Assembly (NCBI GenBank): GCA_003135635.1
Contig: PLCJ01000002.1
Coordinates: 109,451-173,450, forward strand
Origin: Candidatus Adlerbacteria bacterium
GTDB lineage: Bacteria; Patescibacteriota; Minisyncoccia; Phycocordibacterales; SBAW01
DNA length: 64,000 bases
Direction of reading: 5' to 3'
Shown here: one piece after another, positions 1 through 64,000 of the stretch
Layout of the letters: each line of letters opens with the position of its first letter
Numbering within the stretch: the stretch's first letter is position 1
Program-made: the position numbers and the translations under genes
The notes under the pieces: model-generated
Told to the model about the DNA's origin: nothing
The model's input: the letters and a program-made list of their open reading frames with translations, nothing else
Database searches by the model: none

Positions 1-39
1 TCACAACCTCCTTCAGTTAGTGCTGTATACTATCCATGT

Positions 40-351
40 ATGACCGAAATAATACACGCTGATATATTCTTTTTTATCACGGCGATAGCGGTTATTATTA
101 TTGGCATAGGGGGAGCAATCGCTTTGTACTATGCAATTTTTATTTTGCGCGATATGCGTGTAGTGGCAAAAAAAATACGCAAAGCAAGCGATGAGCTCGA
201 ACAAGACTTTGAAGATTTACGGGCCAACATAAAAACTGAAGGTGTACGCACTAGGACAATTTTTGAACTGGTGCTTGGATTTATCGCACGGCAAATCCCT
301 AAGCTGCGAGCTGAGAAAAAAGCAAAAGAAATGAGATCAAAAGGAGGGTAA
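40..351 (+). CDS. small membrane protein, hypothetical
   Basis: 103-aa ORF; N-terminal hydrophobic stretch IFFFITAIAVIIIGIGGAIALYYAIFIL followed by a charged, coiled C-terminus. Confidence 0.4.
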   Translation: MTEIIHADIFFFITAIAVIIIGIGGAIALYYAIFILRDMRVVAKKIRKASDELEQDFEDLRANIKTEGVRTRTIFELVLGFIARQIPKLRAEKKAKEMRSKGG

Positions 352-392
352 GTCAGGATGCTCGGGGGTAATTACTAGTTCATAAATTTTGT

Positions 393-803
393 ATGGCTAA
401 AGCAAAAAAACGAAATTCGACAAGCACCGCAAGAGCAGTTGGTATAAGCGCAGCAGCTGCCGTGGCCGCAGCGGCTGGGGCATATTGGTTTTATGGTTCC
501 AGGGGTGCTGCAAAGCATCGCAAAACTGCGCGCAGCTGGATGCTCAAAGCTCGCGGAGATGTGCTAGAGGCAGTTGAAACTGCAGTTAAGAAAGCGGGAG
601 AAGTTGACCAAAAAACGTACATGAACATTGTAAAGGGCGTACTTAAGCGTTATTCAAAGCGTGTTGGCGTAACACCAGCAGAAATGCTCCAGATGACCCG
701 CGATATGAAGGAAGCGTGGCAGCATATGCAAAAAGTAGGCAAGCATGTCGGCACTAAGAAGGTTAAAAAAGCGATAAAAAAGGTCAGTCGGAGAGTTCGG
801 TAA
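393..803 (+). CDS. hypothetical lysine-rich protein with one N-terminal Ala-rich hydrophobic segment
   Basis: 136-aa ORF; AAVAAAAGAYWFYG hydrophobic segment, then a K/R-rich tail. Confidence 0.4.
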   Translation: MAKAKKRNSTSTARAVGISAAAAVAAAAGAYWFYGSRGAAKHRKTARSWMLKARGDVLEAVETAVKKAGEVDQKTYMNIVKGVLKRYSKRVGVTPAEMLQMTRDMKEAWQHMQKVGKHVGTKKVKKAIKKVSRRVR

Positions 804-957
804 TAACCTTGCACACGAGGGAACAAGACCCCGGTTAAAGTTCCAGGGCTTTGTCTTGTATACTGATGAGATATTGAGAATATATAACTTTTTGAAACGC
901 TCGCAACACCCCGCCATGGTAGTATGTGAGAAAGCATTTTAATAAAAGGAAACGTTC

Positions 958-2085
958 ATGCCCCAAGCCTCTAACCCTAAGCATAAAACTCCCGAGGTCA
1001 CCAAAACAGGCTCTTCCTCTATCATATATGGAGTTTGTATATGCATTGCATGCGCGATGCTTATTTATCTCATTGGTTATAGCAATCTATTCTCGACAGC
1101 GTACACTTCTATAGCCACAAATCCAAAAGGGAATACGCAAAACAAAAACTCTCCACCTGACCCAGCTCCTTTAAATATAGCTCTCTATGAGCAGAAATTA
1201 ATTGAACTTGCCAACAATGGCATCTCTACCTCTACGGCCACCTCTACAGCCTCAACAACCCCGAGTCTTTGGCCAGTACACACAGTCTATCCTAATGCTG
1301 GTGCAATTTTACCCTTTACGCGTATCGTCGCGTATTACGGGAATTTCTACTCCACCGCCATGGGTGTTTTGGGGCAGTATCCCGCTCCAGAAATGTTGCA
1401 AATGCTCAATGGAGAGGTAGAAAAATGGCAAGCAGCAGATCCCACCACCCCCGTTATTCCTGCCTTAGATTATATTGCTGTTGTTGCACAGGGAAGTCCT
1501 GGCCCAGATGGTAAATATAGACTCCGCATGCCCGCTAGTCAGATTGACTATACAATCCAATTGGCCAGCCAGATACACGGGCTAGTGTTTCTCGATGTAC
1601 AGGTGGGGCTAAGTAATCTGCAAGCGGAACTCCCTCCTCTTGAACCCTATCTAAAAATGCCCCAGGTTGAATTGTCCATTGATCCAGAATTTTCTATGAA
1701 GAATGGGGAAAGACCGGACACAGTAATCGGTACATTTGATGCAACAGATGTAAATTATGCAGCAAATTATCTGGCTACCTTAGTAAGAGAAAATAATTTG
1801 CCGCCGAAGATACTCGTCGTCCACCGGTTTACAGAAGATATGGTTACTAATTACCAGCAGATCAAACCGTTGCCTGAAGTTGAGATAGTAATGAATATGG
1901 ATGGATGGGGCTCTCCGGCGAAGAAAATGACCACCTACCGTAATGTTATATACAAGGAGCCAGTGCAATTTACTGGGTTCAAGGTGTTCTATAAAAATGA
2001 TCTTCTTCCACCAAGTACTCACTTACTTACACCCGCAGAAATACTCAAATTAAAACCCCAACCTATATACATACAATATCAATAA
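958..2085 (+). CDS. hypothetical membrane-anchored/secreted protein
   Basis: 375-aa ORF; N-terminal TM helix (IIYGVCICIACAMLIYLIGY), Ser/Thr-rich linker, globular C-terminal domain; no motif recognised. Confidence 0.5.
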   Translation: MPQASNPKHKTPEVTKTGSSSIIYGVCICIACAMLIYLIGYSNLFSTAYTSIATNPKGNTQNKNSPPDPAPLNIALYEQKLIELANNGISTSTATSTASTTPSLWPVHTVYPNAGAILPFTRIVAYYGNFYSTAMGVLGQYPAPEMLQMLNGEVEKWQAADPTTPVIPALDYIAVVAQGSPGPDGKYRLRMPASQIDYTIQLASQIHGLVFLDVQVGLSNLQAELPPLEPYLKMPQVELSIDPEFSMKNGERPDTVIGTFDATDVNYAANYLATLVRENNLPPKILVVHRFTEDMVTNYQQIKPLPEVEIVMNMDGWGSPAKKMTTYRNVIYKEPVQFTGFKVFYKNDLLPPSTHLLTPAEILKLKPQPIYIQYQ

Positions 2086-2130
2086 CATGAGTGGACAAAA
2101 CCTCATGAATGCTATATTAAAAGGTTCACA

Positions 2131-3885
2131 ATGAAGGAAAAAAGTACCGAACATAAGGTAATAAAAGCGACAGGTACAAATCTTTTAAACCTCCTTAGAC
2201 CCTATATCCTTTTGGTCGGGCTTTTGATCCTGCTTACCATCGCAAGCAATGCGCTCAGCCTTGTCGTACCGAAAATTATTTCCAACGCCATTGATACCTA
2301 CACCCAAGGGAATTTTGTTCTTCAATCTGTGATTCTGGAATTTTTTCTCGTAGTGTTTTTTGTTTTTATATTGACGTATGTACAAAACATTATGCAAACC
2401 TATACCGCCGAGCGTGTGGCAAGGAATTTACGTACTGGCTTGATAGCAAAAATCTCTGTTCAAGATTATTCCTATATTCAGTATGCCACTCCTGCAAAAT
2501 TGCTCACCAATCTTACTTCGGACGTAGATGCGGTAAAGACGTTCGTATCTCAAGCTATCACCTCCATTATTTCCTCGGTTTTTCTTCTTGTTGGTGCCAG
2601 TGTTCTTTTGCTTCTCATAAACTGGAAACTCGCGCTTACGGTCCTTTCTATCGTACCGGTTGTCGGCCTGCTGTTTTATCTTGTGTTTTCACGAATACGA
2701 AAGTTGTTTAAAAAATCACAAGAAGTTATTGATTGGTTAAACAAAGTCATTACAGAAAGCATATTAGGTTCCGCCTTGATACGTCTCCTCTACGCCGAGC
2801 ACTACGAATATCAAAAATTCCGTGCGGCAAGCACCGAAGCAAAAAGTATTGGATTTAGCATCTTGAGATATTTTGCTACTCTTTTTCCGGTCATTATATT
2901 CACCGCCAACATGGCGATTCTTATTATTCTCGTGCTCGGCGGTCATTTCGTGGTGATTGGCAGTATGAGTCTCGGAAACTTTACTGCGTTTTATAGCTAC
3001 TTGGCAATTCTCATCTTTCCAATCTTTATTATTGGTTTTATGAGTAACGCCATTGCTCAAGCAGATGCATCCTATCAGCGCATTGGGGAGGTGCTCAATG
3101 CCGAAGAAAAAAAAGAAACTGGCGGTGTAGTATCTCAGCTACGCGGAGATATTGCCGTGAAAAATGTTTCAATAGCACTTGATAAACGGATAATACTTAC
3201 TGATGTCTCTTTTTCTATACAAGCAGGAACTAAGACAGCGATCATTGGCCCCACTGCAGCGGGGAAGACCCATCTCCTGTATCTTCTTATTGGTCTGCTG
3301 AAACCTGATTCTGGCGTCATAGAATATGATGGCAAAAATATCGATGCGTATGACAAGAAGTCACTCCACCAGCAAATCGGGTTTGTTTTTCAAGACAGCA
3401 TCATTTTTAACCTTACGGTGCGTGAAAATATTGCATTTAGCAATACGATGCACGATGAAGATCTTCATAAAGCTATCGCTACCGCAGAACTTACCGACTT
3501 TATTGAAGCACTGCCACAAAAGCTAGATACCGTAGTGTCAGAGCGCGGGACCAGTCTTTCGGGTGGGCAGAAGCAACGCATCATGCTGGCTCGCGCCTTG
3601 GCACTTAATCCAAAAATATTGCTCCTTGATGATTTTACTGCCCGTGTTGATACAAACACGGAAGAGAAAATTCTCAGCAATATTCAAAAAAATTATCCCC
3701 ATCTTACATTAGTATCCGTTACCCAAAAGATTGCCCCGATTGAGAAGTATGATCAAATCGTTCTTTTGATGGAGGGGGAAGTATTGGCGGTAGGAACGCA
3801 TCAAAAGCTGCTGGAAACCTCTCCAGAGTATGTACAAATTTTTGAATCGCAGCGCAGCACAAGCAATTATGAATTACAAACTTAA
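2131..3885 (+). CDS. ABC exporter, fused permease/ATPase subunit (heterodimer partner 1)
   Basis: 6-TM N-terminal domain; Walker A GPTAAGKT, signature LSGGQKQR, Walker B ILLLDD followed by F rather than the catalytic E. Confidence 0.85.
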   Translation: MKEKSTEHKVIKATGTNLLNLLRPYILLVGLLILLTIASNALSLVVPKIISNAIDTYTQGNFVLQSVILEFFLVVFFVFILTYVQNIMQTYTAERVARNLRTGLIAKISVQDYSYIQYATPAKLLTNLTSDVDAVKTFVSQAITSIISSVFLLVGASVLLLLINWKLALTVLSIVPVVGLLFYLVFSRIRKLFKKSQEVIDWLNKVITESILGSALIRLLYAEHYEYQKFRAASTEAKSIGFSILRYFATLFPVIIFTANMAILIILVLGGHFVVIGSMSLGNFTAFYSYLAILIFPIFIIGFMSNAIAQADASYQRIGEVLNAEEKKETGGVVSQLRGDIAVKNVSIALDKRIILTDVSFSIQAGTKTAIIGPTAAGKTHLLYLLIGLLKPDSGVIEYDGKNIDAYDKKSLHQQIGFVFQDSIIFNLTVRENIAFSNTMHDEDLHKAIATAELTDFIEALPQKLDTVVSERGTSLSGGQKQRIMLARALALNPKILLLDDFTARVDTNTEEKILSNIQKNYPHLTLVSVTQKIAPIEKYDQIVLLMEGEVLAVGTHQKLLETSPEYVQIFESQRSTSNYELQT

Positions 3886-5626
3886 AGGTGCAACCAGTCA
3901 AGAGAAACAAGGAACGCTTGTCACAGCGCTCGGCAGGCTCATACCTCTTTTAAGGGGAGAAGAGAAAAATCTTCTTATTACTTTTATCGCGATCCTTTTC
4001 AGCGCCGGAGCAACACTTGCTGCTCCGGTCATTATCGCTCGGGCCGTTGATGTATATATACAAGCCAAAAATTATCACGGGATTTTAATACTTTCCGGAA
4101 TCCTTTTGGGTATTTATATAGTGGGCTCAATCACAAGCTACATACAAACCATCACTATGGGTAGGGTTGGCCAGAGGGTACTTTTCAATTTACGCAACAA
4201 CATTTTTATGAAACTTCAGGAGCTTCCTATTGCATTTTTTAACCAAAATAGAGCAGGCGACCTTATCTCTCGGATTAATAATGATACCAATATGTTGAAC
4301 CAGTTTTTTGCCCAATCTCTGGCGCAATTTATAGGGAGCTCGGTCACTATTTTTGGGATAGGAATCTTTATTTTAATTCTCAATATTCGCCTCGGTGCCG
4401 CCACCCTGGTGCCTGCCTTCATAGTTCTTGGCGTGACGCAAGTACTTTCCTCTTGGGTACAGAGGAAAAATCTTACTAGTCTGCGCTCTCTCGGAGGGAT
4501 GAGTGCTGAAATTCAAGAGAGTATTGAAAATTTCAAAGTTATGGTGGCGTTTAATCGTCTTGATTATTTCCGTGAGAAGTTTAATCAAGCCAACGTAATT
4601 AACTATCGTGCTTCGGTCGGGGCGGGAGTTGCAAATAACTTATTTGCTCCGCTCTACGATCTCTCCTATGACCTGGGGCAGCTCATCGTTCTTACGTATG
4701 GTATCTATCTTATTACAACAGGAAACTTTACGGTGGGACTACTTATCGGGTTTCTGCTGTATGCCAATAACTTTTATAACCCACTTCGACAATTTGCATC
4801 AGTGTGGTCATCGCTCCAACTAGCGCTCGCGGGCCTCAATCGTATTTCAGAAGTGCTCGCGCTTCACTCTGACATGCCGGTCGTGGCAGCAGAACCAAAC
4901 GCCTCACCCTTTATGTTGGAATTTAAAGATGTTTCTTTCCGCTATCCAGAGGGCAAAGAAGTTCTGCGGCATGTGAATTTACGTTTTGATAAAGGAAAAA
5001 CCTATGCGCTTGTGGGCCCAACCGGCGGGGGAAAGACCACTATCGCCTCTTTGATGGCTCGTTTGTATGATCCAACTGAAGGGATGGTACTGCTTGATGG
5101 GAGAGATATCCGTTCATACCAACCGCAGGAGCGGACCCAAAAGGTCGGTTTTATTCTGCAAGAACCTTTTTTATTCACTGGCAGCATAAAAGACAACATT
5201 CTTTACGGCAATCCGCAGTATCGAGACTACTCTACTGAGGAGCTCCATACGCTTTTGGAGAAAGAAAACCTCTCTGATTTGCTTGAGGGGTTTGAGCAGG
5301 GATTGGATACGCCCATAAGCTCAAGTGGAGATACAATAAGTTTGGGACAAAAACAACTCATTGCGTTTATGCGTGCGGTTCTCAGAAATCTCGAACTGCT
5401 TATCTTAGACGAAGCGACAGCAAATATTGATACCGTAACAGAGCAGTTGCTTGATAAAATACTTAATAAGTTGCCTGCATCTACGACAAAAATCGTGATT
5501 GCGCACCGGTTAAATACGATAAATGAAGCTGATGAAATTTACTTTGTGAATTCAGGAGAGGTAACGGCAGCAGGCTCCATGCAAAACGCCGTTGATATGT
5601 TGCTACATGGGAAGAGAGAAAGTTAA
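3869..5626 (+). CDS. ABC exporter, fused permease/ATPase subunit (heterodimer partner 2)
   Basis: Walker A GPTGGGKTT, Walker B LLILDEAT with catalytic E, degenerate signature SLGQKQL; start placed at the internal ATG (MNYKLKG) that reproduces the N-terminal layout of the upstream paralog; the track ORF starts at 3830. Confidence 0.8.
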   Translation: MNYKLKGATSQEKQGTLVTALGRLIPLLRGEEKNLLITFIAILFSAGATLAAPVIIARAVDVYIQAKNYHGILILSGILLGIYIVGSITSYIQTITMGRVGQRVLFNLRNNIFMKLQELPIAFFNQNRAGDLISRINNDTNMLNQFFAQSLAQFIGSSVTIFGIGIFILILNIRLGAATLVPAFIVLGVTQVLSSWVQRKNLTSLRSLGGMSAEIQESIENFKVMVAFNRLDYFREKFNQANVINYRASVGAGVANNLFAPLYDLSYDLGQLIVLTYGIYLITTGNFTVGLLIGFLLYANNFYNPLRQFASVWSSLQLALAGLNRISEVLALHSDMPVVAAEPNASPFMLEFKDVSFRYPEGKEVLRHVNLRFDKGKTYALVGPTGGGKTTIASLMARLYDPTEGMVLLDGRDIRSYQPQERTQKVGFILQEPFLFTGSIKDNILYGNPQYRDYSTEELHTLLEKENLSDLLEGFEQGLDTPISSSGDTISLGQKQLIAFMRAVLRNLELLILDEATANIDTVTEQLLDKILNKLPASTTKIVIAHRLNTINEADEIYFVNSGEVTAAGSMQNAVDMLLHGKRES

Positions 5627-5706
5627 TATTTAATCAAGAAAACTTTCCCTTTGGTGCGCAATGAGCTATAATAGAAACATATTCGTCTAGCTATAAAAAA
5701 AATAGT

Positions 5707-6159
5707 ATGAGTGCAGATATGAAAGGAAGGGGCAAGGATCTCACGGTGGAAGCACCCCGAAGTCCTCATGCAAATATGGGTGGTTTTGTCATTATTGCCC
5801 GCACGATTGATAAGTGTCGTGCGTTGCTGTGGGGCAATATCGGTGAATATCATTTTGATTGTCCTCTCGATAATATGCTCTTTGGTCTCAAGGGTATTAA
5901 GGGAGATGATTTTAAACAGTTTGTTGAAACCGGTGCAACAGATGAAGAAATAGTAGAGTGGGTTAAGAATAACGGGGTACCAAAGACTGAAGATGAGATC
6001 AAAGCCTGGTCAGAAAAAGTCTCCAATGATAATTATTCCACTCAAGCACCAGAGAAGAAGCAATGGCTATCAGAGAGCGCGGTAAAGCTCGGGTTAGATA
6101 AGGACGCCACACTCTTTGACTTCCTTGACGCTGATGATAAGGCGACGTTCTCAAAATAA
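5707..6159 (+). CDS. conserved hypothetical protein (DUF5069-like)
   Basis: 150-aa ORF; GGFVIIARTIDKCRA block resembles the DUF5069 family; assignment is from memory only. Confidence 0.45.
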   Translation: MSADMKGRGKDLTVEAPRSPHANMGGFVIIARTIDKCRALLWGNIGEYHFDCPLDNMLFGLKGIKGDDFKQFVETGATDEEIVEWVKNNGVPKTEDEIKAWSEKVSNDNYSTQAPEKKQWLSESAVKLGLDKDATLFDFLDADDKATFSK

Positions 6160-6218
6160 ATTAACTAAGGGTTGTAAGTAGCACAGGGGTTCTCATGAAT
6201 GTTTAGGGAAAGGCCCAT

Positions 6219-6929
6219 ATGAACATTATCTATTTAGGTACAGCCTTCATTGCAGGTGTCGTGAGTTTCTTATCCCCGTGCGTGCTTCCCATTATTCCCG
6301 GCTTCCTTGCGTACCTTGCCGGTTCAACCCAAGTTGCCTCAGTTACCAAACGTAGGGACATTTTTGTTAATGCGGTGTTCTTCGTGCTTGGTTTTTCAGT
6401 AGTTTTTGCGCTTCTGGGTATTCTTCTCCAGACGATACTTTTATCTGTCGGTTTTGAAGTACAAGCGTGGACTTCGCGCATCGGAGGCATTGTAATCATC
6501 TTCTTTGGTCTCTACTTGGTGGGGCTTATCAAAATAGGGTTTCTCGAGCGGGATCATAAAATCACCATTAAAAAAACGTTCAATTCGCGCTATCTTACTT
6601 CATTCGTCTTTGGTATTGCTTTTGCGGTTGGATGGACGCCTTGCGTTGGGGCAGTTCTCGGCGGAATACTTGCTCTTGCGACATCTGCTCCGCTTTCAGC
6701 TTTTTTGCTTCTTTTTATCTATGCGCTCGGACTCGGACTACCGTTTCTTCTCGTGGGACTTTTTACCGCCCAGGCGACGAGTCTCATCGCTCGAATAGGG
6801 GATCGTTTCAAATACGTCAATATGGCATTCGGTGTTATTCTCATTATCCTCGGGGTATTAGTTTTTACCGAAAATCTGAGTTTGCTGGGGAATTTCAATT
6901 TTATTAATAATCTCTTTCTTGCAAAATAA
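6219..6929 (+). CDS. ccdA: cytochrome c-type biogenesis / thiol-disulfide transporter CcdA (DsbD family)
   Basis: 236 aa, polytopic; conserved Cys in TM1 (LSPCVLPIIPGF) and TM4 (GWTPCVGAVLG), typical of CcdA/DsbD-beta. Confidence 0.75.
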   Translation: MNIIYLGTAFIAGVVSFLSPCVLPIIPGFLAYLAGSTQVASVTKRRDIFVNAVFFVLGFSVVFALLGILLQTILLSVGFEVQAWTSRIGGIVIIFFGLYLVGLIKIGFLERDHKITIKKTFNSRYLTSFVFGIAFAVGWTPCVGAVLGGILALATSAPLSAFLLLFIYALGLGLPFLLVGLFTAQATSLIARIGDRFKYVNMAFGVILIILGVLVFTENLSLLGNFNFINNLFLAK

Positions 6930-8037
6930 TATGAAGCGCAACATCGCACTCATTGCTACACTGGTGCTTATTGTTGGTTCCATACTCTATCTTCAAAGCC
7001 AAAAAGCTGGGCCTACTTCAGTTGCGATAGGCGCCGACACCATCGCAACCAGTAGTGTCCACTCAGCTCAGTATGCTGCAAACTCACTCATATATCCCAT
7101 GGCCCGGGAGCTAGTCTCGCCTGACGGATACATTAATACTGGTGGGGAGCCCATAAAACTCAGTGATCTCGTCGGTAAAAAAGTAATATTGCTTGATTTC
7201 TGGACCTACAGCTGTATAAATTGTCAGCGCACGATTCCATATCTGGAGTCTTGGTATCAAAAATATCAAAACGATGGACTTGTTATTATTGGCATCCATA
7301 CGCCTGAGTTTAGTTTTGAAAAGCAACTGAGCAATGTTGCGACGGCAGTTGCAAACTTCGGTATTACGTACCCGGTGGTGCTCGATAGTAATTACGCAAC
7401 ATGGAATGCCTACAATAACAATTATTGGCCGGAAGAATACCTTATTGATATAGACGGTCTTGTACGCGAGCACAACATTGGCGAGGGGAATTATCAAGAA
7501 ACAGAGACAAATATACAGCAGCTTTTATCTCAACGCGCCCAAACGCTCGGACTCTCGCTCAATATTCCGACGAGCCTTACTACGGTGAATGGAGCGATAG
7601 AGACTAATAGTCCCGAGACATATTTTGATTCATCTCGTAATACGTACCTTGGTGATGGGCAGCAAAACACCCCCGGTGTGCAGATGTTCACTGCCCCCAC
7701 AACATTCGTGCTCAACACGCTGTACTTGGATAAAACCTGGAATATAGAGAGTGAGTACGCTGAAAATATTACCCCAGGCGCGCGCATTATCTACCAGTAT
7801 GATGCGAAAGATGTCTACTTTGTCGCAAGCTCTAAGCTTGGGGTAACTGTAACGGTGCTCATCGATGGCAAACCAATACAAGTGGATAAGGGTGCTGACG
7901 TTAATGCATTGGGTCAGGTATACATTCAAGCACCTCGGCTCTATAAGTTAGTCGAAGGTACAACGCAACAACAACACACGATGGAGCTTATCGTGCAACA
8001 GTCTGGTCTTGATGCATACACATTTACTTTTGGCTAA
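6919..8037 (+). CDS. thioredoxin-like (TlpA/ResA family) thiol-disulfide oxidoreductase with extra C-terminal domain
   Basis: N-terminal signal anchor; WTYSCINCQ CxxC active site in a thioredoxin fold; C-terminal ~150-aa domain as in the DipZ C-terminal region; the true start may be the Met at 6931. Confidence 0.7.
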   Translation: MQNNMKRNIALIATLVLIVGSILYLQSQKAGPTSVAIGADTIATSSVHSAQYAANSLIYPMARELVSPDGYINTGGEPIKLSDLVGKKVILLDFWTYSCINCQRTIPYLESWYQKYQNDGLVIIGIHTPEFSFEKQLSNVATAVANFGITYPVVLDSNYATWNAYNNNYWPEEYLIDIDGLVREHNIGEGNYQETETNIQQLLSQRAQTLGLSLNIPTSLTTVNGAIETNSPETYFDSSRNTYLGDGQQNTPGVQMFTAPTTFVLNTLYLDKTWNIESEYAENITPGARIIYQYDAKDVYFVASSKLGVTVTVLIDGKPIQVDKGADVNALGQVYIQAPRLYKLVEGTTQQQHTMELIVQQSGLDAYTFTFG

Positions 8038-8243
8038 TTCGCCGTTTCCTCTATTCTTCTTGACAAGAATTTGTTTTTAGGATACTCTACAAGGGTAACT
8101 ACATTCTCATTGGTTTTTCGCTTTGGGCACACGCTCTAGGCGCCAAAGCTTCAGCTTTATCTAAAAATCACGAGACTACCTAGCCGACTTTTTATTGTAA
8201 TGGCTGGAGAGGTTATAGGGAGAAGATCCCGTTAGATAAAAGT

Positions 8244-9485
8244 ATGTACCAAAAAAAGTTTAGTCCGAGAGGACAGCAAAAACCGTTCTCACGCAAACCT
8301 GGATTCCGTCGAGGGAAACCATCGTATTTTAGTAATGCAAGACCTACACACAGAGGATTCAGCAGAAAGAATCACAGCGGTTCCTATATCGACCCATCCA
8401 AATTCATCAATAAGGCAGTGATCACGGAGGAAATTGAGCGCTTTGTCCCAGAGCATCAATTTAAAGATTTTGCTATAGATGAGGAACTCAAACGTGCCGT
8501 AGTCGCAAAAGGCTATACACTCCCCACGCCCATTCAAGACCGCGCCATTCCGCATATTCTCCAAGGGTCCGACATGGTCGGGATTGCAAACACAGGAACC
8601 GGCAAAACGGCAGCCTTTCTTATTCCACTTATCAACAAAGTTCGCCATGATGCCAAGGAGCAAGTGCTTATCGTAGTACCCACGCGTGAGCTCGCACTTC
8701 AGATAGAACAAGAGCTTAAAGGTTTCACTCGAGGGATGAAGCTATTTTCAGTATGTTGTGTTGGCGGTGCATCCATCGGTCCACAAATTTCTGCTTTGCG
8801 CTACCGCAACCAATTTATCATTGGCACCCCAGGACGGCTTAAGGATCTCATTGAACGCGGCAAGATCAAACTTAGTGAATTCAGCACTATTGTTCTTGAC
8901 GAAGCTGACCGAATGCTTGACATGGGATTTGTCAATGATATGCGCTACGTGATGCAAGGAATGCCCAAAAACCACCATACTCTTTTCTTCTCTGCAACCA
9001 TATCAAAAGAAATCGAAGGGCTCATCCAGGAGTTTCTACACGAACCGGTGCGTATAAAAGTCTCAATCGTCGATACTCCGAAAAACGTCGAGCAGGACGT
9101 GGTTCGAGTAACGAACAGCGCATCGAAACTCGATGTTCTTCACGATCTACTTAACCAAAAAGAATTTAGCAAAGTTCTTGTTTTTGGCAAAACCAAACAT
9201 GGGGTAGAGAAACTATCCAAACTTCTCACGACACGAGGTTTTAAGGCAGAGTCTATTCATGGTAACAAAAGTAATTCACAAAGGCAGCGTTCACTCGCAC
9301 TTTTTAAAGATAGTAAAGTCCAGATTCTGGTAGCCACAGATGTGGCCGCCCGTGGGCTTGATATCGCCGATGTGAGCCACGTGATCAATTACGATATGCC
9401 CATGACCTACGACGATTACATACACCGCATCGGTCGTACCGGCCGCGGAGATAAGCGAGGTAAGGCGCTCACTTTTGTAGAATAA
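8244..9485 (+). CDS. DEAD-box ATP-dependent RNA helicase
   Basis: Q motif, GTGKTAAF (motif I), PTRELA, DEAD, SAT and HRIGRTGR; N-terminal R/S/G-rich ~55-aa extension. Confidence 0.9.
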   Translation: MYQKKFSPRGQQKPFSRKPGFRRGKPSYFSNARPTHRGFSRKNHSGSYIDPSKFINKAVITEEIERFVPEHQFKDFAIDEELKRAVVAKGYTLPTPIQDRAIPHILQGSDMVGIANTGTGKTAAFLIPLINKVRHDAKEQVLIVVPTRELALQIEQELKGFTRGMKLFSVCCVGGASIGPQISALRYRNQFIIGTPGRLKDLIERGKIKLSEFSTIVLDEADRMLDMGFVNDMRYVMQGMPKNHHTLFFSATISKEIEGLIQEFLHEPVRIKVSIVDTPKNVEQDVVRVTNSASKLDVLHDLLNQKEFSKVLVFGKTKHGVEKLSKLLTTRGFKAESIHGNKSNSQRQRSLALFKDSKVQILVATDVAARGLDIADVSHVINYDMPMTYDDYIHRIGRTGRGDKRGKALTFVE

Positions 9486-9487
9486 TT

Positions 9488-9676
9488 ATGAATCAAATTC
9501 GTAGAATAATTATGGACCAAAAACCAAAGCCTTATATTTCTAAAACATTCCAGCAAGAGGGCAAATGGATCGAAAAACCTATCCCTGCCACAGTACTGGT
9601 GTGCGCGTGTAATAATAAATATCTCAAAACACGAGAGGGGCAAACGTGTTGTATCAAGTGCATGCAAAGGAGGTAA
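9488..9676 (+). CDS. small Cys4 zinc-ribbon protein, hypothetical
   Basis: 62-aa ORF directly after the helicase stop; CAC...CCIKC cysteine cluster. Confidence 0.35.
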   Translation: MNQIRRIIMDQKPKPYISKTFQQEGKWIEKPIPATVLVCACNNKYLKTREGQTCCIKCMQRR

Positions 9677-9716
9677 AGGCCTATAGACCTAGATACTCCG
9701 AGTATACTTTAACTGT

Positions 9717-10187
9717 ATGTCTGACAAGGAGTGTGATCATACAAGCGTAGGTATGCTTGTGGAGAAGGATGAGGGTATTTTATTGATTGAAAGAGTGAAA
9801 AAGCCTTTTGGCTTTGCACTTCCAGCAGGACACGTAGATGAAGATAAGGAGTACGATAAAGCGGCTGCGCGGGAGTTAAAAGAGGAGGTTGGTTTAGATG
9901 CAAAACATCTAGAACTTATTGCTGAGGGGCGCAAGGAAAATCCCTGTCGACGAGAAGGTGGATCTTGGCATTATTGGAAAATCTACAGGGTTTTGACGCA
10001 AGGAGAACTCCTTCCCAATACCGATGAGGCTAAAGAAGCCCGCTGGTATCCTCGGAATGCAATCAAAAAACTTGCCAAGATAACTGAAGCATATATCGCA
10101 GGCACTATTTCCGAGGAGCAGTGGAAAGCTAGCCCAGGGTTAGAACCAGTTATGTACGAATGGTTTAAAAAGCTTGCTATAATCTGA
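9717..10187 (+). CDS. NUDIX hydrolase
   Basis: Nudix box GHVDEDKEYDKAAARELKEEVG (GX5EX7REUXEEXGU). Confidence 0.8.
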   Translation: MSDKECDHTSVGMLVEKDEGILLIERVKKPFGFALPAGHVDEDKEYDKAAARELKEEVGLDAKHLELIAEGRKENPCRREGGSWHYWKIYRVLTQGELLPNTDEAKEARWYPRNAIKKLAKITEAYIAGTISEEQWKASPGLEPVMYEWFKKLAII

Positions 10188-10189
10188 GC

Positions 10190-10597
10190 ATGACCATCAC
10201 TATGTGTGGCTCTGTGAAGTTTTTTGATGAGATGGTTGAGCTTCAAAAAAAACTTGAAGAAAATGGCCACACTGTCCTCATGCCCATTAAGGTTTCGGGC
10301 GTAGATTACTGGTCTGATGACGCCACAAGTAGGATTGAAGCAAAGAGGAGGCTCGGGCTTCTGGAAAAACATATGGATAAAATTGAAAGATCAGATGCAA
10401 TTCTGGTAGCAAATTATACCAAGGGCGATATCAAAAATTATATAGGCGCCAATACTTTTCTTGAAATGGGATTTGCACGATATCGTAACAAGAAGATTTT
10501 TTTACTGAATCCAATACCAGACCAGAAATACATTAGCGATGAGCTTCTCTCGTGGGAGCCTATAGTTATTGAAGATAATTTAGAAAAAATACAGTAA
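10190..10597 (+). CDS. nucleoside 2-deoxyribosyltransferase-like protein
   Basis: 135 aa; MCGS N-terminus and YIGANTFLEMGFA resembling the D-x-GT-x-FE-x-G block of the NDT family. Confidence 0.45.
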   Translation: MTITMCGSVKFFDEMVELQKKLEENGHTVLMPIKVSGVDYWSDDATSRIEAKRRLGLLEKHMDKIERSDAILVANYTKGDIKNYIGANTFLEMGFARYRNKKIFLLNPIPDQKYISDELLSWEPIVIEDNLEKIQ

Positions 10598-10622
10598 CAG
10601 AGATTATGTCTCTGTTATTTAA
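10596..10622 (+). terminator. rho-independent terminator
   Basis: AACAGAGA-TTAT-TCTCTGTT hairpin overlapping the stop codon, followed by ATTT. Confidence 0.55.
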
Positions 10623-10636
10623 GAATTGAAGTAGAA

Positions 10637-11857
10637 ATGTTATACTGTCTCTCTATGGGGACTATTTCTCGTACCTTGTATTTTTTTACCTCGGCAGTGT
10701 TACTTGCGCTGGTGGTTATGTTCCCTCACGCTGCTTACGCAGCAACAAAACTTCAAGTTTCAGGTTGGATACCATACTGGAGGACGGCCACTGGTACCCA
10801 AGATGCGCTTCTTCATCTAAATGAGCTTAACCAAATAGACCCGTTTGGCTATATTGTCCAAAACGACGGTACTCTCTATGATGCGATGAACATAACGCAG
10901 CCATCATGGTCAACTCTTATAGCTGCTGCCAAAGCACAAAAAGTCCGTGTGATTCCTACGGTGATGTGGAGTAATGGCCAAGCCATTGATACCATATTGC
11001 GTAATCCCACAACGCGCGCTGCTCAAGAGAATGCGATTGTTGCCATGGTCAAACAAAATAATTTCGATGGTGTTGATATTGATTATGAAGGGAAACTTGC
11101 CCAAACAAAACCATACTTCTCCCTCTTTCTTAAGGAGCTTTATAAGAAAATGGGAAATAAATGGGTGGACTGTACCATTGAAGCACGCACACCAGCCTCA
11201 TCGGAATTTGCAATTATAACGCCTCAGGATTTTCAATATGCCAATGATTACAGCGCTATTAATAAATACTGTGATCAGGTTAACCTCATGACCTATGACC
11301 AGGGAACGATTGATATCAAACTCAATGCTGTAGCGGCAGGCCCATATATTCCAGTTGCCGATCCGCAATGGGTGAAGAAAGTGGTGTTACTCGCGGAGCA
11401 AACCATTTCAAAAAAGAAACTGGTGATCGGTGTTGCTACCTATGGCTACGAATTTTCAGTTACCTCCCTTACACAGGGGTATCGGTATGACATACAATGG
11501 GCTTTTAATCCAAGATATGCTCTTGAGCTAGCGGCGCAACTTGGAATCACTCCTGTGCGCAATGGTGCCGGGGAGTTGAGTTTCAGCTATGTGCCTTCTG
11601 AATTGCCTCTGCAAACATCTACCGCTACCTCAAGTGCGACAAGCACTACGGGGGAAGTACCTACCACGACTACTTCATACTCTCCACTTGCAGTCGCTGT
11701 CATAGGTCAACCATTTAATATTGTCTGGTGGAGCGACGCGCAGGCGGTTAAGGATAAAATAGCACTCGCTCAAAGCCTTGGAATCCGCGGCATTGCGATA
11801 TTTAAGATTGACGGAGGCGAAGATCCAAATCTCTGGAATATTTTGCCCCAAAAATAG
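10637..11857 (+). CDS. secreted glycoside hydrolase family 18 (chitinase / peptidoglycan hydrolase-like)
   Basis: signal peptide; catalytic GH18 motif FDGVDIDYE (DxxDxDxE); Ser/Thr-rich linker before the C-terminal segment. Confidence 0.8.
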   Translation: MLYCLSMGTISRTLYFFTSAVLLALVVMFPHAAYAATKLQVSGWIPYWRTATGTQDALLHLNELNQIDPFGYIVQNDGTLYDAMNITQPSWSTLIAAAKAQKVRVIPTVMWSNGQAIDTILRNPTTRAAQENAIVAMVKQNNFDGVDIDYEGKLAQTKPYFSLFLKELYKKMGNKWVDCTIEARTPASSEFAIITPQDFQYANDYSAINKYCDQVNLMTYDQGTIDIKLNAVAAGPYIPVADPQWVKKVVLLAEQTISKKKLVIGVATYGYEFSVTSLTQGYRYDIQWAFNPRYALELAAQLGITPVRNGAGELSFSYVPSELPLQTSTATSSATSTTGEVPTTTTSYSPLAVAVIGQPFNIVWWSDAQAVKDKIALAQSLGIRGIAIFKIDGGEDPNLWNILPQK

Positions 11858-12013
11858 TGATACATTAGGTCCGGTAAATCGGTACCTCCATTGGGGGATG
11901 TGCAGATCTATTTAAGTGGGGGAGTGATAGAAGAATCCACACGCATTTGCTATACTGCCTAGAAATACAGTAACTTGTTTTTACTTTCTTCTGCACATTC
12001 GCCGATGTCCGAC

Positions 12014-12760
12014 TCATTTATCTGACTGAATAAACTTCAGTGCCTCGCGTACGGTGCTCATAAATTGAGCCGGAAAGATAATAGTCGAATTTTTTTCTGT
12101 GCTTATTTCTGCCATTGTCTGAAGGGTGCGTAGTTGAAGAGCTACTGGATGTTTGCTGATAATATCTGCCGCATCTGCAAGCTTTTGTGCAGCTTGCATT
12201 TCTCCTTGCGCAGCAACGATTTTCGCACGACGTTCGCGCTCGGCTTCGGCTTCCTTTGCCATTGCTCGCTGCATATTTTCTGGCATAACGATGTCTTTGA
12301 TCTCCACTGCGGTAACTTGTGCCCCCCATGGTTCGGTGTGCGTATCAATCACATTCTTGATCTGTGTATTTATATCCGCTGTTTGTGAAAGCAGCTGATC
12401 GAGCATGAATTGGCCGATAACATTTCGGACCGTTGTTTGGCTTATTTGATTGACTGCGTCATGAACATTTTCAACAGCAATTACTGATTTCATTGGATCG
12501 ATGATGTGATAGTACGCCACTGCGGCAATATCAATAGAAACATTGTCTTTCGTAATTATTTTTTGAGATGGTATAGCCATAGTGATCGTACGCAAGGTCA
12601 CCTTAGCCATCACTTCAATTAATGGAATAAGAAAGATTAATCCAGGACCGCGTACGCCTATAGCTCGACCAAGACGAAAAATAACGCCACGATTATATTC
12701 CTTGATAATGCGAACGGAGAACAATATCAGAACAATTATGACAGAAATTATGTAGATCAT
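12014..12760 (-). CDS. SPFH/band-7 (stomatin/prohibitin-like) membrane protein
   Basis: N-terminal TM; band-7 core; EAERERRAKIVAAQGEMQAAQKL coiled coil typical of stomatin-like proteins. Confidence 0.85.
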   Translation of the reverse strand: MIYIISVIIVLILFSVRIIKEYNRGVIFRLGRAIGVRGPGLIFLIPLIEVMAKVTLRTITMAIPSQKIITKDNVSIDIAAVAYYHIIDPMKSVIAVENVHDAVNQISQTTVRNVIGQFMLDQLLSQTADINTQIKNVIDTHTEPWGAQVTAVEIKDIVMPENMQRAMAKEAEAERERRAKIVAAQGEMQAAQKLADAADIISKHPVALQLRTLQTMAEISTEKNSTIIFPAQFMSTVREALKFIQSDK

Positions 12761-12865
12761 ATGCAGTTAAGTATATACCAACAGCCCAGTAGTAGCAGTA
12801 ACCTTGAAAATCTTTTCATTTTGGAGTTTGTGTTCTCAAAACTCTCCCTAGCGCCTCTCATGATG

Positions 12866-12880
12866 AAGGATGTTCGAACC
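12866..12880 (-). repeat. copy of recurrent intergenic motif (minus-strand reading GGTTCGAACATCCTTC)
   Basis: plus strand gaaggatgttcgaacc; lies between a terminator hairpin and the SPFH gene start. Confidence 0.6.
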
Positions 12881-12890
12881 TGTTTAATTA

Positions 12891-12936
12891 TATAAAAAGA
12901 AAATCGCCCATCCATAGGCGATATTCTGGATGGGCG
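12891..12936 (-). terminator. rho-independent terminator of the 90-aa gene
   Basis: perfect 10-bp stem cgcccatcca/tggatgggcg with a 12-nt loop, followed on the minus strand by a T-run and TATATA. Confidence 0.55.
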
Positions 12937-12952
12937 GTCGGCGTTGGTTTCG

Positions 12953-13225
12953 TCACTGTGCGTTGCTGGCCACGCTCGCTTCGCACTCTTCAAGATAGCG
13001 AGCTGTGAACTCATGAAGAGAGAAGTTCGATCGAAAGCACTCAAGGAACTCCACAAGAGTCAGGCGGTGGCCGAAGTCACGGAGTATCCCCAACATTCTT
13101 ATGAACGACAGGTCAATGCAGATTTTCTCGGCAATCTGTCGGTCGAAGCGAAAATTAATGACTTCTTTGAGAAGATCTGCCCTTGACTTGGGGTGGTTGG
13201 TGCCTGCAGGATTGCTGTCTGGCAT
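12953..13225 (-). CDS. hypothetical small protein (90 aa)
   Basis: strong RBS AAGGAGG 6 nt before the ATG; flanked upstream and downstream by copies of the terminator/motif module. Confidence 0.55.
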   Translation of the reverse strand: MPDSNPAGTNHPKSRADLLKEVINFRFDRQIAEKICIDLSFIRMLGILRDFGHRLTLVEFLECFRSNFSLHEFTARYLEECEASVASNAQ

Positions 13226-13312
13226 GGGAAACCTCCTTATGGGTGCCAGTATCTGTTATCTTTATACTATATAATTTTGGTTTTGTCTATTTTTTCGTTT
13301 GCCCCACACCTT

Positions 13313-13328
13313 GGAAGATGTTAGAACC
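13313..13328 (-). repeat. copy of recurrent intergenic motif (GGTTCTAACATCTTCC)
   Basis: plus strand ggaagatgttagaacc; directly after terminator + TTTTTTATATACAATAG on the minus strand. Confidence 0.6.
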
Positions 13329-13334
13329 TATTGT

Positions 13335-13374
13335 ATATAAAAAAGATGAGCCTCGGACATGTCTGCCGAGGCTC
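13335..13374 (-). terminator. rho-independent terminator of the P-type ATPase gene
   Basis: gagcctcgg / ccgaggctc 9-bp stem with a 9-nt loop, then a T-run on the minus strand. Confidence 0.6.
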
Positions 13375-13376
13375 GA

Positions 13377-13392
13377 GAAGGATGTTGGTAAC
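13377..13392 (-). repeat. motif-like copy overlapping the ATPase 3' end (GTTACCAACATCCTTC)
   Basis: plus strand gaaggatgttggtaac, 13/16 identical to the copy at 12866. Confidence 0.4.
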
Positions 13393-15911
13393 TAATTCTT
13401 AACTAATGCCTTAAAGTACCATACTTTAATAACATCGACTATAAAGAAGTATATAAGTGTCAAAATAGCGAGTATCGCTAGCGTCACTAATGATAGGGGA
13501 GCAAAAGAAAACCATATTTGAAACTGTGGAATATAAATAATGCACAAAGAAAATAGGAATGCTAACGCGAATGAGATATTTAATACTGTAGATGGTTTTT
13601 TTGCGTTCCAAAATGATCTTTCACTGCGAACGCTATAAAATACAATCAACGCGATAAAGGTTAAAAATATATAGAGACTTGTCTCAACATAGCGTTGCGG
13701 TTCCAAACGAATGAGTAAAAAATAAAAAATTTCAAATAGTGCAGTTGGAATACCAAGAAGTATAGAAAGAAACATAAGTCTACGCACGTTATGTTTTTCG
13801 GGTCGTACCACCTCCTCGTCCGTAGTGCTATCAGTAGAAATCATAATCATGGGAATATCAGTAATAAGGCTGGTGAGCAAAATCTGTATAGGCAGAAGCG
13901 GCAAATCTGTTGAAAAGAGATAAAACATTGATAGGGCAATGAAATTACCGAAATTACTCACCATGGTGTGCTTGATATATTTATTTATGTTGACGAAAAT
14001 TGAACGTCCATATTTAATCCCGTTGATAATAACCTCAAGGCTGCTTTTTAGCAGAACAATATCAGCATTCTCTTTTGCAATGTCTGTTGCCGAATTTACT
14101 GCTATTGCTACATCTGCTAATTTTAGTGCAGGCGCATCGTTGATCCCATCACCCTGATAGGCAACGACATACTGCTTTTTGAGTATTTTAATAATGTTAT
14201 ATTTTTGCGTGGAGGTAACCCTGGCAAAAATATTACTTGTGGTAATTGCCGCTTCAAGCTGGCTCGGGGACATTTTTTCAAGTTCATTCCCAAGATACAC
14301 CTGCCCGCCTTCTTTCATTAACCCAATTTGCTCTCCAATATATTGAGCTACCTCTCTGCTATCTCCGGTGAGAATTTTAATGCGTATGCCTAATTTTTCT
14401 GCTCGCTGAAGAGTATTTTTTACACCCGGGCGTAATGGATCGTCCATAGAGACATACCCCAAGAAAGTAAGTCCTTCCTCGTGTTTGAGAATATCGAAAT
14501 CATCACTATAGGAAACCTCACGGTAGGCAAGAGCTAAATGGTGTAATCCTGTTTTACCTTCCTTGGTAATGTTCTCTAGATATGCTGCGGTATGGACATG
14601 CTTGGTTATCTGAAGCAATACTTCTGGGGCGCCGATAACAACCAGAAAATATTTTTTAGTATGCGTATCCTCCAAAACCATCCTGCTTCTTCGGTCATTG
14701 GGGTCAAACGGTAATTCTTTAATAATCCGTAGTGCTGCTGCCTTCTTTTTGAGTGACTCTGACACATAGTTGAAAAATGCATCATCGTAGGAATTTTGTG
14801 TTCTATGTTTTCTTGTTTTTAGTGGTGCAATAGCAGCAAATGCAAGGATTTGAAACAACTCAACATCGCTTGAGACAACACTGCGTATTTGCATCTTATT
14901 CTCTGTAATAGTCCCCGTTTTATCGGTACACAAGAGATTTACGTTTCCAAGATCCTCCAGTGCCGACAGCCTCTTCACCACAACGTGCTTTTGAGCCAGT
15001 GCGAGAGCTCCACGGGAAAGAGAAATGGTGGCAATGACTGGCAATACCTCCGGTACCACCGCAACGGCCATTGCAATAATAAATAACAAAAGACCACTAA
15101 TGTTGGATAATCCTCCGTTGAGAATGAGCTTTGAAATGAAGAGTGCCGCCAAGCCTATGAAAACAAACTTAACAAGAAATGTGCTAAATGATTGCAGCGA
15201 CTGCTCATAGGGTGTTTCTTTTTTTGTGGAGAGCGATAACTCTGCAATGGCTCCGAGCTCAGTGTTTTTTCCAGTCGCATACACGACACCTACCGCAACG
15301 CCCCTCTCAATGATGCTCCCAGTAAAAACTAAGTTTTTCTCTGAAAGAGCATGCTCTTTTGAGACTTGTTTTATCACGGGCAATGATTCTCCGGTAAGTT
15401 GTGATTCATTGACCTCTAAATCTGTTACCTGAAGTAATCGCATATCTGCGGGTACAATATCTCCCTCGCGAATCATGAGTACATCGCCTGGAACTATTTG
15501 TGTAGTATCAAGGAGCATCTCCTTGTCATCACGTCTGAGCCTCACCTGCGTCGTAATGAATTGCTCGAGTTTTTCTATAATTTTTTCAGATCTATATTCT
15601 TGAAAAAAACTTAGCGTTATATTGATAAGTAGGATAACCGCAATAATAGTGCCATCTGAATAGTCCCCGATACTATAGGAAATAAGTGTTGCCGCGAGCA
15701 GGAGATATACAAGAGAACTGCGCAACTGACGAATTAAAATGGTGCGCGCATGGTCATGGTGTCTTACGAATACGTTTTTACCGTAGCGAAGAAGTCGTGC
15801 GTGCGCATCGCTTTGGCTAAGACCCCCTATTGATGTCTCAAGCCTACCGAGAAATTCCTCTGTACTTAACGTAAGAACTTCTTTTTTATCCATACCAGAA
15901 TAGTCCATCAT
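13392..15911 (-). CDS. cation-transporting P-type ATPase (MgtA/Ca2+-ATPase-like)
   Basis: phosphorylation motif CTDKTGTITENKM, TGES, PEVLP in TM4, hinge GDGINDAPALKLADVAIAV; 10 predicted TM helices. Confidence 0.9.
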   Translation of the reverse strand: MMDYSGMDKKEVLTLSTEEFLGRLETSIGGLSQSDAHARLLRYGKNVFVRHHDHARTILIRQLRSSLVYLLLAATLISYSIGDYSDGTIIAVILLINITLSFFQEYRSEKIIEKLEQFITTQVRLRRDDKEMLLDTTQIVPGDVLMIREGDIVPADMRLLQVTDLEVNESQLTGESLPVIKQVSKEHALSEKNLVFTGSIIERGVAVGVVYATGKNTELGAIAELSLSTKKETPYEQSLQSFSTFLVKFVFIGLAALFISKLILNGGLSNISGLLLFIIAMAVAVVPEVLPVIATISLSRGALALAQKHVVVKRLSALEDLGNVNLLCTDKTGTITENKMQIRSVVSSDVELFQILAFAAIAPLKTRKHRTQNSYDDAFFNYVSESLKKKAAALRIIKELPFDPNDRRSRMVLEDTHTKKYFLVVIGAPEVLLQITKHVHTAAYLENITKEGKTGLHHLALAYREVSYSDDFDILKHEEGLTFLGYVSMDDPLRPGVKNTLQRAEKLGIRIKILTGDSREVAQYIGEQIGLMKEGGQVYLGNELEKMSPSQLEAAITTSNIFARVTSTQKYNIIKILKKQYVVAYQGDGINDAPALKLADVAIAVNSATDIAKENADIVLLKSSLEVIINGIKYGRSIFVNINKYIKHTMVSNFGNFIALSMFYLFSTDLPLLPIQILLTSLITDIPMIMISTDSTTDEEVVRPEKHNVRRLMFLSILLGIPTALFEIFYFLLIRLEPQRYVETSLYIFLTFIALIVFYSVRSERSFWNAKKPSTVLNISFALAFLFSLCIIYIPQFQIWFSFAPLSLVTLAILAILTLIYFFIVDVIKVWYFKALVKN

Positions 15912-15948
15912 GAGTTGGAGTGTATGTCACAGTGATATTGTATACTGA

Positions 15949-17646
15949 ATGGAGCGTATGTCCTTAACGGATGAATTGAGGGAGGTAGTACGAGGTGAAG
16001 TGGAAGATTCGCCGGAGGTACTTCAGCAATACTCGCGCGACGCGAGCCTTTTTGTTATACAACCACAAGTAGTTGTGCGTCCTATGGATGCACAAGATGT
16101 ATGCACGGTGGTACATCTTGTAAGCACAAAAAAACAGGCACCAAAGTCTCATATTTCAATTACCGCTCGCTCTGCAGGCACGGATATGTCAGGCGGTCCT
16201 CTTAATGATTCGATCATTCTTGACATGACTCGGCATTTCAATCGCTTGATTGAGCTTGGTGACAATTACACCATCGTAGAGCCAGGCATGTATTTCAGGG
16301 ACTTTGACCGTCAGACGCAAACAAAACACCTCGAGCTTCCGAGCTATACTGCTTCCCGCGAGATCAACACGGTGGGAGGTATGGTTGCCAATAATTCAGG
16401 GGGCGAAAAAAACCTTAAATATGGGAAAACTGCGCGCTATGTAGAGGAGCTTGAAGTGGTGCTTGCAGACGGACAAGTGCATACCCTCAAATGCCTACGG
16501 GGTGAAGCACTACGTGCCAAATGTCTCGAGCGAAGCTTTGAGGGAGAGGTATATCGTGCCCTCTCTTCGCTCATTTCGACTAATCGGGATGTCATTGAGG
16601 CAGCCAAGCCCGGGGTAGAGAAAAATTCTTCTGGATATGCGCTTTGGGAGATGGGAGATGGCACCGAGTCACTTGATCTTGCTCGTCTTATGGTGGGGGC
16701 TCAGGGAACGCTTGGCATTATTACCAAAATTCGATTTTCACTCATTAACCCCAAGCCCTATGCGGCTATGGTCATAATTTTTTTGCACAGTCTTTCTGAG
16801 CTGGGCAGTATCGTGTCGCCAGTTCTTGTGCATGAGCCGGATAGTTTTGAATCCTATGACGACCACACCTTTACTCTTGGAGTGCGATATTTCCCAGAGT
16901 TTGCAAAACAATTAAAAATGAACTTTATTTCACTTGTGCTTTCTTTTCTACCTGAGATGTGGATGGTAATAACGGGTGGGGTGCCGAAGTTGGTTCTCAT
17001 GGTGGAGTTTCGTGCTCGCTCTCAGGAAGAGGCGCTTAATAAGGCAGAAGATTTGGCAGAAGAAATTGAACATACAAATCCTCGTGTTTCACTGCGTGTG
17101 GCTTCTTCTGAGCGTGCAACACGGAAATATTGGCTTTTGAGGCGGGAGAGTTTTAATCTTCTGCGCAAAAAAGTTCGGGGCTTGCGCACCGCTCCTTTTA
17201 TCGATGATTTTGTGGTTCCGCCCCAGAAGCTTTCGGAATTTCTCCCTAAACTTGATGCAATCCTATCAACGTATAATCTCACGTACACCATTACGGGCCA
17301 TGTGGGTGACGGAAACTTCCACATCATCCCTCTGATAAACCCCAAGGAGACACGCCTCCCGCATCTTATCGATGAACTGTCACACAAAGTGTACGATCTC
17401 GTTCTTTCTTATCACGGTTCAATTACCGGGGAGCATAATGATGGAATTGCTCGGACACCCTATGTAGAAAAAATGTTTGGTCCTGCCATGTACGCACTTT
17501 TCCACGAGGTAAAAAGCATACTCGATCCGCACAATATTTTTAATCCGGGGAAAAAGGTAGGACTTACTTTCTCCGAGGCCCTTACGTATCTTGATCTTCC
17601 GCCCCAAGTGGTGGTTACGCAAACCCAGGAAAGAAATCAGTCTTAA
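15949..17646 (+). CDS. FAD-linked oxidase (GlcD / D-lactate dehydrogenase family)
   Basis: N-terminal FAD-binding PCMH-type domain (MSGGPLNDSIILDM, GGMVANNSGG) and C-terminal FAD-oxidase domain. Confidence 0.8.
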   Translation: MERMSLTDELREVVRGEVEDSPEVLQQYSRDASLFVIQPQVVVRPMDAQDVCTVVHLVSTKKQAPKSHISITARSAGTDMSGGPLNDSIILDMTRHFNRLIELGDNYTIVEPGMYFRDFDRQTQTKHLELPSYTASREINTVGGMVANNSGGEKNLKYGKTARYVEELEVVLADGQVHTLKCLRGEALRAKCLERSFEGEVYRALSSLISTNRDVIEAAKPGVEKNSSGYALWEMGDGTESLDLARLMVGAQGTLGIITKIRFSLINPKPYAAMVIIFLHSLSELGSIVSPVLVHEPDSFESYDDHTFTLGVRYFPEFAKQLKMNFISLVLSFLPEMWMVITGGVPKLVLMVEFRARSQEEALNKAEDLAEEIEHTNPRVSLRVASSERATRKYWLLRRESFNLLRKKVRGLRTAPFIDDFVVPPQKLSEFLPKLDAILSTYNLTYTITGHVGDGNFHIIPLINPKETRLPHLIDELSHKVYDLVLSYHGSITGEHNDGIARTPYVEKMFGPAMYALFHEVKSILDPHNIFNPGKKVGLTFSEALTYLDLPPQVVVTQTQERNQS

Positions 17647-19126
17647 TGTGTCTGCCGGGAATCCCGAGATCTGCAAGCGTTTTTTTAAAACCTTCCACCA
17701 TACTATTTGGTCCTGATATATAGAATATGCGCTCAGAGTAATCAGGTACTTCCCGCGCAATAAGCTCCTTAGTGATCATGCCGGTGTGGAAACCCTCAAT
17801 AGGCGCTTCATCTGTTATGGCATACATTACCCTGAGCCCAAGCACAACGCGGGCTTTGTCAAAGATTTCCTTGTACGCAATATCACCACGCGTTCTATTT
17901 GAGTAAAAAAGTACAATATCTCGCTTTTCCCGCTTCCCCAGCAAATACGTTATCATGCTGCGAAAAGGAGTAATACCAATGCCGCCTGCAATAAAGACGA
18001 GTTTGCGTTTTGGATTTGAGGGCAACGTAAAATCACCTCCCACGCGCAGTGCGCTTAATGATTGCCCCGGCCGCATTGCGGCAAGGGCATCCTTGAAAGA
18101 ACTAGCAGGTTCAGTGAATTTAACACCAAGACGAATGTTTGATTCAGTAGGGGAGGAAGCAATAGTGAAATAACGTCGGTTACCCCGGCTGTCGGGCTTT
18201 TCATGCGGAAATGTCCACTCCATGTATTGCCCGGGGCGAAACGTCAGCATACGATCGGAGGAAAAAACAAAATCAGAACTGCTTTGACTCGTTCTCTCTA
18301 TAGCGTTGAGCGTGAGGATCATTCTGCCTTTGGGATTAATAAAACTGGAAAAGAAATTACCAACAATAAGCGCCAACTCCGGTGTCGAATATAAGGAGCC
18401 GATATGAATTGCGGGAGCAAATAAGGCTCCCACAAGTGCGCCGTACCCAAGCCGTATAGGGCGCCGTGAGGGTGTAGTTATAGGTTCGGTAAGCATCACA
18501 AATCCCAAAAAAAGAAGCGGGGAGCCAACGAAAACTTTCTGCAACAAATCAAGCAGGTTGTAAGAAGGAGCAGTAATCCACACGCTTAGAAGTGCTGCTA
18601 TGGTGAATGTGCATACGAGATCAAAACGTTGCATTTTGCGCAGCAATAACAAACCACCGATGAGCACAAAAGGTAAAAGGGGAACATTGCCCCCCACCCA
18701 CCAACTGGCTCCTTGACCAAACACAAGCCCCATAACTACCACAGCAAGAGCGGCGGGGTTAAATATTGGACTCTTGTTCAAGGTAAGAAGATATTTTGAG
18801 GTGATGGCAATAGCTGAGAGTAAAACAAGATAAAATACCCCCAACATATTCAAAGGACTAACGGGGCTTACAATGAGCGCGAGGATGAGCGCCGTGATAT
18901 ATGTCGACTCAACGTTTGTTGGGGCAGAGAAAAGAAATGCGCAGAGCTTATTTATAAGCAAGCAGGAGAAAGTAATAAGAAGCGCTGAAAAGAGAATAGC
19001 AACCGGTGTAAAGGGCAGAAGCGCAAAAAATCCAAATACTATGGCCGCCGCAAGCAGCGCCAAGAGATAATAGAGCGTGAGGCGATACATCGTAATGCCG
19101 TTAAGCACACGATCAATGGGGTTCAT
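17615..19126 (-). CDS. membrane-bound FAD/NAD(P)-binding oxidoreductase (polytopic N-terminal domain fused to a ferredoxin-NADP reductase-like domain)
   Basis: ~240-aa multi-TM N-terminus; C-terminal FNR-type FAD motif RRYFTIASSP (RxYS/T) and NAD(P) motif LVFIAGGIGITPFRSM. Confidence 0.7.
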   Translation of the reverse strand: MNPIDRVLNGITMYRLTLYYLLALLAAAIVFGFFALLPFTPVAILFSALLITFSCLLINKLCAFLFSAPTNVESTYITALILALIVSPVSPLNMLGVFYLVLLSAIAITSKYLLTLNKSPIFNPAALAVVVMGLVFGQGASWWVGGNVPLLPFVLIGGLLLLRKMQRFDLVCTFTIAALLSVWITAPSYNLLDLLQKVFVGSPLLFLGFVMLTEPITTPSRRPIRLGYGALVGALFAPAIHIGSLYSTPELALIVGNFFSSFINPKGRMILTLNAIERTSQSSSDFVFSSDRMLTFRPGQYMEWTFPHEKPDSRGNRRYFTIASSPTESNIRLGVKFTEPASSFKDALAAMRPGQSLSALRVGGDFTLPSNPKRKLVFIAGGIGITPFRSMITYLLGKREKRDIVLFYSNRTRGDIAYKEIFDKARVVLGLRVMYAITDEAPIEGFHTGMITKELIAREVPDYSERIFYISGPNSMVEGFKKTLADLGIPGRHIKTDFFPGFA

Positions 19127-19872
19127 AGTGTTGTGTATGCTTCAAAGCCGCTAGTCATAGTTGCGATGCCTTCCGTATCAATACTGTATCCTTCAAAACC
19201 TTTTAATGATTCGATAAACATCATACCTTGTTTTCCCATAGCAAAAGCACCCGTTGCAAAACGATCTGCTTCGCACACGTCGGGGCCAATGATGGTGAGG
19301 CTCACCGGATCAAGTATTGCCTCTGTGGGCGCATGTGGATTATAAATGTGCTGTCCACGCACGTAGGTGCCTGAAGTGGCTACTCCGTGGCCTCGTGGAT
19401 AGAGTACTTTTACTATTTCCTCTGTTTGAAATGGATTACGGATTCCCACGCTCCACGGATTTTCTTGGTTATTGTGTCCTGAAGATTGAATATCTCCGCC
19501 AGCATCAATGAAGAAGTCCCGGTATCCTAAGTTGCGCAGCAGGTCTGCAGCATTTCGTATTGCCCAGCCCTTGACGACTCCTGATGGATCTATGGATCCA
19601 TCGGGTCTTTGTATATTAAAGTAACCCCCTGTCTCTTGGTGCGTTTTTTGCGCAAGAGAGAATACTTCTTGCATTTCTTTGCTCCACTGCTGCTTTTGGA
19701 TCTCCTTGCGGTTTATTTGCATCACTTCGCTAGTGTATTTGTACGTGCTAAAACGTTCATCTACCGCAGTAAAATATTTAAATACTTTATTAATGGCATC
19801 TTCTGCTCGGGAACTGTCAGATACCACCTCGACAGTAATGGGCATTCCCATAATAAGTCGGCTCTGGCGCAT
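19123..19872 (-). CDS. apbE: FAD:protein FMN transferase (ApbE family)
   Basis: ApbE blocks VVKGWAIRNAADLL and FFIDAGGDIQ; 4-nt overlap with the downstream oxidoreductase gene. Confidence 0.8.
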   Translation of the reverse strand: MRQSRLIMGMPITVEVVSDSSRAEDAINKVFKYFTAVDERFSTYKYTSEVMQINRKEIQKQQWSKEMQEVFSLAQKTHQETGGYFNIQRPDGSIDPSGVVKGWAIRNAADLLRNLGYRDFFIDAGGDIQSSGHNNQENPWSVGIRNPFQTEEIVKVLYPRGHGVATSGTYVRGQHIYNPHAPTEAILDPVSLTIIGPDVCEADRFATGAFAMGKQGMMFIESLKGFEGYSIDTEGIATMTSGFEAYTTL

Positions 19873-19881
19873 ACCCGGGTC

Positions 19882-20343
19882 CTATGACGCTTGTGTAAGC
19901 GCGGAGGAGAGAGATTGTACAAATGCCCCACTTGATTGGGTTGCCCCTGAAACGGTGTTGACTTGTGCACTTTGAGCGGCAATCGCTTCACTTCTAAGAA
20001 TAGGCAGGGCATAGCTACTTACTTCCTGAGAGTGCGCCTGATCACTTGGATACTGGAGGAACGTCACATCCGTAAGTCTGCCACCTTGTATAAGAATTTG
20101 TACTTGCAGAGGACCATAAAATGCGTCTGCCGTAGAACCAGTATACGTGCCATCTTTATATGTGCCCGCTGTTGTAGCAACGACAGGAGTGGGACTATTT
20201 GTACTCGTGCTTTGAGTGGTGGGGGTGGGAGTTGAGGGAAAAGGACTCAGGGCTATGATCTTTGAAGAAGATACACTATTCCACCAGGCGTAGGCGCCGA
20301 GTGCTATGAGTAGTAGTGCTGCAAGTATAATTTTTTTCATCAT
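19882..20343 (-). CDS. FMN-binding domain lipoprotein (NqrC/RnfG/PplA-like), predicted ApbE substrate
   Basis: signal/anchor MMKKIILAALLLIALGA; FMN_bind domain with flavinylation motif NTVSGATQSS ([S/T]GAT). Confidence 0.75.
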   Translation of the reverse strand: MMKKIILAALLLIALGAYAWWNSVSSSKIIALSPFPSTPTPTTQSTSTNSPTPVVATTAGTYKDGTYTGSTADAFYGPLQVQILIQGGRLTDVTFLQYPSDQAHSQEVSSYALPILRSEAIAAQSAQVNTVSGATQSSGAFVQSLSSALTQAS

Positions 20344-20345
20344 TA

Positions 20346-20750
20346 TTACTGAGTTGAAGTTGGAGGGAGAGGGCTTCCCACAGGACGGATTTGGACTGAC
20401 TGGGCAGTTACGCTGCCGTCGGCATTTGTAGAGCCCGTCACCACGACGTTGGTTCCAACAGCTAAATCATTAAGCGTGCCACTGGCAGATTTCATCACTT
20501 GTGTTGCACTGCTGACCAGCACGATTCTGGTGCTGCCACTTGACATCTTTACCGTAACACTGCCGGAGCCCTCAGTAATGATTTGCCCCGAGGTAAAGTT
20601 AGCACCAGCGCGCGCGCCAGTCCCTGGAGTGAACTGGCCACCGGTAAACTGACTGCGTGCGGCTGGGTGTGCTTTTTGATAGGCCGTCCCGCCCCAAAAT
20701 GAGCCCCCGGCAATGATAATGACTCCTATGATTAGCAAAAATGTTTTCAT
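20346..20750 (-). CDS. hypothetical secreted Gly/Thr/Ser-rich protein
   Basis: 134 aa; N-terminal TM/signal; low-complexity beta-rich sequence. Confidence 0.45.
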   Translation of the reverse strand: MKTFLLIIGVIIIAGGSFWGGTAYQKAHPAARSQFTGGQFTPGTGARAGANFTSGQIITEGSGSVTVKMSSGSTRIVLVSSATQVMKSASGTLNDLAVGTNVVVTGSTNADGSVTAQSVQIRPVGSPLPPTSTQ

Positions 20751-20839
20751 ATCTAATGTGTGTTAGCAGATATTAAATCATACGTGGTAGTAAGACATTT
20801 GGTGCACAAAAGAGATCACTCATCTTAATTATTGCTTTT

Positions 20840-22066
20840 CTATTCATATCGCAGTGCTTCGATGGGATTAAGTGAAGCAGCACGACGAGCGGGATAATAA
20901 CCAAATATAATACCAATTATTGCTGAAACTCCGAAAGCCAATACTATAGCTATCCACGATACGGTAGTATGGATTACTCCTGAATAGGAAACACCGAGAG
21001 AAATCGCCACACCAAGAATAATACCGATTGTCCCTCCCACAAGCGTTAACGCTACTGCTTCGGTTAGGAACTGAAGGCTAATGTCACCTTGTTTTGCGCC
21101 GATTGCCTTACGAAGACCGATTTCACGGGTACGTTCTGTTACTGTGGTAAGCATCATATTCATAATACCAATTCCTCCTACAATAAGAGAAATACCAGCC
21201 ACGGCAGCAAGTAATATGGTAAAAGTTTGGGTAATACTGTTGGCAGTGGCAAGGAGGGTACTTTCGTTGAGGACACTAAAATCAGCCTGCGCGGGGTTGC
21301 TAATATTGTGGCGCGTTAAGAGAAGGTCCGTGATATCATTTTGCACTTGTGTCATCACACTGGCGTCTGTGGCTTGGACATCTATCGTGGAGAGGTATTG
21401 ATTGCCCGCGAGATACTGCTCGGCACTTGTTGCAGGAATATATATCATATCGTCTTGATTATTAAATCCACTGCTACCCTTGCTCACGGTTATGCCGATG
21501 ACAGTAAATTCAAGGTTCTTGATGCGAATTATTTGCCCCACAACCCCCACCGCACCAACTCCAAAAAGGTCATCTCGAGCGGTAGGACCTAGCACCGCGA
21601 CTTTCGCCAGTGAAGTATTTTCCTGGTCGGTAATGAAAGAACCTTCTGCAATCTGGATGTTACGGATTTGTGGATACGCAGACGTTACTCCATCAACTGA
21701 GGTGTTGGTGTTAGTCCCCCTTGCGGTTATTTGGTAGCGACCGGATACTTCTGAGGCTACTGCTGCAATATTTGTTACTTGGGAGGCGATAGCATCTGCA
21801 TCTCCCTGCGTAAGACTGCGTGCCGTTCCACGACCACTTGATACCTGAGAGCCTGGCCCCCCCTGGGCTCCAGGAGTTATTTCTATGAGATTTGATCCAA
21901 GTGATTGGATACTACTTTGTATAGAACTTTGTGCACCTTGCCCTATGGAAACCATAGCAATGACAGATGAAATACCGATGACAATGCCAAGTACGGTGAG
22001 CCCGGAGCGTATTTTGTTTGCCGAAAGGGCAGTGTATGTTTCTTGTAGAATATCGCCAAACTTCAT
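20840..22066 (-). CDS. ABC transporter permease, MacB/FtsX-like
   Basis: N-terminal TM, large extracytoplasmic domain, C-terminal 3 TM (FtsX fold). Confidence 0.8.
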   Translation of the reverse strand: MKFGDILQETYTALSANKIRSGLTVLGIVIGISSVIAMVSIGQGAQSSIQSSIQSLGSNLIEITPGAQGGPGSQVSSGRGTARSLTQGDADAIASQVTNIAAVASEVSGRYQITARGTNTNTSVDGVTSAYPQIRNIQIAEGSFITDQENTSLAKVAVLGPTARDDLFGVGAVGVVGQIIRIKNLEFTVIGITVSKGSSGFNNQDDMIYIPATSAEQYLAGNQYLSTIDVQATDASVMTQVQNDITDLLLTRHNISNPAQADFSVLNESTLLATANSITQTFTILLAAVAGISLIVGGIGIMNMMLTTVTERTREIGLRKAIGAKQGDISLQFLTEAVALTLVGGTIGIILGVAISLGVSYSGVIHTTVSWIAIVLAFGVSAIIGIIFGYYPARRAASLNPIEALRYE

Positions 22067-22070
22067 AACA

Positions 22071-22769
22071 TTATGTGGTCTGCCCTGGGCGATTGCGGTG
22101 GTCAGAGAGGATCACCCCATCTCGAAGGGTAATGATGCGTCTGGCATGGGCTGCGACATGCTGCTCGTGGGTGATGAGCACTACGGTACAGCCCTGTTTT
22201 TCGTTGAGCTCTTGAAAGGTACTCAGTACGATTTCTCCGGTCTTGCTATCAAGGTTACCAGTTGGTTCATCGGCAAGTATCAGCGAGGGATCGTTTACCA
22301 GCGCTCGGGCTATCGCCACACGTTGTATCTGACCGCCGGAGAGTTCATTGCTGAGATGAGAAAAATGGGTCTTTGTGAGACCCGCAGCCAGAAGTGAAGT
22401 AGACGCACGCTCTTCGCGGTTTTCTTCATCAACTCCCGCATATATAAGCGGCAGCATCACGTTGCGCAAAACAGTTGTACGAGGTAAAAGATTAAAGGAC
22501 TGAAAAACAAAACCAATTTTATCTTTTCGTATTTCGGCAAGCTCGTCATCTTCCATTTTCGAAACATCCTTTCCGTCAAGGAAGTACGTTCCTGATGTTG
22601 GGATATCAAGGCACCCCAAAATATGCATCAGGGTAGATTTTCCTGAGCCGGACGGTCCCATGATAGCGACAAACTCGCCGTCATTAATAGTAAACGATAC
22701 TCCCTTGAGTGCTTGGAGCGCCATTTCTCCAGAGCCGTAGGTCTTAGTGATATCTTTTATTTCAATCAT
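22071..22769 (-). CDS. ABC transporter ATP-binding protein (MacB/LolD-type)
   Basis: Walker [10 protein letters not shown], signature [15 protein letters not shown], Walker [12 protein letters not shown]. Confidence 0.9.
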
Positions 22770-22792
22770 TACTCTTGCCGTCCATAGTCTCG

Positions 22793-24565
22793 TTATAATC
22801 CGATGGTCCTGGCACCACCTCCACCAAAACCAGTGCGGCTGGTGCTGACCGCAGCTGCTGAGGCAGTCGTTTGTCCCGTAGTGGTGCGTACAACAATTTG
22901 CTCTCCTGCTGTTAACCCGGAGACTATCTCGGTATTCGTGTTATCGGTGAGTCCCGCTACAACAGGGACTTGCTGGGGCGCTACGCTGGAGAGTACTCCT
23001 TGAGTGCTCCCAGTATTTGCCAGCGGGGGAGTAAACACCAGAACATATGTTGCAGCAGCTTGTGTCGTTTTGACGGCACCTGAAGGGACGGTGAGTACAT
23101 TTTGATGCGCGGCAGTAATGATTGCTGCACTGGTTGTCATGCCTGCTTTTATGCGTGGGTCTTGGGAATCAAATCCCACCTGCACATCGTACGTCACCAC
23201 TCCTTGGCTTACGGTGCCAGTCGGATTTATTTGTGCCACCACTCCGGTGAGTGTGAGACCACTGATAGCATCAAAAGTGAGAGTAGTTTCGTCACCCAAC
23301 TGTATCTTTGCTGCATCGACTTCATTGACCTGAAGATCAACATACTGCTTTGTCGTGATGAGGGTTGCTAGGGTCGTACCGGAGCCAGCCTGGTCGTACA
23401 CGTGAACGGGCACGGAGCCAATGACACCAGAAAAAGGTGCAGTGATATAATATTCTGCAAGGGTATTTTCTGCCTGCTGAAGCGCTTCTTGTGCTTTCGT
23501 TATGCTCAATTGACTGGACTCCACATCGATAGGATCAGCTCCCGCTTGTGTTTGCTGTAGGGTTTGCTGTGTTACGGTGATGTTATTTTTATCGGTCACG
23601 AGAGTATTGCTATCGGAAAGGAGAGTCGTGAGATGCGACTGCGCTTTGCTTTGATAACTATTAAGGCTAGCTATCTGAGTTGCGGAAACGGGCTTTGGCG
23701 TTGCACCATTTTTGGTGAGTTGATCAGTGTAAAATCCAAGAAGGTTGTTTGAGCTGGTGACCGCCGTCGCCAGAAGTCCTGTTGTTACGTCCGTCTCTTT
23801 GAGCAAGTTCTCAATTGTCTGCGGGTCGGGAGTCGAACTTACTGCCTTGAAATCAGAAAGCGTCTGGTCATAGGATTGCCGCGCAGCCAGATAGTCGTTG
23901 TATGCGATCGTACGATAGGAGGATGCCTGCGGGCTGTATTGAGAGGCCTGCGTGGTGTAATAATCCATATTCCATTGGCTTGCGCCTCCTGCTTCGCTGC
24001 CGAGATTGATGTCTTGAAGACCAGCGATGATGGTAGGAAGATCAAGAAAAGTATTGGTGATGTCGCCAAATGTACTTTGATACAAGCTCGCCAGAGCTTG
24101 TTGGGCCTGAGTGATTGAGTCTTGTTGCTGGGTGAGCGTGAGGGCGGTTGAGGGCTCCTGTAGTTTTTGAAGTGCCAACTGCGCACTTTGTAAATTTTCT
24201 TTGGCGCTTTGCACTGCTTGTTGTGCGGTGGTTGAGTTTAACTGCGCAATAACCTGTCCTGCTCTCACTTGTTCTCCCGGTTTGACCGCGATGTAGGTGA
24301 TTTGTCCGGAGACTTGAGGTTGGATATTGAGCGTGTCAGTTGAGGTGATCTGTCCGCTCTCTGACACGGACGCAACGATAGTGCCTGTCGCCACACCACC
24401 CAGCACGTAGCGTGTCTGGTTGTTCGTGTTTGTGGCTAAGGCAGATGTTGCCCACCATCCTGCCCCCACGAGGCCGAGCACTATGATAGCGCTCCATACC
24501 TTATGTCGCACGATGAAGTTTTTTATCGCTCCAATATATCCTTTTATTTTTGTTCGTACGGCCAT
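22793..24565 (-). CDS. HlyD-family periplasmic adaptor (membrane fusion protein)
   Basis: N-terminal TM anchor, lipoyl-like hairpin segments, very long Q/A/T-rich coiled coil, C-terminal beta-barrel region. Confidence 0.7.
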   Translation of the reverse strand: MAVRTKIKGYIGAIKNFIVRHKVWSAIIVLGLVGAGWWATSALATNTNNQTRYVLGGVATGTIVASVSESGQITSTDTLNIQPQVSGQITYIAVKPGEQVRAGQVIAQLNSTTAQQAVQSAKENLQSAQLALQKLQEPSTALTLTQQQDSITQAQQALASLYQSTFGDITNTFLDLPTIIAGLQDINLGSEAGGASQWNMDYYTTQASQYSPQASSYRTIAYNDYLAARQSYDQTLSDFKAVSSTPDPQTIENLLKETDVTTGLLATAVTSSNNLLGFYTDQLTKNGATPKPVSATQIASLNSYQSKAQSHLTTLLSDSNTLVTDKNNITVTQQTLQQTQAGADPIDVESSQLSITKAQEALQQAENTLAEYYITAPFSGVIGSVPVHVYDQAGSGTTLATLITTKQYVDLQVNEVDAAKIQLGDETTLTFDAISGLTLTGVVAQINPTGTVSQGVVTYDVQVGFDSQDPRIKAGMTTSAAIITAAHQNVLTVPSGAVKTTQAAATYVLVFTPPLANTGSTQGVLSSVAPQQVPVVAGLTDNTNTEIVSGLTAGEQIVVRTTTGQTTASAAAVSTSRTGFGGGGARTIGL

Positions 24566-24591
24566 ATGTGCAGATTTTTTTGTATAAAATT

Positions 24592-25056
24592 TTACTGTTG
24601 TCTAGGGGGAAGTGGCATGGGCGGCAGTATGCGGATAAGTTGCGCTTCAATATACCCTTGCGTGTCGGGCTCTCCCAACACAATTACTGCCTCTCCTTGG
24701 CTGAGTGTGGTACTTGTTGCCTCACCATGAATGATCGTTGAGGTGCTAACAAGAATAGTCTCGCTACTACCGGTACGAGTCTGCAGAGTAAGCAGTGGCA
24801 ACGCGACGTTTGTTAGGGTGCCCACCGCTCCATGACCGTCTTCTATAAATTCGTGTGGGAGAGGAAACATACCAAATGGTGTGGCAAAGGATCCAGGACC
24901 GTGATTAAACGGAGGAACACGCTCAAAGCCATGCCGCTCAGCCTCAAATAGCATACCGAGATTGAAAATAAGTATGACAACAATGCAGCCACCGAGGATA
25001 CCAAGCCCCATACGCGTGCGCCGCGACTCCCAGATTTTTTTTACCTCATCAGACAT
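24592..25056 (-). CDS. hypothetical single-pass membrane protein
   Basis: 154 aa, one TM (LGILGGCIVVILIFNLGMLF) and an extracytoplasmic domain. Confidence 0.45.
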   Translation of the reverse strand: MSDEVKKIWESRRTRMGLGILGGCIVVILIFNLGMLFEAERHGFERVPPFNHGPGSFATPFGMFPLPHEFIEDGHGAVGTLTNVALPLLTLQTRTGSSETILVSTSTIIHGEATSTTLSQGEAVIVLGEPDTQGYIEAQLIRILPPMPLPPRQQ

Positions 25057-25065
25057 AGCAACGCC

Positions 25066-25482
25066 TTATGCGCCTACTGGAGTAAATGCATATCGAACAT
25101 TGCGTGGTATGCGTGAAAGTGACCACCCAAATACTCCTGCGCATACAAGTACGCCTGCTATTGCAAAGGAAGGCAATGATTCAAGAAGCAGGTAGCTGAA
25201 GGTTTGCCAAAAAGAGAAAATTACGTTGTGATCGGAAACCATAAGAGAAAGATAATCATAAAATCCCGAAGCATAAAATTCCTGAACCGCGTAGGAAAGT
25301 GCGGAAATAAGAGCAACACCAGAAAAAAGTGCCACTGTGGCGGTTATGCCTATTTGGATACGGGCAGCACGACGCCGCACAGCAGCAACGTGCTGAAGTA
25401 CGACTCCACAAAGAGCCTGAGGAGGCACAACTTCTTTTAGAAACGTGTACAGATAATCCTGCATGCCAATACATACGAACAC
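25066..25482 (-). CDS. hypothetical membrane protein (candidate anti-sigma factor)
   Basis: 138 aa, several TM segments, immediately downstream of the ECF sigma gene; the role is inferred from position only. Confidence 0.35.
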   Translation of the reverse strand: MFVCIGMQDYLYTFLKEVVPPQALCGVVLQHVAAVRRRAARIQIGITATVALFSGVALISALSYAVQEFYASGFYDYLSLMVSDHNVIFSFWQTFSYLLLESLPSFAIAGVLVCAGVFGWSLSRIPRNVRYAFTPVGA

Positions 25483-25548
25483 CAGGCTCTATTTGGTGCG
25501 CCCAGCCTCCCGATACATAGAGGGGGAAGTATGGGGCTATCCAGGCAA

Positions 25549-26115
25549 TCAAGGTGATGCATCCAGGAGTTTGCGCAAAATTATAAGGGCTCGGTAGTGT
25601 CGACTTTTAACGGTGTTCGTAGGTTGCTTGAGGATTTTGCCTATTTCTTCAAAAGTCAGTCGGTTCGTGTAATGGAGTAGCAGCACATCACGTTGAGAGG
25701 GAGGGAGAGTGGTTATTGCTTCTTGCAGATCCTTTTCGTCCTCGCCTCGTATCATCATTTCTTCTGCAAGGAGCTCAGTATCGGATACCGTCTCTTCGAG
25801 AATATTTTTCCCTTGGGCGGTTTCAAATGTCGAAAACGGAATTTGTTTTTTCTTGCGTATCTTGTCAACAGCGGTGTTGCGTGCGATACGCATAAGCCAT
25901 GTGGTAAATTTTCCTGCGCTTACCTTGTATCGATGTATATTCCGCCATACTTTCACAAATGTCTCTTGAGTGATATCTTCTGCATCATATTCGCTTCCCG
26001 TGAATCGCAGAGCAAAGGAATATACCATAGTGAGATTGCGTCGCGTGAGTTCCTCAAAAGCGTTTTCATTTCCGCGCACGTATAAGGCGATAAGCTCTTC
26101 ATTGGATTGCTCCAT
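25549..26115 (-). CDS. ECF-type RNA polymerase sigma-70 factor
   Basis: region 2 (TMVYSFALRFTGSEYDAEDITQETFVKVW) and region 4 HTH (LTFEEIGKILKQPTNTVKSRHYRAL); start placed at the internal MEQSNEEL Met; the track ORF extends to 26184. Confidence 0.8.
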   Translation of the reverse strand: MEQSNEELIALYVRGNENAFEELTRRNLTMVYSFALRFTGSEYDAEDITQETFVKVWRNIHRYKVSAGKFTTWLMRIARNTAVDKIRKKKQIPFSTFETAQGKNILEETVSDTELLAEEMMIRGEDEKDLQEAITTLPPSQRDVLLLHYTNRLTFEEIGKILKQPTNTVKSRHYRALIILRKLLDASP

Positions 26116-26680
26116 GATGCGTAAGTATACTGTACCCATGCAACAAGAAACTATTGTGCTTGGGGGAGGGTGTTTTTGGTGCACCGAAGCAGTTTTTAGA
26201 CGACTGAGGGGGGTTACTTCAGTTCAATCTGGCTACACGGGAGGACACATAAAACATCCCACGTACGAAGCGGTCTTGGGGGGCAACACGGGTCACGTGG
26301 AAGTTATAAAGATCGAGTATGATCCCGACCAGATCGCTTTTGAAGAAATTTTGCACATCTTTTTTACCAGTCATGACCCGACGACACTCAACCGGCAGGG
26401 GAATGATGTTGGAGTGCAATATCGCTCGGCGATTTTTTATACAACCCCACGCCAACAAGCCAAAGCACAACACTACATCGATGTTCTTAATCATCATGGA
26501 TATACAAAGCCAATTGTCACTACCGTGGAACCGCTTGAGGTGTTTTATCCGGCCGAAGAGTATCATAAAAATTATTACGAGACTCACGCAAATGCACCTT
26601 ACTGTGAATTGGTAATTGCGCCTAAAGTAAAAAAAGTCCAAGAAAAATTTCCGACGTTAATTAAAAAAGATGAGTCCTGA
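26114..26680 (+). CDS. msrA: peptide methionine sulfoxide reductase MsrA
   Basis: GGGCFWCTEAVF active-site motif; the true start may be 26114 or 26138; the track ORF from 25970 has a non-homologous N-terminal extension. Confidence 0.85.
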   Translation: MMRKYTVPMQQETIVLGGGCFWCTEAVFRRLRGVTSVQSGYTGGHIKHPTYEAVLGGNTGHVEVIKIEYDPDQIAFEEILHIFFTSHDPTTLNRQGNDVGVQYRSAIFYTTPRQQAKAQHYIDVLNHHGYTKPIVTTVEPLEVFYPAEEYHKNYYETHANAPYCELVIAPKVKKVQEKFPTLIKKDES

Positions 26681-27086
26681 TGCATTTCACGCAATAGTTG
26701 CTGAGGAATTTCCCCGTGCAATACCGGAGCGATTTGTAAGCCAGATACACAACGTTGCCTTTCTCGTTGAGGATGAACCTACGCAAGAAGTTCGCACTCA
26801 AGAAGGATTGTCGATAAACGAGACATTGCTCGGGTATTATCGGGGAATTCCTGCGACTCTGCGCGGGGATGTGTATGGAGTCGGCGCCACTCTACCCGAC
26901 AGCATTGTTTTGTACCGGCTGCCGATCATACAAGAAGCGCAGTATCTCTGCGGCGATGTCTCCGCTTTATTTGAAGAAAGGGTGCGACAAGTAGTGCGCG
27001 AGACTATTTGGCATGAGGTTGCACACCATTTTGGTATGGGCGAACATGAAGTACGCAGGCGAGAGAAAGAACGTAATAAAAAATGA
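26670..27086 (+). CDS. zincin-like metallopeptidase family protein (Zincin_1/DUF1025-like)
   Basis: 138 aa with C-terminal HEVAHHFGMGEHE (HExxH + E). Confidence 0.6.
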   Translation: MSPDAFHAIVAEEFPRAIPERFVSQIHNVAFLVEDEPTQEVRTQEGLSINETLLGYYRGIPATLRGDVYGVGATLPDSIVLYRLPIIQEAQYLCGDVSALFEERVRQVVRETIWHEVAHHFGMGEHEVRRREKERNKK

Positions 27087-27098
27087 TACACTGGAGGT

Positions 27099-27539
27099 AT
27101 GGAGAAAAAAGTGCTGCTTGCTCCTTTTTATTTGATCGCCGCGGCATGTATTGGTCTTGGTGATACACTCTATCTTTCCTATTACGAACACCTGGGTCTC
27201 ACTCCAACGTGCGCTTTGCATGGCTGTGAACAGGTGCTGACGAGCGTGTATGCCAAATTTAATGGTGTACCGCTGGCATACATCGGTCTTGTCTTTTACG
27301 TCTATATGCTTGCTCTTGCGTTGCTTCTTGCCTATGATCCGCACTCAAAGGGGCTTCGCTTGGGAGTACTTCTCTACACGGCTGCGGGGCTCCTTCTTTC
27401 TATTGGATTTGAATCGGTCCAGATTCTCATCATCGGCGCCATATGTATGTACTGCGCTATCTCAGCAATTACTACGCTTCTGTTGTGTGCTCTGGCAGTG
27501 TGGCATTTTTTTTCAACTCGTGCTGCTTCCGCGACCTAG
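27099..27539 (+). CDS. vitamin K epoxide reductase (VKOR) family membrane protein
   Basis: 4-5 TM; loop cysteines (PTCALHGC) and TM CxxC (CMYCAIS). Confidence 0.55.
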   Translation: MEKKVLLAPFYLIAAACIGLGDTLYLSYYEHLGLTPTCALHGCEQVLTSVYAKFNGVPLAYIGLVFYVYMLALALLLAYDPHSKGLRLGVLLYTAAGLLLSIGFESVQILIIGAICMYCAISAITTLLLCALAVWHFFSTRAASAT

Positions 27540-28318
27540 TATCTCCTTCTTTGCAGGCCGCGAAACATTCTCCAGAGCACAAAGAAGAAAAGTATTACAA
27601 CGATAGGGTAGAAGAAACCAATATTGCCAACAACGTAACGCAAGATGGAAAGTACATATAGCGCTATCACCGCTCCGGTAAGACCCGCGGTGTGCGCGAT
27701 TGTGCCCGTGGTAGTGGTAGCCACCTGTTTTTGCGTTTCAGCGCTGAGGACCACCCCGGAGCTATCGGTCCCTTTTGCTTGCACTATTTGCGCTTGTGCC
27801 CAAATTATTCCGCTATCAAGGGCTTTTGCGGCGCTTGTTCGGCCCGAGTCTATGGCGCTTAGGGTGGGTACAACAGCTTGAGCAACGGTGGGAGAAACGT
27901 TGGCGATTGCAGTATCAATGGGTTGAGAAGACTCTATAGAGGAACTGGGGGTGCTTGAGGGAGGGGTAGCAACAAGAAAGGTTGCTTGTTGCTCGGCTAA
28001 AAATAGTTGATTTGAATCATATAAATCTGCAGTAATTGTATGGGATCCTGCAGTCGGTTTCCATGAAATGGAAGCGACCTGTGCTTCTTTGGAAGATAGG
28101 GAGAGAGATATTGATCCGAGAGAATCCTTTCCATCAAGAAACTTAAGACTACCGGTGAAAGAACTGTCGGCAGTATTTGAAATGACCGCATGAATGAGGA
28201 CAGAATCGCCCTGGGTAACTGAATCCTGAGAAAGGAAGATAGATTGTTTGGCAAAATCTGCCGCGGACACGAGGGTAGGCAAAAGAAAAAGTATTATTGC
28301 TACAAAAACTTTTTTCAT
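27536..28318 (-). CDS. hypothetical secreted protein with C-terminal membrane anchor
   Basis: signal peptide MKKVFVAIILFLLPTLVSA, Ser/Thr-rich, C-terminal TM plus basic tail. Confidence 0.45.
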   Translation of the reverse strand: MKKVFVAIILFLLPTLVSAADFAKQSIFLSQDSVTQGDSVLIHAVISNTADSSFTGSLKFLDGKDSLGSISLSLSSKEAQVASISWKPTAGSHTITADLYDSNQLFLAEQQATFLVATPPSSTPSSSIESSQPIDTAIANVSPTVAQAVVPTLSAIDSGRTSAAKALDSGIIWAQAQIVQAKGTDSSGVVLSAETQKQVATTTTGTIAHTAGLTGAVIALYVLSILRYVVGNIGFFYPIVVILFFFVLWRMFRGLQRRRY

Positions 28319-28399
28319 GCTACAAAAAGTATAGCACGAGAGATTTTACCTTTTTACGGGCGACGATCTAAAAAGAGGCTCTTACCGAGCCTCTTTTCT

Positions 28400-29539
28400 A
28401 TGTGGTACCATTTTCTCATGGGGGATTTTTTCAAAAACTTCTGGCATCACATTGTTCCTTCTGAACACAACTCATATCGACCACATCTCCTTCGGCCCTC
28501 TTGGCTCGGTTTTTTCCTCGCAATCATTCTAGCCGCAGAGGGATTTTTAGTAACCAATCTAGTTGTGCGTCAATCCAGCGAGAATTTTCTTGCTGCAGTT
28601 GTACCGGGAGAGATCATTGCTCTTATCAACGTCCAGCGTGGACAAAACGATGTTGGAGCATTGCAAGAAAATAGTTATCTTGACGCTGCTGCGCAAGCGA
28701 AGGCGGAAGATATGGCGGCTCAGGGATATTTTTCCCACATTGGACCGAATGGCAAAACACCATGGGCCTGGATAGAGGGCGCGGGCTATACCTATCAATA
28801 CGCTGGAGAAAATCTCGCTGTGCGTTTCGTTGACTCCACTGATGTAATAAACGCATGGATGGCCTCACCCACTCATCGCGCTAATATTGTAAAGGGCGTG
28901 TATACCGACACCGGTGTCGGGGTAGCACAAGGTATCTATCAAGGTCAGCCCGCGACATTTGTGGTGCAATATTTTGGCTCTCCTGCTTCTGTCGCAGCGG
29001 TAGCACAAGCTCCTCCAGAATCAACTACCGCAGTTAACACTAGTGTTGCCCAAAAAGCCTCCAAAGCGGTAGGGCAAACCACTACGTCGGCATCAAGTAC
29101 CCTCGCAAGCAACAGCGTGCCAAACGGAGTGCCGCCAGCATCCCAGGTATTGGGGGCGCAAACTACTCCAGGACCAAATACCGCAGCAGGCGTCAGTGCG
29201 CCAATCAAAGCACAGTCGCTGTCTCAGATGGTAGTGAGGGCATTTGCTCATATCCAGGCGGAGCCGCTTCTGGTAACTGAATGGGTATTGGGTACGATCG
29301 CCGCTATTCTTGGTATTCTCCTCTTTCTTGTTTTTTTCGTACACATTCAAATTCAACCCACCCAGATGCTTATGACCGGTACGACCCTGGTAGTTTTCAC
29401 CCTTTTTCTCATGTACTGCAACAGCAGTTTTCTTACGGGGGCCGCCTCAAACAGCAACCAATCTGCCAGCGTCTCTCAAGGGATAGATGGTGCTCGGGGC
29501 GTCGTGATAGATCCCGTAGCGGCTGCAACCCAGCACTGA
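28400..29539 (+). CDS. CAP/SCP/PR1-like domain protein with Thr/Ser-rich linker and C-terminal TM segments
   Basis: CAP motifs (YFSHIGPNG, GENLAV, WMASPTHRANI); start moved to the internal MWYHFLMG to avoid overlap with the divergent gene; the track ORF starts at 28244. Confidence 0.6.
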   Translation: MWYHFLMGDFFKNFWHHIVPSEHNSYRPHLLRPSWLGFFLAIILAAEGFLVTNLVVRQSSENFLAAVVPGEIIALINVQRGQNDVGALQENSYLDAAAQAKAEDMAAQGYFSHIGPNGKTPWAWIEGAGYTYQYAGENLAVRFVDSTDVINAWMASPTHRANIVKGVYTDTGVGVAQGIYQGQPATFVVQYFGSPASVAAVAQAPPESTTAVNTSVAQKASKAVGQTTTSASSTLASNSVPNGVPPASQVLGAQTTPGPNTAAGVSAPIKAQSLSQMVVRAFAHIQAEPLLVTEWVLGTIAAILGILLFLVFFVHIQIQPTQMLMTGTTLVVFTLFLMYCNSSFLTGAASNSNQSASVSQGIDGARGVVIDPVAAATQH

Positions 29540-29595
29540 GTGGTTCTGGGAATAATGCGCTTGCGAGTAGTACAAGCGAGGATTATGCTGGTGGT

Positions 29596-30111
29596 ATGTC
29601 TAAAACATTAACTGTGGGCATTGTTGTGGTCATTGCCATTGTAGTCGTCGCCTTTTTCTTTTTATCCAGTTTTATTAATCCTTTTAATATGAATTCACAA
29701 AACCAGCAGCCAATTACTGCAACTACCACTCCCGCGGGGAGTGCAACCGGCCTGGTAGTACAAGATGAAGTGGTGGGTACGGGTGCTACTACTGCGCAAT
29801 TGGGCGATGTGCTTACGGTTAACTACACGGGAAAACTCCAAAACGGTACAATTTTTGATACTTCAATCGGCAAAGCGCCAATTCAATTTACTCTTGGCGC
29901 AGGGCAAGTTATCCCCGGATGGGATCAGGGTCTGCAAGGAATGCGAGTGGGTGGCACGCGCCTACTTATTATTCCCCCGGGTCTGGCCTACGGCTCTCAG
30001 GGGGTAGGATCTATTCCCCCTAACTCTACGCTCGTCTTTGAGGTTCAGCTTCTTGGTGTCCAGGCACCCTCTCCAGCTGCTTCCACGTCAGGATCTCCTA
30101 CAGCGCAATAA
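29596..30111 (+). CDS. FKBP-type peptidyl-prolyl cis-trans isomerase, membrane-anchored
   Basis: N-terminal TM (LTVGIVVVIAIVVVAFFFL), FKBP domain VLTVNYTGKLQNGTIFDTS...PPNSTLVFEVQLLGV; the track ORF from 29281 carries a spurious N-terminal extension. Confidence 0.85.
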   Translation: MSKTLTVGIVVVIAIVVVAFFFLSSFINPFNMNSQNQQPITATTTPAGSATGLVVQDEVVGTGATTAQLGDVLTVNYTGKLQNGTIFDTSIGKAPIQFTLGAGQVIPGWDQGLQGMRVGGTRLLIIPPGLAYGSQGVGSIPPNSTLVFEVQLLGVQAPSPAASTSGSPTAQ

Positions 30112-30147
30112 ATCAGGTAAAACTTTTTCCGGACGCTTGACCTACCC

Positions 30148-31365
30148 ATGCGCCCCACACGTTTCTTCCTAGAGAAAAAAGCTCCTCATTCTCTTGCTCG
30201 TGCGGGAGTGCTCCACACCCCACATGGCACGATTGCTACACCGGCTTTTATTGCGGTAGCGACCAAAGCAACACTCAAGGGCGTGCCGGTTAGTTACTTT
30301 CCTGAACTTAAAGTACAAGGGATCATCGCAAATACCTATCATTTATATCTCTCAGGGGAAAAAGCAATTGTTGCGGCCGGGGGTGTAGGCAAATTTATGG
30401 GCTTTTCGGGACCAACCATGACAGACTCTGGTGGTTTTCAGGTGTTTTCCCTTGGTGTGGGGTTTGGTAAAAAACTATCGAAGTTTCTGCCCAGGGAAGT
30501 GATAGCGCAGGAGGCAGTAGCGCTTTTTGATGAGGAACTTGCAACCTCTCACGGCAAGCTTGCTATTGTCGATGAAGAAGGAGTTTCTTTTACTTCTCAT
30601 CTGGATGGTTCTCTACATCGCTTTACTCCAGAGCGATCAATTGAAATTCAGCACGCCCTCGGGGCAGATATTCTTTTTGCTTTTGATGAGTGTACGGCAC
30701 CCACTGCGAAGTATGCCTATCAAGAAGAAGCGATGGAGCGTACCCATAGATGGGCGAGACGTAGTCTTGCTGCCCACCGCAGGAACATTGAGAAGGAACG
30801 TATTCAGGGGATCTGGGGCATCGTGCAAGGGGGCCGTTTTGAAGATTTGCGCATACACAGTGCGCGAGAACTTGCCGGTATGGATTTTGATGGATACGGC
30901 ATCGGGGGTTCTTTTAGTAAATATGACATCCTTGGCATTCTTAATACAGTGAATCAAGAACTGCCCCAGGAAAAACCACGGCATCTCCTCGGGATTGGAG
31001 AACCTGAAGATTTATTTATCGGCGTGGCGGCAGGCATTGATACGTTTGATTGTGTACTCCCCACACGAAACGGTCGCACCGGTGGTATTTATACTGAGGG
31101 GGGAAAAATTCAAATCCCCAACGCGCAGTATAGAAATGATTTCGGTCCTCTTGCTTTGGGCTGTGCGTGCCCGGTGTGTCGCATTCATACCCGCGCGTAC
31201 CTCAACCATCTCTTCGCCACGCGTGAGATGCTGGGGCCGGTCCTTGCGTCGATGCACAATCTCTACTTTTTCTCCCAGCTCATGGAGCGCATACGAGTTT
31301 CAATTCTTGAGGGAACATTTGAAGCGTTTCAAGAAGCATTTTTGTCTCAATACAAAGTGCGCTAA
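30148..31365 (+). CDS. tgt: queuine tRNA-ribosyltransferase (tRNA-guanine transglycosylase)
   Basis: Tgt core (LHTPHG, GGFQVFSL, DECT) and zinc site CACPVCRIHTRAYLNHL. Confidence 0.9.
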   Translation: MRPTRFFLEKKAPHSLARAGVLHTPHGTIATPAFIAVATKATLKGVPVSYFPELKVQGIIANTYHLYLSGEKAIVAAGGVGKFMGFSGPTMTDSGGFQVFSLGVGFGKKLSKFLPREVIAQEAVALFDEELATSHGKLAIVDEEGVSFTSHLDGSLHRFTPERSIEIQHALGADILFAFDECTAPTAKYAYQEEAMERTHRWARRSLAAHRRNIEKERIQGIWGIVQGGRFEDLRIHSARELAGMDFDGYGIGGSFSKYDILGILNTVNQELPQEKPRHLLGIGEPEDLFIGVAAGIDTFDCVLPTRNGRTGGIYTEGGKIQIPNAQYRNDFGPLALGCACPVCRIHTRAYLNHLFATREMLGPVLASMHNLYFFSQLMERIRVSILEGTFEAFQEAFLSQYKVR

Positions 31366-31374
31366 AGTGTCGAA

Positions 31375-33414
31375 ATGGCACGTTTTGCTATTACGGCTCC
31401 GTATACGCCGGCGGGAGATCAACCCAAAGCGATTGACGCGCTTTTTGAAGGGCTCAAAAAAGGTTCCCCGCATCAAACACTTTTAGGGGTGACCGGTTCT
31501 GGAAAAACCTTCACTATCGCAAATGTTATTGATCGCTTGCAGAAACCAACGCTCGTCATTGCACACAACAAAACGCTAGCCGCTCAGCTTACTCAAGAAT
31601 ATCGGGAGTTTTTTCCCAACAACGCCGTCCACTATTTTGTCTCTTACTATGACTATTATCAACCGGAGGCGTATCTCCCTACGAGCGATACCTATATAGA
31701 AAAAGAGGCCCAAATTAATAAAGAAATTGATCGACTACGCCACGCTTCAACGCAAGCACTCCTCACTCGCCCAGATGTCATTATCGTTGCATCCGTTTCT
31801 TGTATTTATGCTCTCGGTAGCCCTGAGGAGTATCGTCGGGTACATATGGAGTTGCGCGCGGGCATGAAAAAAAATCGTGCTGAGCTTATTCGGGAACTCG
31901 TCGGTTTATATTTTGAGCGTACCACCGCCGATCTCATGCCTGGTATGTTTCGCGCGCTTGGCAACAGCATTGAAATTATGCCGACCGGCGAGCAAATCTT
32001 ATACCGGATTGAATTTCAACAAGACACCATCGAGCGGGTACGCATTATTGATGCCATAACCCGCACAGAAAAAGAACCACTGCCGTTTTTATTTCTTTTT
32101 CCTGCCAAACATTACGTTACTCCCGAGCATGAGCGCGACCGTGCGATCAAAGATATTGAGCGTGAGCTCACCCAGCAGCTTCAGAAATTTGAGCGCTCCG
32201 GAAAAATTCTTGAGGCCGAACGGCTCAAGCGCCGTACGAATCATGATCTCGCCCTTATTCGCGAGATGGGGTATTGCAATGGAATAGAAAATTACTCCCG
32301 CCACTTCGACGGGCGTGCTCCCGGAGAGCCTCCGTATACGCTTCTTGATTATTTTCCACACACTCCACAGGGCAAAGCTGATTTTCTTACGATTATCGAT
32401 GAGTCTCATGTCACTGTGCCGCAAATTGGCGGTATGTATGCGGGGGACCGGTCGCGCAAAGAGACACTGGTGGAGCACGGGTTTCGGCTTCCTTCCGCTA
32501 TCGATAACCGGCCGCTTCAATTTGAGGAGTTTGAGAGTGCCATTGGTCAGGTGATTTATACCTCTGCGACCCCAGGACCCTATGAGCGGGAAACCTCAAA
32601 AAAAACTATGGTCGAGCAAATTATTCGCCCCACCGGTCTTATTGATCCGGAAGTGATCGTGCGACCGATAACCGGGGTGCTGGGTGCAGTGCAGGGACAA
32701 GTGGAAGACCTTCTTAAGGAGGCTGAGGGGGTTATTTCCAAAGGCGCTCGGGTACTGATTACCACGCTTACCAAAAAAATGGCGGAGGATCTCTCAGATT
32801 TTCTTAAAGATCGAGGTTTAAAAACGGCATACCTACACAGCGACGTGCAAACTCTTGACCGCATCACTACGCTCACAGGTCTGCGCAAGGGAGAGTTTGA
32901 TGTATTGGTGGGTGTTAACCTGCTTCGCGAGGGACTGGACCTGCCGGAGGTTGAGTTGGTCGCTATCTTGGACGCCGATAAGCAAGGATTCTTACGCTCG
33001 GAGACTTCACTTATTCAAACCATTGGGCGAGCAGCGCGAAACGTCAACGGGCGTGTTATTTTATATGCCGATCAAATGACTGGCTCGCTCACAAGGGCAA
33101 TTGATGAAACGAACCGACGCCGTGCATTGCAACACGCATACAATGAAGAGCACGGTATTACACCGCAGACGATTCGAAAAAATATCAAAGATATCACCGA
33201 AGAGTTGCGAAGCGATCACGCCAAAGCGGTAGGGGTCATGTTTACGATAGATAAGGATCTCTATGCAAAAAATCCTAAAAAATTTATTGTCGAAAAACGT
33301 CGCCAGATGATTGATGCGGTCAAAGAGCTCGACTTTGAAACTGCAGCACTTCTGCGTGATGAAATCTATGCTCTGACAGGAGAGGGAAGAGTAAAAAAGA
33401 AAGTAGGTGCCTAA
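31375..33414 (+). CDS. uvrB: excinuclease ABC subunit B
   Basis: helicase motifs GVTGSGKTF and DESH, beta-hairpin, C-terminal UVR domain (ALLRDEIYAL). Confidence 0.95.
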   Translation: MARFAITAPYTPAGDQPKAIDALFEGLKKGSPHQTLLGVTGSGKTFTIANVIDRLQKPTLVIAHNKTLAAQLTQEYREFFPNNAVHYFVSYYDYYQPEAYLPTSDTYIEKEAQINKEIDRLRHASTQALLTRPDVIIVASVSCIYALGSPEEYRRVHMELRAGMKKNRAELIRELVGLYFERTTADLMPGMFRALGNSIEIMPTGEQILYRIEFQQDTIERVRIIDAITRTEKEPLPFLFLFPAKHYVTPEHERDRAIKDIERELTQQLQKFERSGKILEAERLKRRTNHDLALIREMGYCNGIENYSRHFDGRAPGEPPYTLLDYFPHTPQGKADFLTIIDESHVTVPQIGGMYAGDRSRKETLVEHGFRLPSAIDNRPLQFEEFESAIGQVIYTSATPGPYERETSKKTMVEQIIRPTGLIDPEVIVRPITGVLGAVQGQVEDLLKEAEGVISKGARVLITTLTKKMAEDLSDFLKDRGLKTAYLHSDVQTLDRITTLTGLRKGEFDVLVGVNLLREGLDLPEVELVAILDADKQGFLRSETSLIQTIGRAARNVNGRVILYADQMTGSLTRAIDETNRRRALQHAYNEEHGITPQTIRKNIKDITEELRSDHAKAVGVMFTIDKDLYAKNPKKFIVEKRRQMIDAVKELDFETAALLRDEIYALTGEGRVKKKVGA

Positions 33415-33475
33415 GAGCAATATGTCCTTTTGGTGTCTAACGTAGTATTCTCTTGTTGGAAAGGAGGGAGTCGCT

Positions 33476-33994
33476 ATGGCCCTCATAATTGGCGGCAAAC
33501 CCAAACGCCAGCTTCTGCGGGAATTAAAAGAAGGCGGTTTCCTGGTGGCTGATGAAGCTCGAGACATTATCATTAACCATGCGTTCACGACGCTTCCTGA
33601 AACCGAACTAATCGACGACCTCGGAATTGTCATCGTGCGAGATCTGGGTAGTTTTCCTGAGAGAGAGCCAACGACAGGTCAACTATGGGCTCGCATACGT
33701 GAATCGGGATATGGTCTCTGTCCAGCGGAAACCGCTCTCCACCTGCGTCTTCAAGGAGATCAGGGACACGGCAACTACTGCTGGATGGCGATGGAGCGGG
33801 TCGCTGGTTCCAAGGGTAATCTGTACGTATTCACTCTCCGGCGTGGTAACGATGGCAAGCTTTGGCTTGATGTCGAGCGTGCCAATCCGGGTGATCCGTG
33901 GCGTATTAACAGCTGTCTCATCGTCCGTCTGCAGTCCCATGACCGAAGGCCAGCAACATGGGGTTCTTCCGATCTCATGTCAGTTCCCGTATGA
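33476..33994 (+). CDS. hypothetical protein (GC-rich gene inserted between uvrB and uvrA)
   Basis: 172 aa; strong RBS AAGGAGGGA; coding GC visibly higher than the flanks; followed by its own terminator. Confidence 0.55.
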   Translation: MALIIGGKPKRQLLRELKEGGFLVADEARDIIINHAFTTLPETELIDDLGIVIVRDLGSFPEREPTTGQLWARIRESGYGLCPAETALHLRLQGDQGHGNYCWMAMERVAGSKGNLYVFTLRRGNDGKLWLDVERANPGDPWRINSCLIVRLQSHDRRPATWGSSDLMSVPV

Positions 33995-34002
33995 ACTTCG
34001 GT

Positions 34003-34045
34003 TCACAAGCACCAGGTCCTGTCGCATCGCGCACAGGACCTACTT
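34003..34045 (+). terminator. rho-independent terminator
   Basis: AGGTCCTGT / ACAGGACCT 9-bp stem followed by ACTTTGTTTTTATATATA. Confidence 0.5.
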
Positions 34046-34107
34046 TGTTTTTATATATACGTTTATTAATAAAATCGATGGAAGATCGAAAGATTACACT
34101 TTCCCTA

Positions 34108-34129
34108 GTGGATGATGTTAGAAACTATT
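34108..34129 (-). repeat. copy of recurrent intergenic motif (TAGTTTCTAACATCATCCAC)
   Basis: plus strand gtggatgatgttagaaactatt; on the minus strand it follows terminator + TTTTTTATATAG. Confidence 0.6.
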
Positions 34130-34151
34130 GGAAAAAGAGAAGTAACTATAT

Positions 34152-34181
34152 AAAAAAGAAGCGTCGACAAAAGCCGACGCT
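34152..34181 (-). terminator. rho-independent terminator downstream of the tRNA-like gene
   Basis: agcgtcg / cgacgct stem, then a T-run on the minus strand. Confidence 0.5.
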
Positions 34182-34189
34182 GTGTAACT

Positions 34190-34266
34190 CTCCGGTGAAG
34201 GGAATCGAACCCTCGACGGCTGGTTTTTTTAATCATCCGGCCACTCTACCACTGAGCTACACCGGA
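34190..34266 (-). tRNA. tRNA-like gene with atypical 13-nt anticodon loop (possible pseudo-tRNA)
   Basis: 7-bp acceptor TCCGGTG/CACCGGA, D-arm GCTCAGTGGTAGAGT, T-arm GAGGGTTCGATTCCCTT; the anticodon region GCCGG-ATGATTAAAAAAA-CCAGC does not fold into a canonical 5-bp/7-nt arm. Confidence 0.5.
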
Positions 34267-34551
34267 ACGTTTATGGCGGTCAGGGACAGTTGAGTTTTCA
34301 GCTCTCAGTGAATGCGAGAAAAGCGCCCGCTTCGGGGTCCACCTTACTATCTACGCTCACACTGTCCCTGACCTGCATCGTATGATGCTTGGCACACTGG
34401 CTCTTGTCAATCAAAAGTATCCGCATCCATCTCTAAACAGCGTTTTCATTGAGTTGCAACATGTTTTAGGAAAGTTAATGTGCTATACTACCTTCTTACA
34501 TACCCCCTCGGAGCAACCGTGGGGCGTATTCCGTGTTTAAAACACCTCACT

Positions 34552-37149
34552 ATGGAAGACTACATACATATAAAAGGAGCAAAAACGCACAATCTCAAGA
34601 ATATCTCTCTTACCATTCCACGCAACAAAATGGTGGTATTTACGGGACTTTCTGGCTCGGGTAAATCCTCCTTAGCTTTTGATACTATTTTTGCCGAGGG
34701 GCAGCGCCGGTATATCGAATCGCTTTCTGCCTATGCCAGGCAGTTTTTGCGCCAAATGCAAAAGCCCGATGTGGAAGAAATCACCGGACTTTCGCCAGCC
34801 ATTTCTATCGATCAGAAAAGTCGATCCAATAATCCCCGTTCAACCGTGGCAACGATCACGGAAATCTATGACTACCTACGTATTCTTTTCGCGCGCGTGG
34901 GCAAGCCACACTGCCTTATATGTGGGAGAGAAATTAAGAAACATTCCAATGAAGAAATAGTACAAAGTGTGGTGGAGGGTGTCATGAAATCTACACCTAA
35001 AAAAACTCGCAAGATAATGAACATAGATGTTGTCGAAGACACTGTCAAGATTTTTTCCCCGGTGGTTGTTGGTCGAAAGGGGGAATATTATCAGATGCTT
35101 TATGATCTTCTTAATAAAGGGTTTGAAAAAGTGACTATTGATGGAAAATTCATGAGTTTGCGTGAACGAGTAGTACTTGAAAAAAATAAGAAACACGATA
35201 TTGATGTTCTTATTGATGAAATACTTGTCACTGAATTTACAAGAAATCACCAAGCTGCTTTGGAGCGTCTCTCAGAAGCAGTCGAACGGGCGCTTCACGA
35301 AAGCGGGGGACTGGTAAAAATCGAAGACATGCACGGTACGCGTTTAGTCTCAGCAAAGTTCATGTGCGCTTACGATGGTTTCTCATTTCCTGAAGTTGAA
35401 CCGAGACTATTCTCTTTCAATTCTCCCTATGGGGCATGTCCGGAGTGCAACGGTCTCGGGACAAAGCATTTTTGGACTGACGAGGAGTGCCCGGTGTGCC
35501 ATGGCCTGCGTCTGCGGCCTGAGGCACTGAGTGTCTTTATCGGAGAGAAGACTGGGGCAACGCATGGAAAAAATATTGTTGACATAACGCAACTTGCTAT
35601 TGGGGATGCCTTTGCTTTTTTTAATGCCCTTGAACTTTCAAAAAAAGACAAGGAAATTTCAAAAACAGTTGTCAAAGAGATCTCTGCTCGGTTGAAATTT
35701 ATGCTTGATGTGGGGCTTGATTACCTCACTTTGGACCGCAAAGCAAACACGCTCTCCGGTGGAGAAGCGCAGCGCATCCGTCTTGCCTCTCAACTAGGCT
35801 CTGGGCTCGTAGGAGCGCTCTACGTACTTGATGAACCCACCATCGGACTTCATCAGCGCGATAACGAACGCCTTATCAAAACACTGCTTAACCTGCGGGA
35901 CCTCGGTAATACCATTATTGTTGTTGAGCACGATGAAGATACCATCTACTCGGCGGATTACTTGGTTGATATAGGCCCTGGTGCGGGGGTACACGGCGGC
36001 CAGATTGTCGTTTCCGATTATTTAGAGAAACTGCTGACTGCGAAGAAAAACGATAGCGGTTCTGTGACACTTGCATATTTGCGCGGAGAAAAGATGCTGC
36101 CGGTTCCAGAAAAGCGACGCAGTGGCGATAAGGGAGCGATAAAAATCCGCGGTGGATCGGCATTCAATATCAATAATCTTTCCGTTGACATCCCGCTTGG
36201 CAGGCTTATTGCCGTTACCGGGGTATCTGGTTCAGGGAAATCAACATTTCTCTACGAGATAGTGCACGAAAATCTAAAAGCACGCTTTGACAAGCGCTAT
36301 CGCAGCAACAAAGTGCATAATGCTTCCCGGGTGGAAGGGTTGGAATATCTTTCCCGAGCGATCCTTATTGATCAATCAGCAATCGGGCGCACTCCGCGCT
36401 CAAATCCAGCGACCTATACCGGCACGTTTACTTTCATTCGTGACTTATTTGCTTCAACTCATGAGGCGCGTGCACGTGGCTGGAAGGCAGGTCGGTTTTC
36501 TTTCAATGTGCCACAAGCGCGCGGTGGCGGTCGGTGCGAAGCATGCGAAGGGAACGGTACGCTCGCCATTGAGATGCACTTTCTTCCGACGGTGTATGTC
36601 ACCTGTGACATATGCGGGGGCAAGCGGTTTATGAAAGAGACGCTTGAGGTGAAGTATAAAAAGAAAAATATTTATGATGTGCTCAAAATGACTGCGGAAG
36701 ACGCACTGCAGTTTTTTAATGATATCCCGCCGATTTATGATCGGCTTAAGGCTCTGGAGGAAGTGGGACTTGGCTATCTGGAGTTAGGACAAAGCGCCAC
36801 AACTCTCTCCGGTGGGGAAGCACAGCGGGTAAAAATTGCTTCTGAGCTCTACCGTCCACATCTGCAAAAAACGATCTATCTTCTTGATGAACCTACGGTG
36901 GGTCTTCATTATGAGGATGTGGCAAAACTTATCGATATACTCAACCGTCTCGTTTCGGCAGGTAATACCGTCATGCTCATTGAGCACAACATGGACATTA
37001 TCAAAAGCGCCGACTGGGTGCTCGATTTTGGGCCCGATGGGGGAGCTCAGGGTGGCAGACTCATTGCAAAAGGAACACCGGAAGATATTGCCAACACCAA
37101 AGACTCCCACACTGGGTACTATCTTAAAAAGGCGCTCAGGGGAACATGA
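34552..37149 (+). CDS. uvrA: excinuclease ABC subunit A
   Basis: two ABC cassettes (GLSGSGKSS / [17 protein letters not shown] x2) and zinc fingers ([16 protein letters not shown]); start placed at [18 protein letters not shown]. Confidence 0.95.
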
Positions 37150-37162
37150 AGCAGATTTTGCT

Positions 37163-38437
37163 ATGACACTTCAAGAGTTTAAAAAGAAAAGCAGTCGCAT
37201 GCCCGATACGCCGGGGGTGTATTTTTTTCTTGGCAGCCGTAAAGAAACGCTCTATATCGGCAAAGCAACCAGTCTGCGAAGCCGTACGCGCAGTTATTTT
37301 TCAGGTGATCTCGCGCATACCCGTGGCGTTTTTGTCGCCTCGATGGTCGCGCGGGCGCGAGGACTTGATTGGAGAGAAACCGATTCGGTCCTCGAAGCCC
37401 TTATCCTTGAGGCAAACCTTATCAAGCACTACAAACCGCACTACAACACACTCGCCAAAGATGATAAGAGTTTTAATTACGTGGTTATTACCAAAGAGGC
37501 TTTCCCGCGCGTGCTTTTGGTGCGTGGAAAGAATCTCGAGACAGAATTTCCTGCGCACTCTCGCGGGTATCTCTTTGGTCCCTTTCCCCATGGGCTTCAG
37601 TTGCGCGAGGTCCTCAAACTTATTCGGAAGATTTTTCCGTACCGCGACAGCTGTACGCCTGCCCCCGATGCACTCTTGCAAGGCAAAAACCCCAAAGCAT
37701 GCTTTAACCGGCATATCGGGCTGTGCCCCGGTGTGTGCTCAGGGGAAATAGCATCTATGGAATATCGCCGCATCGTGCGGCATATCGTGCTCCTTTTTCA
37801 AGGAAAAAAGAAAGAACTTTTGAGAATGCTACAGCGGGAAATGAAACTCGCGGTGAAAAATGAAGCGTTTGAACGCGCAGGGGTGCTGCATAGGCAGATT
37901 TTTGCCCTCACGCATATCCAAGATGTCTCCCTCATTAAAGAGGAATATCATCGACCGCCGACCAGCAGCATCCGTCGCATTGAAGCCTATGACATCGCGC
38001 ACCTACAGGGCTCGGCTAACGTGGGCGTCATGGTGGTGGTTGAAGACGGTTTGGCGCAGAAAGGGGAGTACCGCAAATTCCGGATTCGCTCTGCAAAGTC
38101 GGGCGATGATATTGGGGCTTTGAAGGAAGTGCTTACGCGACGCTTGGAGCACAATGAGTGGCCGCTTCCACAGCTCATTGTTGTTGATGGCGCTATGGCG
38201 CACATTAAAGCTGCACGCAGTGTACTTACCCACTACGGCGTAGGTATACCCGTTATTAGTGTGGTGAAAGATGAAAAACATCGTCCGCGGGGGATTACGG
38301 GTCTGCGCGATCAAGCTCTCGGGGGCCTCAGTATCAAAATAGATGAGCGAGAGATTCTTTTGGCAAATGCAGAAGCGCATCGCTTTGCGATTGGCTATCA
38401 TCGCAGAGTAAGTCGCCAGGAAAAAGGTATATACTAA
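37163..38437 (+). CDS. uvrC: excinuclease ABC subunit C (compact form lacking the C-terminal HhH domain)
   Basis: GIY-YIG domain (PGVYFFLG...LYIGKATSLRSR), UVR domain, RNase H-like endonuclease domain (YDIAHLQG); ends at ~425 aa. Confidence 0.85.
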   Translation: MTLQEFKKKSSRMPDTPGVYFFLGSRKETLYIGKATSLRSRTRSYFSGDLAHTRGVFVASMVARARGLDWRETDSVLEALILEANLIKHYKPHYNTLAKDDKSFNYVVITKEAFPRVLLVRGKNLETEFPAHSRGYLFGPFPHGLQLREVLKLIRKIFPYRDSCTPAPDALLQGKNPKACFNRHIGLCPGVCSGEIASMEYRRIVRHIVLLFQGKKKELLRMLQREMKLAVKNEAFERAGVLHRQIFALTHIQDVSLIKEEYHRPPTSSIRRIEAYDIAHLQGSANVGVMVVVEDGLAQKGEYRKFRIRSAKSGDDIGALKEVLTRRLEHNEWPLPQLIVVDGAMAHIKAARSVLTHYGVGIPVISVVKDEKHRPRGITGLRDQALGGLSIKIDEREILLANAEAHRFAIGYHRRVSRQEKGIY

Positions 38438-38441
38438 AGCA

Positions 38442-39422
38442 ATGCGAGAAGTCGTTGGCGTACTGCGCGGCGGCCCATCAAGCGAGTACGAGGTGTCCCT
38501 GAGAAGTGGCGCCACAGTGCTTGAGGCCCTTGATCGAGAAAAATACGATCCGCGCGACATTTTTATCGATCGCTTGGGCGTGTGGCATACAGCCGGCATT
38601 CCTGGTACCCCCGAGCGTGTGTTGCGGGGGGTGGATGTAGTATTTAATGCGCTTCACGGCGAATACGGAGAAGACGGAAAAGTGCAGCGTACGCTTGATG
38701 CGCTTGCTATCCCCTATACCGGGTCAGGTGCCGCTCAATCAGCTGTTGCTTTCAATAAGCAGCGCACCAAAGAAGCGCTCAAAACGTTTGGAATCAAAAT
38801 GCCCCATAGCATCCTTGTGCGACCCGAGGGGGATAGCGAAGCGCTTGCTCTTAAAATATTTCGCTCGTTTCCACATCCGGCAATCGTAAAGCCCGGCAGC
38901 GGAGGTTCTTCCGTGGGAATAACCATTGCAGATAATTTTCATGCGCTTCAACGGGGACTTGAGTATGCCGCTCGCGTATCACCCCAGGTGCTGGTCGAGG
39001 AATTTATCAAGGGGAGGGAAGCAACGGTAGGAGTAATCGATTCATTCCGCAATGAACACACGTATGCGCTCATGCCTGTTGAAATTATTCCGGCCTCGCA
39101 CCGACCGTTTTTTGATTATGAAGCAAAGTATGGCGGAGAGACGACTGAACGGGTACCCGCTCACTTTACGTCTCACGAAAAACAAGAGCTTACAAACCTC
39201 GCGCGTCAAGTGCATGAAGGATTAGAGCTTTCCCACTACTCTCGCTCAGATTTTATGGTAAGTAAGCGGGGCATTTATTTTTTGGAAGTAAATACACTGC
39301 CTGGTCTTACCAAAGAATCCCTTCTTCCGAAAGCCTTGCATGCCGTGGGAGCAAAACTTTCAGATTTTTTTGATCATGTTATTTCCCTTGCGCGTGGCAG
39401 GAGAAGAACCCAGCAAGCTTGA
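38442..39422 (+). CDS. ddl: D-alanine--D-alanine ligase
   Basis: Ddl N-terminal domain (VLRGGPSSEYEVSLRSG) and ATP-grasp fold with C-terminal EVNTLPG. Confidence 0.85.
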   Translation: MREVVGVLRGGPSSEYEVSLRSGATVLEALDREKYDPRDIFIDRLGVWHTAGIPGTPERVLRGVDVVFNALHGEYGEDGKVQRTLDALAIPYTGSGAAQSAVAFNKQRTKEALKTFGIKMPHSILVRPEGDSEALALKIFRSFPHPAIVKPGSGGSSVGITIADNFHALQRGLEYAARVSPQVLVEEFIKGREATVGVIDSFRNEHTYALMPVEIIPASHRPFFDYEAKYGGETTERVPAHFTSHEKQELTNLARQVHEGLELSHYSRSDFMVSKRGIYFLEVNTLPGLTKESLLPKALHAVGAKLSDFFDHVISLARGRRRTQQA

Positions 39423-39451
39423 TACAAATAACTCGAATCCTATTGTTTAGA

Positions 39452-39494
39452 GAAATAAAGAAGCCCCGCCGAAGCAAGACTACTTCAAGCGGGA
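39452..39494 (-). terminator. rho-independent terminator; near-identical copy at 56571 in inverted orientation
   Basis: minus strand TCCCGCTTGAAGTAGTCTTGCTTCGGCGGGGCTTCTTTATTTC: two-tier hairpin plus T-rich tail. Confidence 0.6.
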
Positions 39495-39495
39495 C

Positions 39496-39714
39496 TCAAT
39501 ACAGAACTGGTGTCGTATTGCGGTTCGACGGGTCATTGGCCTGAACGATGCCAGCGATGTGCCTGATGCGACAAGGCTCGCTGTCACCGTTATCGAGACG
39601 CTCAACGATGAAAAATTCGCTCTGAGAACCGACCAACGTGATTCTCGCCTGAAACGGCTTTTCGTCGCTCAAAGGTCGTTCGATCAGGACGATGTCACCG
39701 AAATCATAGAACAT
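39496..39714 (-). CDS. hypothetical small protein (72 aa)
   Basis: near-consensus RBS AAGGAGA with a 7-nt spacer; own sigma70-like promoter TTGACA-16-TACAAT; higher GC than the surroundings. Confidence 0.55.
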   Translation of the reverse strand: MFYDFGDIVLIERPLSDEKPFQARITLVGSQSEFFIVERLDNGDSEPCRIRHIAGIVQANDPSNRNTTPVLY

Positions 39715-39764
39715 TTTTTGTCTCCTTTCGTGGAAAACGGTATGTTAAAAGATCATGCGCCCCT

Positions 39765-39792
39765 ATTGTACCATATACAATATACTTGTCAA
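39765..39792 (-). promoter_or_regulatory. sigma70-like promoter for the 72-aa gene
   Basis: minus strand TTGACA (39787-39792), 16-nt spacer, TACAAT (39765-39770). Confidence 0.5.
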
Positions 39793-39915
39793 GTAATACA
39801 AAAAGCCCATAGATAGGGCCATTTAATCAGAACCAAACGATCTTCTACCCCTGCGATGCGGGACTCGGATTTAAACCATACATAAGGTTTTGATACTAAA
39901 TAATGTTCTGAAATT

Positions 39916-39988
39916 GTGGACCCGAGGAGATTCGAACTCCTGACCTCCTCGTTGCAAACGAGGCGCTCTACCAACTAAGCTACGGGCC
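39916..39988 (-). tRNA. tRNA-Ala (anticodon UGC)
   Basis: acceptor GGGCCCG/CGGGTCC with G3:U70; anticodon arm CCTCG-TTTGCAA-CGAGG; T-loop TTCGAAT. Confidence 0.85.
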
Positions 39989-40056
39989 CTCTGGTATACT
40001 GTAGTAAATTATCCACACATTGCAATTCTCTCTAAAATTTTTATACTGAATTTCAT

Positions 40057-40494
40057 ATGTCTTTTTCTGGAAATCGATCAGCGAGTGCGTCTTTCGTATC
40101 CCCGGTCTCTTTTGAAGAGAAGGAGGATCATTTTGTGATACGAAACGGAGTGCGATGTGCGGGCGTGCACCTCATTGTTGATCTATATGAAGCTGAGCGA
40201 CTTGATGACATTAATCATATAGAAAAAACGCTTCGGCAGTGTGTTTTAAAATCTGGTGCTACACTCCTGCATCTACATGTACATCCGTTTGAAATAAACA
40301 ATGGAATCTCAGGGGTCGCTGTTCTCGCCGAAAGTCATATTTCAATTCACACGTGGCCGGAACGGGGCTATGTCGCGCTTGATATCTTCATGTGCGGTAA
40401 TGCAAATCCCGATGCGTGCATTCCTGTGTTGCGTGAGGCATTCAACCCAAAGCGTGTTGAAGTTAAAGAACTACTTCGTGGAAGCACCACATAG
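40057..40494 (+). CDS. speH: S-adenosylmethionine decarboxylase proenzyme (small pyruvoyl-dependent type)
   Basis: signature AESHISIHTWPE (self-cleavage at Ser), 145 aa. Confidence 0.8.
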   Translation: MSFSGNRSASASFVSPVSFEEKEDHFVIRNGVRCAGVHLIVDLYEAERLDDINHIEKTLRQCVLKSGATLLHLHVHPFEINNGISGVAVLAESHISIHTWPERGYVALDIFMCGNANPDACIPVLREAFNPKRVEVKELLRGSTT

Positions 40495-40521
40495 GCGATC
40501 TGAGTTTTTTAGCGCTGTCTC

Positions 40522-40597
40522 GCACCCTTAGCTCAGTTGGTAGAGCACACCCCTCACACGGGTGGGGTCGTAGGTTCGAGTCCTACAGGGTGCACCC
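40522..40597 (+). tRNA. tRNA-Val (anticodon CAC)
   Basis: acceptor GCACCCT/AGGGTGC; anticodon arm CACCC-CTCACAC-GGGTG; T-loop TTCGAGT. Confidence 0.85.
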
Positions 40598-40789
40598 CCA
40601 CTTGCCCCACAGGCAACATTTCACCCCGCACAATAAGCTCTTTGAATAAGGCTTTTTTCGATTCATAATCAGCCTTTCTAATTCTGTCCTACTGACACGT
40701 TATAGGACTCGAACTTTTTTCTATGCAGAGAGCAAAAAACACCTTTCCCCTTACAGGTAATCAGTGTTCTTTGAGACTACACGACACAG

Positions 40790-41491
40790 CTATTCTATAA
40801 AGAGCCCATCTTGCCGGAGTTCATCTTTCATTAGGCGTTCTATTTCTATTTGTTTACTGGCTATGTCCCGTAATCTTGCTAGCGACTGGTCAGTGCAGAT
40901 GTCTTTTATAGATAGGAGGAAAGATGTGAAATTCGGTTGCCCCAGGATTAGGTTTTTTAATCCTCCCCAAATTGACGAATCCTTGATCACAAAAGTTTTC
41001 CATCTTGCGGGTAGTTCTCCACGAAAGACCAGATACTTGTAATCTTCAAGCTTTTTGTGAAGTCCGGAAGAAGCTAGTAGGGTTGCCCTTGCCAGTTGGA
41101 CATTCAGGTTCTTAAGCTTGGTGTTGCTGTTTAGATCATTTCCAACCGCAGATAGATCACCAAAGGCAAAGGTACCCTCCCCACCCGACTTGACCTTCCG
41201 GCATTCATCCCCAGAGATGACACCTTTCGGCAGCACATACATCTCGCCCAGGAGTCTGCCATACGTTTCGCCTTTCCAGTCTCTTATGGTTGCCCAGTCA
41301 GAGGCGTTATTTTGGAGATGAAACCCTAGATAGACAACGAGGATCGAGACTGCGGGAGATAGACACGCCGAGAGAAGTATAGCCAGAGTCGACAGTTTAC
41401 GGAAATTATGCAATGAACTGCTCCCCTCTGGCGAAATAGTAAAGCTATGTGGAAAATTGTCAAAGCTTGAGATTGCTCGGGCGGTAGTCAA
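40790..41491 (-). CDS. hypothetical membrane-anchored protein (uncertain)
   Basis: 233-aa ORF with a TTG start and no visible RBS; one N-terminal TM; longest frame in a GC-rich segment. Confidence 0.35.
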   Translation of the reverse strand: MTTARAISSFDNFPHSFTISPEGSSSLHNFRKLSTLAILLSACLSPAVSILVVYLGFHLQNNASDWATIRDWKGETYGRLLGEMYVLPKGVISGDECRKVKSGGEGTFAFGDLSAVGNDLNSNTKLKNLNVQLARATLLASSGLHKKLEDYKYLVFRGELPARWKTFVIKDSSIWGGLKNLILGQPNFTSFLLSIKDICTDQSLARLRDIASKQIEIERLMKDELRQDGLFIE

Positions 41492-41515
41492 TTAAAAGAT
41501 GTCACGATATAGCTC

Positions 41516-41725
41516 ATGTCTATCGATAAAAAAAGCCTCGCCGAGTTTCGAAAGCTGTACCAGGAAGAGTTCGGAAAGTATTTGTCTGAGGATGATGCGC
41601 GTGAGATGATTACGCGTCTCATCAACCTCTATAAGATTATCTACAGTCCCTTCCCCGGCGAGCACGGCAACAAGCCTACGCCGTTTTCGGAAGATCGGCT
41701 TGATCCCAGTGTTTCTTTGGAATGA
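41516..41725 (+). CDS. hypothetical small protein (69 aa)
   Basis: ORF directly upstream of the NYN gene; a frameshifted paralogous copy lies at 42514-42674. Confidence 0.5.
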   Translation: MSIDKKSLAEFRKLYQEEFGKYLSEDDAREMITRLINLYKIIYSPFPGEHGNKPTPFSEDRLDPSVSLE

Positions 41726-41782
41726 GACCGTATTCCATGATGGGGTAACGAACGAAGATAATCGTGGTATAATCTCTCCTCA

Positions 41783-42403
41783 ATGAGGAGATACGCTTTC
41801 ATTGATGTTCATAATACTGCCAGCACCGCTCAGCAAATGTTGGGAATTGTTATAGATTGGGCTAAATTGTGTGATTATCTAAAAAACAAAAGGTCTTGTA
41901 CTGAAGTTTTCTTCTACACTGGGATTGATCAAGGGGACGCGGAAACTGCTAACGAATTTGAAGCACTCTCTAAAATCAGCTGCTGTATGGTTAGAAGTAA
42001 AGCCGTTTTCGCCTATAAGAATAAGGATAAAGTCGTCGCTCTTAAGTGCGTGAAGTGTGGTAACGAGAACGTCCATATTGTAAATATGGGTTATACAAAA
42101 AAATCCAATTGCGATGTGGAGTTATCTGTAGACGCAATTGAAAAATCAGGCCCAGAAGTCGAGCTAATGATATTTACTGCGGACGGTGATTTTGAATATC
42201 TTATACGCAAAGCCTTAGACAAGGGTGTAATCAAGGTTGAGGTCGTTTCTTATGCAGGTAAAGATATACAAGCTGGGATGACCATATCCAGGTTCTCTAC
42301 AAAGCTAAGAAACTTATTCACTGAAAAACCAAATAAGGTCATTTATACTTCCCTTAGGGACATAAAGGATATAATTAAGAAGACAGTGCCCATTGCTGCT
42401 TAA
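41783..42403 (+). CDS. NYN (LabA-like PIN-fold) domain protein with internal zinc ribbon
   Basis: YAFIDVHN N-terminus, IFTADGDFEYLIRKALDKG block, CVKCGNEN. Confidence 0.7.
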   Translation: MRRYAFIDVHNTASTAQQMLGIVIDWAKLCDYLKNKRSCTEVFFYTGIDQGDAETANEFEALSKISCCMVRSKAVFAYKNKDKVVALKCVKCGNENVHIVNMGYTKKSNCDVELSVDAIEKSGPEVELMIFTADGDFEYLIRKALDKGVIKVEVVSYAGKDIQAGMTISRFSTKLRNLFTEKPNKVIYTSLRDIKDIIKKTVPIAA

Positions 42404-42513
42404 AATGAAAACGCCCCCGCTTGCGCGTGGACGCTCTCGAATGACTTTTCTAGTATACACGCGTCAAGCGAAGATAGCAAACGATTGGGGACAGCCAAAA
42501 TAGACTTTAAAAT

Positions 42514-42674
42514 ATGACTAAAAAAGACCTCCTCGTCCTCTTACACCGGATAGCAGATTACCGAGCAACGTTCCGAACTGCTCCTTGTCCGGCGAGAGCG
42601 GTGAAAAGGCTACGCCGCCTTCGGGAGATCATCGCGACCCCAATGCTTCTTTTCCAAATGCCGAATAATTGCTA
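42514..42674 (+). pseudogene. degenerate, frameshifted paralog of the 69-aa gene at 41516
   Basis: ~75-78% nucleotide identity over ~150 nt to 41516-41725, including the MxxKK start and the CCGGCGAG...CTACGCCG block; the frame is broken relative to the parent. Confidence 0.45.
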
Positions 42675-42815
42675 ATGTTTGGAGAAACTCGGGGTCGCGA
42701 GCGTTGTAAAGAGTTCTAATTCTGTCCAAAGCTCTGCACCGTTAATAAGTCAGCTTTAAATTAAGCCACAAATGCTCTACAATTTTCCTATGGTTTTGAA
42801 TCAACTGTCTGATGT

Positions 42816-43343
42816 ATGGTAACCAAACAACTCCTCGATTACATCCACCAAAATCTTGCTGCCGGACTTACGAGGGCGGATATTGAAAAGGAATTACTTA
42901 CCGCAGGGTGGCAAGCGCAAGATGTTAGTGAGGGGTTTACTGCGATAGTGGTGCCCCCTCCGGTAGCATCCGCTCCAATCCAGCAGGCTCAAGTCTCTCC
43001 CACAGATGACAACGCTGCAGAAGTGGCCCGCATACAGCATGAACTTGAGACGGAGACAAGGCAGCAAAAATATCGCTCTTTGTACCACGGCGCAACCGCA
43101 AAGACTCCCGTAGTTGGAGGTATCATCGGATGGTTAGTTAAGAAAAAAATAGTCGAAGGAGAATCACAAGCCAACATCGCTTTGCTCGGAGTTGCGATTA
43201 TTGCAGTCGTATTGGCAGTTGGTATTTTTATATGGGGCAATAGTAGCGGCTCAAGCAGCACCGTCCTAACCCCGCAGCAGTTACAGGAAATGCAGCATCC
43301 ACCTGACTTAACTACTCCAAGCATTTCAAACACAGCCCCATAA
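42816..43343 (+). CDS. hypothetical protein with C-terminal TM segment
   Basis: 175-aa ORF; helical N-terminal domain; TM (IALLGVAIIAVVLAVGIFIWG); Ser-rich tail. Confidence 0.5.
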   Translation: MVTKQLLDYIHQNLAAGLTRADIEKELLTAGWQAQDVSEGFTAIVVPPPVASAPIQQAQVSPTDDNAAEVARIQHELETETRQQKYRSLYHGATAKTPVVGGIIGWLVKKKIVEGESQANIALLGVAIIAVVLAVGIFIWGNSSGSSSTVLTPQQLQEMQHPPDLTTPSISNTAP

Positions 43344-43348
43344 CGATC

Positions 43349-43843
43349 ATGCAAATCACAAAACGCGGATTCACACTTATCGAACTACTTGTCGTCATTG
43401 CTATCATCGGGCTTTTGGCGAGCATTGTACTTGTGTCACTCAGCGGTGCCAGAGCAAAAGCCTACGATGTAAGTCGTAAAAGCGAATTGAAAGAACTCCA
43501 AGCTGCGCTTGAACTCTATTACAACGATCACAACAGCTACCCCTCTACCAACGGGCAATGGTGGGGTAATAGTCCGAATGGAGGAAATCAGATCAATTGG
43601 ATTCCAGGACTTACGCCTACGTACATCAGCGTATTACCGCAAGACCCGGTGTATACCCCGAGTGCCTGTGGTGGATGGGGAGGAGCGTATCTTTATAATT
43701 CAAACGGTATTGATTACAAGCTGCTTTCACACTGTCCACAGAACTCGAGCGTGGCAAACACACTAACAACCGATCCATTCTACGATCTCGTCCGCCCGAC
43801 TTGGGCGTGGCAAGTAGAGACGCCCGGCGGGGTAAATTGGTAA
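43349..43843 (+). CDS. type IV pilin / pseudopilin (prepilin-type N-terminal cleavage/methylation domain)
   Basis: KRGFTLIELLVVIAIIGLLASIV class III signal with Gly-1/Phe+1/Glu+5. Confidence 0.8.
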   Translation: MQITKRGFTLIELLVVIAIIGLLASIVLVSLSGARAKAYDVSRKSELKELQAALELYYNDHNSYPSTNGQWWGNSPNGGNQINWIPGLTPTYISVLPQDPVYTPSACGGWGGAYLYNSNGIDYKLLSHCPQNSSVANTLTTDPFYDLVRPTWAWQVETPGGVNW

Positions 43844-43955
43844 ATTTGAGAGTTGTTAGAAGCTTTCTTATAGAACTATTTGTGTTGCCTCACCTGGGCC
43901 GGTGCGCTACCGTAAGAAAACACCCGCGTGCACCAAAAACAGACAGTTTGATAAA

Positions 43956-44029
43956 CGGAGTGTGGTATAGTGGCATTACGTACGCTTCGGGTGCGTAAAA
44001 CCCGAGTTCGATTCTCGGCACTCCGACCA
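43956..44029 (+). tRNA. tRNA-Pro (anticodon CGG)
   Basis: acceptor CGGAGTG/CACTCCG; anticodon arm TACGC-TTCGGGT-GCGTA; encoded CCA. Confidence 0.85.
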
Positions 44030-44099
44030 ATTATGCGGAAAGAATGAATGTTTACTCTTGGTTCGTGCTTTATTTGGCGCTATATTACAGACGCAGAAG

Positions 44100-44170
44100 G
44101 GGCCCGTAGTTAAGTGGTAAAACGCTGCATTCGCATTGCAGAGGCGCGAGTTCGATTCTCGCCGGGTCCA
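44100..44170 (+). tRNA. tRNA-Ala (anticodon CGC)
   Basis: acceptor GGGCCCG/CGGGTCC with G3:U70; anticodon arm CTGCA-TTCGCAT-TGCAG. Confidence 0.85.
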
Positions 44171-44288
44171 CTTAGTATAGCTTTTATGAAATGGAAAAGG
44201 GCGCCATGTGAAGTGTTCCGAAGAACTATATCCACTAATGGCACCCAATTTTTTGCTGCGTCTCAACAGGAAGCATCGAGCTAACTGC

Positions 44289-44741
44289 CTACCAGCCACT
44301 GGATGAATGGAAGGGCCACGGTTTTCTTTTTTCAAGTTTCTTTTGTCTCTCTGCCTCGCAAGCCGGCACAAAGACAATTACTGCGAGAACTACGCAGACA
44401 ATAAAGGTCTCCCACCGATCAACTTTCAACCAAAAATACAATGGCCAAGATAGGAATACTCCTGCGAAGAAGAAGCCCACGCTTCCACAAAGTAGACTCT
44501 CGCTTGCGCGCGAGTTATTTGCTGTTTTTCTGGGCCAGAAATCTTTTGCACCCACGAAGCTGTAACCGCCGGCACATACAAAAGTAATTCCTCCCAACAC
44601 CAGCAATATGATAGCTAGCAACGGAAAGAACCACCCCATTCGTAGTAGCACAAGGGGAATGAGAACGAGAAATCCGATGGTCACCCAGAACGACTGAGAC
44701 TTGTAGAAAACCTCTTCTGAGGGTTTTCCCGGTTGGTCCAT
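44289..44741 (-). CDS. hypothetical polytopic membrane protein
   Basis: 150 aa, 4 predicted TM helices. Confidence 0.45.
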   Translation of the reverse strand: MDQPGKPSEEVFYKSQSFWVTIGFLVLIPLVLLRMGWFFPLLAIILLVLGGITFVCAGGYSFVGAKDFWPRKTANNSRASESLLCGSVGFFFAGVFLSWPLYFWLKVDRWETFIVCVVLAVIVFVPACEAERQKKLEKRKPWPFHSSSGW

Positions 44742-45225
44742 TTGCCACTCCTTTCGGGTAGGCTGGTTGTAGCATCCACAACTGGAATAGCATGGTTAGC
44801 CTTATTTTTCAAGTTTTTTGAGTGATCACAATTGACAAGAGGTAAAAATAATTTTCGTACGCGTGAAATGCTTGACGCTATATCTCTGGGCATATATTCT
44901 GTCTTGCAGATGACCGGGCGGGTAAGTTTTGTGCATGTGTCTTAAAACTTGTTTGACCCTTAAAAAAGGTCGACCAAGTAAGTGCACGAAATAAAAATCG
45001 TGATCAGCGTATGAACTACCAAACAGATGGCAACATCTGCAACGTAGGCTCTACGTAGAAAATGATTTAGAAAGTTGACGTGTCACTTCGGTGCCATTGA
45101 CAACAATCCTTATTCGAACGTAGGTGAAGAAACGGGAACAATGATTCCGTCGAGCAATCGATAGAGATCGTTTTCACACTTCGCCGCAGCTTAGAGAGCC
45201 CATCGGTTCACGTCTTTGGGACATC

Positions 45226-46029
45226 TTGGGAGGATTCGACACAGACATGTCGGATCCTTTTTATTTTCATCGTGATAATATTATCTACATGAGTGGTGGC
45301 TTGCATATATCCCTCGCTGCAGAGCGAGTAGGAAGCCTTTTTGGCCTTCCGATAACCAATACGCTTGTTACAGAATGGGTGGTAATCGTTTTTCTTCTTA
45401 TTGTTGGCATAGTGGTGGGTCGCAACCCACAGCTCATACCCGGCAAGATACAGAATTTTTTTGAGATGCTGTTTGAATTCGTGCTTAATTATATGGAAGA
45501 GACGTTCGGGAGCCGCGATCTGGCAGAGCGGTTTTTCCCTCTTATTATAACGATTTTTCTGTTTGTTCTCACTTCAAATTTTTTTGACTTTCTTCCCATT
45601 GTGGGGAGCATAGGCTTTACTCAGCAGGGACAATTTGTACCACTCTTCCGACCAGTCAATACCGATCTCAATGTGACGCTTGCGCTCGCGATCGTTGCGT
45701 ATCTGGTGATTGAAATCACTGGCATTGTGATGCTCGGTTTCTTGAAATACGGCTCAAAGTTTGTTAACTTTAAGACAGGCGTCATCGGATTTTTCATCGG
45801 TCTCATGGAGCTCATCAGCAATACCGCGCGCCTCATCTCGTTCTCGTTCCGGTTGTTCGGTAATATCTTTGCAGGCACCGTGCTTATTGCGGTTATAAGT
45901 TTATTCATACCGCTTATTCTTCCCGTACCGCTTCTAATTTTTGAAACATTCGTTGCGGTGGTGCAGGCGGTTGTGTTCGCACTTCTCACCCTTGTTTTTG
46001 TGAAGGTTGCCATTAGTGAACCCCATTAA
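45226..46029 (+). CDS. atpB: F0F1 ATP synthase subunit a
   Basis: conserved Arg motif LRLFGNIFAG; 5-6 TM; the true start may be the Met at 45289. Confidence 0.85.
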   Translation: MGGFDTDMSDPFYFHRDNIIYMSGGLHISLAAERVGSLFGLPITNTLVTEWVVIVFLLIVGIVVGRNPQLIPGKIQNFFEMLFEFVLNYMEETFGSRDLAERFFPLIITIFLFVLTSNFFDFLPIVGSIGFTQQGQFVPLFRPVNTDLNVTLALAIVAYLVIEITGIVMLGFLKYGSKFVNFKTGVIGFFIGLMELISNTARLISFSFRLFGNIFAGTVLIAVISLFIPLILPVPLLIFETFVAVVQAVVFALLTLVFVKVAISEPH

Positions 46030-46041
46030 TGTAAGAATTAA

Positions 46042-46293
<252 letters not shown>

Positions 46294-46310
46294 GCCCCGC
46301 GAACTTTTTC

Positions 46311-46757
46311 ATGTCCGCAGTCCTTGGCGTATTTGGCATTGATTGGCGATTGCTCGTCATAAATTTGATCAACTTCGGGCTCTTGCTTGGAGTCTTGTGG
46401 TATTTTCTCTACAAGCCCCTCACGCGCATGCTTGACCTGCGGAGAGAAAAAGTAGCGCAAGGGGTACACAATGCCGATCTAGCAGAACGACGCCTACGGG
46501 AGATTGAAGGTGCAGAAACCGCTCGTCTTGCCCAGGCAGCAACGCAAGCGGATACGCTTCTCTCTGAAGCACGCGCTAGCGCGACTCAAAAAGAACGCGA
46601 TATCCTGGCGCGTGGAGAAGCGGCCGCGGCATCGCTTCTTAGTGAAGCGCAGCGTCAGGCTGAGCAAACAAAACGTGAAGCGATAGCGAAAAGCAAAGAA
46701 GAAGTAGCAAAGTTGGTGGTGCTTGGCATGGAGAAGCTTTCTCACACGAGAAAATAA
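46311..46757 (+). CDS. atpF: F0F1 ATP synthase subunit b
   Basis: N-terminal TM followed by a long A/E/R-rich coiled coil. Confidence 0.75.
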   Translation: MSAVLGVFGIDWRLLVINLINFGLLLGVLWYFLYKPLTRMLDLRREKVAQGVHNADLAERRLREIEGAETARLAQAATQADTLLSEARASATQKERDILARGEAAAASLLSEAQRQAEQTKREAIAKSKEEVAKLVVLGMEKLSHTRK

Positions 46758-46761
46758 TTGT

Positions 46762-47022
46762 ATGACCACTTCCGCTACCTATGCACAAGCGCTCTATGAA
46801 CTTACTGAGAATGCTCCGAGGAAGGGGACAAAGTACCTCAAGAATCTGCGCGGGGTACTTACTCGCCGCGGACACGAAAAGCTTTTTCCGAAGATTTTTT
46901 CTGACTACCAGAAACTTATGCTTAAGGAAAAACGTGCCAAAGCACATATCAAGACAACTCCAACCCTTGAACGTACGCGGCTCTTGCTTGAGCTGTATCG
47001 CCGGTTAATTACCACCCCATGA
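46762..47022 (+). CDS. atpH: F0F1 ATP synthase subunit delta (N-terminal domain only, ~87 aa)
   Basis: YAQALYELTE resembles the delta/OSCP N-terminus; position between b and alpha; the track ORF begins at 46723. Confidence 0.6.
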   Translation: MTTSATYAQALYELTENAPRKGTKYLKNLRGVLTRRGHEKLFPKIFSDYQKLMLKEKRAKAHIKTTPTLERTRLLLELYRRLITTP

Positions 47023-48584
47023 ACACATTTATTGAGCAATTTAAAAAAGAAATAGAAGAATTTGTCCCAAGCGCGGGCACCAAGGACGCGGGGTTTGTGA
47101 CGCGGGTAGGCGACGGGGTCGCGGAGGCAGAAGGCTTGGGACACGCGGTTATGGCTGAAATGGTACGTTTTGATACTGCCCACGGTAAGTCGCTTACGGA
47201 GGCGGTTGAAGCGCCAGCAGAAGTCTACGGCTTGGTGCTTAACTTGGAGGAGGAATCGGTGCGCCTGGTTATTCTTGGCGATGCGGGGGCGGTGCGCGAA
47301 GGGATGCCGGTTATTGCAACGGGACAGATACTTTCTATTCCTGTTGGAGAGAGTCTTTTGGGGCGGGTTGTAAGCGCGCTTGGAGAGCCTCTGGACGGAC
47401 AGGGTCCCATCAAAGCGGCGAAGCGCAATTTTATTGAGAGGGAAGCTTATGGCGTCATGGATCGACAACCGGTCAACACGCCACTTCAAACGGGCATCAA
47501 GGCTATTGATTCTATGATTCCGATTGGCCGCGGACAGCGCGAGCTTATCATCGGCGACCGATATACCGGCAAGACCACGATTGCTATTGATACTATTTTG
47601 AGTCAGCTCAACGAACCCGCAGACACGCGTCCCGTGTGCATCTACGTTTCTGTGGGACAAAAAGAATCCAAGACCGCGCGTTTAGTAGCGCAGCTGCGCG
47701 AGCGCGGCGCGATGGAATACACAATCGTTGTTGATGCGGGTGCATCGGTCTCTGCGGCAGTACAATATCTGGCTCCCTTTGCGGGCGCTGCGATCGGGGA
47801 ATATTTTATGGAGCAAGGACGCGATGCCTTGGTTATTTACGATGATCTCTCTAAACACGCCATCGCGTACCGGCAGATTTCTCTTTTGCTGCGCCGACCG
47901 CCAGGGCGCGAGGCCTATCCCGGCGACATCTTTTATCTCCACTCACGACTCCTGGAGCGCGCCGCAAAACTCTCCGAAGAGAAAGGCGGAGGATCGTTAA
48001 CCGCACTTCCCATTATCGAGACGCAGGAGAACGATGTCTCTGCGTACATTCCCACAAATGTTATTTCTATCACCGACGGACAGATCTTTCTTGAGGCGGA
48101 CCTTTTTAATAAAGGTCTGCGTCCTGCAATTAATGCCGGTATATCGGTTTCGCGTGTTGGTTCTGCGGCACAAACAAAGGCGATGAAAAAAGTCTCTGGC
48201 AAGATTCGTCTTGAACTTGCGCAGTTCCGTGACCTTGAGGCATTCATGCAATTCTCCCAAGATCTCGATCCCGAGACAAAAAAACACATCGACTTTGGAG
48301 AGCGTTTGACCGCCATACTCAAGCAAAAAAATGGAGCACCAATGCCTTTTGAGAAACAAGCGGTGGTTATTTATGCAGCAATTAATGGGTATTTTGCACC
48401 CGTTGCGGTTGCTCGGATTCCTGAAGTAGAAGAGAAGTTTCTTGATTTTCTTGACCTGGAAGCAAAAGAGCTTCTTCCCGCTATCAAGAAAGAGCGTGAT
48501 CTGACCGCGGAGCTTGAAGGAAAACTTAAAGAAGCACTTCAGAAGTTTGTAAAGATGCATCCGAATCTTTTTGCAGGCACATAA
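47019..48584 (+). CDS. atpA: F0F1 ATP synthase subunit alpha
   Basis: Walker A GDRYTGKT, DDLSKHA, full alpha-subunit length. Confidence 0.95.
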   Translation: MNTFIEQFKKEIEEFVPSAGTKDAGFVTRVGDGVAEAEGLGHAVMAEMVRFDTAHGKSLTEAVEAPAEVYGLVLNLEEESVRLVILGDAGAVREGMPVIATGQILSIPVGESLLGRVVSALGEPLDGQGPIKAAKRNFIEREAYGVMDRQPVNTPLQTGIKAIDSMIPIGRGQRELIIGDRYTGKTTIAIDTILSQLNEPADTRPVCIYVSVGQKESKTARLVAQLRERGAMEYTIVVDAGASVSAAVQYLAPFAGAAIGEYFMEQGRDALVIYDDLSKHAIAYRQISLLLRRPPGREAYPGDIFYLHSRLLERAAKLSEEKGGGSLTALPIIETQENDVSAYIPTNVISITDGQIFLEADLFNKGLRPAINAGISVSRVGSAAQTKAMKKVSGKIRLELAQFRDLEAFMQFSQDLDPETKKHIDFGERLTAILKQKNGAPMPFEKQAVVIYAAINGYFAPVAVARIPEVEEKFLDFLDLEAKELLPAIKKERDLTAELEGKLKEALQKFVKMHPNLFAGT

Positions 48585-48586
48585 AT

Positions 48587-50880
<2,294 letters not shown>

Positions 50881-50881
50881 T

Positions 50882-51121
50882 ATGCACGTTATCATCGCAA
50901 AAGTGGATGAAGTTTTTTTTGAGGGTGAAGCAGGCTCAGTGACTGCCCCTGGTGCAGAAGGGGAGATGACCCTCCTTCCCAGACATATGCCGCTCATTAC
51001 CACTCTTAAGAAAGGAATTATTACTGTACGGGACGTCAAGCCGTCTGAAGGGGTGCACAAATTTCCTGTTACCGGCGGGATTTTGGAAGTTGATCGCTAC
51101 GGGGTGACCGTAATTCTCTAG
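50882..51121 (+). CDS. atpC: F0F1 ATP synthase subunit epsilon (beta-sandwich domain only, ~79 aa)
   Basis: MHVIIAKVDEVFFEGEA...LPRHMPLITTLKKGIITV matches the epsilon N-terminal domain; no C-terminal helical hairpin; the track ORF begins at 50852. Confidence 0.7.
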   Translation: MHVIIAKVDEVFFEGEAGSVTAPGAEGEMTLLPRHMPLITTLKKGIITVRDVKPSEGVHKFPVTGGILEVDRYGVTVIL

Positions 51122-51158
51122 CTGCCGCTCATTCTTTACGGTAGAGTAGAAAAATAAG

Positions 51159-51231
51159 GGGCCCATAGCTCATTTGGTAGAGCGCATCCATGGCATGGAT
51201 GAGGCGAGGGGTTCGAATCCCCTTGGGTCCA
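51159..51231 (+). tRNA. tRNA-Ala (anticodon GGC)
   Basis: acceptor GGGCCCA/TGGGTCC with G3:U70; anticodon arm CATCC-ATGGCAT-GGATG; T-loop TTCGAAT. Confidence 0.85.
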
Positions 51232-51397
51232 CAAAGTATACACATTTTTGAAATATTTAATCTTGGTTTGCCCTTTATTTTCTGCGAACGTGCACGCTCG
51301 ACCATTTGTACAACTCTTTACACATTGAAAACACGTGTTATTATGTCAATAGAGTACTTGTACCAACAATTCTCTAGCCAATCGAAAGGAATAGTGG

Positions 51398-52087
51398 GTG
51401 AAAGAGAGAGCAAAAGGAAAAGCGATTTTCATCGACGGTGCATCTGCACACGTTACGAAAAGCGCCCTCGGAATAGGGACATATAATTTTCACGGTCTCT
51501 ATGATGTATTGCGGAATGAGGTCGGCACGTGCCGCAGGATTGTCGGCATTCCAATCGTAACGGTGGGCCCCGATGCGTATGAAAGGGGATATGGACTTGT
51601 AAAAGATCTGGCAGGCGCCGGATTTAATGTCGTTCCAGCTCGAAGTGATAATGGGGAGGATGACGAGTTTATCAAGACGCGCATTCGAGGCCTTGATCCT
51701 CGGGAAGTCGAGGAGATTGTCATTTTTACTTCCGACAAGGACTTCATCCCGGTTCTTAGAGAAAAGGCCAATGTGGGGGTTAGGATTTATTGGGTCTCAA
51801 CCAAGCATCATGAGCCAGGTCTCAACCGTCACTGTCTTTCCCAGGATGTCATCCAATTGTGCATGACAACACCAGGTTTCAGTTTCGTCGAGATCGCCGA
51901 GTTCAAAGGGGCAATCACTGGCAAACGACCATGGTCAACCGCCACCGCCACTTCCTATAAAAAGGAGGACGTCACGATTGTTACGATCCGGCTTCAAAAT
52001 ATGTATAAAGAAGAACATGGGCGACTTATTCGCAGTATCCAGTCGCTTACTTCTGAGTTCGCCGGACTAACTTTCATCGTCGAGTAG
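51398..52087 (+). CDS. NYN (LabA-like) domain protein with extra C-terminal domain
   Basis: GTG start; AIFIDGASAHV and IVIFTSDKDFIPVLREKANVGVRIYWVS blocks. Confidence 0.65.
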   Translation: MKERAKGKAIFIDGASAHVTKSALGIGTYNFHGLYDVLRNEVGTCRRIVGIPIVTVGPDAYERGYGLVKDLAGAGFNVVPARSDNGEDDEFIKTRIRGLDPREVEEIVIFTSDKDFIPVLREKANVGVRIYWVSTKHHEPGLNRHCLSQDVIQLCMTTPGFSFVEIAEFKGAITGKRPWSTATATSYKKEDVTIVTIRLQNMYKEEHGRLIRSIQSLTSEFAGLTFIVE

Positions 52088-52127
52088 TAGTTCAACGGGG
52101 CCAAAGAGTTCCCAGTACTCTTCTTGA

Positions 52128-52163
52128 GGGCAGCATCACAATGTGACCTGCCCTTTTTCTTTT
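52128..52163 (+). terminator. rho-independent terminator
   Basis: GGGCAG / CTGCCC stem followed by TTTTTCTTTTTAATATA. Confidence 0.55.
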
Positions 52164-52190
52164 TAATATAATGAATCACCTGGTAAGGTA

Positions 52191-52216
52191 AAACGGCTCT
52201 AACATCGTCCGAGATG
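52191..52216 (+). repeat. copy of recurrent intergenic motif (AAAACGGCTCTAACATCGTCCGAG)
   Basis: preceded by terminator + TAATATAATGAATCACC; followed by TTGACT at 52225. Confidence 0.6.
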
Positions 52217-52274
52217 CGGTTACTTTGACTCATTTTTATATTTGAAGTAAGTTTGAAACGGAAAGGAGTCTCAT

Positions 52275-52703
52275 ATGGCCCAGTTGACCCTGGGAATGTA
52301 CAAGAAATTTCACGCTAAAAGGGGCTTGTTCGGTCTCCGCTGCGATCAAGTTCGCACTAGAGGAAGGATGGCTTCAGATGGAAGCGGCTGGTACAACAAG
52401 GAAGGTGAACGGCTCGGCGGTGGCAGCCTCTCGAAGTCTGACCTCCGTAAGATCGCACGCGGATTGGAGGAAGGTGAATTATTCATCATCCTTGATGCGT
52501 ACGAAGCCATGAAAGGAGGCGAACAACCTGGCGTCGGCTACGTCGCAAACAATGCTCGTTTGGTCATCGGCCGGAACCAGTGGTATTTCATCATCCCTCA
52601 CTTTTCCCGAGAGAAGAAAACACGGAAGGTGAAAGGATTGCAGTGCCAGGTTCTGACCCAGGATGTTTTAAAGACGCTTATGCTCAGTGGAGCCACCGTC
52701 TGA
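52275..52703 (+). CDS. hypothetical protein (142 aa), island cassette gene
   Basis: RBS GGAAAGGAG; own terminator downstream; no recognisable domain. Confidence 0.55.
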   Translation: MAQLTLGMYKKFHAKRGLFGLRCDQVRTRGRMASDGSGWYNKEGERLGGGSLSKSDLRKIARGLEEGELFIILDAYEAMKGGEQPGVGYVANNARLVIGRNQWYFIIPHFSREKKTRKVKGLQCQVLTQDVLKTLMLSGATV

Positions 52704-52757
52704 CCTTCCCGGGCGAAATCAAACCAACAGTGCAATGCTTCCCAGCACTTCTGTGAT

Positions 52758-52797
52758 GAGCCCCTATGCACGGATGCATAGGGGCTCTCAGTTTTAT
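52758..52797 (+). terminator. rho-independent terminator
   Basis: perfect 13-bp stem gagcccctatgca / tgcataggggctc, 4-nt loop, then TCAGTTTTATAT. Confidence 0.65.
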
Positions 52798-52838
52798 ATG
52801 TACACAATGGTGAATCACGTAGTGGGGGGTAGAGGGTC

Positions 52839-52865
52839 AAAACGGTTCTAGTGTCATCCACAACC
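52839..52865 (+). repeat. copy of recurrent intergenic motif (AAAACGGTTCTAGTGTCATCCACAACC)
   Basis: preceded by terminator + TTTTATATGTACACAATGGTGAATCACG. Confidence 0.55.
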
Positions 52866-52895
52866 TTTAGCACGTAAATTTGCTAAAATTACAGT

Positions 52896-53069
52896 ATGAA
52901 ATCGCTCAGATATATTGCGCTCATAGGAAATGCAATGTATATCCTCTGGATCTTGTATAATGGTATTGATGAAGGATCTCGTAGTGTTGGCAGTGTTGAG
53001 ATAGTCTCACTTATCGGTCTATTTTTTCTGTTGTTTCTAAATATTGTCCTCTTGTGGAGGCAAAAATAG
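52896..53069 (+). CDS. hypothetical small membrane protein (57 aa), possibly leaderless
   Basis: two hydrophobic helices; TAAAAT box ends 6 nt before the ATG; below the ORF-track cutoff; the stop codon sits inside the next motif copy. Confidence 0.35.
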   Translation: MKSLRYIALIGNAMYILWILYNGIDEGSRSVGSVEIVSLIGLFFLLFLNIVLLWRQK

Positions 53070-53088
53070 TTCTGACGTCGTCCACAGG
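53063..53088 (+). repeat. copy of recurrent intergenic motif (AAAAATAGTTCTGACGTCGTCCACAGG)
   Basis: immediately upstream of the -35 element TTGACA of the DoxX promoter. Confidence 0.55.
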
Positions 53089-53097
53089 CTGCAGCTA

Positions 53098-53125
53098 TTG
53101 ACAGTGGCGTATACTTAACTATATA
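53098..53125 (+). promoter_or_regulatory. sigma70-like promoter of the DoxX gene
   Basis: TTGACA (53098-53103), 16-nt spacer, TATATA (53120-53125), ~18 nt to the ATG. Confidence 0.5.
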
Positions 53126-53143
53126 TCCATCCAATAATTAAAT

Positions 53144-53557
53144 ATGAAAAGTATTCATACTTTTGTGCATCGATTTAATAATCCAGATTTTGGCATTTTG
53201 CTTATTCGCCTTGCATTTGGCCTTGTGTTTATTAATGCTGGGTGGATGAAAATAACTTCGATGGACACTACTATCCAATCCTTTGGCACACTCGGCTTTT
53301 CTCCATTTCTTGCGTATTTCGTCGCATGGGCAGAACTTATCGGCGGTGTTGCTTTTATAGTCGGTATCTTTAGTCGCTACGCCGGGATTATACTTACCAT
53401 TATTATGGTGGTTGCGGTTAAAATTCTTTTTGTAAAAGGATTTTCTTTGGCGCATGGTGGTTATGAATTTCCTCTGGTGGCTATGCTTGGTTCGCTCGCG
53501 ATTGTGACATTTGGCTCTGGTGCGTATTCTCTTGCACGAATGCTCAAACGCCGATAA
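53144..53557 (+). CDS. DoxX-family membrane protein
   Basis: GILLIRLAFGLVFINAGWMKI DoxX N-terminal block; 4 TM; 137 aa. Confidence 0.7.
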   Translation: MKSIHTFVHRFNNPDFGILLIRLAFGLVFINAGWMKITSMDTTIQSFGTLGFSPFLAYFVAWAELIGGVAFIVGIFSRYAGIILTIIMVVAVKILFVKGFSLAHGGYEFPLVAMLGSLAIVTFGSGAYSLARMLKRR

Positions 53558-53600
53558 AAATTCCTCGACCTGTTTGTAGAAGCAGTAGAGCAATCTACTA

Positions 53601-53626
53601 ATATAGTTCTAACGTTATACGCGACC
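53601..53626 (+). repeat. copy of recurrent intergenic motif (ATATAGTTCTAACGTTATACGCGACC)
   Basis: followed by CTGCAGCATTGATA, as the copy at 53063 is by CTGCAGCTATTGACA. Confidence 0.55.
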
Positions 53627-53748
53627 TGCAGCATTGATAAAATTAAGATTGGTTTCATCATTAAAGCTTTCTATACCTGTTAAAGAGTAGTTAGTTGGAC
53701 AAACTCTCATTTTTCATGTAAAAGTAGATTCAGAAGGAGGGGTTCCCA

Positions 53749-54051
53749 GTGACAAAATCTCTTTGCCACGTGCTTCATATGGACGATACCAATTGCTTCT
53801 TGATTGTGGCATGGATGCCGATGCATGAGTGGAAATCTGTCCCCATCTCAGGAGCAAGTGAGCTTCAAAAACGCTACGACTACAGTCTTGACCTTTTTCC
53901 TGATGAAATATTCGGCTTGTTCATGTGGTATAGAGTGGCAAAAAATCCACCACTTCCAATCCGAAAGCTTAAAAGGGCTTTTGCTCTAGATCTGCAGCGT
54001 TACCTTGAACTTGACACTCGGCCTGAGATTGTTCCTACTCGATCTCAGTAG
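53749..54051 (+). CDS. hypothetical protein (100 aa), island cassette gene
   Basis: GTG start 10 nt after GAAGGAGGGG; own terminator. Confidence 0.5.
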   Translation: MTKSLCHVLHMDDTNCFLIVAWMPMHEWKSVPISGASELQKRYDYSLDLFPDEIFGLFMWYRVAKNPPLPIRKLKRAFALDLQRYLELDTRPEIVPTRSQ

Positions 54052-54084
54052 ACCTCGCAATACCATGCGAGGTCTTTCTTTTCT
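54051..54084 (+). terminator. rho-independent terminator
   Basis: gacctcgca / tgcgaggtc stem, 6-nt loop, then TTTCTTTTCT. Confidence 0.6.
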
Positions 54085-54092
54085 AGTACTCC

Positions 54093-54122
54093 TTGACAGA
54101 TAGCATATGTATCAGCTAAATA
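54093..54122 (+). promoter_or_regulatory. sigma70-like promoter
   Basis: TTGACA (54093-54098), 18-nt spacer, TAAATA. Confidence 0.4.
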
Positions 54123-54239
54123 TGTCTAGTTCTTTGAGAAGGGGAGGTTGCCCCAACCTTAGGTCACTCAATTTCTAGGCGACTTTAGGCTACGACGACA
54201 CCTTCGCCCGACTAACGCACTAAGTATAAGGAGTAACCA

Positions 54240-54749
54240 GTGATAACAATTTCAGAAGCCAAACAGCGAGGGCCGCTCAGAGGCCACTTGCGTACAGTGC
54301 TTCCGATGGCCGAGCGATTTTCGGTCGGCAATGAAATACGTGTTGGAGCTGTCATCGGAAAACACCCGGTCACGCACGTTGGTCGCAACTTCCTGCAATG
54401 GTTCGGTTTCCTAATGGAAAACGTTCCGTCCGCCGAGATTAAAAGCTGGGGACTCGCCCCCACATCCACGGTTTCTCTCTCGAATCAATCGATCATAGAG
54501 TCGTTGGGAGGTGAGAAAACGGCAGTAACGTCCGTCGTCCGGATGGTCCAGGTGATAAAGCTCGGGGACTTAGGTCCCGGTCATTTTCACGGCTGGGACA
54601 ATCTGCACTACATCAGGCGGTTCGGAACAAACGAGATCTGCGTTGTTGCTTGGTCCCTCGCCGACAGAGGGCTGCGCTTCTACGCGTTTTCCATTTCGGA
54701 TTCCGATGGGGATGTGTGGCGCCCGGGCCACCGCGTCTTTAGCGGCTGA
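54240..54749 (+). CDS. hypothetical protein (169 aa), island cassette gene
   Basis: GTG start after TAAGGAG; GC-rich coding sequence; no recognisable domain. Confidence 0.5.
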   Translation: MITISEAKQRGPLRGHLRTVLPMAERFSVGNEIRVGAVIGKHPVTHVGRNFLQWFGFLMENVPSAEIKSWGLAPTSTVSLSNQSIIESLGGEKTAVTSVVRMVQVIKLGDLGPGHFHGWDNLHYIRRFGTNEICVVAWSLADRGLRFYAFSISDSDGDVWRPGHRVFSG

Positions 54750-54943
54750 TCTTTTACAACGCACAAATGCAAAGGGTATCGGAATAATCTGGTGCCCTTT
54801 TTTGTTTTATCTCTAAACAATGGTGATCCACTAAGGTAGTGTAGACGCACAATACTATCTCTATTGCTTTTGGTAACTTTCCCAAGCATAATTCCAAAAG
54901 ACCTGTCCTTATACTAAATACTAAAGATAGAAAGAGAGGCCAT

Positions 54944-55207
54944 ATGCGTACCATGCATGGAGCAAAGGCTAGGGTAGCGGCTCAACAGCGTGCCGCAAAG
55001 CACCTCTCCAGAGAATCTGTTGTCTTTCTTGGACACAGGAAAAACGATCAAGGAGAGACGGTTGGAGATTTCGAGTTTCAAGGTACTGAAACACGACTGG
55101 TCTCGCTCAATGAGGCTGGGTGGAGGCGGCGATTGCAATTCCTTAAGAAATCTGGATACCCTCATGACATAACCAAGCAGGTTCTTAAGGAATGGCCAGA
55201 TGAATGA
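54944..55207 (+). CDS. hypothetical protein (87 aa)
   Basis: ATG preceded by AAAGAGAGG; basic protein. Confidence 0.45.
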   Translation: MRTMHGAKARVAAQQRAAKHLSRESVVFLGHRKNDQGETVGDFEFQGTETRLVSLNEAGWRRRLQFLKKSGYPHDITKQVLKEWPDE

Positions 55208-55312
55208 CATTCCCTGGCGTTCTTAAGTTTCGCGAAGGCATCGGATTACTCCGGTGCCTCTTGCTTTTACATATAGTTCCCAACCAAAAAACACCTTAAT
55301 ATAAGGTTGTTT

Positions 55313-55338
55313 TATAGATTAACATATGTTAATCTATA
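55313..55338. promoter_or_regulatory. perfect 26-bp palindrome, probable autoregulatory operator of the HTH-Doc operon
   Basis: TATAGATTAACATATGTTAATCTATA ending 3 nt before the HTH gene ATG. Confidence 0.5.
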
Positions 55339-55341
55339 AAT

Positions 55342-55617
55342 ATGGCTATAAATAAGGATATTAATTACCAAACCTATATTTCAGCCCCAGAGTTGGCTAA
55401 GCTTATGGGCGTCAGTAGAATAACCATTTTTAAGAAAATAAAGGCAGGGAAAATACACGCACAGAAAGTTGGTAGAAACTACATCATACCCGCCGAGGAA
55501 ATAGCCATTGCAGTAGGAGAACTTGTCTCTCCTAAAAAGAAAGAAGAGATTGAGAAGGTAGTAAAAAGGGCGGTCAAAGAATACCGAGAGGCTTTTCAGT
55601 TGCTTGGGCGAGAATAA
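55342..55617 (+). CDS. excisionase-family HTH DNA-binding protein (putative antitoxin)
   Basis: HTH_17-like block ISAPELAKLMGVSRITIFKKIKAGKIHAQKVGRNYIIP. Confidence 0.7.
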   Translation: MAINKDINYQTYISAPELAKLMGVSRITIFKKIKAGKIHAQKVGRNYIIPAEEIAIAVGELVSPKKKEEIEKVVKRAVKEYREAFQLLGRE

Positions 55618-55620
55618 ATT

Positions 55621-56088
55621 ATGGCAAGGAGACCGATAAAAAAATTGTCGGTTCTCGAAGTGGAATATGTAGCTCATCGGCTTGCGCAAGAGTTGATGGA
55701 ATATGGCGAGCCTATCCCTCCTTTCGATACTCGTTCTCCCCATCGCCTTGAAAGTTGTCTGGAAACACCATTTCAGAAATACCTCAATAAAAGTCTTTAC
55801 GACGGTATCATTCGCAAAGCAGCGATGCTTTTTTATTTGATGATAAAAAATCATCCGTTCCAAAATGGAAATAAACGAGTAGCAATTTTAACCACTCTCG
55901 TATTTCTTAGTCAAAATGGACGTTGGATTCAAGTAGACAATCTCCCTTTGTATGAATTTGCAAAAGAAGTAGCGAAGAGCGACTCATCCAAAAGTAAAGA
56001 AGAGGTAGAAAAGATAGTTGCTTTTATGACCACCAATATGATTCTTCTTCCTTTGGAAGATGAAATTATAGAGGATGAAACCATCTAG
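55621..56088 (+). CDS. Fic/Doc family toxin
   Basis: Fic motif HPFQNGNKRVAIL (HxFx[DEN]GNKR). Confidence 0.8.
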   Translation: MARRPIKKLSVLEVEYVAHRLAQELMEYGEPIPPFDTRSPHRLESCLETPFQKYLNKSLYDGIIRKAAMLFYLMIKNHPFQNGNKRVAILTTLVFLSQNGRWIQVDNLPLYEFAKEVAKSDSSKSKEEVEKIVAFMTTNMILLPLEDEIIEDETI

Positions 56089-56188
56089 GGTAATTAAGTA
56101 TATAGTTCCCAATTGTTGTTACTTGACAGATACTTTGTACATGTTATCGTGTTAACAACTGATCTTTGTTTCTCAGAAAGGAACCCTA

Positions 56189-56551
56189 ATGCACTATAAT
56201 CGGCTACTTGCCTTGATAGGCATATTCTATGTCCTCTTCGGGCTTGCTCAGCTCCATCCATCTTGGATCACGGGTCATCTCAGCCGGAGTCTCGAGACCG
56301 GATTAACTGGTGGGATTCTTATCGTCGGGGCAGTCATAATGGGGATAATCATTTACGGCATGAGGCCGCACCTCACTCTCTTCCTTGTGTCGTTTGGAGC
56401 TCTGTTTCTTGAGCTTTGGATCGGTGTGAGGCAGCTCTTCGCAGGAGATTCTAGCGGATTTCCTCAACCGTGGCTGATCGTGCTTCCGCTTTTTAACGGT
56501 CTGATTATTATTCTCTACGCCCGTGATAAGTCCCCAAAGAGAGCGGGTTAA
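56189..56551 (+). CDS. hypothetical polytopic membrane protein
   Basis: 120 aa, 4 TM; preceded by TTGACA promoter and a motif-like ATATAGTTCCCAA. Confidence 0.45.
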   Translation: MHYNRLLALIGIFYVLFGLAQLHPSWITGHLSRSLETGLTGGILIVGAVIMGIIIYGMRPHLTLFLVSFGALFLELWIGVRQLFAGDSSGFPQPWLIVLPLFNGLIIILYARDKSPKRAG

Positions 56552-56570
56552 GTGACCGTTGTTCAACTCT

Positions 56571-56612
56571 TCCCGCTTGAAGTAGTCTTGCTTCGGCGGG
56601 ACTTCTTTATTT
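56571..56612 (+). terminator. rho-independent terminator; near-identical copy of 39452-39494
   Basis: TCCCGCTTGAAGTAGTCTTGCTTCGGCGGGACTTCTTTATTTCC, 41/42 identical to the reverse complement of 39452-39494. Confidence 0.6.
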
Positions 56613-56642
56613 CCATACACCATCATAGTGAGCTGCGGGGTA

Positions 56643-56657
56643 GGGGATGTTAGAATC
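56643..56657 (-). repeat. copy of recurrent intergenic motif (GATTCTAACATCCCC)
   Basis: plus strand ggggatgttagaatc, between the terminator and the DedA-like gene. Confidence 0.5.
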
Positions 56658-56714
56658 AGTCCAATTCCCATTACGGGGGTTTTGATTCATGAGTTCTAAA
56701 TTCATTTAAGCAGT

Positions 56715-57305
56715 ATGCTTGCACTTCTTATTACCTATAAATACGCAGTTCTTGTTCCTTTCACCATGATTGATGGCATGCTTGCTGCACTTTTGTGTGG
56801 GATTTTGGTTGCGCTTGGATACATTAATCCTTTTATTGCATATACACTGCTCGTCACATTCAATATCATTCCTGATGTTATCTACTATGCTCTTGGACGC
56901 TTTGGAATAAAGTCTGCAATAGTGAGGAGGCTATTTTCGCGCACAACTATATTTAATGAAAGTGTGAAAATAATGGATCGACTTTGGAAAAAACAAGGTT
57001 TCCTTACTATGCTTAATATAAAACTTGCCTATGGTCTGAGCGTTCCTTTTATCATCAGTGCGGGCGCGGTAAAAATGCGCTTCTCCGTATTTGTGCTCTA
57101 TTCACTCCTGACCTCTATGTTTATATGTGTGGTCTTAATTGTATTTGGATACGCGATCGGATCTTCCTACGCACTTCTGGAGGGTTTTAATCGCTATAGA
57201 AATCTTGTTTTCGCGGCAATGACCCTTATTGCATGTGGCATTCTCTTTCTCTCTGCAAGGCATTTCCGCTCCTACCCAGAGGAGGCCTCGCACACCACGT
57301 CATGA
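56715..57305 (+). CDS. DedA/SNARE-associated family membrane protein
   Basis: 196 aa polytopic; LAYGLSVPFIISAGAVKM resembles the DedA P-x-x-S-x-x-AG-x-x-M block. Confidence 0.5.
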   Translation: MLALLITYKYAVLVPFTMIDGMLAALLCGILVALGYINPFIAYTLLVTFNIIPDVIYYALGRFGIKSAIVRRLFSRTTIFNESVKIMDRLWKKQGFLTMLNIKLAYGLSVPFIISAGAVKMRFSVFVLYSLLTSMFICVVLIVFGYAIGSSYALLEGFNRYRNLVFAAMTLIACGILFLSARHFRSYPEEASHTTS

Positions 57306-57362
57306 ACTATAGACGTTATATAAAAAAGTGTGGTATAAGATAACACCTCTACAAATGAGGCA

Positions 57363-58646
57363 ATGTGTATGAAACTAAGGGTATTAGCTGTTGCCAATCC
57401 ATGGTTTGATAGCAACTTCTTCTCTGCAAGCTCGATCATCTTTGCAGGCTCGTTTGTCGTCAATGTACTCAATTACCTGTTCACCCTCCTCATGAGTCAT
57501 CTGCTGGGGATTGAGGCGTTTGGTGAGGTTGCCGCAATGATCAGCCTTTTAACCATCGTCTCTGTGCCCTCAACTGCGCTTGCCATGCTTATGACGCGTG
57601 AAGTCGCGTTTCGCGGCGCTACCGATGGGGGGGACGTGCGCAATTTGTTTCTTTTCTTGCGTAAGCACGTACTTCTTGCTGCTTTAGGGTTTTGGATTCT
57701 TTTTCTTGCTGTTACGCCGCTACTTTCCCGTTTTCTCCACATACCCTACACACTCTTTCTTGTTTTTAGTATCTTGCTTCCATTCTCCGCCGCAAGCGCT
57801 CTTCAAAGCGGTACTCTGCAAGGCTTGCAGGAATTTTTTGCACTCTCAAAGCAAAATATTCTTGGCGCACTCATCAAACTTACAATTGCCATACTTCTGG
57901 TGTTTGCGGGATTCTCTGTGCTTGGAGTCATTGTGGCTCTGGTGTGTGCGCAGGGGGCGGCCTGGCTATTCGGGTTTCTTGTTACAAGGAGCGCTCTTAA
58001 TCTGAAAGAAAGGACACCTCTCCAAGCGGTCGATTCACGACCGCTGCAGTTATTTTTCTCCGTCACACTCCTCACCACGCTTCTGCTTGCACTTCTCTCA
58101 AACACCGATTTGCTCCTTGCCAAACACTTTCTGCCCAGCGCCTTGGCAGGGGAGTATGGCGCACTTTCAACGTTGGGGAACATCATTATTTATGGTGTTG
58201 GTGCATTTACGACGGTGCTGCTGCCGATGGTATCCGCCGCAAAAGCGCGAGGGGAAGGAGGGGAGAGGCGCATCCTTCGGCTATCGCTCAGCGTCATTGC
58301 GGGCGCTGCACTTAGTGCATGGGCCCTGTTTTCTCTTTTTCCGACAGTCTTTGTCTCGCTTCTTTTTGGAGCGCGGTACTTGCCTATTGCCCCCACCTTA
58401 GGGCACTATGCCATTGCCGATGGATGCATTGCGCTTTCCATCGCGCTCATTAACTATTTCGTGGCTGTGCGTAACACCTCGTTTCTGTACCTGCTGGGGC
58501 TTGGGATCGCGCTGGAAGTGGGGCTTATCTATTTCAACCACGCGTCAATCGCCACGATCGCTGTGATGTTTATTATCTCGTCAACTCTGCTCCTCGGGCT
58601 CATGTCCGCCAATTACTTTCTTACGCAGAGGATTCGTATCGCATGA
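57363..58646 (+). CDS. polysaccharide/oligosaccharide flippase (MOP/Wzx-like)
   Basis: 427 aa, ~12-14 TM helices, first gene of a glycosyltransferase cluster. Confidence 0.6.
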   Translation: MCMKLRVLAVANPWFDSNFFSASSIIFAGSFVVNVLNYLFTLLMSHLLGIEAFGEVAAMISLLTIVSVPSTALAMLMTREVAFRGATDGGDVRNLFLFLRKHVLLAALGFWILFLAVTPLLSRFLHIPYTLFLVFSILLPFSAASALQSGTLQGLQEFFALSKQNILGALIKLTIAILLVFAGFSVLGVIVALVCAQGAAWLFGFLVTRSALNLKERTPLQAVDSRPLQLFFSVTLLTTLLLALLSNTDLLLAKHFLPSALAGEYGALSTLGNIIIYGVGAFTTVLLPMVSAAKARGEGGERRILRLSLSVIAGAALSAWALFSLFPTVFVSLLFGARYLPIAPTLGHYAIADGCIALSIALINYFVAVRNTSFLYLLGLGIALEVGLIYFNHASIATIAVMFIISSTLLLGLMSANYFLTQRIRIA

Positions 58647-59590
58647 AAAAGAAACTTATCTCTATTGTTATCCCGGTGTATAACGAGGCAGAAAATGTTT
58701 TGCCTCTCTATGGCGCCTTGCGGGATGTGTGGTCACAGCTCTCCGACTATGACTATGAGCTTATTTTTGTAAATGATGGGAGTAATGATACGAGTGGCAA
58801 AGCCGTTCAGTCTCTTGTTTTGGCTGACAAGGGGGTGAAATACATAGAGTTCAGTCGCAACTTCGGCAAGGAGATGGCGACGACCGCGGGCATCGAGGCA
58901 TCTACGGGCGACGCGGTTATTATGCTTGACGCTGATTTGCAGCATCCACCGCAATTAATTCCCGAACTTATTGTACGCTGGGAGAGAGGTGCTGAGGTGG
59001 TTGTTGGTCTGCGCACGCGCAACCACGGCGAGGGCCTAACGAAGAGGGGCGGGTCTTGGCTCTTCTATCACATCATGGCAGCGATATCGGAGACCGATAT
59101 GCTTGCGGGGGAGACCGATTTTCGTCTTATCGATCGCACGGTTGCCACTGCATTCAATAATCTCTCCGAGCAGAAGCGCATGACTCGTTCACTCATCAAT
59201 TGGCTCGGATTCAAAAAAGAGTATGTGACCTTTGAAGCTCCAGCGCGATTGCACGGAGAGACTAAATATTCCACAAATAAACTTACTCGTTTGGCACTCT
59301 ACTCGTTTATCTCCAATTCGCTTTTGCCATTGCGTATGGCGGGATACCTCGGCATGACCGTCACGTTTTTTTCAGGAATTGTCGGTATCACAGTCTTTTT
59401 TGAACGGTATGTGTTTAATGATGCGCTCCATTGGCACGTCTCTGGTTCGGCGCAGCTTGCCATCATCGACGTCTTTCTTATCGGTATTGTACTTATGGCG
59501 CTTGGTATTGTCGCCTTATACATAGAGAATATACATACTGAGACATCAGGTCGGCCGCTCTATGTGGTGCGCAAGCGGGAGAACTTTTAG
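58643..59590 (+). CDS. GT2 polyprenyl-phosphate glycosyltransferase (DPM1/GtrB-like)
   Basis: ISIVIPVYNEAENV, DGSNDTS, LDADLQHPP and C-terminal TM helices. Confidence 0.8.
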   Translation: MKKKLISIVIPVYNEAENVLPLYGALRDVWSQLSDYDYELIFVNDGSNDTSGKAVQSLVLADKGVKYIEFSRNFGKEMATTAGIEASTGDAVIMLDADLQHPPQLIPELIVRWERGAEVVVGLRTRNHGEGLTKRGGSWLFYHIMAAISETDMLAGETDFRLIDRTVATAFNNLSEQKRMTRSLINWLGFKKEYVTFEAPARLHGETKYSTNKLTRLALYSFISNSLLPLRMAGYLGMTVTFFSGIVGITVFFERYVFNDALHWHVSGSAQLAIIDVFLIGIVLMALGIVALYIENIHTETSGRPLYVVRKRENF

Positions 59591-59611
59591 TATTACAATG
59601 ATACTCAATCC

Positions 59612-60469
59612 ATGGAAAAAGAAAAAATAGGATTTATAGGTCAAGGATGGATAGGCAAAAACTACGCTGACGATTTTGAGCGGCGCGGGTTTGAGGTAGT
59701 GCGCTATAGTCTTGAGCCAGAATACCTCAGCAACAAGAGTGCAATCGGTCTGTGCGATATTGTCTTTATTGCAGTGCCAACACTAACCACTCCTGCGGGA
59801 TTTGATTACAGCATAGTCAAGGAGGTGGTGGGTCTTGTGGGCAAAGGAAAAACCGCTGTTATCAAATCAACCATACTTCCGGGGACAACGGAAAAACTGC
59901 AAGAAACATATCCTGAGATATATGTGTTTCATAGTCCAGAATTTCTTGCAGAAAAAACAGCCTCTTATGACGCAGCTCACCCGATTCGCAACATCATAGG
60001 TATGCCAATTGATACCGATGCCTATAGGGCGCGGGCGCAACGGGTGCTTGATATTCTGCCGGATGCGCCGTTTAAGAGTATATGTACTGCTAGTGAGGCA
60101 GAACTTATAAAGTACTCCAGCAACGCTTTTCTTTTTACGAAGGTGGTATTTGTAAATCTTATGTATGATCTTGCGCAGTATCTTGGTGCAGATTGGGAAG
60201 TGGTGAGGGCTGGCCTAAGTGCTGATCCACGTATCGGAACTTCTCACATGCAACCACAAGACAATAGTGGGCACTCAAAAAATATAGGCAGGGGAGCGGG
60301 TGGCCATTGTTTTATCAAAGATTTTGCTGCACTCGTCGATTTGTATGAGGAGCTACTACCTGAGGACAATGAGGGCATCAAGGTTCTTAAAGCGTTGGAG
60401 AAGAAAAATGCAAAGTTACTTCTAAAATCTGGAAAGGACATTGATATGCTTGAATCTGTTTATGGGTAG
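59612..60469 (+). CDS. UDP-glucose/GDP-mannose dehydrogenase-family protein lacking the C-terminal UDP-binding domain
   Basis: Rossmann GFIGQGWIGKNYA; IKSTILPGTTEKL and SPEFLAEKTASYDAAHPIRNIIG as in UGDH central domains; only 285 aa. Confidence 0.5.
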   Translation: MEKEKIGFIGQGWIGKNYADDFERRGFEVVRYSLEPEYLSNKSAIGLCDIVFIAVPTLTTPAGFDYSIVKEVVGLVGKGKTAVIKSTILPGTTEKLQETYPEIYVFHSPEFLAEKTASYDAAHPIRNIIGMPIDTDAYRARAQRVLDILPDAPFKSICTASEAELIKYSSNAFLFTKVVFVNLMYDLAQYLGADWEVVRAGLSADPRIGTSHMQPQDNSGHSKNIGRGAGGHCFIKDFAALVDLYEELLPEDNEGIKVLKALEKKNAKLLLKSGKDIDMLESVYG

Positions 60470-60483
60470 ATCACGGAAAAAAG

Positions 60484-61581
60484 ATGAATATCCTCTGGCT
60501 GAATTGGAAGGATAGAGGTCATCCTTTGGCTGGTGGAGCTGAAGTCGTCAATGAAGCATTGGCGAAACGACTCGCTCAGGATGGGCACACGGTTATGTTC
60601 CTGGTCGGCGGTTTTTCCGGTGCTTTGGAGAAGGAGGAACGCGATGGTTTTTCTATTGTTCGTGTCGGAGGTCGGTGGGGTGTCTATTGGCAAGCTTACC
60701 GCTATTACCAAAAGCATTTACGAGATTGGCCGGATTTGGTCATAGATGAAGTGAACACAGTTCCGTTTTTTGCAAAATTCTATGTACGACAGAAAAATAT
60801 TCTATTTGTGCATCAGCTTTGCCGTGAGATATGGTTCTATCAAATGTTTTTTCCGCTCAATGTACTCGGGTATCTTTTGGAACCCTTATATCTCTGGCTC
60901 CTGAGCGGTAGTGAGGTTATTACCGTATCTAAAAGCACGAAACAGGATTTGATGCGCTTTGGTTTTGACCAGGCCAAGATACATATTATTTCCGAGGGCA
61001 TTGATATTGAACCTCTGTCAGAGCTTGCGCCAAAAAATCTTGAGAACCCGATGATTCTCGCACTCGGCCGTTGTGACCCCACGAAGCGCACGGTGGACGT
61101 GATGAAAGCATTTGAATTGGTGAAAGAGAAAATACCGACTGCACAGTTGGTAATTGCTGGTCTATGCGAAGGAGGCTATGGAGAAAAGATTAGAGGTATG
61201 CGCGAAGTGTCTCGTTACAAAGACAGCATTACGATTACGGGGTCTATAAGCCAAGGGCAAAAGGTGGCGCTCATGCAAGAGGCTGCCGTGCTTTGCATGG
61301 CCTCGGTCAAGGAGGGGTGGGGACTGGTGGTTACGGAAGCGAATAGCCAGGGTACGCCTGCGGTGGTGTATAACGTTGACGGATTGAGAGACAGTGTACG
61401 CAATACAGAGACTGGCCTAGTCTGCAGTGCCAATACTCCAGCTGATTTAGCCTTTCAAATAAAGAGGCTTTTCGGAGATACCAAATTTTATGAACGCTTG
61501 CGAAGAAACACTTGGAAGTTGAGCAAAGAAATAACCTTCGACAATAGCTATCGGCAGTTTATAAATATTCTTAAACAATAA
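60484..61581 (+). CDS. GT4 (GT-B) glycosyltransferase
   Basis: EX7E motif EGWGLVVTEANSQGTPAVV. Confidence 0.8.
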   Translation: MNILWLNWKDRGHPLAGGAEVVNEALAKRLAQDGHTVMFLVGGFSGALEKEERDGFSIVRVGGRWGVYWQAYRYYQKHLRDWPDLVIDEVNTVPFFAKFYVRQKNILFVHQLCREIWFYQMFFPLNVLGYLLEPLYLWLLSGSEVITVSKSTKQDLMRFGFDQAKIHIISEGIDIEPLSELAPKNLENPMILALGRCDPTKRTVDVMKAFELVKEKIPTAQLVIAGLCEGGYGEKIRGMREVSRYKDSITITGSISQGQKVALMQEAAVLCMASVKEGWGLVVTEANSQGTPAVVYNVDGLRDSVRNTETGLVCSANTPADLAFQIKRLFGDTKFYERLRRNTWKLSKEITFDNSYRQFINILKQ

Positions 61582-61583
61582 AT

Positions 61584-62279
61584 ATGAAAAAATTTCTTGC
61601 CGGAATGTATGAGAGAGCAAGGCTTTTAAATGATGACTATGTTTCTAAATCAATTAAGGTAAACGGTGAAATAGATTCAATTTTAGATGTTGGGTGTTGG
61701 AATGGTGAACTAACAATGTACTACGCTCAGGCAGGTAACGCTAAAAAAATCTACGGCATCGAAGTTGTCAAGGAGATGTCTGATAAGGCAACGGAAAAAG
61801 GGATACAATGCTATGCACTCAGAGCCGACCAAGATATTTGGCCATTTAATGACAACAGCATTGACTGTGTCGTTTCAAACCAAGTTGTTGAACATCTCTC
61901 GGACCTCGACCATTATTTTAAAGAGGCGGCGCGAGTGCTCAAGCCAGGGGGTATTTTGGTTACAAGCACAAATAATTTAGGGAGTTGGCACAATATTTTT
62001 GCGCTTCTGTGGGGTTGGGCACCTTTTGATCTCACTAATAGTTCAAAAATAACTGCTGGTATTGGAAACCCTCTGTCGGTCCATAGATCGGAAAAGGTAG
62101 AACTTTCAACCTGGACTCATAAATGTATCTATACCCCCCGCTGGTTATTTGAATGGCAAAAACTCTATGGATTAAAATTTTCAAATCAAATGGCGACAGG
62201 CTTTTATCCCTTCCCGGCATCGTGGGGAAATATATTTAAAAATCACGCTGCTTTCATGATAATTACTACAAAAAAATAA
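61584..62279 (+). CDS. class I SAM-dependent methyltransferase
   Basis: motif I LDVGCWNGE and post-I LKPGGILV. Confidence 0.75.
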   Translation: MKKFLAGMYERARLLNDDYVSKSIKVNGEIDSILDVGCWNGELTMYYAQAGNAKKIYGIEVVKEMSDKATEKGIQCYALRADQDIWPFNDNSIDCVVSNQVVEHLSDLDHYFKEAARVLKPGGILVTSTNNLGSWHNIFALLWGWAPFDLTNSSKITAGIGNPLSVHRSEKVELSTWTHKCIYTPRWLFEWQKLYGLKFSNQMATGFYPFPASWGNIFKNHAAFMIITTKK

Positions 62280-63223
62280 TGAATCAGCCACTTATCTCAT
62301 ACATCATTCCGACTTTGAATGCCGAGCAGTATCTGAAGCGCTGTCTCGACAGTATTTTTATGCAGGATTACCCTCGCGACAGGTATGAGGTTATTATTGC
62401 TGATGGAGGATCTAAGGACAGGACTATCGAGATTTTGAAATCGTATCCAGTTACCTATGTCCACAATGAAAAACATGACGCGGAAAGCGGAAAATACGTT
62501 GCGATACAAAAAGCGAAAGGGGATATCTACGTCCTACTCGATTCCGACAACATTATTGCGTCGAAAGATTGGCTTACCTCACTTATTCAACCTCTAAAAG
62601 AAAACCCGGATATTGTCGGAGTCGAGTCGAATTATTTAATTGCCAACGATTTCACTTCTCTTAATACTTACACAAACCTTCTTGTAATAGTCGATCCGTT
62701 AGCACGTATGCTCGCGGCGCGACCCTCCAAAATTGACAAGAAGGGCACTTACATCCTTAAAACGTTCGCTCAAAACTCTACTCCAATATCAGGCGCAAAC
62801 GGTTTTTTGTGGCGCAAAAGTGTTGTTGAAGAATATTTACGGACGAATGGTAAAGAGTTTCCGGAGGCAAAAGTGCTTGCTGACGTTGCTATTAGCGGTA
62901 AAGTAGTCTACGCCAACGTGCCAGGCAAAGGGGTTTATCATTATTACTGTGTTTCGCTGAACGATTACTTAAAGAAGCGAAGAAAAGTCGCCAAGAACAT
63001 TCTCGCAAGAAAATCCAGACGTGAGGACATTTGGATTGAAAAAGGCGGGAAGCTGCGTTTTTATTCTAGCGCTCTTTACCTCACTTCTTTCGTCGGGCCT
63101 CTTTTTGAAGCGACTTATAACTTTCTTAAAACAGGAAGAAAAGAATGGTTTTGGCATCCGATTGTCTGTTTTCTGACAGTGTGGGTGTACAGCTTATTTT
63201 TCATGAGCAGTCATTATGAATAA
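62279..63223 (+). CDS. GT2 family glycosyltransferase
   Basis: ISYIIPTLNAEQYLKRCLDSIFMQDY N-terminus, DGGSKD, LDSDN. Confidence 0.75.
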   Translation: MNQPLISYIIPTLNAEQYLKRCLDSIFMQDYPRDRYEVIIADGGSKDRTIEILKSYPVTYVHNEKHDAESGKYVAIQKAKGDIYVLLDSDNIIASKDWLTSLIQPLKENPDIVGVESNYLIANDFTSLNTYTNLLVIVDPLARMLAARPSKIDKKGTYILKTFAQNSTPISGANGFLWRKSVVEEYLRTNGKEFPEAKVLADVAISGKVVYANVPGKGVYHYYCVSLNDYLKKRRKVAKNILARKSRREDIWIEKGGKLRFYSSALYLTSFVGPLFEATYNFLKTGRKEWFWHPIVCFLTVWVYSLFFMSSHYE

Positions 63224-64000
63224 AATTTCGGTGATAATAGTTAACTATAATGGTAAGAAATGGCTACAAAAATGCCTCGATTCTTTGCTTACGCAACAGT
63301 ATAAGAATTTTGAAGTTATAGTTGTCGATAATAATTCAAGCGACGATAGTATCCAATATATTGAGAAGAATTACCCCACAGTAATTGTTATCAAAAGTGA
63401 TAAAAACCTAGGATTTGCCGGTGGAAATAATCTAGGTATAGAAAAAGCTAAAGGAGAGTATATATTACTACTGAACAATGACACATGGGTGGAAAATAGT
63501 TTTTTGGAAAAGCTTTATACATTTTATATAAATCACGATTTTGATGTAGTAGGACCTTACCAAAAAGACTATCATGATGAAAGTGAATTTAAACAATACT
63601 TAATCACAATAGATTTGTTTGGTCATCCAATATATATATCAAAAGGAATCAAAAGAACTGGCTTTTATCTGTCTGGAGTTTGCGTACTTTTTTCTAAGAA
63701 ACTTTACGCAGAGACTCTTGGTCTCGATAGTAATTTCTTTATGTATTTTGAAGAAATTGACTGGTTTTGGCGATTGAATTTATTGAAGAAAACGTTTTCC
63801 TATGTTGACAACTTGTTTGTTTACCATGCCGGTGCTGGATCAACCGGAAGTGGCATTAAATATCAGAGTTTTTTATGGAGAAACCAAAATACTTTACAAA
63901 TGTTATTAAAAAATTACAGCCGGTATAATTTATTTTGGGTATTACCAATTTATTTTCTTCAGAATATTGTTGAAATAGCATTTTTTCTCTTAATATTTAA
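63216..64000 (+). CDS. GT2 family glycosyltransferase (5' partial, runs off the window)
   Basis: ATG at 63216 overlapping the upstream stop; ISVIIVNYNGKKWLQKCLDSLLTQQY, VVDNNSSDDS; no stop before the window end. Confidence 0.6.
   Translation, partial: MNKISVIIVNYNGKKWLQKCLDSLLTQQYKNFEVIVVDNNSSDDSIQYIEKNYPTVIVIKSDKNLGFAGGNNLGIEKAKGEYILLLNNDTWVENSFLEKLYTFYINHDFDVVGPYQKDYHDESEFKQYLITIDLFGHPIYISKGIKRTGFYLSGVCVLFSKKLYAETLGLDSNFFMYFEEIDWFWRLNLLKKTFSYVDNLFVYHAGAGSTGSGIKYQSFLWRNQNTLQMLLKNYSRYNLFWVLPIYFLQNIVEIAFFLLIF

Follow-up and report, generated by a model that had tools for sequence, protein, structure and literature searches.

What is the short, one-directional word that recurs between the genes of this Candidatus Adlerbacteria contig, and what might read it? 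The window, which is the whole stretch of 64,000 nucleotides analysed here, had been described in a first-pass annotation as carrying a recurrent intergenic motif in at least nine copies. That annotation offered three readings, namely a shared operator or UP-like element, a conserved 5'-leader or RNA-processing motif, and relic att-like repeats derived from tRNA genes. Every copy that it listed is present, each no more than a few bases from the coordinate reported, and the family, hereafter the box, proved larger than claimed (Table 1).

Occurrence of the box in the window and in related genomes

A matrix scan of the window returned eight copies scoring 16.4–23.2 and one weaker copy at 13377. 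Strong copies (matrix score ≥16) number 14 in 82.8 kb of the source genome, all 14 of them intergenic, and overall density is about one box per 6 kb. The word TCTAACATCNTCC, allowing at most one mismatch, occurs three times against 0.24 expected, a count reached in none of 100 shuffles. A second matrix, built exclusively from 15 copies in other genomes and scanned over 82.8 kb around and including the window, yielded 12 matches at a score of ≥12, compared with 2.5 on average and at most 5 in first-order Markov randomisations, and nine matches at ≥14 against 0.63 expected. All 12 matches lie between genes, in sequence of which 10.9% is intergenic; occurrence of the motif is non-random and restricted to intergenic sequence. 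Two weaker variants reported at 55271 and 56099 (here 56100) were recovered as matches to the 5' half only (ATATAGTTCC).

The wider search that the first-pass annotation had proposed added five copies just upstream of the window and more in other Patescibacteria, where the same skeleton is found in contigs of 38–52% G+C (L015, L029, L040, L056, L073, L102 and L126). Even the slow-evolving Band7 gene, where a box-bearing contig has one, shares no more than 70–78% DNA identity with that of the window, a sign of how divergent these genomes are. With an information content of about 17 bits, the box is present at roughly a third of the transcription-unit junctions of the source genome.

Table 1. 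Box copies and neighbouring terminators and promoters in the window, with matrix scores and local context
Feature	Positions	Strand	Sequence	Score	Context
Box copy	12865..12882	-	CAGGTTCGAACATCCTTC	22.7	After terminator of 90-aa gene; Band7/slipin gene 105 nt further
Intrinsic terminator hairpin, 90-aa gene	12905..12936	-
Box copy	13313..13330	-	TAGGTTCTAACATCTTCC	23.2	11 nt past T-run of P-type ATPase terminator; 90-aa gene 88 nt on
Intrinsic terminator hairpin, ATPase gene	13348..13374	-			Between copies 13377 and 13313
Weaker box copy	13377..13394	-	TAGTTACCAACATCCTTC	12.8	Terminator hairpin comes after
Box copy	34110..34127	-	TAGTTTCTAACATCATCC	22.2	33 nt after start of tRNA-Leu(taa) terminator tail, 27 nt after TTTTTT run
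Terminator hairpin 3' of tRNA-Leu	34160..34181	-
Degenerate copy	39428..39445	-	CAATAGGATTCGAGTTAT		After 53-nt shared terminator repeat; weak
Degenerate copy	43848-43881	-
Terminator hairpin 3' of NYN gene	52127..52154	+
Box copy	52193..52210	+	ACGGCTCTAACATCGTCC	21.4	Between NYN gene terminator and 135-aa orphan gene
Putative sigma-70-type promoter	52225..52253	+	TTGACT-N17-TAAGTT		14 nt past box
Terminator hairpin 3' of 135-aa gene	52758..52787	+
Box copy	52842..52859	+	ACGGTTCTAGTGTCATCC	16.7	After 13-bp-stem terminator 52758-52787; 57-aa gene next
Box copy	53066..53083	+	ATAGTTCTGACGTCGTCC	21.0	Then 7 nt, GCAGC, promoter, DoxX gene
Putative sigma-70-type DoxX promoter	53098..53125	+	TTGACA-N16-TATATA		Consensus match; 2 nt past GCAGC block
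Box copy	53603..53620	+	ATAGTTCTAACGTTATAC	17.7	46 nt past DoxX stop; 7 nt later GCAGC, then TTGATA
Compressed variant	54079..54092	+	TTTTCTAGTACTCC		Fused to terminator T-run, TTGACA directly after; weak reading
Half-copy	55271..55285	+	ATATAGTTCCCAACC		After a terminator; resembles TTCCAAC sub-family upstream of window
Half-copy	56100..56114	+	ATATAGTTCCCAATT		Then TTGACA-N16-TATCGT
Box copy	56642..56659	-	CTGATTCTAACATCCCCT	16.4	Inverted versus both flanking plus-strand genes; exception to orientation rule
Partial copy	56690..56707	+	TGAGTTCTAAATTCATTT	12.7 (window scan), 14.7 (foreign-copy matrix)	Inverted relative to copy 56642, 30 nt apart; VTT-domain gene 8 nt on
Degenerate copy	57295..57312	-	CTATAGTTCATGACGTGG, with CTTTTTTATATA before it		Inverted between two plus-strand genes

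Sequence anatomy of the box

The near-invariant skeleton, GGTTCnAACnTCnTnC, is a one-directional word of 16–18 bases, often preceded by AAA(T)A and followed at exactly 7 nt by a weak GCAGC or GGAGC, which gives a non-palindromic extended consensus of about 30 bp, AAA-TAGGTTCTAACATCGTCC-N7-GCAGC. Free positions (8, 12, 15 and 17) alternate with near-invariant bases, and this alternation is not that of a repeat in uniform decay. Many copies also show a GTTC-N7-GTYC spacing, suggestive of tandem binding on one helix face, with the second half-site (nTmC) weakly conserved. The 18-mer is 43% G+C, and beyond it the C/G ratio is 1.05, without an extended C>G bubble.

No secondary structure accompanies this sequence conservation. 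Modules folded against shuffled sequences were not more stable (z-scores +0.2 to +1.4), RNAalifold predicted zero consensus pairs across nine hairpin-plus-box sequences, and an Rfam search returned only tRNAs at threshold, with nothing overlapping any box even at E-values up to 5. A structured RNA family is thereby rejected, and with it the structured form of the 5'-leader or processing element proposed earlier.

Position and orientation relative to genes

Orientation and position were tallied over some 30 copies (29–30, from the window and other contigs, genes in the relatives being called crudely). In about 25 of 29 copies the box has the direction of the gene or tRNA upstream of it, and about 19 of 29 lie no more than 60 nt from the stop codon or T-run of the upstream unit. 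Typically the box starts at the stop codon of the upstream gene, or 10–50 nt past its terminator T-run. In four copies the TAG or TAA of the box is itself the stop codon (window 13377, for the P-type ATPase, and 53066, for the 57-aa gene; L029 3490 and 4451), and at L099 4732 and 9549 the stop codon directly abuts the box. The reported overlap of copy 13377 with the last codons of the ATPase gene accordingly stands for the stop codon only, the TAG being the motif's own.

The tie to downstream features is looser. A co-oriented gene follows within 300 nt in only about 19 of 30 copies, and the next promoter lies anywhere between 1 and >370 nt away (the long cases being L102 and L099 6883). At least seven copies face a convergent gene (window 34110, which for that reason has no co-oriented gene downstream; L099 7500; L029 3490 and 1684; L015 4608; L040; L126), and four are either inverted or located in a divergent region (window 56642, L015 8369, L029 2602 and L073). 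The association of the box with the end of the preceding gene is closer than that with the next promoter or start.

Much of the module architecture described previously was borne out. A hairpin, a T-run and ATAT(A) precede the five copies reported at 12866, 13313, 34108, 52191 and 52839, and a −35-like TTGAC or TTGAT follows three of the four plus-strand copies, 13–14 nt past TCC. Copies 12866 and 13313 do flank the 90-aa gene as direct repeats, with an identity of about 80% and an indel in place of the 85% given before. L029 departs from this architecture, having no intrinsic terminators beyond chance (5 found versus 4.0 expected) and four of its six boxes directly after a stop codon. Two L029 copies share an identical 23-nt insertion inside the box and were duplicated nonetheless, which indicates that the module spreads with interrupted and intact boxes alike.

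A proposed protein-binding boundary as the leading explanation

Our leading explanation, which we hold tentatively, is that the box is a protein-binding boundary or insulator with stoperator-like logic, set within modules of terminator, box and promoter that are copied from junction to junction among small orphan genes. We infer both the protein binding and the insulating function. A putative sequence-specific DNA-binding protein, kept in a subset of Patescibacteria, would read the double-stranded box, which is anchored at the 3' end of the preceding transcription unit, in the same orientation and upstream of the next promoter. Bound there, the protein would form a polar boundary that stops or marks read-through, and the box may additionally serve the next promoter as an upstream operator. 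Terminator-box-promoter modules, being paralogous within a genome and lying between small orphan genes, have evidently been copied from one gene junction to another.

The nearest likeness is to the stoperators of Cluster A mycobacteriophages, the L5/Bxb1 repressor sites. Both are short, asymmetric and present in many copies within short intergenic spaces, mostly in one orientation, and the box shares the layout in that its strong copies are all intergenic and about 25 of 29 copies are co-oriented with the upstream gene. Stoperators act on elongating polymerase rather than at the promoter, and the box would act likewise. Unlike stoperators, the box is chromosomal, spans several cellular lineages and is unrelated in sequence; genes neighbouring box copies have no PHROGs matches that would indicate a prophage context. 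The modules also recall the PeSL cassettes of T4-type phages, in which a stem-loop with a promoter recurs in plastic regions, separating small novel ORFs, and paralogy holds for entire modules but not for the genes on either side. PeSLs, however, are phage early promoters without a separate conserved box, whereas the modules described here carry a distinct 18–30 bp box between terminator and promoter, conserved in distant cellular genomes, also in the absence of a hairpin (L029).

Several observations sit uneasily with an insulator. The four divergent or inverted copies leave a roadblock nothing obvious to stop. Boxes in the window genome often lie behind strong intrinsic terminators, so that a further stop signal seems superfluous. 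A −35 hexamer begins 1–6 nt past the box in six copies, and this would suit a promoter-linked role equally well. The duplication in L029 of modules whose box is interrupted by an insertion also counts against this reading.

Alternative explanations

Among the readings offered by the first-pass annotation, the operator comes closest, since position-specific conservation without structure fits a protein site; its UP-like half fails, and a sigma-70 UP element is rejected, because the box lacks A/T richness and lies anywhere from 1 to >370 nt from the −35. As an upstream operator or activator site, the box would let a global regulator control the small accessory genes downstream, a possible but unlikely arrangement. 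The copies with a co-oriented gene within 300 nt agree with it, as do the −35-like hexamers found 1–6 nt past GCAGC/GGAGC (window 52193, 53066 and 53603; L015 8369; L029 4451 and 4003), the boxes at L099 4182 and L073 that end 20–23 nt before TATAAT, the place of a class II activator, and the duplication of box and promoter as one (L029 4451 versus 4003). The variable promoter distance, the seven or more copies without a co-oriented gene downstream and the tighter link to the upstream stop or terminator argue against it, and such a regulon would take in about one in three junctions between transcription units. That the box itself is a promoter, read by an alternative sigma factor or unusual holoenzyme, is quite improbable; in that model positions 8–13 (TAACAT) would be the −10, GGTTC would extend it upstream and transcription would start near C18–A19. 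Of 28 copies, 17 do have TAnnnT at positions 8–13, A9 and T13 hardly vary, in the manner of A-11 and T-7 of −10 elements, the box is preceded by an A/T-rich tract or a terminator T-run, the L056 box ends 18 nt before tRNA-His with no other obvious promoter there, and an ECF sigma gene lies within the window. Set against this, neither a conserved −35 nor a TG extension is present, many copies have good sigma-70 promoters further downstream, leaderless in geometry in some cases, orphans firing into convergent genes would make up about 30% of copies, and box starts at stop codons are left unexplained. A specifically ECF-type promoter was rejected; the box contains AAC with a weak AGC 16 nt later, but none lies upstream of the ECF sigma gene (25549–26115), and at least seven copies have no downstream gene to serve.

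Recombination offers another route to the same arrangement. The box could be a cassette junction: a site of insertion or recombination, or the scar of one, that lets units of gene plus terminator be inserted and shuffled as in an integron lacking the hairpin. We consider this reading improbable. It would account for the arrays in which small orphan genes, unrelated to one another, are each delimited by a box in their own orientation (window 52.2–53.6 kb, L029 and L099), direct copies around a single gene (13313 and 12866) and around a lone terminator (13377 and 13313), stop codons inside the box, as often in attC, the similarity of TCTAAC to the attC inverse core RYYYAAC, the homogenisation of copies within a genome and the insertions inside boxes; the genes beside boxes also lack homologues or phage-family matches. 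Yet the box has no dyad symmetry, partner GTTAGA core or single-strand hairpin, no recombinase adjoins the arrays of the window, alignments reveal neither target-site duplications nor terminal inverted repeats, and the invariant/free alternation across distant genomes points to a binding site rather than a decaying repeat. All available assemblies of the source genome are identical, and hence no mobility was observed. An unstructured RNA signal in a 3' UTR or read-through transcript, whether an RNase processing, Rho-loading or NusB/NusE boxA-like site, is the surviving form of the earlier RNA proposal and is very unlikely. Where a box directly follows a stop codon and no terminator intervenes (in L029 and at window positions 13377 and 53066), it must form part of the upstream gene's transcript; the box region is less structured than shuffled sequence, and GGYTCTAAC resembles boxA (GCTCTTTAACAA), with 7 of 11 positions matching lambda nutR boxA. 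Most window copies, however, follow efficient-looking terminators and would therefore rarely be transcribed; the extended C>G bubble is absent, interspersed free positions are unlike a base-pairing target, and boxA elements lie in leaders, before terminators and not after them. Relics left by tRNA-integrating elements, the third reading of the first-pass annotation, are effectively refuted. Although GGTTCGAAC (copy 12865 and L015 copies) resembles the T-loop GGTTCGAATCC and an L015 serine recombinase adjoins tRNA-Asn, no real T-arm scores ≥8 with the matrix, the T-stem complement is missing, and ARAGORN and Rfam call nothing at any copy. The 3' end of tRNA-Ala is not repeated in the next 12 kb, which cover the 51.2–56.7 kb island, the longest repeat of that region being a chance 11-mer from the anticodon arm. 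Only three of about 30 copies have a tRNA gene within 100 nt (window 34110, L015 4608 and L056 793), and copies are far too many, and follow gene orientation.

Comparison with known repeats and sites

Known site families bring out the same distinctions. Integron attC sites resemble the box in marking the 3' end of small ORFs that are co-oriented but mutually unrelated, and in that the stop codon can fall inside the site. An attC identity was rejected: eight modules folded as single-stranded DNA were no better than shuffles (z −0.35 to +1.41), and a TTCTAAC-like 5' core is present without a GTTAGA (GTTRRRY) partner within 150 nt downstream. Of the genes called in the window, L099 and L100, none has a recombinase domain. 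The REP/BIME elements of enterobacteria are likewise interspersed, intergenic and located at transcription-unit 3' ends, and bind gyrase and IHF, binding to the box being putative. They are palindromic hairpins with conserved sequence, whereas the box is unstructured and its neighbouring hairpins are unrelated ordinary terminators; a REP- or MITE-type repeat was rejected on this asymmetry and on the lack of terminal inverted repeats or target-site duplications in the alignments. The alphaproteobacterial LexA box (GTTC-N7-GTTC) and OmpR/PhoB-type direct repeats have a spacing like the GTTC-N7-GTYC of the box, which differs from the LexA box in not lying over DNA-repair promoters and in having far too many copies. 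The dif site recognised by Xer is a 28-bp site with the inner dyad ATAA-N6-TTAT, in a single copy per replicon; the insertion-free unit of the box also measures 28 nt, yet lacks the inner dyad and is present in many copies, and dif/Xer was rejected.

Implications for Patescibacteria

Candidate Phyla Radiation bacteria are hard to culture and encode few recognisable regulators, and to our knowledge almost nothing is known of how their transcription is punctuated or regulated. A more far-reaching statement, and an unlikely one, is that the box represents either a chromosome-wide stoperator-like system in ultra-small Patescibacteria or a hairpin-less gene-cassette recombination site. Under the former, a protein-bound asymmetric box would end or insulate transcription units and partly replace hairpin terminators in lineages such as L029; under the latter, hairpin-less recombination at the box would assemble arrays of orphan genes. 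Either a protein roadblock acting as terminator or insulator or a new cassette site would, if true, be a mechanism not described for cellular genomes, and an ordinary operator would still define the first large regulon in this group. The box could serve as bait, by pull-down or DAP-seq, for a lineage-specific DNA-binding protein, and its effect would be directly readable in existing metatranscriptomes. It also marks the plastic parts of these genomes that are rich in orphan genes.

Occurrence of the box in the window and its flanks

All eleven sites that the first-pass annotation had assigned to the intergenic box, an 18-nt core within an element of ~30 bp, were found in the window. A position matrix recovered eight strong copies and a weaker one at 13377; the sites at 55271 and 56100 match in the 5′ half only. 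The strict core TCTAACATCNTCC, with at most one mismatch, occurs three times in the window against 0.24 expected, and additional degenerate copies were located (see table). The upstream 10-kb flank contains five more plus-strand copies; four belong to a TTCCAAC sub-type and the fifth is perfect. In the downstream 10-kb flank, no box was found in the glycosyltransferase operon. Housekeeping operons of the window (such as ATP synthase, uvrABC and glycosyltransferases) likewise lack the box.

An unbiased test used a matrix built from 15 copies taken only from other genomes and run over an 82.8-kb stretch. At a score of ≥12 it returned 12 matches versus 2.5 expected (maximum 5), and at ≥14 nine versus 0.63. 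All 12 matches are intergenic, in DNA whose intergenic share is 10.9%. The box is therefore real and non-random. The G+C content of the window is 46%, slightly lower in box-rich segments. The window belongs to a 340-kb Patescibacteria (CPR) contig (ENA ERZ19973380 c_000000010050) that NCBI, JGI and Logan assemblies also contain, and every assembly of this genome is 100% identical across the window.

Anatomy of the box

Alignment of 22 insertion-free copies revealed a near-invariant, asymmetric skeleton, G3 G4 T5 T6 C7 n A9 A10 C11 n T13 C14 n T16 n C18, with positions 8, 12, 15 and 17 free. The 5′ side carries a weak A-rich extension; on the 3′ side, a spacer of exactly 7 nt leads to a weakly conserved GCAGC/GGAGC/CCAGC block. 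The earlier suggestion of a 5′-leader or processing motif found no support as a structured element: nine copies aligned with their upstream hairpins yielded no consensus pair. As single strands, box-to-promoter modules fold no better than shuffled sequences (z −0.35 to +1.41), and no Rfam family matches the box, permissive thresholds included; a structured RNA or riboswitch was rejected on these Rfam, folding and RNAalifold negatives.

Position relative to flanking genes and terminators

Position and orientation were tallied for 29–30 copies from the window, its flanks and relatives. The upstream gene or tRNA is co-oriented with the box in about 25 of 29 cases, and in about 19 of 29 no more than 60 nt separate the box from the stop codon of that gene or the T-run of its terminator; in several, the stop codon abuts the motif or is part of it. 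A co-oriented downstream gene follows within 300 nt in about 19 of 30, at least seven boxes face a convergent gene, and the distance to the next recognizable promoter ranges from 1 nt to >370 nt. Four copies are exceptions to this upstream pattern: an inverted one at window 56642, and three in divergent regions on contigs from other genomes (L015 8369, L029 2602 and the L073 copy). Most box-flanked genes are small orphans for which Pfam, PHROG and database searches gave no relatives.

Coordinates of box copies and of features in their surroundings (window positions unless a contig is named; L099, flank of the window; L015 and L029, contigs from other genomes)
Location	Strand	Feature	Remark
54079; 56690	+	Degenerate box copies	
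39428; 43848; 57295	−	Degenerate box copies	
13377; 53066; L029 3490, 4451		Box copies	Own TAG/TAA is the upstream stop codon
L099 4732, 9549		Box copies	Upstream stop codon directly abuts the motif
34044	+	T-run and ATATA tail	Box-less terminator
L015 about 18706		T-run and ATATA tail	Box-less terminator
12014–12760		Band7/slipin gene	Protein 79–93% identical across contigs of unrelated gene order
12759–12780; 53105–53126		22-nt stretch just upstream of/at the Band7 start, with 82% similarity to the spacer of the DoxX promoter (GTATACTTAACT...)	Promoter-region paralogues before unrelated genes
39442–39494; 56571–56623		53-nt inverted repeat, 91% complementary	Same terminator hairpin and T-rich tail after unrelated 72-aa (−) and 120-aa (+) genes
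20840–26115	−	ECF sigma factor gene, then a pair of small unknown genes, then RND-adaptor/ABC/MacB-FtsX efflux genes	Without box; probable envelope-stress unit
41837–42403; 51398–52087; L015 7600–8241		NYN-domain (PIN-like nuclease) genes	Beside box-rich stretches of small orphan genes in two genomes; one window gene directly follows tRNA-Ala
54240–54749		169-aa GTG-start ORF	Good AAGGAG ribosome-binding site, own terminator; uncalled in the contig's public annotation
55311–55340		Perfect 30-bp palindrome TTTATAGATTAACAT/ATGTTAATCTATAAA	Directly upstream of the next gene pair; probably the autoregulatory operator of a toxin–antitoxin-like module
55342–56088		HTH_17 (91 aa) and Fic/DOC (155 aa) genes	
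L015 4509–6149; 4476–4548		Large serine recombinase gene adjoining, and as called overlapping, tRNA-Asn	Box-like sequence between; may be an integrated element containing that genome's Band7 region
L029 2563–2585; about 4706–4728 (minus)		Identical 23-nt insertion CTTCGGCGAACTCAGGGTAAACC	Same position in two boxes
L099 4220–4234; L029 2507–2535, 4645–4673, about 4370, 3925		Leaderless geometry	TATAAT-like hexamer 6–7 nt before the start; no Shine-Dalgarno sequence

The 51.9–57.5 kb island holds 13 terminator-like sites versus 5.3 expected. A module of terminator hairpin, T-run with ATATA and motif had been proposed; its hairpins are genuine and unrelated in sequence, the hairpin-to-box distance varies and the tail is not specific to the box. 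Because T-run and ATATA are also present at terminators without a box, they are a general terminator feature in these genomes.

The clearest picture comes from the L029 contig, which has no intrinsic terminators. In four of its six boxes, the start coincides with the stop codon of a small, unrelated gene or is ≤13 nt from it; a fifth is in a divergent region, and the last is cut off at its upstream end by the contig edge. The order is box, 0–31 variable nt, invariant ATCAGGCGGAGC, −35, TATAAT and then a leaderless ATG 6–7 nt on. Since other window genes have clear GGAGG sites, leadered and leaderless genes are mixed.

Several junctions resemble one another within a genome: L029 4451 and 4003 are similar from the box through the ATG, window 53066 and 53603 from the box through the −35, and the Band7 and DoxX promoters in parts. 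Whole junction modules are paralogous within genomes and therefore copied between unrelated genes, as are the PeSL cassettes of T4-type phages. The shared 53-nt terminator is another sign of intergenic modules being copied around.

The box in related genomes

Relatives were located with the neighbouring Band7/slipin protein as bait. The box occurs in L015 (50% G+C, four copies), L029 (38% G+C, six within 4.8 kb), L040, L056 and L073, and in two viral-collection contigs, L102 (the host flank of a prophage) and L126, where it lies 6–12 nt after a terminator T-run. Apart from the box, these contigs are distant relatives of the window: those that carry Band7 share 70–78% DNA identity in that gene. 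Most other relatives, including L132 and L133, lack the box; a Band7-adjacent copy is present in only 4 of 80 loci, and gene order around Band7 is not conserved among the relatives with gene maps (L015–L018, L132 and L133). Homologue searches for the box-flanked orphan proteins returned only those proteins themselves, and the closest species representatives of the window P-type ATPase, Staskawiczbacteria and Paceibacterota MAGs, share only 50–62% identity. The Band7 protein is 91% identical in L132, whose full cytochrome oxidase operon makes Patescibacteria an unlikely source; either conservation of this protein is extreme or it has moved by horizontal transfer.

Comparison with known elements

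Integron attC was rejected for lack of a hairpin or inverted repeat and of an R′ core, a Rho rut site for lack of C>G bias beyond the 18-mer, and an ECF-autoregulated promoter on account of the box-less region upstream of the sigma gene. The E. coli Ter site is ATGTTGTAAC, and dif spans 28 nt; on comparison by eye, neither architecture nor location of the box agrees with Ter, dif, boxA or the LexA box of alphaproteobacteria.

A phage or plasmid origin was rejected on the negatives from phage, plasmid, IMG/VR and PHROGs searches. The 33-nt consensus had no meaningful match among 50,697 phage records and 72,556 plasmids, the composite pattern had none in IMG/VR, and ten box-flanked proteins had no PHROGs match. 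Scanning IMG/VR for the 17-mer gave 28 matches, but a terminator followed by a true box was present only in L102 and L126; the apparent excess in viral contigs comes mostly from a single conserved phage gene whose coding sequence matches by coincidence. There, AAGGTTCTAACGTC(A/G)TCC recurs within a conserved coding region (L107, L112, L113, L117, L119 and L128–L131), the reverse strand reading roughly ...WDDVRTFDGKPW..., and is unrelated to the box.

Possible role of the box

We infer protein binding and function from the sequence. The alternation of invariant and free positions, kept across very different base compositions, looks like that of a sequence-specific protein-binding site; neither base-pairing targets nor repeats in decay would alternate in this manner. 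Tentatively, and with rather less than even confidence, we regard the box as a putative boundary or insulator element. This role is favoured because the box is tightly tied, in the same orientation, to where the upstream unit ends, a link that holds at convergent junctions and in L029, a genome free of hairpin terminators. A pure promoter-proximal upstream operator, to which six copies abutting a −35 would conform, fits less well and is unlikely, although the box could serve both roles.

A cassette junction or recombination site is improbable. Much the same holds for an alternative-sigma promoter with TAACAT as −10. A fixed −10 located 3′ of the box was rejected, since TAnnnT has no peak except within the box. 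An unstructured RNA signal is very doubtful, and the tRNA-derived att relic, ruled out as an origin by the lack of a T-arm match and of a tRNA-end repeat, deserves almost no credence.

No description of the box turned up in the literature, which was searched for its sequence and for promoter or LexA motifs of Patescibacteria. Stoperators and the regulatory cassettes of phages are the known elements nearest to it; as a boundary element, it would act as a polar roadblock, for which phage stoperators are the closest model. The box is conserved in a limited set of lineages and is previously undescribed in the searchable literature.

Follow-up and report, generated by a model that had tools for sequence, protein, structure and literature searches.

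A probable NQR/RNF-like transmembrane electron-transfer locus with an apparently cytoplasmic ApbE in a Candidatus Adlerbacteria genome

The window analysed here, a stretch of 64,000 nucleotides of Candidatus Adlerbacteria DNA, carries on its minus strand three open reading frames (17615-20343) encoding an FMN_bind protein, an ApbE homologue and a 503-residue fusion of a membrane domain with an FNR module (Table 1). We consider this locus likely to belong to the published "NQR/RNF-like" flavinylation-associated transmembrane electron-transfer systems and, as a whole, probably to be a relative of Na+-NQR and RNF that has two subunits and, equipped with its own ApbE, would export electrons from NAD(P)H. 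The system itself is not new, and the locus is a further, ordinary example of the class. The comparisons set out below directly show the domain identities, the fold, the predicted topology, the conservation of motifs, the absence of the flavinylation loop of RnfD and the conserved synteny.

Table 1. Coordinates in the window of the flavin genes, their domains and the upstream genes.
Feature	Position	Strand	Basis
Fusion gene, 503 aa	17615-19126	-	ORF
NqrF-like FNR module, aa 268-503 of the fusion plus stop	17615-18325	-	PF00175
RnfD/NqrB-like membrane domain, aa 1-265 of the fusion, ten helices	18332-19126	-	PF03116 and fold
ApbE gene; "mini-ApbE", FAD:protein FMN transferase family, 249 aa	19123-19872	-	ORF; Pfam PF02424
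FMN_bind gene; NqrC/RnfG-like FMN_bind protein, 153 aa	19882-20343	-	ORF; Pfam PF04205
Predicted flavinylation motif N-T-V-S-G-A-T, aa 129-135 of the FMN_bind protein	19939-19959	-	Sequence reading
Accessory block (not core)	20346-24565	-	Pfam and NCBIfam
Anchored DUF5666-like protein, 134 aa (accessory block)	20346-20750	-	Pfam/NCBIfam
MacB/FtsX permease (accessory block)	20840-22066	-	Pfam/NCBIfam
ABC ATPase (accessory block)	22071-22769	-	Pfam/NCBIfam
Membrane-fusion protein (accessory block)	22793-24565	-	Pfam/NCBIfam
ECF-type sigma-70 factor	25549-26184	-	Sigma70_r2 and Sigma70_r4_2

Open reading frames and Pfam matches agree with an earlier note on this DNA, which described three coupled minus-strand genes with FMN_bind, ApbE and membrane-plus-FNR domains. 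The ApbE stop overlaps the fusion start by 4 nt (ATGA) and the FMN_bind gene lies 9 nt upstream of the ApbE gene, both as that note had it, whereas the gap of 2 nt which it also counted separates the FMN_bind gene from a fourth gene (the 134-residue gene of the accessory block) outside the three.

The membrane domain belongs to the RnfD/NqrB family, PF03116. Comparison with NQR2_RnfD_RnfE, which the earlier note had proposed, gave a Pfam match at 36.2 bits (cut-off 27.7), although this single-sequence match spans no more than the C-terminal half of the domain. With E. coli RsxD as target, hhalign returned a probability of 87%, and the family profile matched the RnfD chain 8ahx_D in the PDB marginally (E=0.0027). 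With the AF2 model of the domain (pLDDT 83) the top 15 Foldseek matches in the PDB were all RnfD or NqrB (TM 0.54-0.71), RnfD being the best (up to 0.71), and were followed by urea transporters at E>0.2, so that the domain, previously regarded as not placeable in a named family, now has one. Aligned globally with E. coli RsxD, the fusion has no counterpart to a loop of about 80 residues containing GISQAT187; it retains the NPFNPA and LT[DE]PxT motifs on either side of this loop and contains neither SGAT nor GAT. As judged from this alignment, the extracytoplasmic loop with the covalent-FMN Thr of RnfD/NqrB has been deleted. A Pfam search for the haem-binding domain PF01794 gave no match, in line with the original view that the domain does not bind haem, and it is presumably flavin-based rather than haem-based; the accompanying remark that conserved His is essentially absent overlooks H241, the one His within aa 1-265, which is nearly invariant in the family.

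In the same open reading frame NAD_binding_1 (PF00175) matches aa 378-481 at 55.1 bits, and NCBIfam alignments extend over aa 271-499. The NAD(P)H-binding motif GGIGITP is present as originally reported (aa 381-387), but the FAD-binding barrel motif, given then as RxYS, reads RYFT (R318-Y-F-T321). The module is without a 2Fe-2S domain; its best PDB sequence match is the FAD domain of NqrF (7qty, E=1.3e-9), and its Foldseek matches comprise flavohaemoglobin reductase, NqrF and SpNOX dehydrogenase domains. Ten helices, hydropathy and the positive-inside rule together predict that it is cytoplasmic.

In the FMN_bind protein (PF04205, 29.4 bits, cut-off 22), an N-terminal signal/anchor helix (aa 1-24) leads into a linker rich in Pro, Thr and Ser, ahead of the FMN_bind domain (aa 76-149); AYA follows the hydrophobic helix. 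An N-in/C-out charge bias of this helix is found across 79 FMN_bind homologues and, taken with hydropathy, predicts that the domain faces outward, anchored by the helix; the arrangement that the earlier note had wanted checked, FMN_bind outside and FNR inside, is thus the predicted one. SGAT occupies aa 132-135 (19939-19950), and the pattern [DN]xx[ST]GA[TS] recurs in 78 of the 79 homologues, at 15-20 residues from the C-terminus in every case; Thr135 is the predicted site of FMN attachment. An anchored protein that carries SGAT and is predicted to face outward is in keeping with the earlier note; the designation "lipoprotein" is not, as the whole sequence contains no Cys and a lipobox-like motif appears in only one of the 79 relatives.

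The ApbE homologue (PF02424, 135.5 bits) would be the dedicated flavin transferase of the cluster, a probable role that forms part of the reading preferred here. E. coli ApbE structures match it in the PDB at E of about 1e-19, residues 13-87 and 86-237 aligning with 27-103 and 153-314 of the E. coli/Salmonella enzyme, such that some 50 residues of enterobacterial ApbE (E. coli 104-152) are missing. Candidate parts of the FAD/Mg2+ catalytic site are the blocks KGWA, AGGDI, TSGTY, HIYNP and EADRFAT, which the clade conserves and which can be aligned with E. coli ApbE. Neither a signal peptide nor a lipobox nor a hydrophobic segment is revealed by sequence and hydropathy; the protein starts 7 residues ahead of the first conserved strand motif (MGMP). 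An N-terminal lipoprotein or secretion signal that places the enzyme outside the cytoplasm is usual among ApbE proteins, though not universal. A signal-less ApbE is likewise found in 72 of 81 related loci from four phyla, and the 120 closest homologues (237-280 aa) have the same N-terminus and also no signal, so that the enzyme is apparently cytoplasmic throughout the family and a mismatch is predicted, with the enzyme inside and its substrate domain outside. The earlier note did not remark on the missing export signal. The available portions of the published NQR/RNF-like descriptions (PMC8238504; PMC11334425) likewise mention neither the shortness of the ApbE nor its lack of a signal.

The association of the three genes is not due to chance, as their co-occurrence in independent loci attests: among 81 such related loci the fusion is present in all, FMN_bind in 78 and ApbE in 72, and the order FMN_bind-ApbE-fusion is kept in about 70, across four phyla (Patescibacteria, Chloroflexota, Actinomycetota and that of cultured Mesorhizobium). 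The genes of relatives overlap or abut, overlaps of the ApbE/fusion type being common, and these, together with the overlap seen here, suggest translational coupling. FMN_bind and ApbE are the sole conserved neighbours of the fusion in the 81 loci, with no conserved gene for a terminal reductase or acceptor nearby. Relatives occur in at least 594 GTDB species; a membrane-domain profile retrieved 584 clusters (50% identity) at E<=1e-30, most of them about 500 aa long and therefore fused.

Immediately upstream of the module, and co-directional with it, lies the accessory block, which adjoins the module again in about 13 of the 81 related loci and with which, judging from loci such as L055, the 134-residue gene goes rather than with the flavin genes. 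The co-directional array is headed by the ECF sigma gene, homologues of which stand beside the module in 13 other loci, and the factor is a possible candidate regulator of the module. In all, the neighbouring genes encode ABC-transporter components, a P-type ATPase and a FAD-linked oxidase (Pfam/NCBIfam). The same searches found no NqrD/E, RnfA/E or iron-sulfur subunit genes among the neighbouring genes and, with this operon missing and the covalent-FMN loop deleted, the locus does not match a canonical Na+-NQR or RNF complex.

The scheme that follows is our inference as to cofactors, flavinylation, the way in which electrons flow, their acceptor and the role in physiology. NAD(P)H would reduce FAD in the cytoplasmic NqrF-like module of the fusion, and electrons would cross the membrane through the fused ten-helix RnfD/NqrB-like domain, which, its own covalent-FMN loop lost, presumably holds a non-covalent flavin. 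They would then reach FMN bound covalently to Thr135 of the outward-facing FMN_bind subunit, the putative product of the ApbE homologue acting as dedicated transferase, and this subunit would hand them to some extracytoplasmic acceptor. The path from NAD(P)H through a membrane flavoprotein to an extracytoplasmic, ApbE-flavinylated protein, already drawn in the earlier note, is supported, and matches the one put forward for this architecture, in the sections available, by Méheust et al. (2021, eLife, PMC8238504) and by Huang et al. (2024, mSystems, PMC10979944/PMC11334425).

One alternative overlaps this scheme and differs from it at the ApbE step alone: ApbE could act in the cytoplasm, either flavinylating SGAT before or during Sec export or working with the RnfD-FNR protein as its stoichiometric subunit or as the factor that loads it with flavin, and not as a maturation enzyme on the outside. 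The start so close to MGMP, the absence of any hydrophobic segment, the recurrence of the signal-less form in the related loci and nearest homologues, and the ATGA overlap with the fusion gene, paralleled in relatives, are all consistent with it, as is the conservation of ApbE (60-69% identity), which exceeds that of the fusion (53-60%); moreover, cytoplasmic ApbEs serving cytoplasmic reductases are known (review PMC12052999). However, only sequence and hydropathy were used to judge that a signal peptide is missing, a twin-arginine motif was seen in none of the 79 FMN_bind partners, and no report of Sec export of a pre-flavinylated protein was found, in a literature not searched specifically for it. 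In about 10 loci the ApbE gene is displaced from the cluster or absent, which is easier to reconcile with a catalytic maturation factor than with an obligate subunit. We regard this alternative as rather unlikely; were it true, pre-export flavinylation would allow a covalent flavoprotein to be built outside without exporting FAD, and the system would be far commoner in Patescibacteria than surveys requiring a signal peptide report.

A further proposal, which we think improbable, is that electron transfer through the RnfD/NqrB-like domain is linked to movement of Na+ or H+, which would make the module a minimal redox-driven ion pump or, in reverse, a gradient-driven reducer of NAD(P)+ fed by an external donor. 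The cation path of Na+-NQR and RNF is proposed to run through NqrB and RnfD; the domain here retains their full fold and has several invariant acidic residues near the membrane (E73, D169, E214, E250). Against this, it is simplest to read the module as FNR-type with NAD(P)H as its donor. The locus has neither the NqrD/E and RnfA/E subunits nor the other half of the semicircular path, for which reason the published reading, in the part of the source available, is one of unidirectional, uncoupled flow (PMC8238504). Very improbable indeed is homology to the Listeria-type EET locus (PplA/FmnB/Ndh2/EetAB/DmkA) or to haem-based ferric-reductase and NOX-type enzymes. The overall logic is shared, with NAD(P)H in the cytoplasm supplying a flavoprotein that faces outward, and SpNOX does appear among the fold matches of the FNR module, but the match to the PplA model is weak (20.1 bits against an NCBIfam cut-off of 325), such that the Listeria comparison drawn in the earlier note stands as an analogy only. 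Furthermore, the cluster contains no Ndh2, EetA/B or quinone-synthesis genes, the FMN_bind protein has neither lipobox nor Cys, and the single His, the lack of PF01794 and the RnfD/NqrB fold argue against the haem enzymes.

The general view of Patescibacteria (the candidate phyla radiation) is that they lack respiratory chains and quinones. The two-protein conduit preferred here would give such cells one of their few means of disposing of reducing equivalents, reducing iron or keeping up the redox state of the envelope. For a fermentative cell of this type it might serve as NAD(P)H sink; iron reduction and maintenance of the envelope redox state are the other candidate roles. The system is also present in cultured Mesorhizobium and is therefore open to genetic testing. 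The predicted mismatch in location between ApbE and its substrate is relevant to the way in which covalent flavoproteins arise outside the cell, and suggests that surveys based on signal peptides undercount flavinylation in these lineages.

Among known systems the closest is the NQR/RNF-like one, defined, in the available text, by PF03116 and a C-terminal cytosolic PF00175 in one polypeptide no more than five genes from FMN_bind/ApbE (Méheust et al. 2021, eLife, PMC8238504). Here PF03116 and PF00175 share one open reading frame, with PF04205 and PF02424 genes adjoining, and the NqrC/RnfG-like partner bears the ApbE motif (NTVSGAT) by which Huang et al. (2024) also recognise the class. The loss of the loop agrees with their description, in the sections available, of a membrane subunit in which the Thr flavinylated in NqrB/RnfD is not conserved (mSystems, PMC10979944/PMC11334425). 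Both the published system and the present family occur in the candidate phyla radiation, Actinobacteria and Chloroflexi, and there is no architectural difference between them. The differences concern extent and context: at least 594 species, including cultured Mesorhizobium, as against the 127 genomes of the published survey in its available parts (PMC8238504/PMC11334425), and, in the present locus, a position of the module behind a MacB-type ABC block and an ECF sigma gene. In the literature we found bioinformatic and AlphaFold work on this system, and no experimental report.

With Na+-NQR (NqrA-F plus ApbE) the locus shares homologous NqrB-, NqrC- and NqrF-like (FAD/NAD) modules and the ApbE motif on the NqrC-like subunit, but it is without NqrA, NqrD and NqrE, its NqrF-like part has no 2Fe-2S domain and is fused to the NqrB-like part, the NqrB covalent-FMN loop is deleted, there is no sign of a quinone acceptor, and the proposed electron path is one-way rather than semicircular. 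To the RNF complex (RnfABCDGE) it is linked by RnfD, the closest structural relative of the membrane domain, and by a partner resembling RnfG, whereas RnfA, B, C and E and the ferredoxin-linked iron-sulfur subunits are missing and the donor module is of FNR type. The EET system of Listeria monocytogenes (Ndh2, EetA/B, DmkA, PplA, FmnB) similarly leads from cytoplasmic NADH across the membrane to a covalently flavinylated surface protein with a dedicated ApbE-family enzyme; its membrane step, however, depends on Ndh2 together with demethylmenaquinone, its PplA and its FmnB are lipoproteins, and the membrane component of our locus is not homologous. Finally, NOX/FRE/MsrQ-like enzymes also join a polytopic membrane domain to a cytoplasmic FNR-type dehydrogenase and send electrons outward, but they do so with two b-haems on conserved His pairs within six helices, in contrast to the ten-helix RnfD/NqrB fold of the present protein.

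Three adjoining genes on the minus strand, which the earlier note had read as a flavin-based extracytoplasmic electron-transfer module, encode an FMN_bind protein (Pfam, 29.4 bits against a cut-off of 22), an ApbE (Pfam, 135.5 bits) and a fusion of a polytopic membrane domain with an FNR module; the observation is confirmed as a whole, with minor corrections concerning a lipoprotein label, a flavin-binding motif and the family of the membrane domain. The genes are closely packed: 9 nt separate the end of the FMN_bind gene from that for ApbE, whose TGA stop lies within the ATGA at the start of the fusion gene, and 2 nt separate the end of the preceding DUF5666-like gene from the FMN_bind gene. 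They form the end of a longer co-directional array comprising, in order, genes for an ECF sigma factor, a small membrane protein, a 154-aa paralogue of the DUF5666-like protein, a membrane-fusion protein, an ABC ATPase, a MacB permease, the DUF5666-like protein itself, FMN_bind, ApbE and the fusion, parts of the same arrangement being found again in relatives. A scan for promoters and terminators returned promoter-like sites no more often than expected and terminator-like sites within genes, and did not define the operon limits. With the family HMMs, no further gene of the ApbE or FMN_bind family came to light in the window. The source contig, of 340 kb, was assembled from a metagenome.

Coordinates of the module and of its neighbours in the window
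Feature	Position	Strand	Remarks
P-type ATPase gene	13392-15911	minus	839 aa; type III H+/Mg2+ models best, scores below cut-offs
FAD-linked oxidase gene	15949-17646	plus	GlcD / D-2-hydroxyacid dehydrogenase-like; convergent with fusion gene
Fusion gene	17615-19126	minus	ORF, 503 aa
ApbE gene	19123-19872	minus	ORF, 249 aa
FMN_bind gene	19882-20343	minus	ORF, 153 aa
DUF5666-like gene	20346-20750	minus	ORF, 134 aa; just beyond the range of the earlier note
Co-directional array	17615-26184	minus	ten genes, short gaps, from sigma factor (26184) down to fusion (17615)

The membrane domain, which the earlier note could not place in a named family, has an RnfD/NqrB fold. Residues 154-264 of the fusion match NQR2_RnfD_RnfE in Pfam (36.2 bits, cut-off 27.7), the sole PDB match of a profile built from 25 homologues is Azotobacter RnfD (8ahx_D, E=0.0027), and hhalign relates the domain to E. 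coli RsxD (NC_000913) with a probability of 87%, over the C-terminal half. An AlphaFold2 model of residues 1-272 (pLDDT 83, pTM 0.82) contains ten helices, and in a Foldseek search against the PDB its first 15 matches are RnfD (TM up to 0.71) or NqrB (0.54-0.62), followed by urea transporters at E>0.2. Matching the domain to these structures required the family profile and the domain-only model; a single-sequence PDB search and a Foldseek search with the full-length fusion returned FNR-type matches only.

These latter matches concern the C-terminal module, in which residues 378-481 match NAD_binding_1 (Pfam, 55.1 bits) and the NCBIfam alignments extend over residues 271-499. Among PDB sequences the best match is NqrF, in its FAD domain (7qty, E=1.3e-9), and the full-length model (pLDDT 86.3) matches the reductase or dehydrogenase domains of flavohaemoglobin, NqrF and SpNOX in Foldseek. 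The GGIGITP motif claimed previously is present, beginning at residue 381, and the supposed RxYS flavin-binding motif in fact reads RYFT. The fusion lacks a ferredoxin-type iron-sulfur domain. Lys and Arg residues are grouped in alternate loops of the membrane domain (K118; R163/K164/R167; R221/R222/R225; K266/R268), the remaining loops having none, and on this pattern the two ends of the domain are predicted to be cytoplasmic, and with them the FNR module, which is the orientation that the proposed electron path assumed.

Global alignment with RsxD shows that the NPFNPA and LT[DE]PxT motifs are retained, and that the RsxD loop of about 80 residues carrying GISQAT187 has no counterpart in the fusion. 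An invariant A[ST]WW motif (aa 140-143) stands immediately ahead of this deletion and was considered as a vestigial flavinylation site, a possibility rejected because it aligns with the RsxD "TSW" just ahead of the deleted loop and because V or I replaces the Thr/Ser in 7 of 120 homologues.

The candidate flavin carrier is the FMN_bind protein, which has the SGAT motif at residues 132-135, as had been noted. It contains no cysteine and so is not the lipoprotein it was labelled. Among 79 FMN_bind partners from related loci the motif [DN]xx[ST]GA[TS], situated 15-20 residues from the C-terminus, is found in 78, a lipobox-like motif in one and a twin-arginine motif in none. The anchor helix is preceded by a mean of 2.0 Lys/Arg and followed by 0.8, and in 60 of the 79 proteins its N-terminal side is the more positive, which indicates an N-in/C-out topology. 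The FMN_bind and ApbE genes share a frame, with an in-frame TAG stop and the ApbE ATG 12 nt apart and three sense codons between them (19873-19884, minus strand). A read-through fusion of the two was rejected, and the shared frame is probably due to chance, since both spacing and frame differ among relatives.

The enzyme expected to flavinylate this substrate is of a compact form. The first conserved strand motif is only seven residues from the ApbE start and the sequence contains no hydrophobic stretch, so that the protein is predicted from its sequence to be cytoplasmic, with its substrate domain predicted to lie on the outer side of the membrane. Alignment with E. coli/Salmonella ApbE pairs residues 13-87 with 27-103 and 86-237 with 153-314, and thus about 50 internal residues are missing; since the conserved segments that can be aligned to canonical ApbE are kept, the enzyme appears functional. 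The same form recurs in 72 related loci from four phyla and in the 120 closest database proteins (237-280 aa, 60-69% identical), 80 of which have MGM at residue 8. Cytoplasmic ApbEs are known, their substrates being cytoplasmic reductases (PMC12052999). The predicted location of this ApbE does not match the accepted maturation route, a mismatch that is not mentioned in the accessible portions of Méheust et al. 2021 or Huang et al. 2024. The signal-peptide filter of the published survey may account both for its low count of the NQR/RNF-like system and for its reading of the candidate phyla radiation as under-represented.

Homologues of the fusion number in the thousands. The best 120, all some 505 aa long, share 53-60% identity with it, and those that carry a name are called RnfD from Patescibacteria. 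With one genome taken per GTDB species, a confirmed relative is present in at least 594 species, of which the best 80 include many Patescibacteria lineages together with Chloroflexota, Actinomycetota and Alphaproteobacteria, cultured Mesorhizobium isolates among them. The membrane-domain profile gathers 584 clusters (50% identity, E<=1e-30), most of about 500 aa. In the related loci, where ORFs were called and compared by jackhmmer and all-against-all BLAST, the fusion is present in 81, the FMN_bind partner in 78 and ApbE in 72, and in about 70 the three genes abut or overlap and follow the order FMN_bind-ApbE-fusion.

No gene for a terminal reductase or acceptor is conserved beside the module across the related loci. 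The only neighbours that recur, none of them in more than a minority of loci, are regulators, ABC-transporter genes, a P-type ATPase and 2-hydroxyacid dehydrogenases. The membrane-fusion/ABC/MacB block with a DUF5666-like protein adjoins the module in about 13 loci and does so in the window too; the DUF5666-like gene was rejected as a fourth component because few loci have it and it goes along with the MacB block. Response regulator and histidine kinase pairs adjoin the module in about 22 loci and an ECF sigma homologous to that of the window (25549-26184) in 13, which suggests that expression may be signal-controlled. Similar P-type ATPases flank it in about nine of the 81 loci, Mesorhizobium included. 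The FAD-linked oxidase and fusion genes overlap by 32 nt at their 3' ends, and in eight variant loci without an adjacent ApbE an NAD-dependent D-2-hydroxyacid dehydrogenase is found upstream of the module instead. A 396-428 aa protein without a Pfam match lies directly 3' of the fusion gene in five Patescibacteria loci (for example 7541-8731 and 7615-8901 in the comparison loci L003 and L005); the window has no such gene. Elsewhere in the window, an ORF with a GGGCFWC motif, presumably MsrA-like, is divergent from the sigma factor gene (25970-26680, plus strand). At 6219-8037 (plus strand) the gene for a DsbD_TM/CcdA-like membrane protein (PF02683) overlaps by 11 nt the next gene, which encodes a 372-aa AhpC/TSA-Redoxin and Thioredoxin_10 protein with a hydrophobic N-terminus; the two are a second transmembrane electron-transfer pair, thiol-based.

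A literature search found no experimental study of the NQR/RNF-like system, which is common among organisms that lack respiratory chains. Méheust et al. 2021 (PMC8238504) defined it by a PF03116-PF00175 fusion encoded in a cluster associated with flavinylation, and recorded it in 127 genomes, chiefly those of Actinobacteria and of the candidate phyla radiation. The accessible part of a later study presents an AlphaFold-multimer model of the Ktedonobacter complex, reports that the NqrB/RnfD flavinylation site is unconserved, and suggests that the NqrC/RnfG-like subunit projects its covalently bound flavin into the membrane subunit's flavin site (Huang et al. 2024, PMC11334425). Every feature of the published definition that could be examined is found in the window locus. 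The electron-transfer interpretation is supported, and the locus is a further member of the NQR/RNF-like class.

Follow-up and report, generated by a model that had tools for sequence, protein, structure and literature searches.

The tRNA-like gene at 34190-34266 of the window (the whole stretch of 64,000 nucleotides analysed here) combines the intact features of a tRNA with an anticodon arm that is not expected to work, and it lies in a 1-kb insert absent from related genomes; it is therefore most likely a non-decoding pseudo-tRNA. More specifically, we read it, with a probability of about one half, as a decoding-dead derivative of tRNA-Asn that was brought in with foreign DNA and is carried as a passenger of the insert. 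The element thus most likely joins, as a further example, the known pseudo-tRNAs and tRNA-like genes that adjoin inserted DNA, and does not represent a new kind of tRNA. The features on which this reading draws are collected in Table 1.

Table 1. Features in and around the tRNA-like gene (positions count from the first nucleotide of the window).
Feature	Position	Strand	Basis and remarks
tRNA-like gene	34190..34266	minus	ARAGORN, Rfam tRNA model, MFE cloverleaf; 77 nt, CCA not encoded
13-nt anticodon loop AUGAUUAAAAAAA	34224..34236	minus	Sequence, cmscan, pairing probabilities
Central C·A mismatch of the anticodon stem (C at 34239 opposite A at 34221, RNA strand)	34221..34239	minus	Sequence and MFE structure
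Sigma-70-like promoter match TTGACA-17 nt-CATCAT	34382..34410	minus	Promoter scan, 10/12; consensus match only
106-nt hairpin with three-way junction and 13-bp perfect closing stem GGUCAGGGACAGU/ACUGUCCCUGACC	34273..34378	minus	Inverted repeat, fold
Intrinsic terminator: 9-bp stem (6 G-C), 4-nt loop, T-run	34150..34181	minus	Terminator scan
172-aa gene, convergent with the tRNA-like gene, in the same insert	33476..33994	plus	Large uncharacterised family
Hairpin AGGTCCTGT...ACAGGACCT with T-rich tail, likely terminator of the 172-aa gene	34014..34052	plus	Read from the sequence
Lineage-specific insert of ~1035 bp, from the uvrB stop codon to the uvrA promoter	33415..~34450		Spacer comparison with relatives

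Features of the tRNA-like Gene

The element is derived from a tRNA and keeps a complete scaffold for the L shape. The Rfam tRNA model RF00005 covered it end to end (34190-34266) as a full-length match over model positions 1-71, scoring 47.5 bits against a gathering cutoff of 29 (E 4.8e-7 for the 64-kb window), while the five ordinary tRNAs of the window reached 59-73 bits with the same model. ARAGORN called it at 34189-34267 as 'tRNA-Leu' with the anticodon taa at position 37. Read on its own strand, the RNA is UCCGGUG-UA-GCUC-AGUGGUA-GAGU-G-GCCGG-AUGAUUAAAAAAA-CCAGC-CGUC-GAGGG-UUCGAUU-CCCUU-CACCGGA-G, and its minimum-energy fold is the cloverleaf. The acceptor stem is made of Watson-Crick pairs throughout (7/7), the D stem has four pairs and the T stem five, each including one G·U, and the T arm is canonical, with a loop that follows GTTCRA. 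Every base of the L shape is kept, namely U8, A14, G18G19, the G15:C48 and U54-A58 pairs, and G53:C61. The CCA end is likewise unencoded in four of the five other tRNAs of the window. No Rfam family besides tRNA (tmRNA, YrlA and similar RNAs included) matched at E<=10 within 33950-34600, and ARAGORN found no tmRNA.

All defects are gathered in the single arm that is needed for decoding, the other stems and the tertiary bases being undamaged. The anticodon stem consists of G:C, C:G, C·A, G:C and G:C, possibly extended by a G26:C44 pair, and it closes 13 nt, only six more than the standard loop, with a run of seven A among them. In the cmscan alignment a 10-nt run stands at the place of four model positions, and in the ensemble most bases of the loop pair with a probability below 0.1, with one U-A contact across the loop at roughly 0.3. 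An elongator tRNA should show a 5-bp anticodon stem, a 7-nt loop, U33 and a purine at 37, and what we found instead is a 13-nt loop behind a stem with a C·A mismatch. Nor is the Asn anticodon G34 U35 U36 formed, since an A separates the G from the UU in the loop and no 7-nt frame accommodates the triplet; the loop reads G-A-UU-AA followed by five more A and stands about three events away from CUGUUAA. As the gene offers no GUU anticodon, no 7-nt loop, no intron motif and no long variable arm, normal charging and decoding are not expected.

These results bear directly on the original prediction, which had located the element exactly, although the gene is on the minus strand, the sequence quoted being the reverse complement. 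The fold that it described (a perfect 7-bp acceptor stem, a D arm, a canonical T arm and a 5-bp anticodon stem with one C·A mismatch closing a 13-nt loop) was recovered from both the sequence and the folds. The covariance search, which it had named as the way to uncover an overlooked canonical 7-nt loop, put a large insertion in the loop as well.

Regarding the isotype from which the gene descends, the acceptor end, with U1:A72 and the discriminator base G73, carries the signature of tRNA-Asn. ARAGORN gave 415 calls in the fetched loci; among the roughly 300 distinct scorable tRNAs in this set, the combination was present in 15/19 tRNA-Asn and in 1 tRNA of all other isotypes. The first 23 nt are identical to those of the tRNA-Asn(GUU) of two contigs (L086 and L093), and a blastn search of phages hit an annotated tRNA-Asn, but also a tRNA-Trp. 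Over the whole body, tRNA-Trp genes score equal to tRNA-Asn, in part because the comparison set was chosen by D-arm sequence. Asn identity resides in the three anticodon bases together with G73, with U1-A72 serving as the determinant for the amidotransferase (PMC9976931), so that, of the two halves of the Asn identity set, the gene retains the one in the acceptor end and lacks the one in the anticodon. Its likeness to bacterial tRNA-Asn(GUU) covers, besides U1:A72 and G73, the D arm GCUCAGUGGUAGAG, the short variable region xGUC and the canonical T arm; it differs in the enlarged loop, with no GUU in a 7-nt frame, and in the mismatched anticodon stem. The tRNA-Leu(UAA) label given by ARAGORN was ruled out by the 4-nt variable region (CGUC) and by G73. 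Bacterial tRNA-Leu belongs to class II, with a long variable arm, and carries A73.

The two contigs that share the first 23 nt are listed as 'viral' and hold a tmRNA gene beside a Pro-Arg-Met-Asn tRNA cluster (L086 5553-5913 and L093 6526-6875); instead of phage genomes, these contigs may represent pieces of bacterial or prophage-flanking DNA.

Genomic Context of the tRNA-like Gene

On the minus strand, a promoter-like site, the 106-nt hairpin, a 6-nt spacer, the tRNA-like gene, an 8-nt spacer and the terminator follow one another in this order. The promoter match would place the start of transcription at the foot of the hairpin; its -10 hexamer (CATCAT) is weak. Formed by a 13-18-bp inverted repeat that ends 6 nt upstream of the tRNA-like gene, the hairpin folds at -45.4 kcal/mol (z = -4.0; 0/200 shuffles as stable) and is equally stable on both strands. 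It had no Rfam match at E<=10, and no second copy was found in the window or among the 225 fetched loci. At the place, 60 nt past the element, where a copy of a recurrent motif had been noted, there is this inverted repeat; when the k-mers of 34000-34560 were counted against the whole window, only A/T-run words came up besides the local repeat, and no recurrent motif was found. The terminator begins 8 nt past the discriminator base, and for the full 233-nt predicted transcript the fold comprises hairpin, cloverleaf and terminator (z = -4.4). Two further candidates were set aside. Complementarity of the A-rich loop to the uvrA mRNA came down to ordinary homopolymer words in coding sequence (a match at 35616 and a same-sense copy at 6567). 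We also do not claim a conserved divergent promoter, as TGTCAA occurs at a roughly similar place in two relatives (L156, L158) but is poorly spaced to any -10.

The window lies on a 340-kb metagenome contig and has the gene order tgt, uvrB (31375-33414), uvrA (34552-37149), uvrC and ddl, and UvrA and UvrB place the organism among Paceibacteria/Adlerbacteria-like bacteria of the candidate phyla radiation (best UvrA identities 80-85%). Six relative contigs (L156, L157, L158, L159, L222 and L224), from about five organisms with UvrA 83-85% identical, share this order, and another (L223) contains the end of uvrB and uvrA. Between the uvrB stop and the uvrA start there are 80-90 nt in L222, L223 and L224, while the spacers of L156, L157, L158 and L159 measure 370-520 nt and are unrelated in sequence to the window. 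The tRNA, the hairpin and the 172-aa gene are absent between uvrB and uvrA in all of these contigs (L156-L159 and L222-L224), and thus the window carries a lineage-specific insert of ~1 kb. In the spacer, only the uvrA promoter and leader hairpin align between the window and its relatives. The tRNA-like gene itself belongs to the inserted DNA and did not reside at the locus ancestrally: none of the six relative contigs has a tRNA at this place, and the same spacer was also free of tRNA in 14 more distant loci of the candidate phyla radiation. Over 1548 nt, an independently assembled JGI contig (L002) is identical to the window. Its first base corresponds exactly to 33415, directly behind the uvrB stop, and a break in the assembly where a variable segment borders would account for this start.

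Besides the tRNA-like unit, the insert contains an AT-rich stretch and the 172-aa gene, the latter with a ribosome-binding site and a terminator-like hairpin of its own. The location at the edge of an insert between uvrB and uvrA had been foreseen, and it agrees with the spacers of the relatives, in which no such insert is found. The description of the 172-aa gene as strongly GC-rich did not hold, since its GC content (0.52-0.55) is only slightly raised over that of the surrounding genes (0.42-0.54).

Several observations concern the neighbourhood at large. A different small ORF occupies the spacer of each long-spacer relative (L156/L158, about 5650-5880, minus; L159, 5675-5866, plus), and the uvrB-uvrA spacer has the look of a place where short foreign segments have landed repeatedly. 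The uvrA leader (34481-34525) comprises an extended -10, TGCTATACT, and, ~15 nt further on, the hairpin CCCCTCGGAG-NNN-CCGNGGGG; it is also present upstream of uvrA in L156, L158, L159 and L222, nearly invariant across relatives with otherwise unrelated spacers, and in a diverged form in L223 and L224, and it possibly acts as a regulatory element in the uvrA mRNA. UvrA (34552-37149) has 865 aa against the usual ~940 and aligns to its family model in two separate parts that leave about 95 model positions uncovered, and UvrC (37160-38437) has about 424 aa against the usual ~600 and is without the helix-hairpin-helix tail; both features are common to the relatives.

The protein encoded by the 172-aa gene had no sequence match in Pfam, NCBIfam, PHROG, PADLOC or the PDB, although a profile search gathered a family of 4820 cluster representatives. 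Some members of this family hold two copies or are fused into proteins of 350-670 aa. The AlphaFold2 model (82 sequences; pLDDT 91, pTM 0.83) found no Foldseek neighbour in the PDB (best E 0.22) or in BFVD (best E 0.08), and the predicted structure may represent a new fold. The hairpin downstream of the gene, having a 10-nt loop, was not called by the terminator scan. The closest homologs are found behind rplE, within a ribosomal protein operon, and beside recA, and the conserved operons or neighbourhoods that hold the homologs are unrelated. Downstream of the gene at three homolog loci (L083-L085) there was neither a tRNA nor any Rfam family, but terminators only. No functional coupling between the 172-aa protein and the tRNA-like gene is apparent from these neighbourhoods.

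Occurrence in Viral and Metagenomic Sequences

The tRNA-like gene is a singleton, with no homolog in the viral, metagenome pattern or protein-cluster searches. In a metagenome collection to which the source sample does not belong, a pattern requiring an oversized region with an A6 run between the D and T arms of a tRNA matched 62 loci, all of which were intron-type tRNAs (Tyr, Thr, others) or unrelated. In viral contigs, the acceptor stem plus D arm retrieved eight normal tRNAs (Asn, Trp, Thr) and nothing related; the hairpin arms, the loop plus T arm, and the 3' half had 0 matches each, and the oversized inter-arm distance selected 62 tRNA-shaped genes, all unrelated. On the strand opposite the tRNA-like gene, gene callers place a spurious 71-aa ORF, and its search among 5.8 billion protein clusters returned itself only. 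A canonical tRNA-Asn was sought in the 9 kb of the contig beyond the window, where no tRNA was found.

Tentatively comparable genes do occur on viral DNA. A group of tRNA-shaped genes in IMG/VR viral contigs (L094-L155) shares the D arm GTAGCTCAGTGGTAGAG and a normal T loop, and in its long-inter-arm-distance set, anticodon loops of 8-24 nt were counted in 36 of the 48 distinct sequences, including a recurring group with 9-nt loops, CTTGC-aaggcatct-GCAAG. This count suggests that decoding-incompetent tRNA look-alikes are not rare on mobile DNA, and that such genes travel on it. The element described here has the same D arm and T loop and an anticodon stem closing an oversized loop, but shows no similarity to these genes in the sequence of the anticodon arm or the acceptor stem.

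A further set consists of tRNA-Thr(UGU/CGU) genes (L171 474-531 (-), L187 6997-7054 (+), L179, L197, L202, L203, L207 and L215) with 10-13-nt A-rich introns at 37/38 that form bulge-helix-bulge motifs; one of the contigs comes from a 0.1-um groundwater fraction, and they are probably from small-celled archaea. In the tRNA-Thr(UGU) of L171 and L187, the 13-nt intron AAUGAUUCAAAAA resembles the loop of the gene at 34190-34266; in this intron-bearing tRNA, UUUG pairs with CAAA between flanking 3-nt bulges, and excision leaves UUUGUAA.

Discussion

If the unit is expressed, transcription from the promoter-like site would yield a precursor of ~230 nt made up of the hairpin leader, the tRNA-like RNA and the terminator, from which an RNase P cut at U1 and 3' trimming would release a 77-nt L-shaped RNA, to which CCA would be added. 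Charging of this RNA is not expected, because AsnRS and the non-discriminating AspRS need the anticodon as well as G73. On the ribosome, the 13-nt loop would be unable to present a codon-reading triplet. With no charging and a loop that the ribosome could not use, the RNA should play no part in translation, and the gene would most likely be a passenger of the insert.

Among known systems, a close parallel to this probable pseudo-tRNA is tRNAOther of Bacillus cereus, with which the element has in common a tRNA-shaped gene adjoining lineage-specific inserted DNA, though the two have no sequence relationship. tRNAOther is a pseudo-tRNA flanking a genomic island, with a readable Trp anticodon, conservation in several Bacilli and experimental phenotypes (PMC3399842), whereas the element at 34190-34266, known here from its sequence, has no readable anticodon and no homolog that we could find. 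Conservation across related strains or species of the kind seen for tRNAOther did not emerge, as no copy turned up in relatives or in any of the scans.

Some features sit less easily with a pseudo-tRNA. The undamaged scaffold, the plausible promoter and the good terminator, in a streamlined genome of ~1 Mb, fit selection for the tRNA shape as well as they fit a recent arrival. If the anticodon arm took three or four separate mutations, damage nowhere else would be unlikely by chance (about 0.01-0.1 on a rough estimate). The isotype is not unique either, given that tRNA-Trp is equal in whole-body similarity. The first two points give some room to a co-opted tRNA-like module, in which promoter, hairpin, tRNA-like part and terminator together yield a functional non-coding RNA, the main rival explanation, which we entertain tentatively. 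The tRNA shape could be a processing handle through which RNase P and RNase Z free the 106-nt hairpin RNA and fix its ends, or the L-shaped RNA with its A-rich loop could itself be a regulator or decoy, as proposed for tRNAOther. What speaks for co-option is a self-contained predicted transcription unit in a compact genome, with a very stable hairpin (z = -4.0) that begins at the predicted 5' end of the transcript, a 233-nt transcript that folds into three well-defined parts (z = -4.4), and a tRNA scaffold that is perfect outside the anticodon arm, to which all damage is confined; a precedent exists in an island-flanking pseudo-tRNA that acts within a larger regulatory RNA (PMC3399842). Weighing against it are the lack of conservation, with neither hairpin nor tRNA-like gene found in the relatives or collections searched, the equal stability of the hairpin on both strands, as in any DNA palindrome, the weak -10 hexamer, and homologs of the 172-aa protein without such an RNA beside them. 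That the unit is specifically a functional and recently acquired small-RNA gene, freeing the hairpin RNA through recruitment of RNase P and RNase Z or working as a decoy or regulator, seems to us rather doubtful.

It is improbable that the gene is a true decoding tRNA whose anticodon arm is unconventional. Such a tRNA would either extend its stem by A·A, U-A and G·A to leave the 7-nt loop AUUAAAA with the anticodon UAA, as in the 'tRNA-Leu' of ARAGORN, or read a quadruplet with GAUU. An anticodon stem three steps longer would misfit the decoding geometry of the ribosome. The UAA that ARAGORN assigns at position 37 and the U-A pair across the loop, with its ensemble probability of roughly 0.3, lend themselves to the first form, but the variable region of 4 nt and G73 are at odds with a bacterial tRNA-Leu, Asn identity requires GUU, and no such gene was found in the other genomes searched, the closest relatives managing without one. 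Enlarged loops on otherwise normal tRNAs are not by themselves disabling: natural and engineered tRNAs with 8-nt loops decode (PMC4756836, PMC4238358), and SufB2, SufJ and yeast mitochondrial tRNA-Thr1, frameshift-suppressor or mitochondrial tRNAs with one extra nucleotide, still do so (PMC7803779, PMC4238358, PMC4756836). The present gene, unlike these, has six extra nucleotides and a stem mismatch. Of the three options that the original prediction had offered, a tRNA pseudogene and a tRNA-like structural RNA both agree with the evidence and together are the likely answer, whereas the genuine noncanonical tRNA is unlikely, an Asn-type acceptor end being joined to an anticodon arm that suits neither Asn nor Leu, with no homolog found. 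Damage by a mobile element integrated into the anticodon loop, as it had also suggested, is not supported; the loop has only six extra nucleotides, and neither a displaced tRNA half nor a direct repeat was present in 33000-35000.

Removal of the six extra nucleotides by splicing would restore a loop of standard size, and A-rich insertions of 12-13 nt after position 37 are indeed common in the bulge-helix-bulge tRNA-Thr and tRNA-Tyr genes of the metagenome scan, two of which (L171, L187) resemble the present gene in that an otherwise normal cloverleaf carries an A-rich insertion in its anticodon region. Their insertions, however, follow position 37 and pair with the anticodon in a 4-bp helix with 3-nt bulges, so that excision produces a perfect 7-nt loop. 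Here no bulge-helix-bulge can form, as AUGA would need to pair with AAAA and no 4-bp helix results; no intron model matched, and no 6-nt deletion gives a loop that fits the Asn-type acceptor end, the candidates being GAA (Phe) or GAU (Ile). To our knowledge, 6 nt is far below the size of any known intron, and the introns of bacterial tRNAs are of group I. We consider an intron-containing tRNA highly improbable, and the same holds for an assembly or sequencing artefact in the homopolymer run. A run of seven A in a metagenome assembly would invite such an error, but the same 1548 nt are identical in the separately assembled JGI contig, records of the gene products exist from ENA, NCBI and Logan assemblies, and a shorter A-run would still leave AUGAUU and the C·A mismatch in place.

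If the gene is only a pseudo-tRNA, its value is practical, since the tRNA-Leu(UAA) label of ARAGORN and the pass of the Rfam threshold would inflate or distort the tRNA inventories of this candidate-phyla-radiation genome and the inferences on its genetic code. Through the insert, moreover, the uvrB-uvrA spacer stands out as a hot spot for the uptake of foreign DNA in these small genomes. If the unit should prove functional, it would represent a rare bacterial tRNA scaffold kept for a non-decoding role in a lineage with an almost unexplored RNA biology, and, as a small-RNA gene, it would provide a bacterial counterpart of tRNA-like processing handles in a genome of the candidate phyla radiation.

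Follow-up and report, generated by a model that had tools for sequence, protein, structure and literature searches.

The question raised by this locus, found in Candidatus Adlerbacteria, is what kind of region is formed by six small genes that follow one another on the plus strand after a tRNA-Ala(GGC) gene. They lie in a stretch of 64,000 nucleotides (hereafter the window), and the first-pass annotation had taken them, at 52.1-55.2 kb, for a set of independent accessory cassettes of the kind seen in accessory or defence islands. All six ORFs were confirmed with their coordinates; they do not overlap and encode proteins of 142, 57, 137 (DoxX), 100, 169 and 87 aa. The brackets proposed for the array are also real, with the tRNA and a NYN gene (a marginal match) upstream and HTH_17 and Fic/Doc genes downstream. 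The reading that we favour, and to which we would give about an even chance, is that the array forms the end nearest the tRNA of a variable segment in which foreign-derived, moron-like units stand together with host-like genes and share a cis-regulatory element.

The tRNA-Ala(GGC) gene (51159-51232, plus strand; found by ARAGORN, Rfam 62.4 bits) is the conserved left anchor of this segment. Comparison with 80 related Adlerbacteria/Paceibacteria loci showed that the gene order of the window at 34.5-51.1 kb matches that of relatives and that synteny is kept as far as atpC and the tRNA and lost beyond. The pairing of atpC with tRNA-Ala was seen in about 28 related loci, and the closest match of AtpG (75%) is in Adlerbacteria metagenome-assembled genomes. 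In the relatives, 0.1-6.8 kb of unrelated cargo, including an rve transposase, an AAA_15 ATPase with a HEPN protein and a GIY-YIG protein, separates atpC-tRNA-Ala from a conserved downstream block (membrane protein, flavodoxin-like protein, YchF and LeuRS), and none of the window genes of 51.3-64 kb was found downstream of the tRNA locus there. Here the same block restarts only 19.3 kb past the tRNA, at window-equivalent position 70577, and the array therefore opens a lineage-specific variable segment. The expectation of an accessory region that varies at this tRNA was thus borne out by the synteny comparison that had been suggested, as the array block is not shared and other cargo takes its place. 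The segment would span position 51233 to about 70576 (window-equivalent) and would occupy a conserved plasticity hotspot of Candidatus Adlerbacteria, bounded by atpC-tRNA-Ala(GGC) on one side and by the YchF-LeuRS block on the other. Most of these 19 kb are taken up by a glycan-biosynthesis cluster. As in tRNA-adjacent genomic islands and plasticity zones, the segment begins directly 3' of a tRNA gene, is variable among relatives, mosaic and rich in orphans, and contains a toxin-antitoxin pair and a surface-glycan cluster. It differs from them in that an integrase, mobility genes and a direct repeat of the tRNA 3' end are all missing, the spot being set by the conserved flanks and not by att sites.

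The spacers between the array genes are long and uniform (187, 192, 191, 188 and 194 nt), those inside the neighbouring operons being -8 to +33 nt, so that the layout is indeed unlike that of the packed operons nearby. Two of the six genes (100 and 169 aa), and not three as first counted, have GTG starts; the third GTG is the start codon of the NYN gene. Strong terminator hairpins stand behind that gene and behind p142, p100, p169 and p87. The first of these (52126-52165, plus strand; stem GAGGGCAG/CUGCCCUU, then UUUUUCUUUUU) is a terminator-like hairpin with a T-run whose loop is too long for the terminator scan and which was found by folding. The scan placed the others, all on the plus strand, at 52758-52787 after p142 (fold z = -4.6), 54050-54075 after p100 (z = -5.4), 54771-54800 after p169 (z = -4.9) and 55236-55259 after p87 (z = -3.8), while neither p57 nor DoxX is followed by one (z about 0). 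Three of the four terminators listed earlier, at 52128, 52758 and 54051, are accordingly present; the one upstream of 53144 is absent and those at 54771 and 55236 had been missed. The description of the genes as monocistronic is only partly true, because p57, DoxX and p100 share no intervening terminator. As to the claim that most genes have a promoter of their own, single good hexamer pairs do occur, although the scan as a whole gave 13 promoter-like hits against 8.8 ± 3.0, i.e. no enrichment.

The NYN gene (51398-52087, plus strand, 229 aa, GTG start) matched the Pfam NYN model at 4.9e-5, which is at the cut-off. It is the sole member of its 90% cluster, is without a relative in the JGI metagenome scan and is barely related to a second NYN gene at 41837-42403. 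Within the array, where all genes are on the plus strand, p142 (52275-52703, AGGAG 6 nt before the ATG) and p100 (53749-54051, GTG start, AGGAGG 8 nt upstream) are orphans that matched only themselves among 5.8 billion proteins, with no detectable homologue. The hydrophobic, two-TM-like p57 (52896-53069) and the basic p87 (54944-55207, GAGG 4 nt before the ATG) are singletons at 90% clustering, and p87 found no relative in JGI metagenome contigs, plasmids or 50,697 phage records (tblastn), a narrower search than that made for p142 and p100. Because p57 has no SD and a TAAAAT ends 7 nt before its ATG, its mRNA may be leaderless. The 137-aa DoxX-family membrane protein (53144-53557; Pfam DoxX 2.5e-18) is also encoded without an SD. 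It had been considered the only recognisable product of the array; p169 (54240-54749, GTG start, AGGAG 6 nt upstream) is indeed without a Pfam domain, but it belongs to a conserved, unannotated family. The structure prediction proposed as a check gave a low-confidence model for p142 (pLDDT 40, single-sequence AF2) and a confident one for p169, the predicted structure of which weakly resembles C-type-lectin/FGE folds. Judging by its family and this model, p169 is a real protein. No model of PADLOC, PHROGs, Pfam or NCBIfam was matched by p142, p57, p100, p169 or p87.

Two classes of genes can be told apart within the array. An RBS had been claimed for each gene, and an SD is present in four of them (AGGAG, AGGAGG, AGGAG and GAGG) and missing from p57 and DoxX; among the other genes 38 of 44 lack one (Fisher p = 0.002). 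The SD-led genes p142, p100, p169 and p87 also have higher G+C and atypical codon usage, with a codon LLR of 0.06-0.14 (0.14 for p142, 0.07 for p100 and 0.06 for p169) as against a core mean of 0.22 ± 0.10 and a host-like 0.35 for DoxX, and the G+C of neighbouring segments changes from 0.52 to 0.37-0.42, 0.45 and 0.55. By these three features, SD sites, codon usage and G+C, the four genes look foreign, and no donor was found. The array would then be a mosaic of foreign-looking, moron-like units (p142, p100, p169 and p87), each with a 5' leader bearing the strong SD that core genes almost never have and with an intrinsic terminator no more than about 55 nt past its stop codon, and of a host-like class made up of the SD-less membrane genes p57 and DoxX.

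A motif of about 24 nt (consensus AAAyrGTTCTAACrTCrTCCAC) recurs at these genes. The window holds six copies, four of them inside the array within 1.4 kb, a clustering with a p of about 2e-4. The motif is genome-specific, with zero copies in 1.18 Mb of the relatives' loci and single matches at chance level only in IMG/VR; it is not palindromic and has no conserved RNA structure. The copies reported before four gene starts, at 52191, 52840, 53064 and 53601, are all present on the plus strand. Copy 1 (AAACGGCTCTAACATCGTCCGAGA, 52191-52214) stands 14 nt ahead of TTGACT-N17-TAAGTT (52225-52253), copy 2 (AAACGGTTCTAGTGTCATCCACAA, 52840-52863) is preceded by a AATGGTGAATCAC box at 52806-52818, copy 3 (AAATAGTTCTGACGTCGTCCACAG, 53064-53087) overlaps the stop codon of p57 and is 14 nt ahead of TTGACA-N16-TATATA (53098-53125), and copy 4 (ATATAGTTCTAACGTTATACGCGA, 53601-53624) is 13 nt ahead of TTGATA-N16-CATCAT (53634-53661). 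Before p87, repeat search and alignment revealed a degenerate upstream module (54819-54867, plus strand), a AATGGTGATCCAC box followed by CACAATACTATCTCTATTGC, after which comes a TTGCTT-N17-CATAAT pair (54864-54892). Diverged copies stand before four of the array genes at the least, and probably before a fifth. Outside the array, on the minus strand, copy 5 (13309-13332) heads a unit at 12953-13332 with the same architecture, i.e. motif, TAGACA-N17-TATAAA, AGGAGG, the 90-aa orphan p90 (12953-13225) and a terminator, and copy 6 (34106-34129) lies 60 nt downstream of tRNA-Leu(taa) with no clear gene after it.

On our reading the element would act in cis as a regulatory site at the DNA level, perhaps as an operator, as an activator site or within a promoter module that was duplicated, and would place otherwise independent units under common control. 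In small regulons with a shared operator or activator, too, such an element stands upstream of promoter-like hexamers before unrelated genes, here at two loci. The spacing to the -35 hexamer is however uneven in our case, as the gap measures 13-14 nt in three cases but closes to about 0 nt at p57 and widens to about 23 nt at p90, and any regulator is hypothetical. Moreover the copies form pairs with common flanks (copies 3 and 4 have more than 33 nt in common, including CTGCAGC and the -35 hexamer), and this could reflect a history of module duplication and not selection for binding. Phage morons offer another likeness, as p142, p169, p87 and p90 look like stand-alone genes of odd composition with promoter-like sequence and an intrinsic terminator; the array differs from these in lying outside any prophage, in having several units in tandem and in its common upstream motif.

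An unlikely alternative is that part of the array is non-coding or decaying DNA, with p142, p100 and p87 as ORFs that arose by chance or through degradation, and with genes confined to DoxX, p169 and perhaps p57. The three ORFs have no homologue in the searches run and their codon LLR (0.07-0.14) falls within the range of out-of-frame decoys (maximum 0.15), for which reasons we call them putative coding genes. The low-confidence model of p142 points the same way, the gene callers differ on starts and overlooked p169, and we calculate that chance alone should yield a few ORFs of 87-100 codons in 3 kb. Against this, all three start 4-8 nt past an SD, a rare arrangement elsewhere in this genome, and are followed, 20-55 nt past their ends, by a strong terminator; they have GC1 > GC2, their frame is the best or tied-best of six, and the ORFs tile one strand of the array without overlap. 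The conserved and foldable p169 has the same traits, its low LLR included.

It is very unlikely that the motif copies are att-like junctions between which promoter-bearing segments of 649, 224 and 537 bp were inserted one after the other, as in an integron. Four co-oriented direct copies do delimit single-gene segments that differ in G+C and SD use, the locus is a variable hotspot, and the copy beside tRNA-Leu with no following gene resembles an empty site. Toxin-antitoxin pairs are common in chromosomal integrons, and the HTH-Doc pair adjoins the array. Like integron arrays and CALINs, the array consists of co-oriented single small genes, mostly of unknown function, with a short repeat per junction. 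However, no tyrosine or serine recombinase or transposase occurs in the 73 kb examined, no tRNA-derived direct repeat was found at the locus, and attC-like R''/R' pairs number 0 where 1.06 are expected. There is neither IntI nor an attC with its R''/R' cores and imperfect hairpin; the hairpins at the junctions, with their perfect GC stems and T-runs, are terminators, and the repeat is an unstructured, non-palindromic direct repeat 5' of genes that have promoters, SD sites and terminators of their own. The absence of homologues in our searches gives no sign that any of these genes has moved, and their order is identical in all four assemblies of this population. The idea of mobile cassettes found no support here.

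An anti-phage defence island at the tRNA hotspot, with the NYN protein (a PIN-like nuclease), the small proteins and HTH-Doc making up one or more systems, is equally improbable. The last module is an operon at 55272-56112 (plus strand) with an excisionase-type HTH gene (55342-55617; HTH_17 8.3e-7, TIGR01764 4.5e-9) and a Doc gene (55621-56088; Fic 1.8e-11, DOC_P1 4.7e-18). Two TATAGTTCCCAA boxes (55272 and 56101) flank the operon, and a perfect 30-nt palindrome (55311-55340) stands before its genes. The Doc/Fic-fold toxin gene 4 nt 3' of a gene for a small DNA-binding protein, and the palindrome at the promoter, recall type II toxin-antitoxins of the Phd/Doc type; the putative antitoxin differs in being excisionase/MerR-like HTH_17 and not Phd/YefM. 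PADLOC relates Doc to its candidate families PDC-S23/S05/S04 and, weakly, the HTH protein to mad1, the relative L022 has an AAA_15/AAA_21 ATPase and a HEPN protein in the same hotspot, and one p169 homologue adjoins MORC-like, AlbA_2/Schlafen and DUF3800 genes. The other p169 homologues stand in mixed contexts, either ordinary chromosomal or with ArdC/ParB-type genes as on conjugative elements, NYN genes occur elsewhere in the window too, and it is glycan biosynthesis that fills most of the segment. With the five uncharacterised proteins blank in PADLOC, PHROGs, NCBIfam and Pfam, these searches found no known defence system in the segment apart from HTH-Doc, and the defence proposal was not supported.

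No better placed is a prophage or integrated-element remnant with the small genes as surviving morons: autonomous promoter-gene-terminator units of composition unlike their neighbours, an HTH of the excisionase family and a classically phage-borne Doc-type toxin-antitoxin (PHROG 577) would fit it, but structural, replication, integrase and lysis genes are all absent (PHROG matches being HTH, Doc and DoxX only), as is an att repeat, p87 and p169 are unmatched in 50,697 phage records (tblastn) and the p169 model is unmatched in BFVD.

Nothing, then, marks these genes out as a defence system or as mobile cassettes. In the favoured reading, that of a variable segment mixing moron-like and host-like genes, its putative products would be two small membrane proteins and four small soluble proteins, which probably serve accessory functions. 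As the glycan cluster adjoins, these functions may possibly concern the envelope or the interaction with a host.

Between 52.1 and 55.2 kb the window carries six consecutive, non-overlapping plus-strand ORFs, and their outline, with a tRNA-Ala and a NYN gene on one side and an HTH/Doc pair on the other, is as the first-pass annotation described it. The genes, named here by the length of their products in amino acids, are p142 (52275-52703), p57 (52896-53069), DoxX (53144-53557), p100 (53749-54051), p169 (54240-54749) and p87 (54944-55207). Three GTG starts had been counted, but only p100 and p169 use GTG, the remaining four beginning with ATG. Upstream, tRNA-Ala(ggc) (51159-51232) is followed by NYN229, a 229-aa gene with a GTG start and a marginal NYN match (4.9e-5) that lies at the Pfam cut-off. 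A second, clearer NYN-domain gene (41837-42403, 188 aa) is located in a tRNA-rich stretch 9 kb upstream, and its likeness to NYN229 is marginal (one 23-residue match, E = 0.002). Downstream of the array an excisionase-type HTH gene (55342-55617) is followed after 4 nt by a Doc/Fic toxin gene (55621-56088). With 65.5 bits to DOC_P1 (cut-off 38.65) and 29.6 bits to HTH_17 (cut-off 27) the two constitute a putative Doc/Fic type II toxin–antitoxin pair. A perfect 30-nt palindrome (55311-55340, TTTATAGATTAACAT/ATGTTAATCTATAAA) directly adjoins the HTH antitoxin's start codon and is probably the operator of this pair. Its half-site TATAGATTAACAT is weakly similar to the recurrent motif discussed below (TATAG·TTAACAT versus TATAGTTCTAACGT).

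The contrast with the packed operons of the window holds, as the array spacers measure 187-194 nt against -8 to +33 nt within the flanking atp and glycan operons. The five spacers (52088-54943) are of nearly equal length (187, 192, 191, 188 and 194 nt) and can be aligned in parts only. A strong ribosome-binding site and a transcript of its own had been proposed for each gene, and a promoter of its own for most, and these proposals stand in part. Shine-Dalgarno (SD) sequences precede p142, p100, p169 and p87 (AGGAG, AGGAGG, AGGAG and GAGG) and are missing from p57 and DoxX. Strong hairpin-plus-T-run terminators were found after the NYN gene, p142, p100, p169 and p87; there is none after p57 or DoxX, where the 3' sequences fold no better than shuffled controls. 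The units delimited by terminators are thus p142, p57–DoxX–p100, p169 and p87. A generic promoter scan gave no enrichment (13 versus 8.8 ± 3.0), while good hexamer pairs can be read at 52225, 53098, 53634 and 54093. On this reading every array unit has promoter-like hexamers of its own, and most have a putative terminator.

The presence of SD sequences sets part of the array apart from the host core. Among the 44 other gene calls between 22000 and 63300, 38 have no SD-like sequence and only two have one of at least 5 nt; these encode 172 aa (at 33476) and 150 aa (at 44289, minus strand), and both are orphan-like and without Pfam match. The sites at p142, p100, p169 and p87 are enriched relative to these calls (Fisher p = 0.002), and the same four genes are richer in G+C (0.45-0.55) and atypical in their choice of codons. 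On the other hand p57, DoxX, HTH and Doc are SD-less and rich in AT (G+C 0.37-0.42); codon usage is host-like in DoxX, HTH and Doc but not in p57 (0.10). A -10-like box ends a few nucleotides before the ATG of p57 and of some core genes, with modest enrichment (6/20 versus 13% by chance), which suggests that these may be transcribed as leaderless mRNAs. The contrast in SD, G+C and codon usage indicates that the array is a mosaic. The SD-led orphans look acquired, an origin that we infer, no donor having been found. The strong-SD genes are all small, orphan-like and Pfam-less, comprising p172 (33476-33994), p150 (44289-44741, minus strand), p90 (12953-13225, minus strand) and the array genes p142, p100, p169 and p87. 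As these few genes are all orphan-like, a strong SD may mark acquired genes in this Candidatus Adlerbacteria genome. For bacteria of the candidate phyla radiation (CPR), literature searches on leaderless mRNAs and on the use of SD sequences gave nothing relevant.

It can be asked whether several of the orphan ORFs are genes at all. Their codon log-likelihoods (0.07-0.14) are under the core mean of 0.22 ± 0.10 and overlap those of out-of-frame decoys, and p87 and p100 are too short to be significant by length alone. However, each orphan has an SD motif 4-8 nt ahead of its start, a strong terminator 20-55 nt past its end, GC1 higher than GC2 and a frame that is the best or tied-best among the six, and together these ORFs tile one strand without overlapping. 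Moreover p169 has the same properties and the lowest codon score (0.06), yet it is certainly a protein. We consider it unlikely that several of the orphans are spurious. Since p169 was not called in the Logan/ENA annotation although it is real, the silence of a gene caller is no evidence against the other array ORFs.

DoxX is a clear member of PF07681 (Pfam 2.5e-18; 66.9 bits, cut-off 23.6). It had been stated that no other product has a recognisable domain, and indeed p142, p57, p100, p169 and p87 gave no Pfam, PHROG, PADLOC, NCBIfam or PDB sequence match; p169 nevertheless belongs to a conserved family that is not annotated. Among 5.8 billion clustered proteins p142 and p100 matched only themselves, while p87, p57, NYN229 and p120 (the 120-aa gene after Doc) are singletons at 90% identity clustering. 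No relative of p87 or NYN229 was found in JGI metagenome contigs, nor of p87 in phage or plasmid records. No paralogy was found among the small proteins, nor does p169 show any to p172, the SD-led gene product at 33476. An exhaustive HMMER search recovered 37 cluster representatives of the p169 family at E<=1e-3, mostly of 160-210 aa, some with signal-peptide-like N-termini and a few of them long, with the domain repeated 5-7 times. Structure prediction, proposed earlier as a check, gave for p169 an AlphaFold2 model with pLDDT 93 and pTM 0.88 when the family alignment was used, whereas the single-sequence model of p142 was unusable. Foldseek found no match to the p169 model in PDB or BFVD. p169 is a member of a new protein family, for which the model predicts a fold with confidence. 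The neighbourhoods of its homologues are heterogeneous and include DUF3306 genes, a small-gene block by ArdC/ParB/helicase genes, and MORC/Schlafen/DUF3800 genes. The model bears at most a weak likeness to the C-type lectin/FGE-sulfatase-like fold, and a diversity-generating retroelement (DGR) reading of this tentative lectin-like fold was rejected, as there is no template/variable repeat pair and no reverse-transcriptase match in the genes called between 21 and 73 kb.

A recurrent element had been reported ahead of four gene starts, and plus-strand copies of about 24 nt were verified at 52191, 52840, 53064 and 53601, upstream of p142, p57, DoxX and p100. A position-matrix scan found exactly six sites in the 64 kb, the other two being on the minus strand at 13332 and 34129, and no site between 64 and 73 kb; as the matrix was derived from the same six copies this count is blind to sites that have diverged further. 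In 1.18 Mb of relatives' loci the core pattern does not occur, and one-mismatch matches there number 3 versus 7 in the window. A phage-derived origin of the motif was dismissed since IMG/VR returned 20 single matches only, which is chance level. The copy at 13332 heads a unit organised like those of the array, consisting of the terminator of the upstream gene, the motif, TAGACA-N17-TATAAA, AGGAGG, the 90-aa orphan p90 and a terminator. The copy at 34129 is placed 60 nt after tRNA-Leu without a clear gene behind it.

In the spacers before p142 and p57 the motif is part of a larger module formed by TTCCCAGyAC…, a terminator hairpin of variable sequence, a T-run with TATAT, a AATGGTGAATCAC box and the motif itself. 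The spacer before p90 contains the same module minus the AATGGTGAATCAC box, and that before p87 a degenerate copy (54819-54867). The copies before DoxX and p100 have more than 33 nt in common, including the -35 hexamer, and a related box, TATAGTTCCCAA, is found ahead of HTH–Doc and of p120. In three units the motif stops 13-14 nt short of a good -35 hexamer; at p57 the distance is about 0 nt and at p90 about 23 nt. A 43-nt terminator-like hairpin also occurs twice, inverted and with one mismatch (56571-56613 and 39452-39494), once behind p120, where the array region ends, and once after the gene ending at 39422, and represents a second family of repeated intergenic elements.

Several functions for the motif were discarded. 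No Rfam match above noise between 51 and 57 kb and 0 pairs from RNAalifold speak against a riboswitch or other cis-regulatory RNA in the long leaders. Reading TCTAAC…CGTCC as an ECF-sigma/sigma-E promoter fails because the 3-nt spacing of its two elements is wrong and no conserved partner hexamer could be seen by eye 16-17 nt away. The window does contain an ECF-type sigma factor gene (Sigma70_r2/r4_2, 24592-26115, minus strand), followed by two small Pfam-less genes that may encode an anti-sigma factor; this sigma factor was rejected as the reader of the motif on spacing alone. Finally, TATAGT was considered as a -10 box, with transcription beginning in the motif, but three copies have AACGGY or AATAGG at that place and a consistent -35 is lacking. 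We conclude that the motif is an element at the DNA level, linked to the 5' boundaries of these units; it is most probably either a site bound by a regulator or a fragment of a promoter module that was propagated.

The proposal of a variable accessory region at a tRNA was supported by the synteny comparison. The window is 100% identical to Logan SRR7151668, to a 340-kb contig in ENA ERZ19973380 and to a short JGI contig, which represent one population, and the public copies show no strain variation. Relatives were compared through an AtpG scan with one genome per species, which yielded 80 loci, nearly all from Candidatus Adlerbacteria or Paceibacteria, the best AtpG match having 75% identity. 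Synteny with these loci extends over the window genes from about 34.5 kb up to atpC, and tRNA-Ala(GGC) follows atpC in about 28 of the 80. In no relative were the genes from 51.3 kb to the window end found downstream. Instead, a block common to the relatives starts 115 bp to 6.8 kb after atpC; its products are a membrane protein, a flavodoxin-like NAD(P)H dehydrogenase, YchF, a second membrane protein and LeuRS. Here this block restarts at 70577 in window coordinates extended past 64 kb, according to the 340-kb contig; a UPF0150 (HicB-like) gene is inserted in it immediately ahead of YchF.

Since the block restarts only at that position, the array is the proximal end of a segment specific to this lineage, 19.3 kb long and starting at 51233 directly downstream of tRNA-Ala(ggc), at a conserved plasticity hotspot where relatives carry 0.1-6.8 kb of unrelated cargo. 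That cargo comprises an rve transposase (locus L016), an AAA_15/AAA_21 ATPase with a HEPN membrane protein (L022), a GIY-YIG protein (L030), a hybrid histidine kinase (L010), a NUDIX protein (L024) and giant surface proteins of 1155-1241 aa (L017 and L024), besides glycosyl-hydrolase-like proteins and many ORFs without Pfam match across L002-L081. Beyond the array the segment encodes HTH–Doc, p120 (a membrane protein), a DedA/VTT protein and a glycan-biosynthesis cluster. This cluster makes up the distal part (63000-64000, and 64-70.5 kb in extended coordinates), where its G+C drops to 0.31-0.34, and is followed by a 1004-aa CBM_4_9 protein and three proteins without Pfam match. No integrase, recombinase or transposase (Phage_integrase, Recombinase, Resolvase, rve) was found among the gene products from position 1 to 73.2 kb in extended coordinates. 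A 24-nt probe of the tRNA 3' end, allowing up to 3 mismatches, matches in the window the two tRNA-Ala genes only, and fragments of at least 16 nt, searched in 52.3-73.2 kb with up to 2 mismatches, gave none. Thus, although the segment is tRNA-adjacent and variable between conserved flanks, an integrase-mediated tRNA-linked island was rejected for want of a recombinase and of a tRNA 3' repeat in these 73 kb.

A prophage remnant with surviving morons has in its favour only the moron-like promoter–gene–terminator architecture of p142, p169, p87 and p90 and the excisionase-type HTH; no phage context was found around the units, which resemble phage morons in this architecture but do not lie inside a prophage. 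An integron-like reading of the cassettes is attractive because the direct repeats delimit segments that each hold one gene and differ in composition. The genes are co-oriented, as in integrons and CALINs. The reading is not supported, since no IntI or other recombinase is encoded in 73 kb, the attC R''/R' pattern (RYYYAAC ... GTTRRRY) gave 0 pairs versus 1.06 expected in 51.2-56.8 kb, and the junction hairpins are perfect terminator stems and not attC-type. Moreover the array units would not be promoterless like cassettes, bearing promoter-like hexamers and mostly terminators, and there is no sign of any array cassette elsewhere. The literature on integrons in CPR bacteria offered nothing relevant. 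The ~24-nt repeats might instead be junctions of an undescribed cassette-accretion mechanism of Patescibacteria, integron-like in its outcome of tandem single-gene units at one locus, with promoter- and terminator-bearing cassettes, a recombinase encoded elsewhere and the tRNA-Leu copy as an unoccupied site, but we regard this as very improbable. The suggested defence island is not supported either, for in PADLOC-DB v2 only Doc (PDC-S23 and others) and HTH (mad1, 1.6e-5) have matches, NYN229, p57, DoxX, p100, p169 and p87 having none and p142 one at chance level (Cas12b, E=0.056), so that beyond HTH–Doc the idea would draw on context by analogy.

The initial observation is largely real. The locus is a further case of a known type, carrying one unexplained cis-element, and no new kind of system is indicated; should the motif be only a duplicated promoter fragment, it would be an ordinary accessory region. 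Patescibacteria have tiny genomes in which a large share of the genes has no known function, and the acquisition and control of their accessory genes are poorly understood. The mapped hotspot, from atpC–tRNA-Ala to YchF–LeuRS, with different cargo in each relative examined, is a testable lead. Of interest are also the p169 family, the contrast in SD and codon usage with the host core, and the genome-specific motif on stand-alone orphan units. A strong SD in a nearly SD-less genome is a simple signature that could flag recent acquisitions in such genomes, and the upstream motif may define a small regulon.
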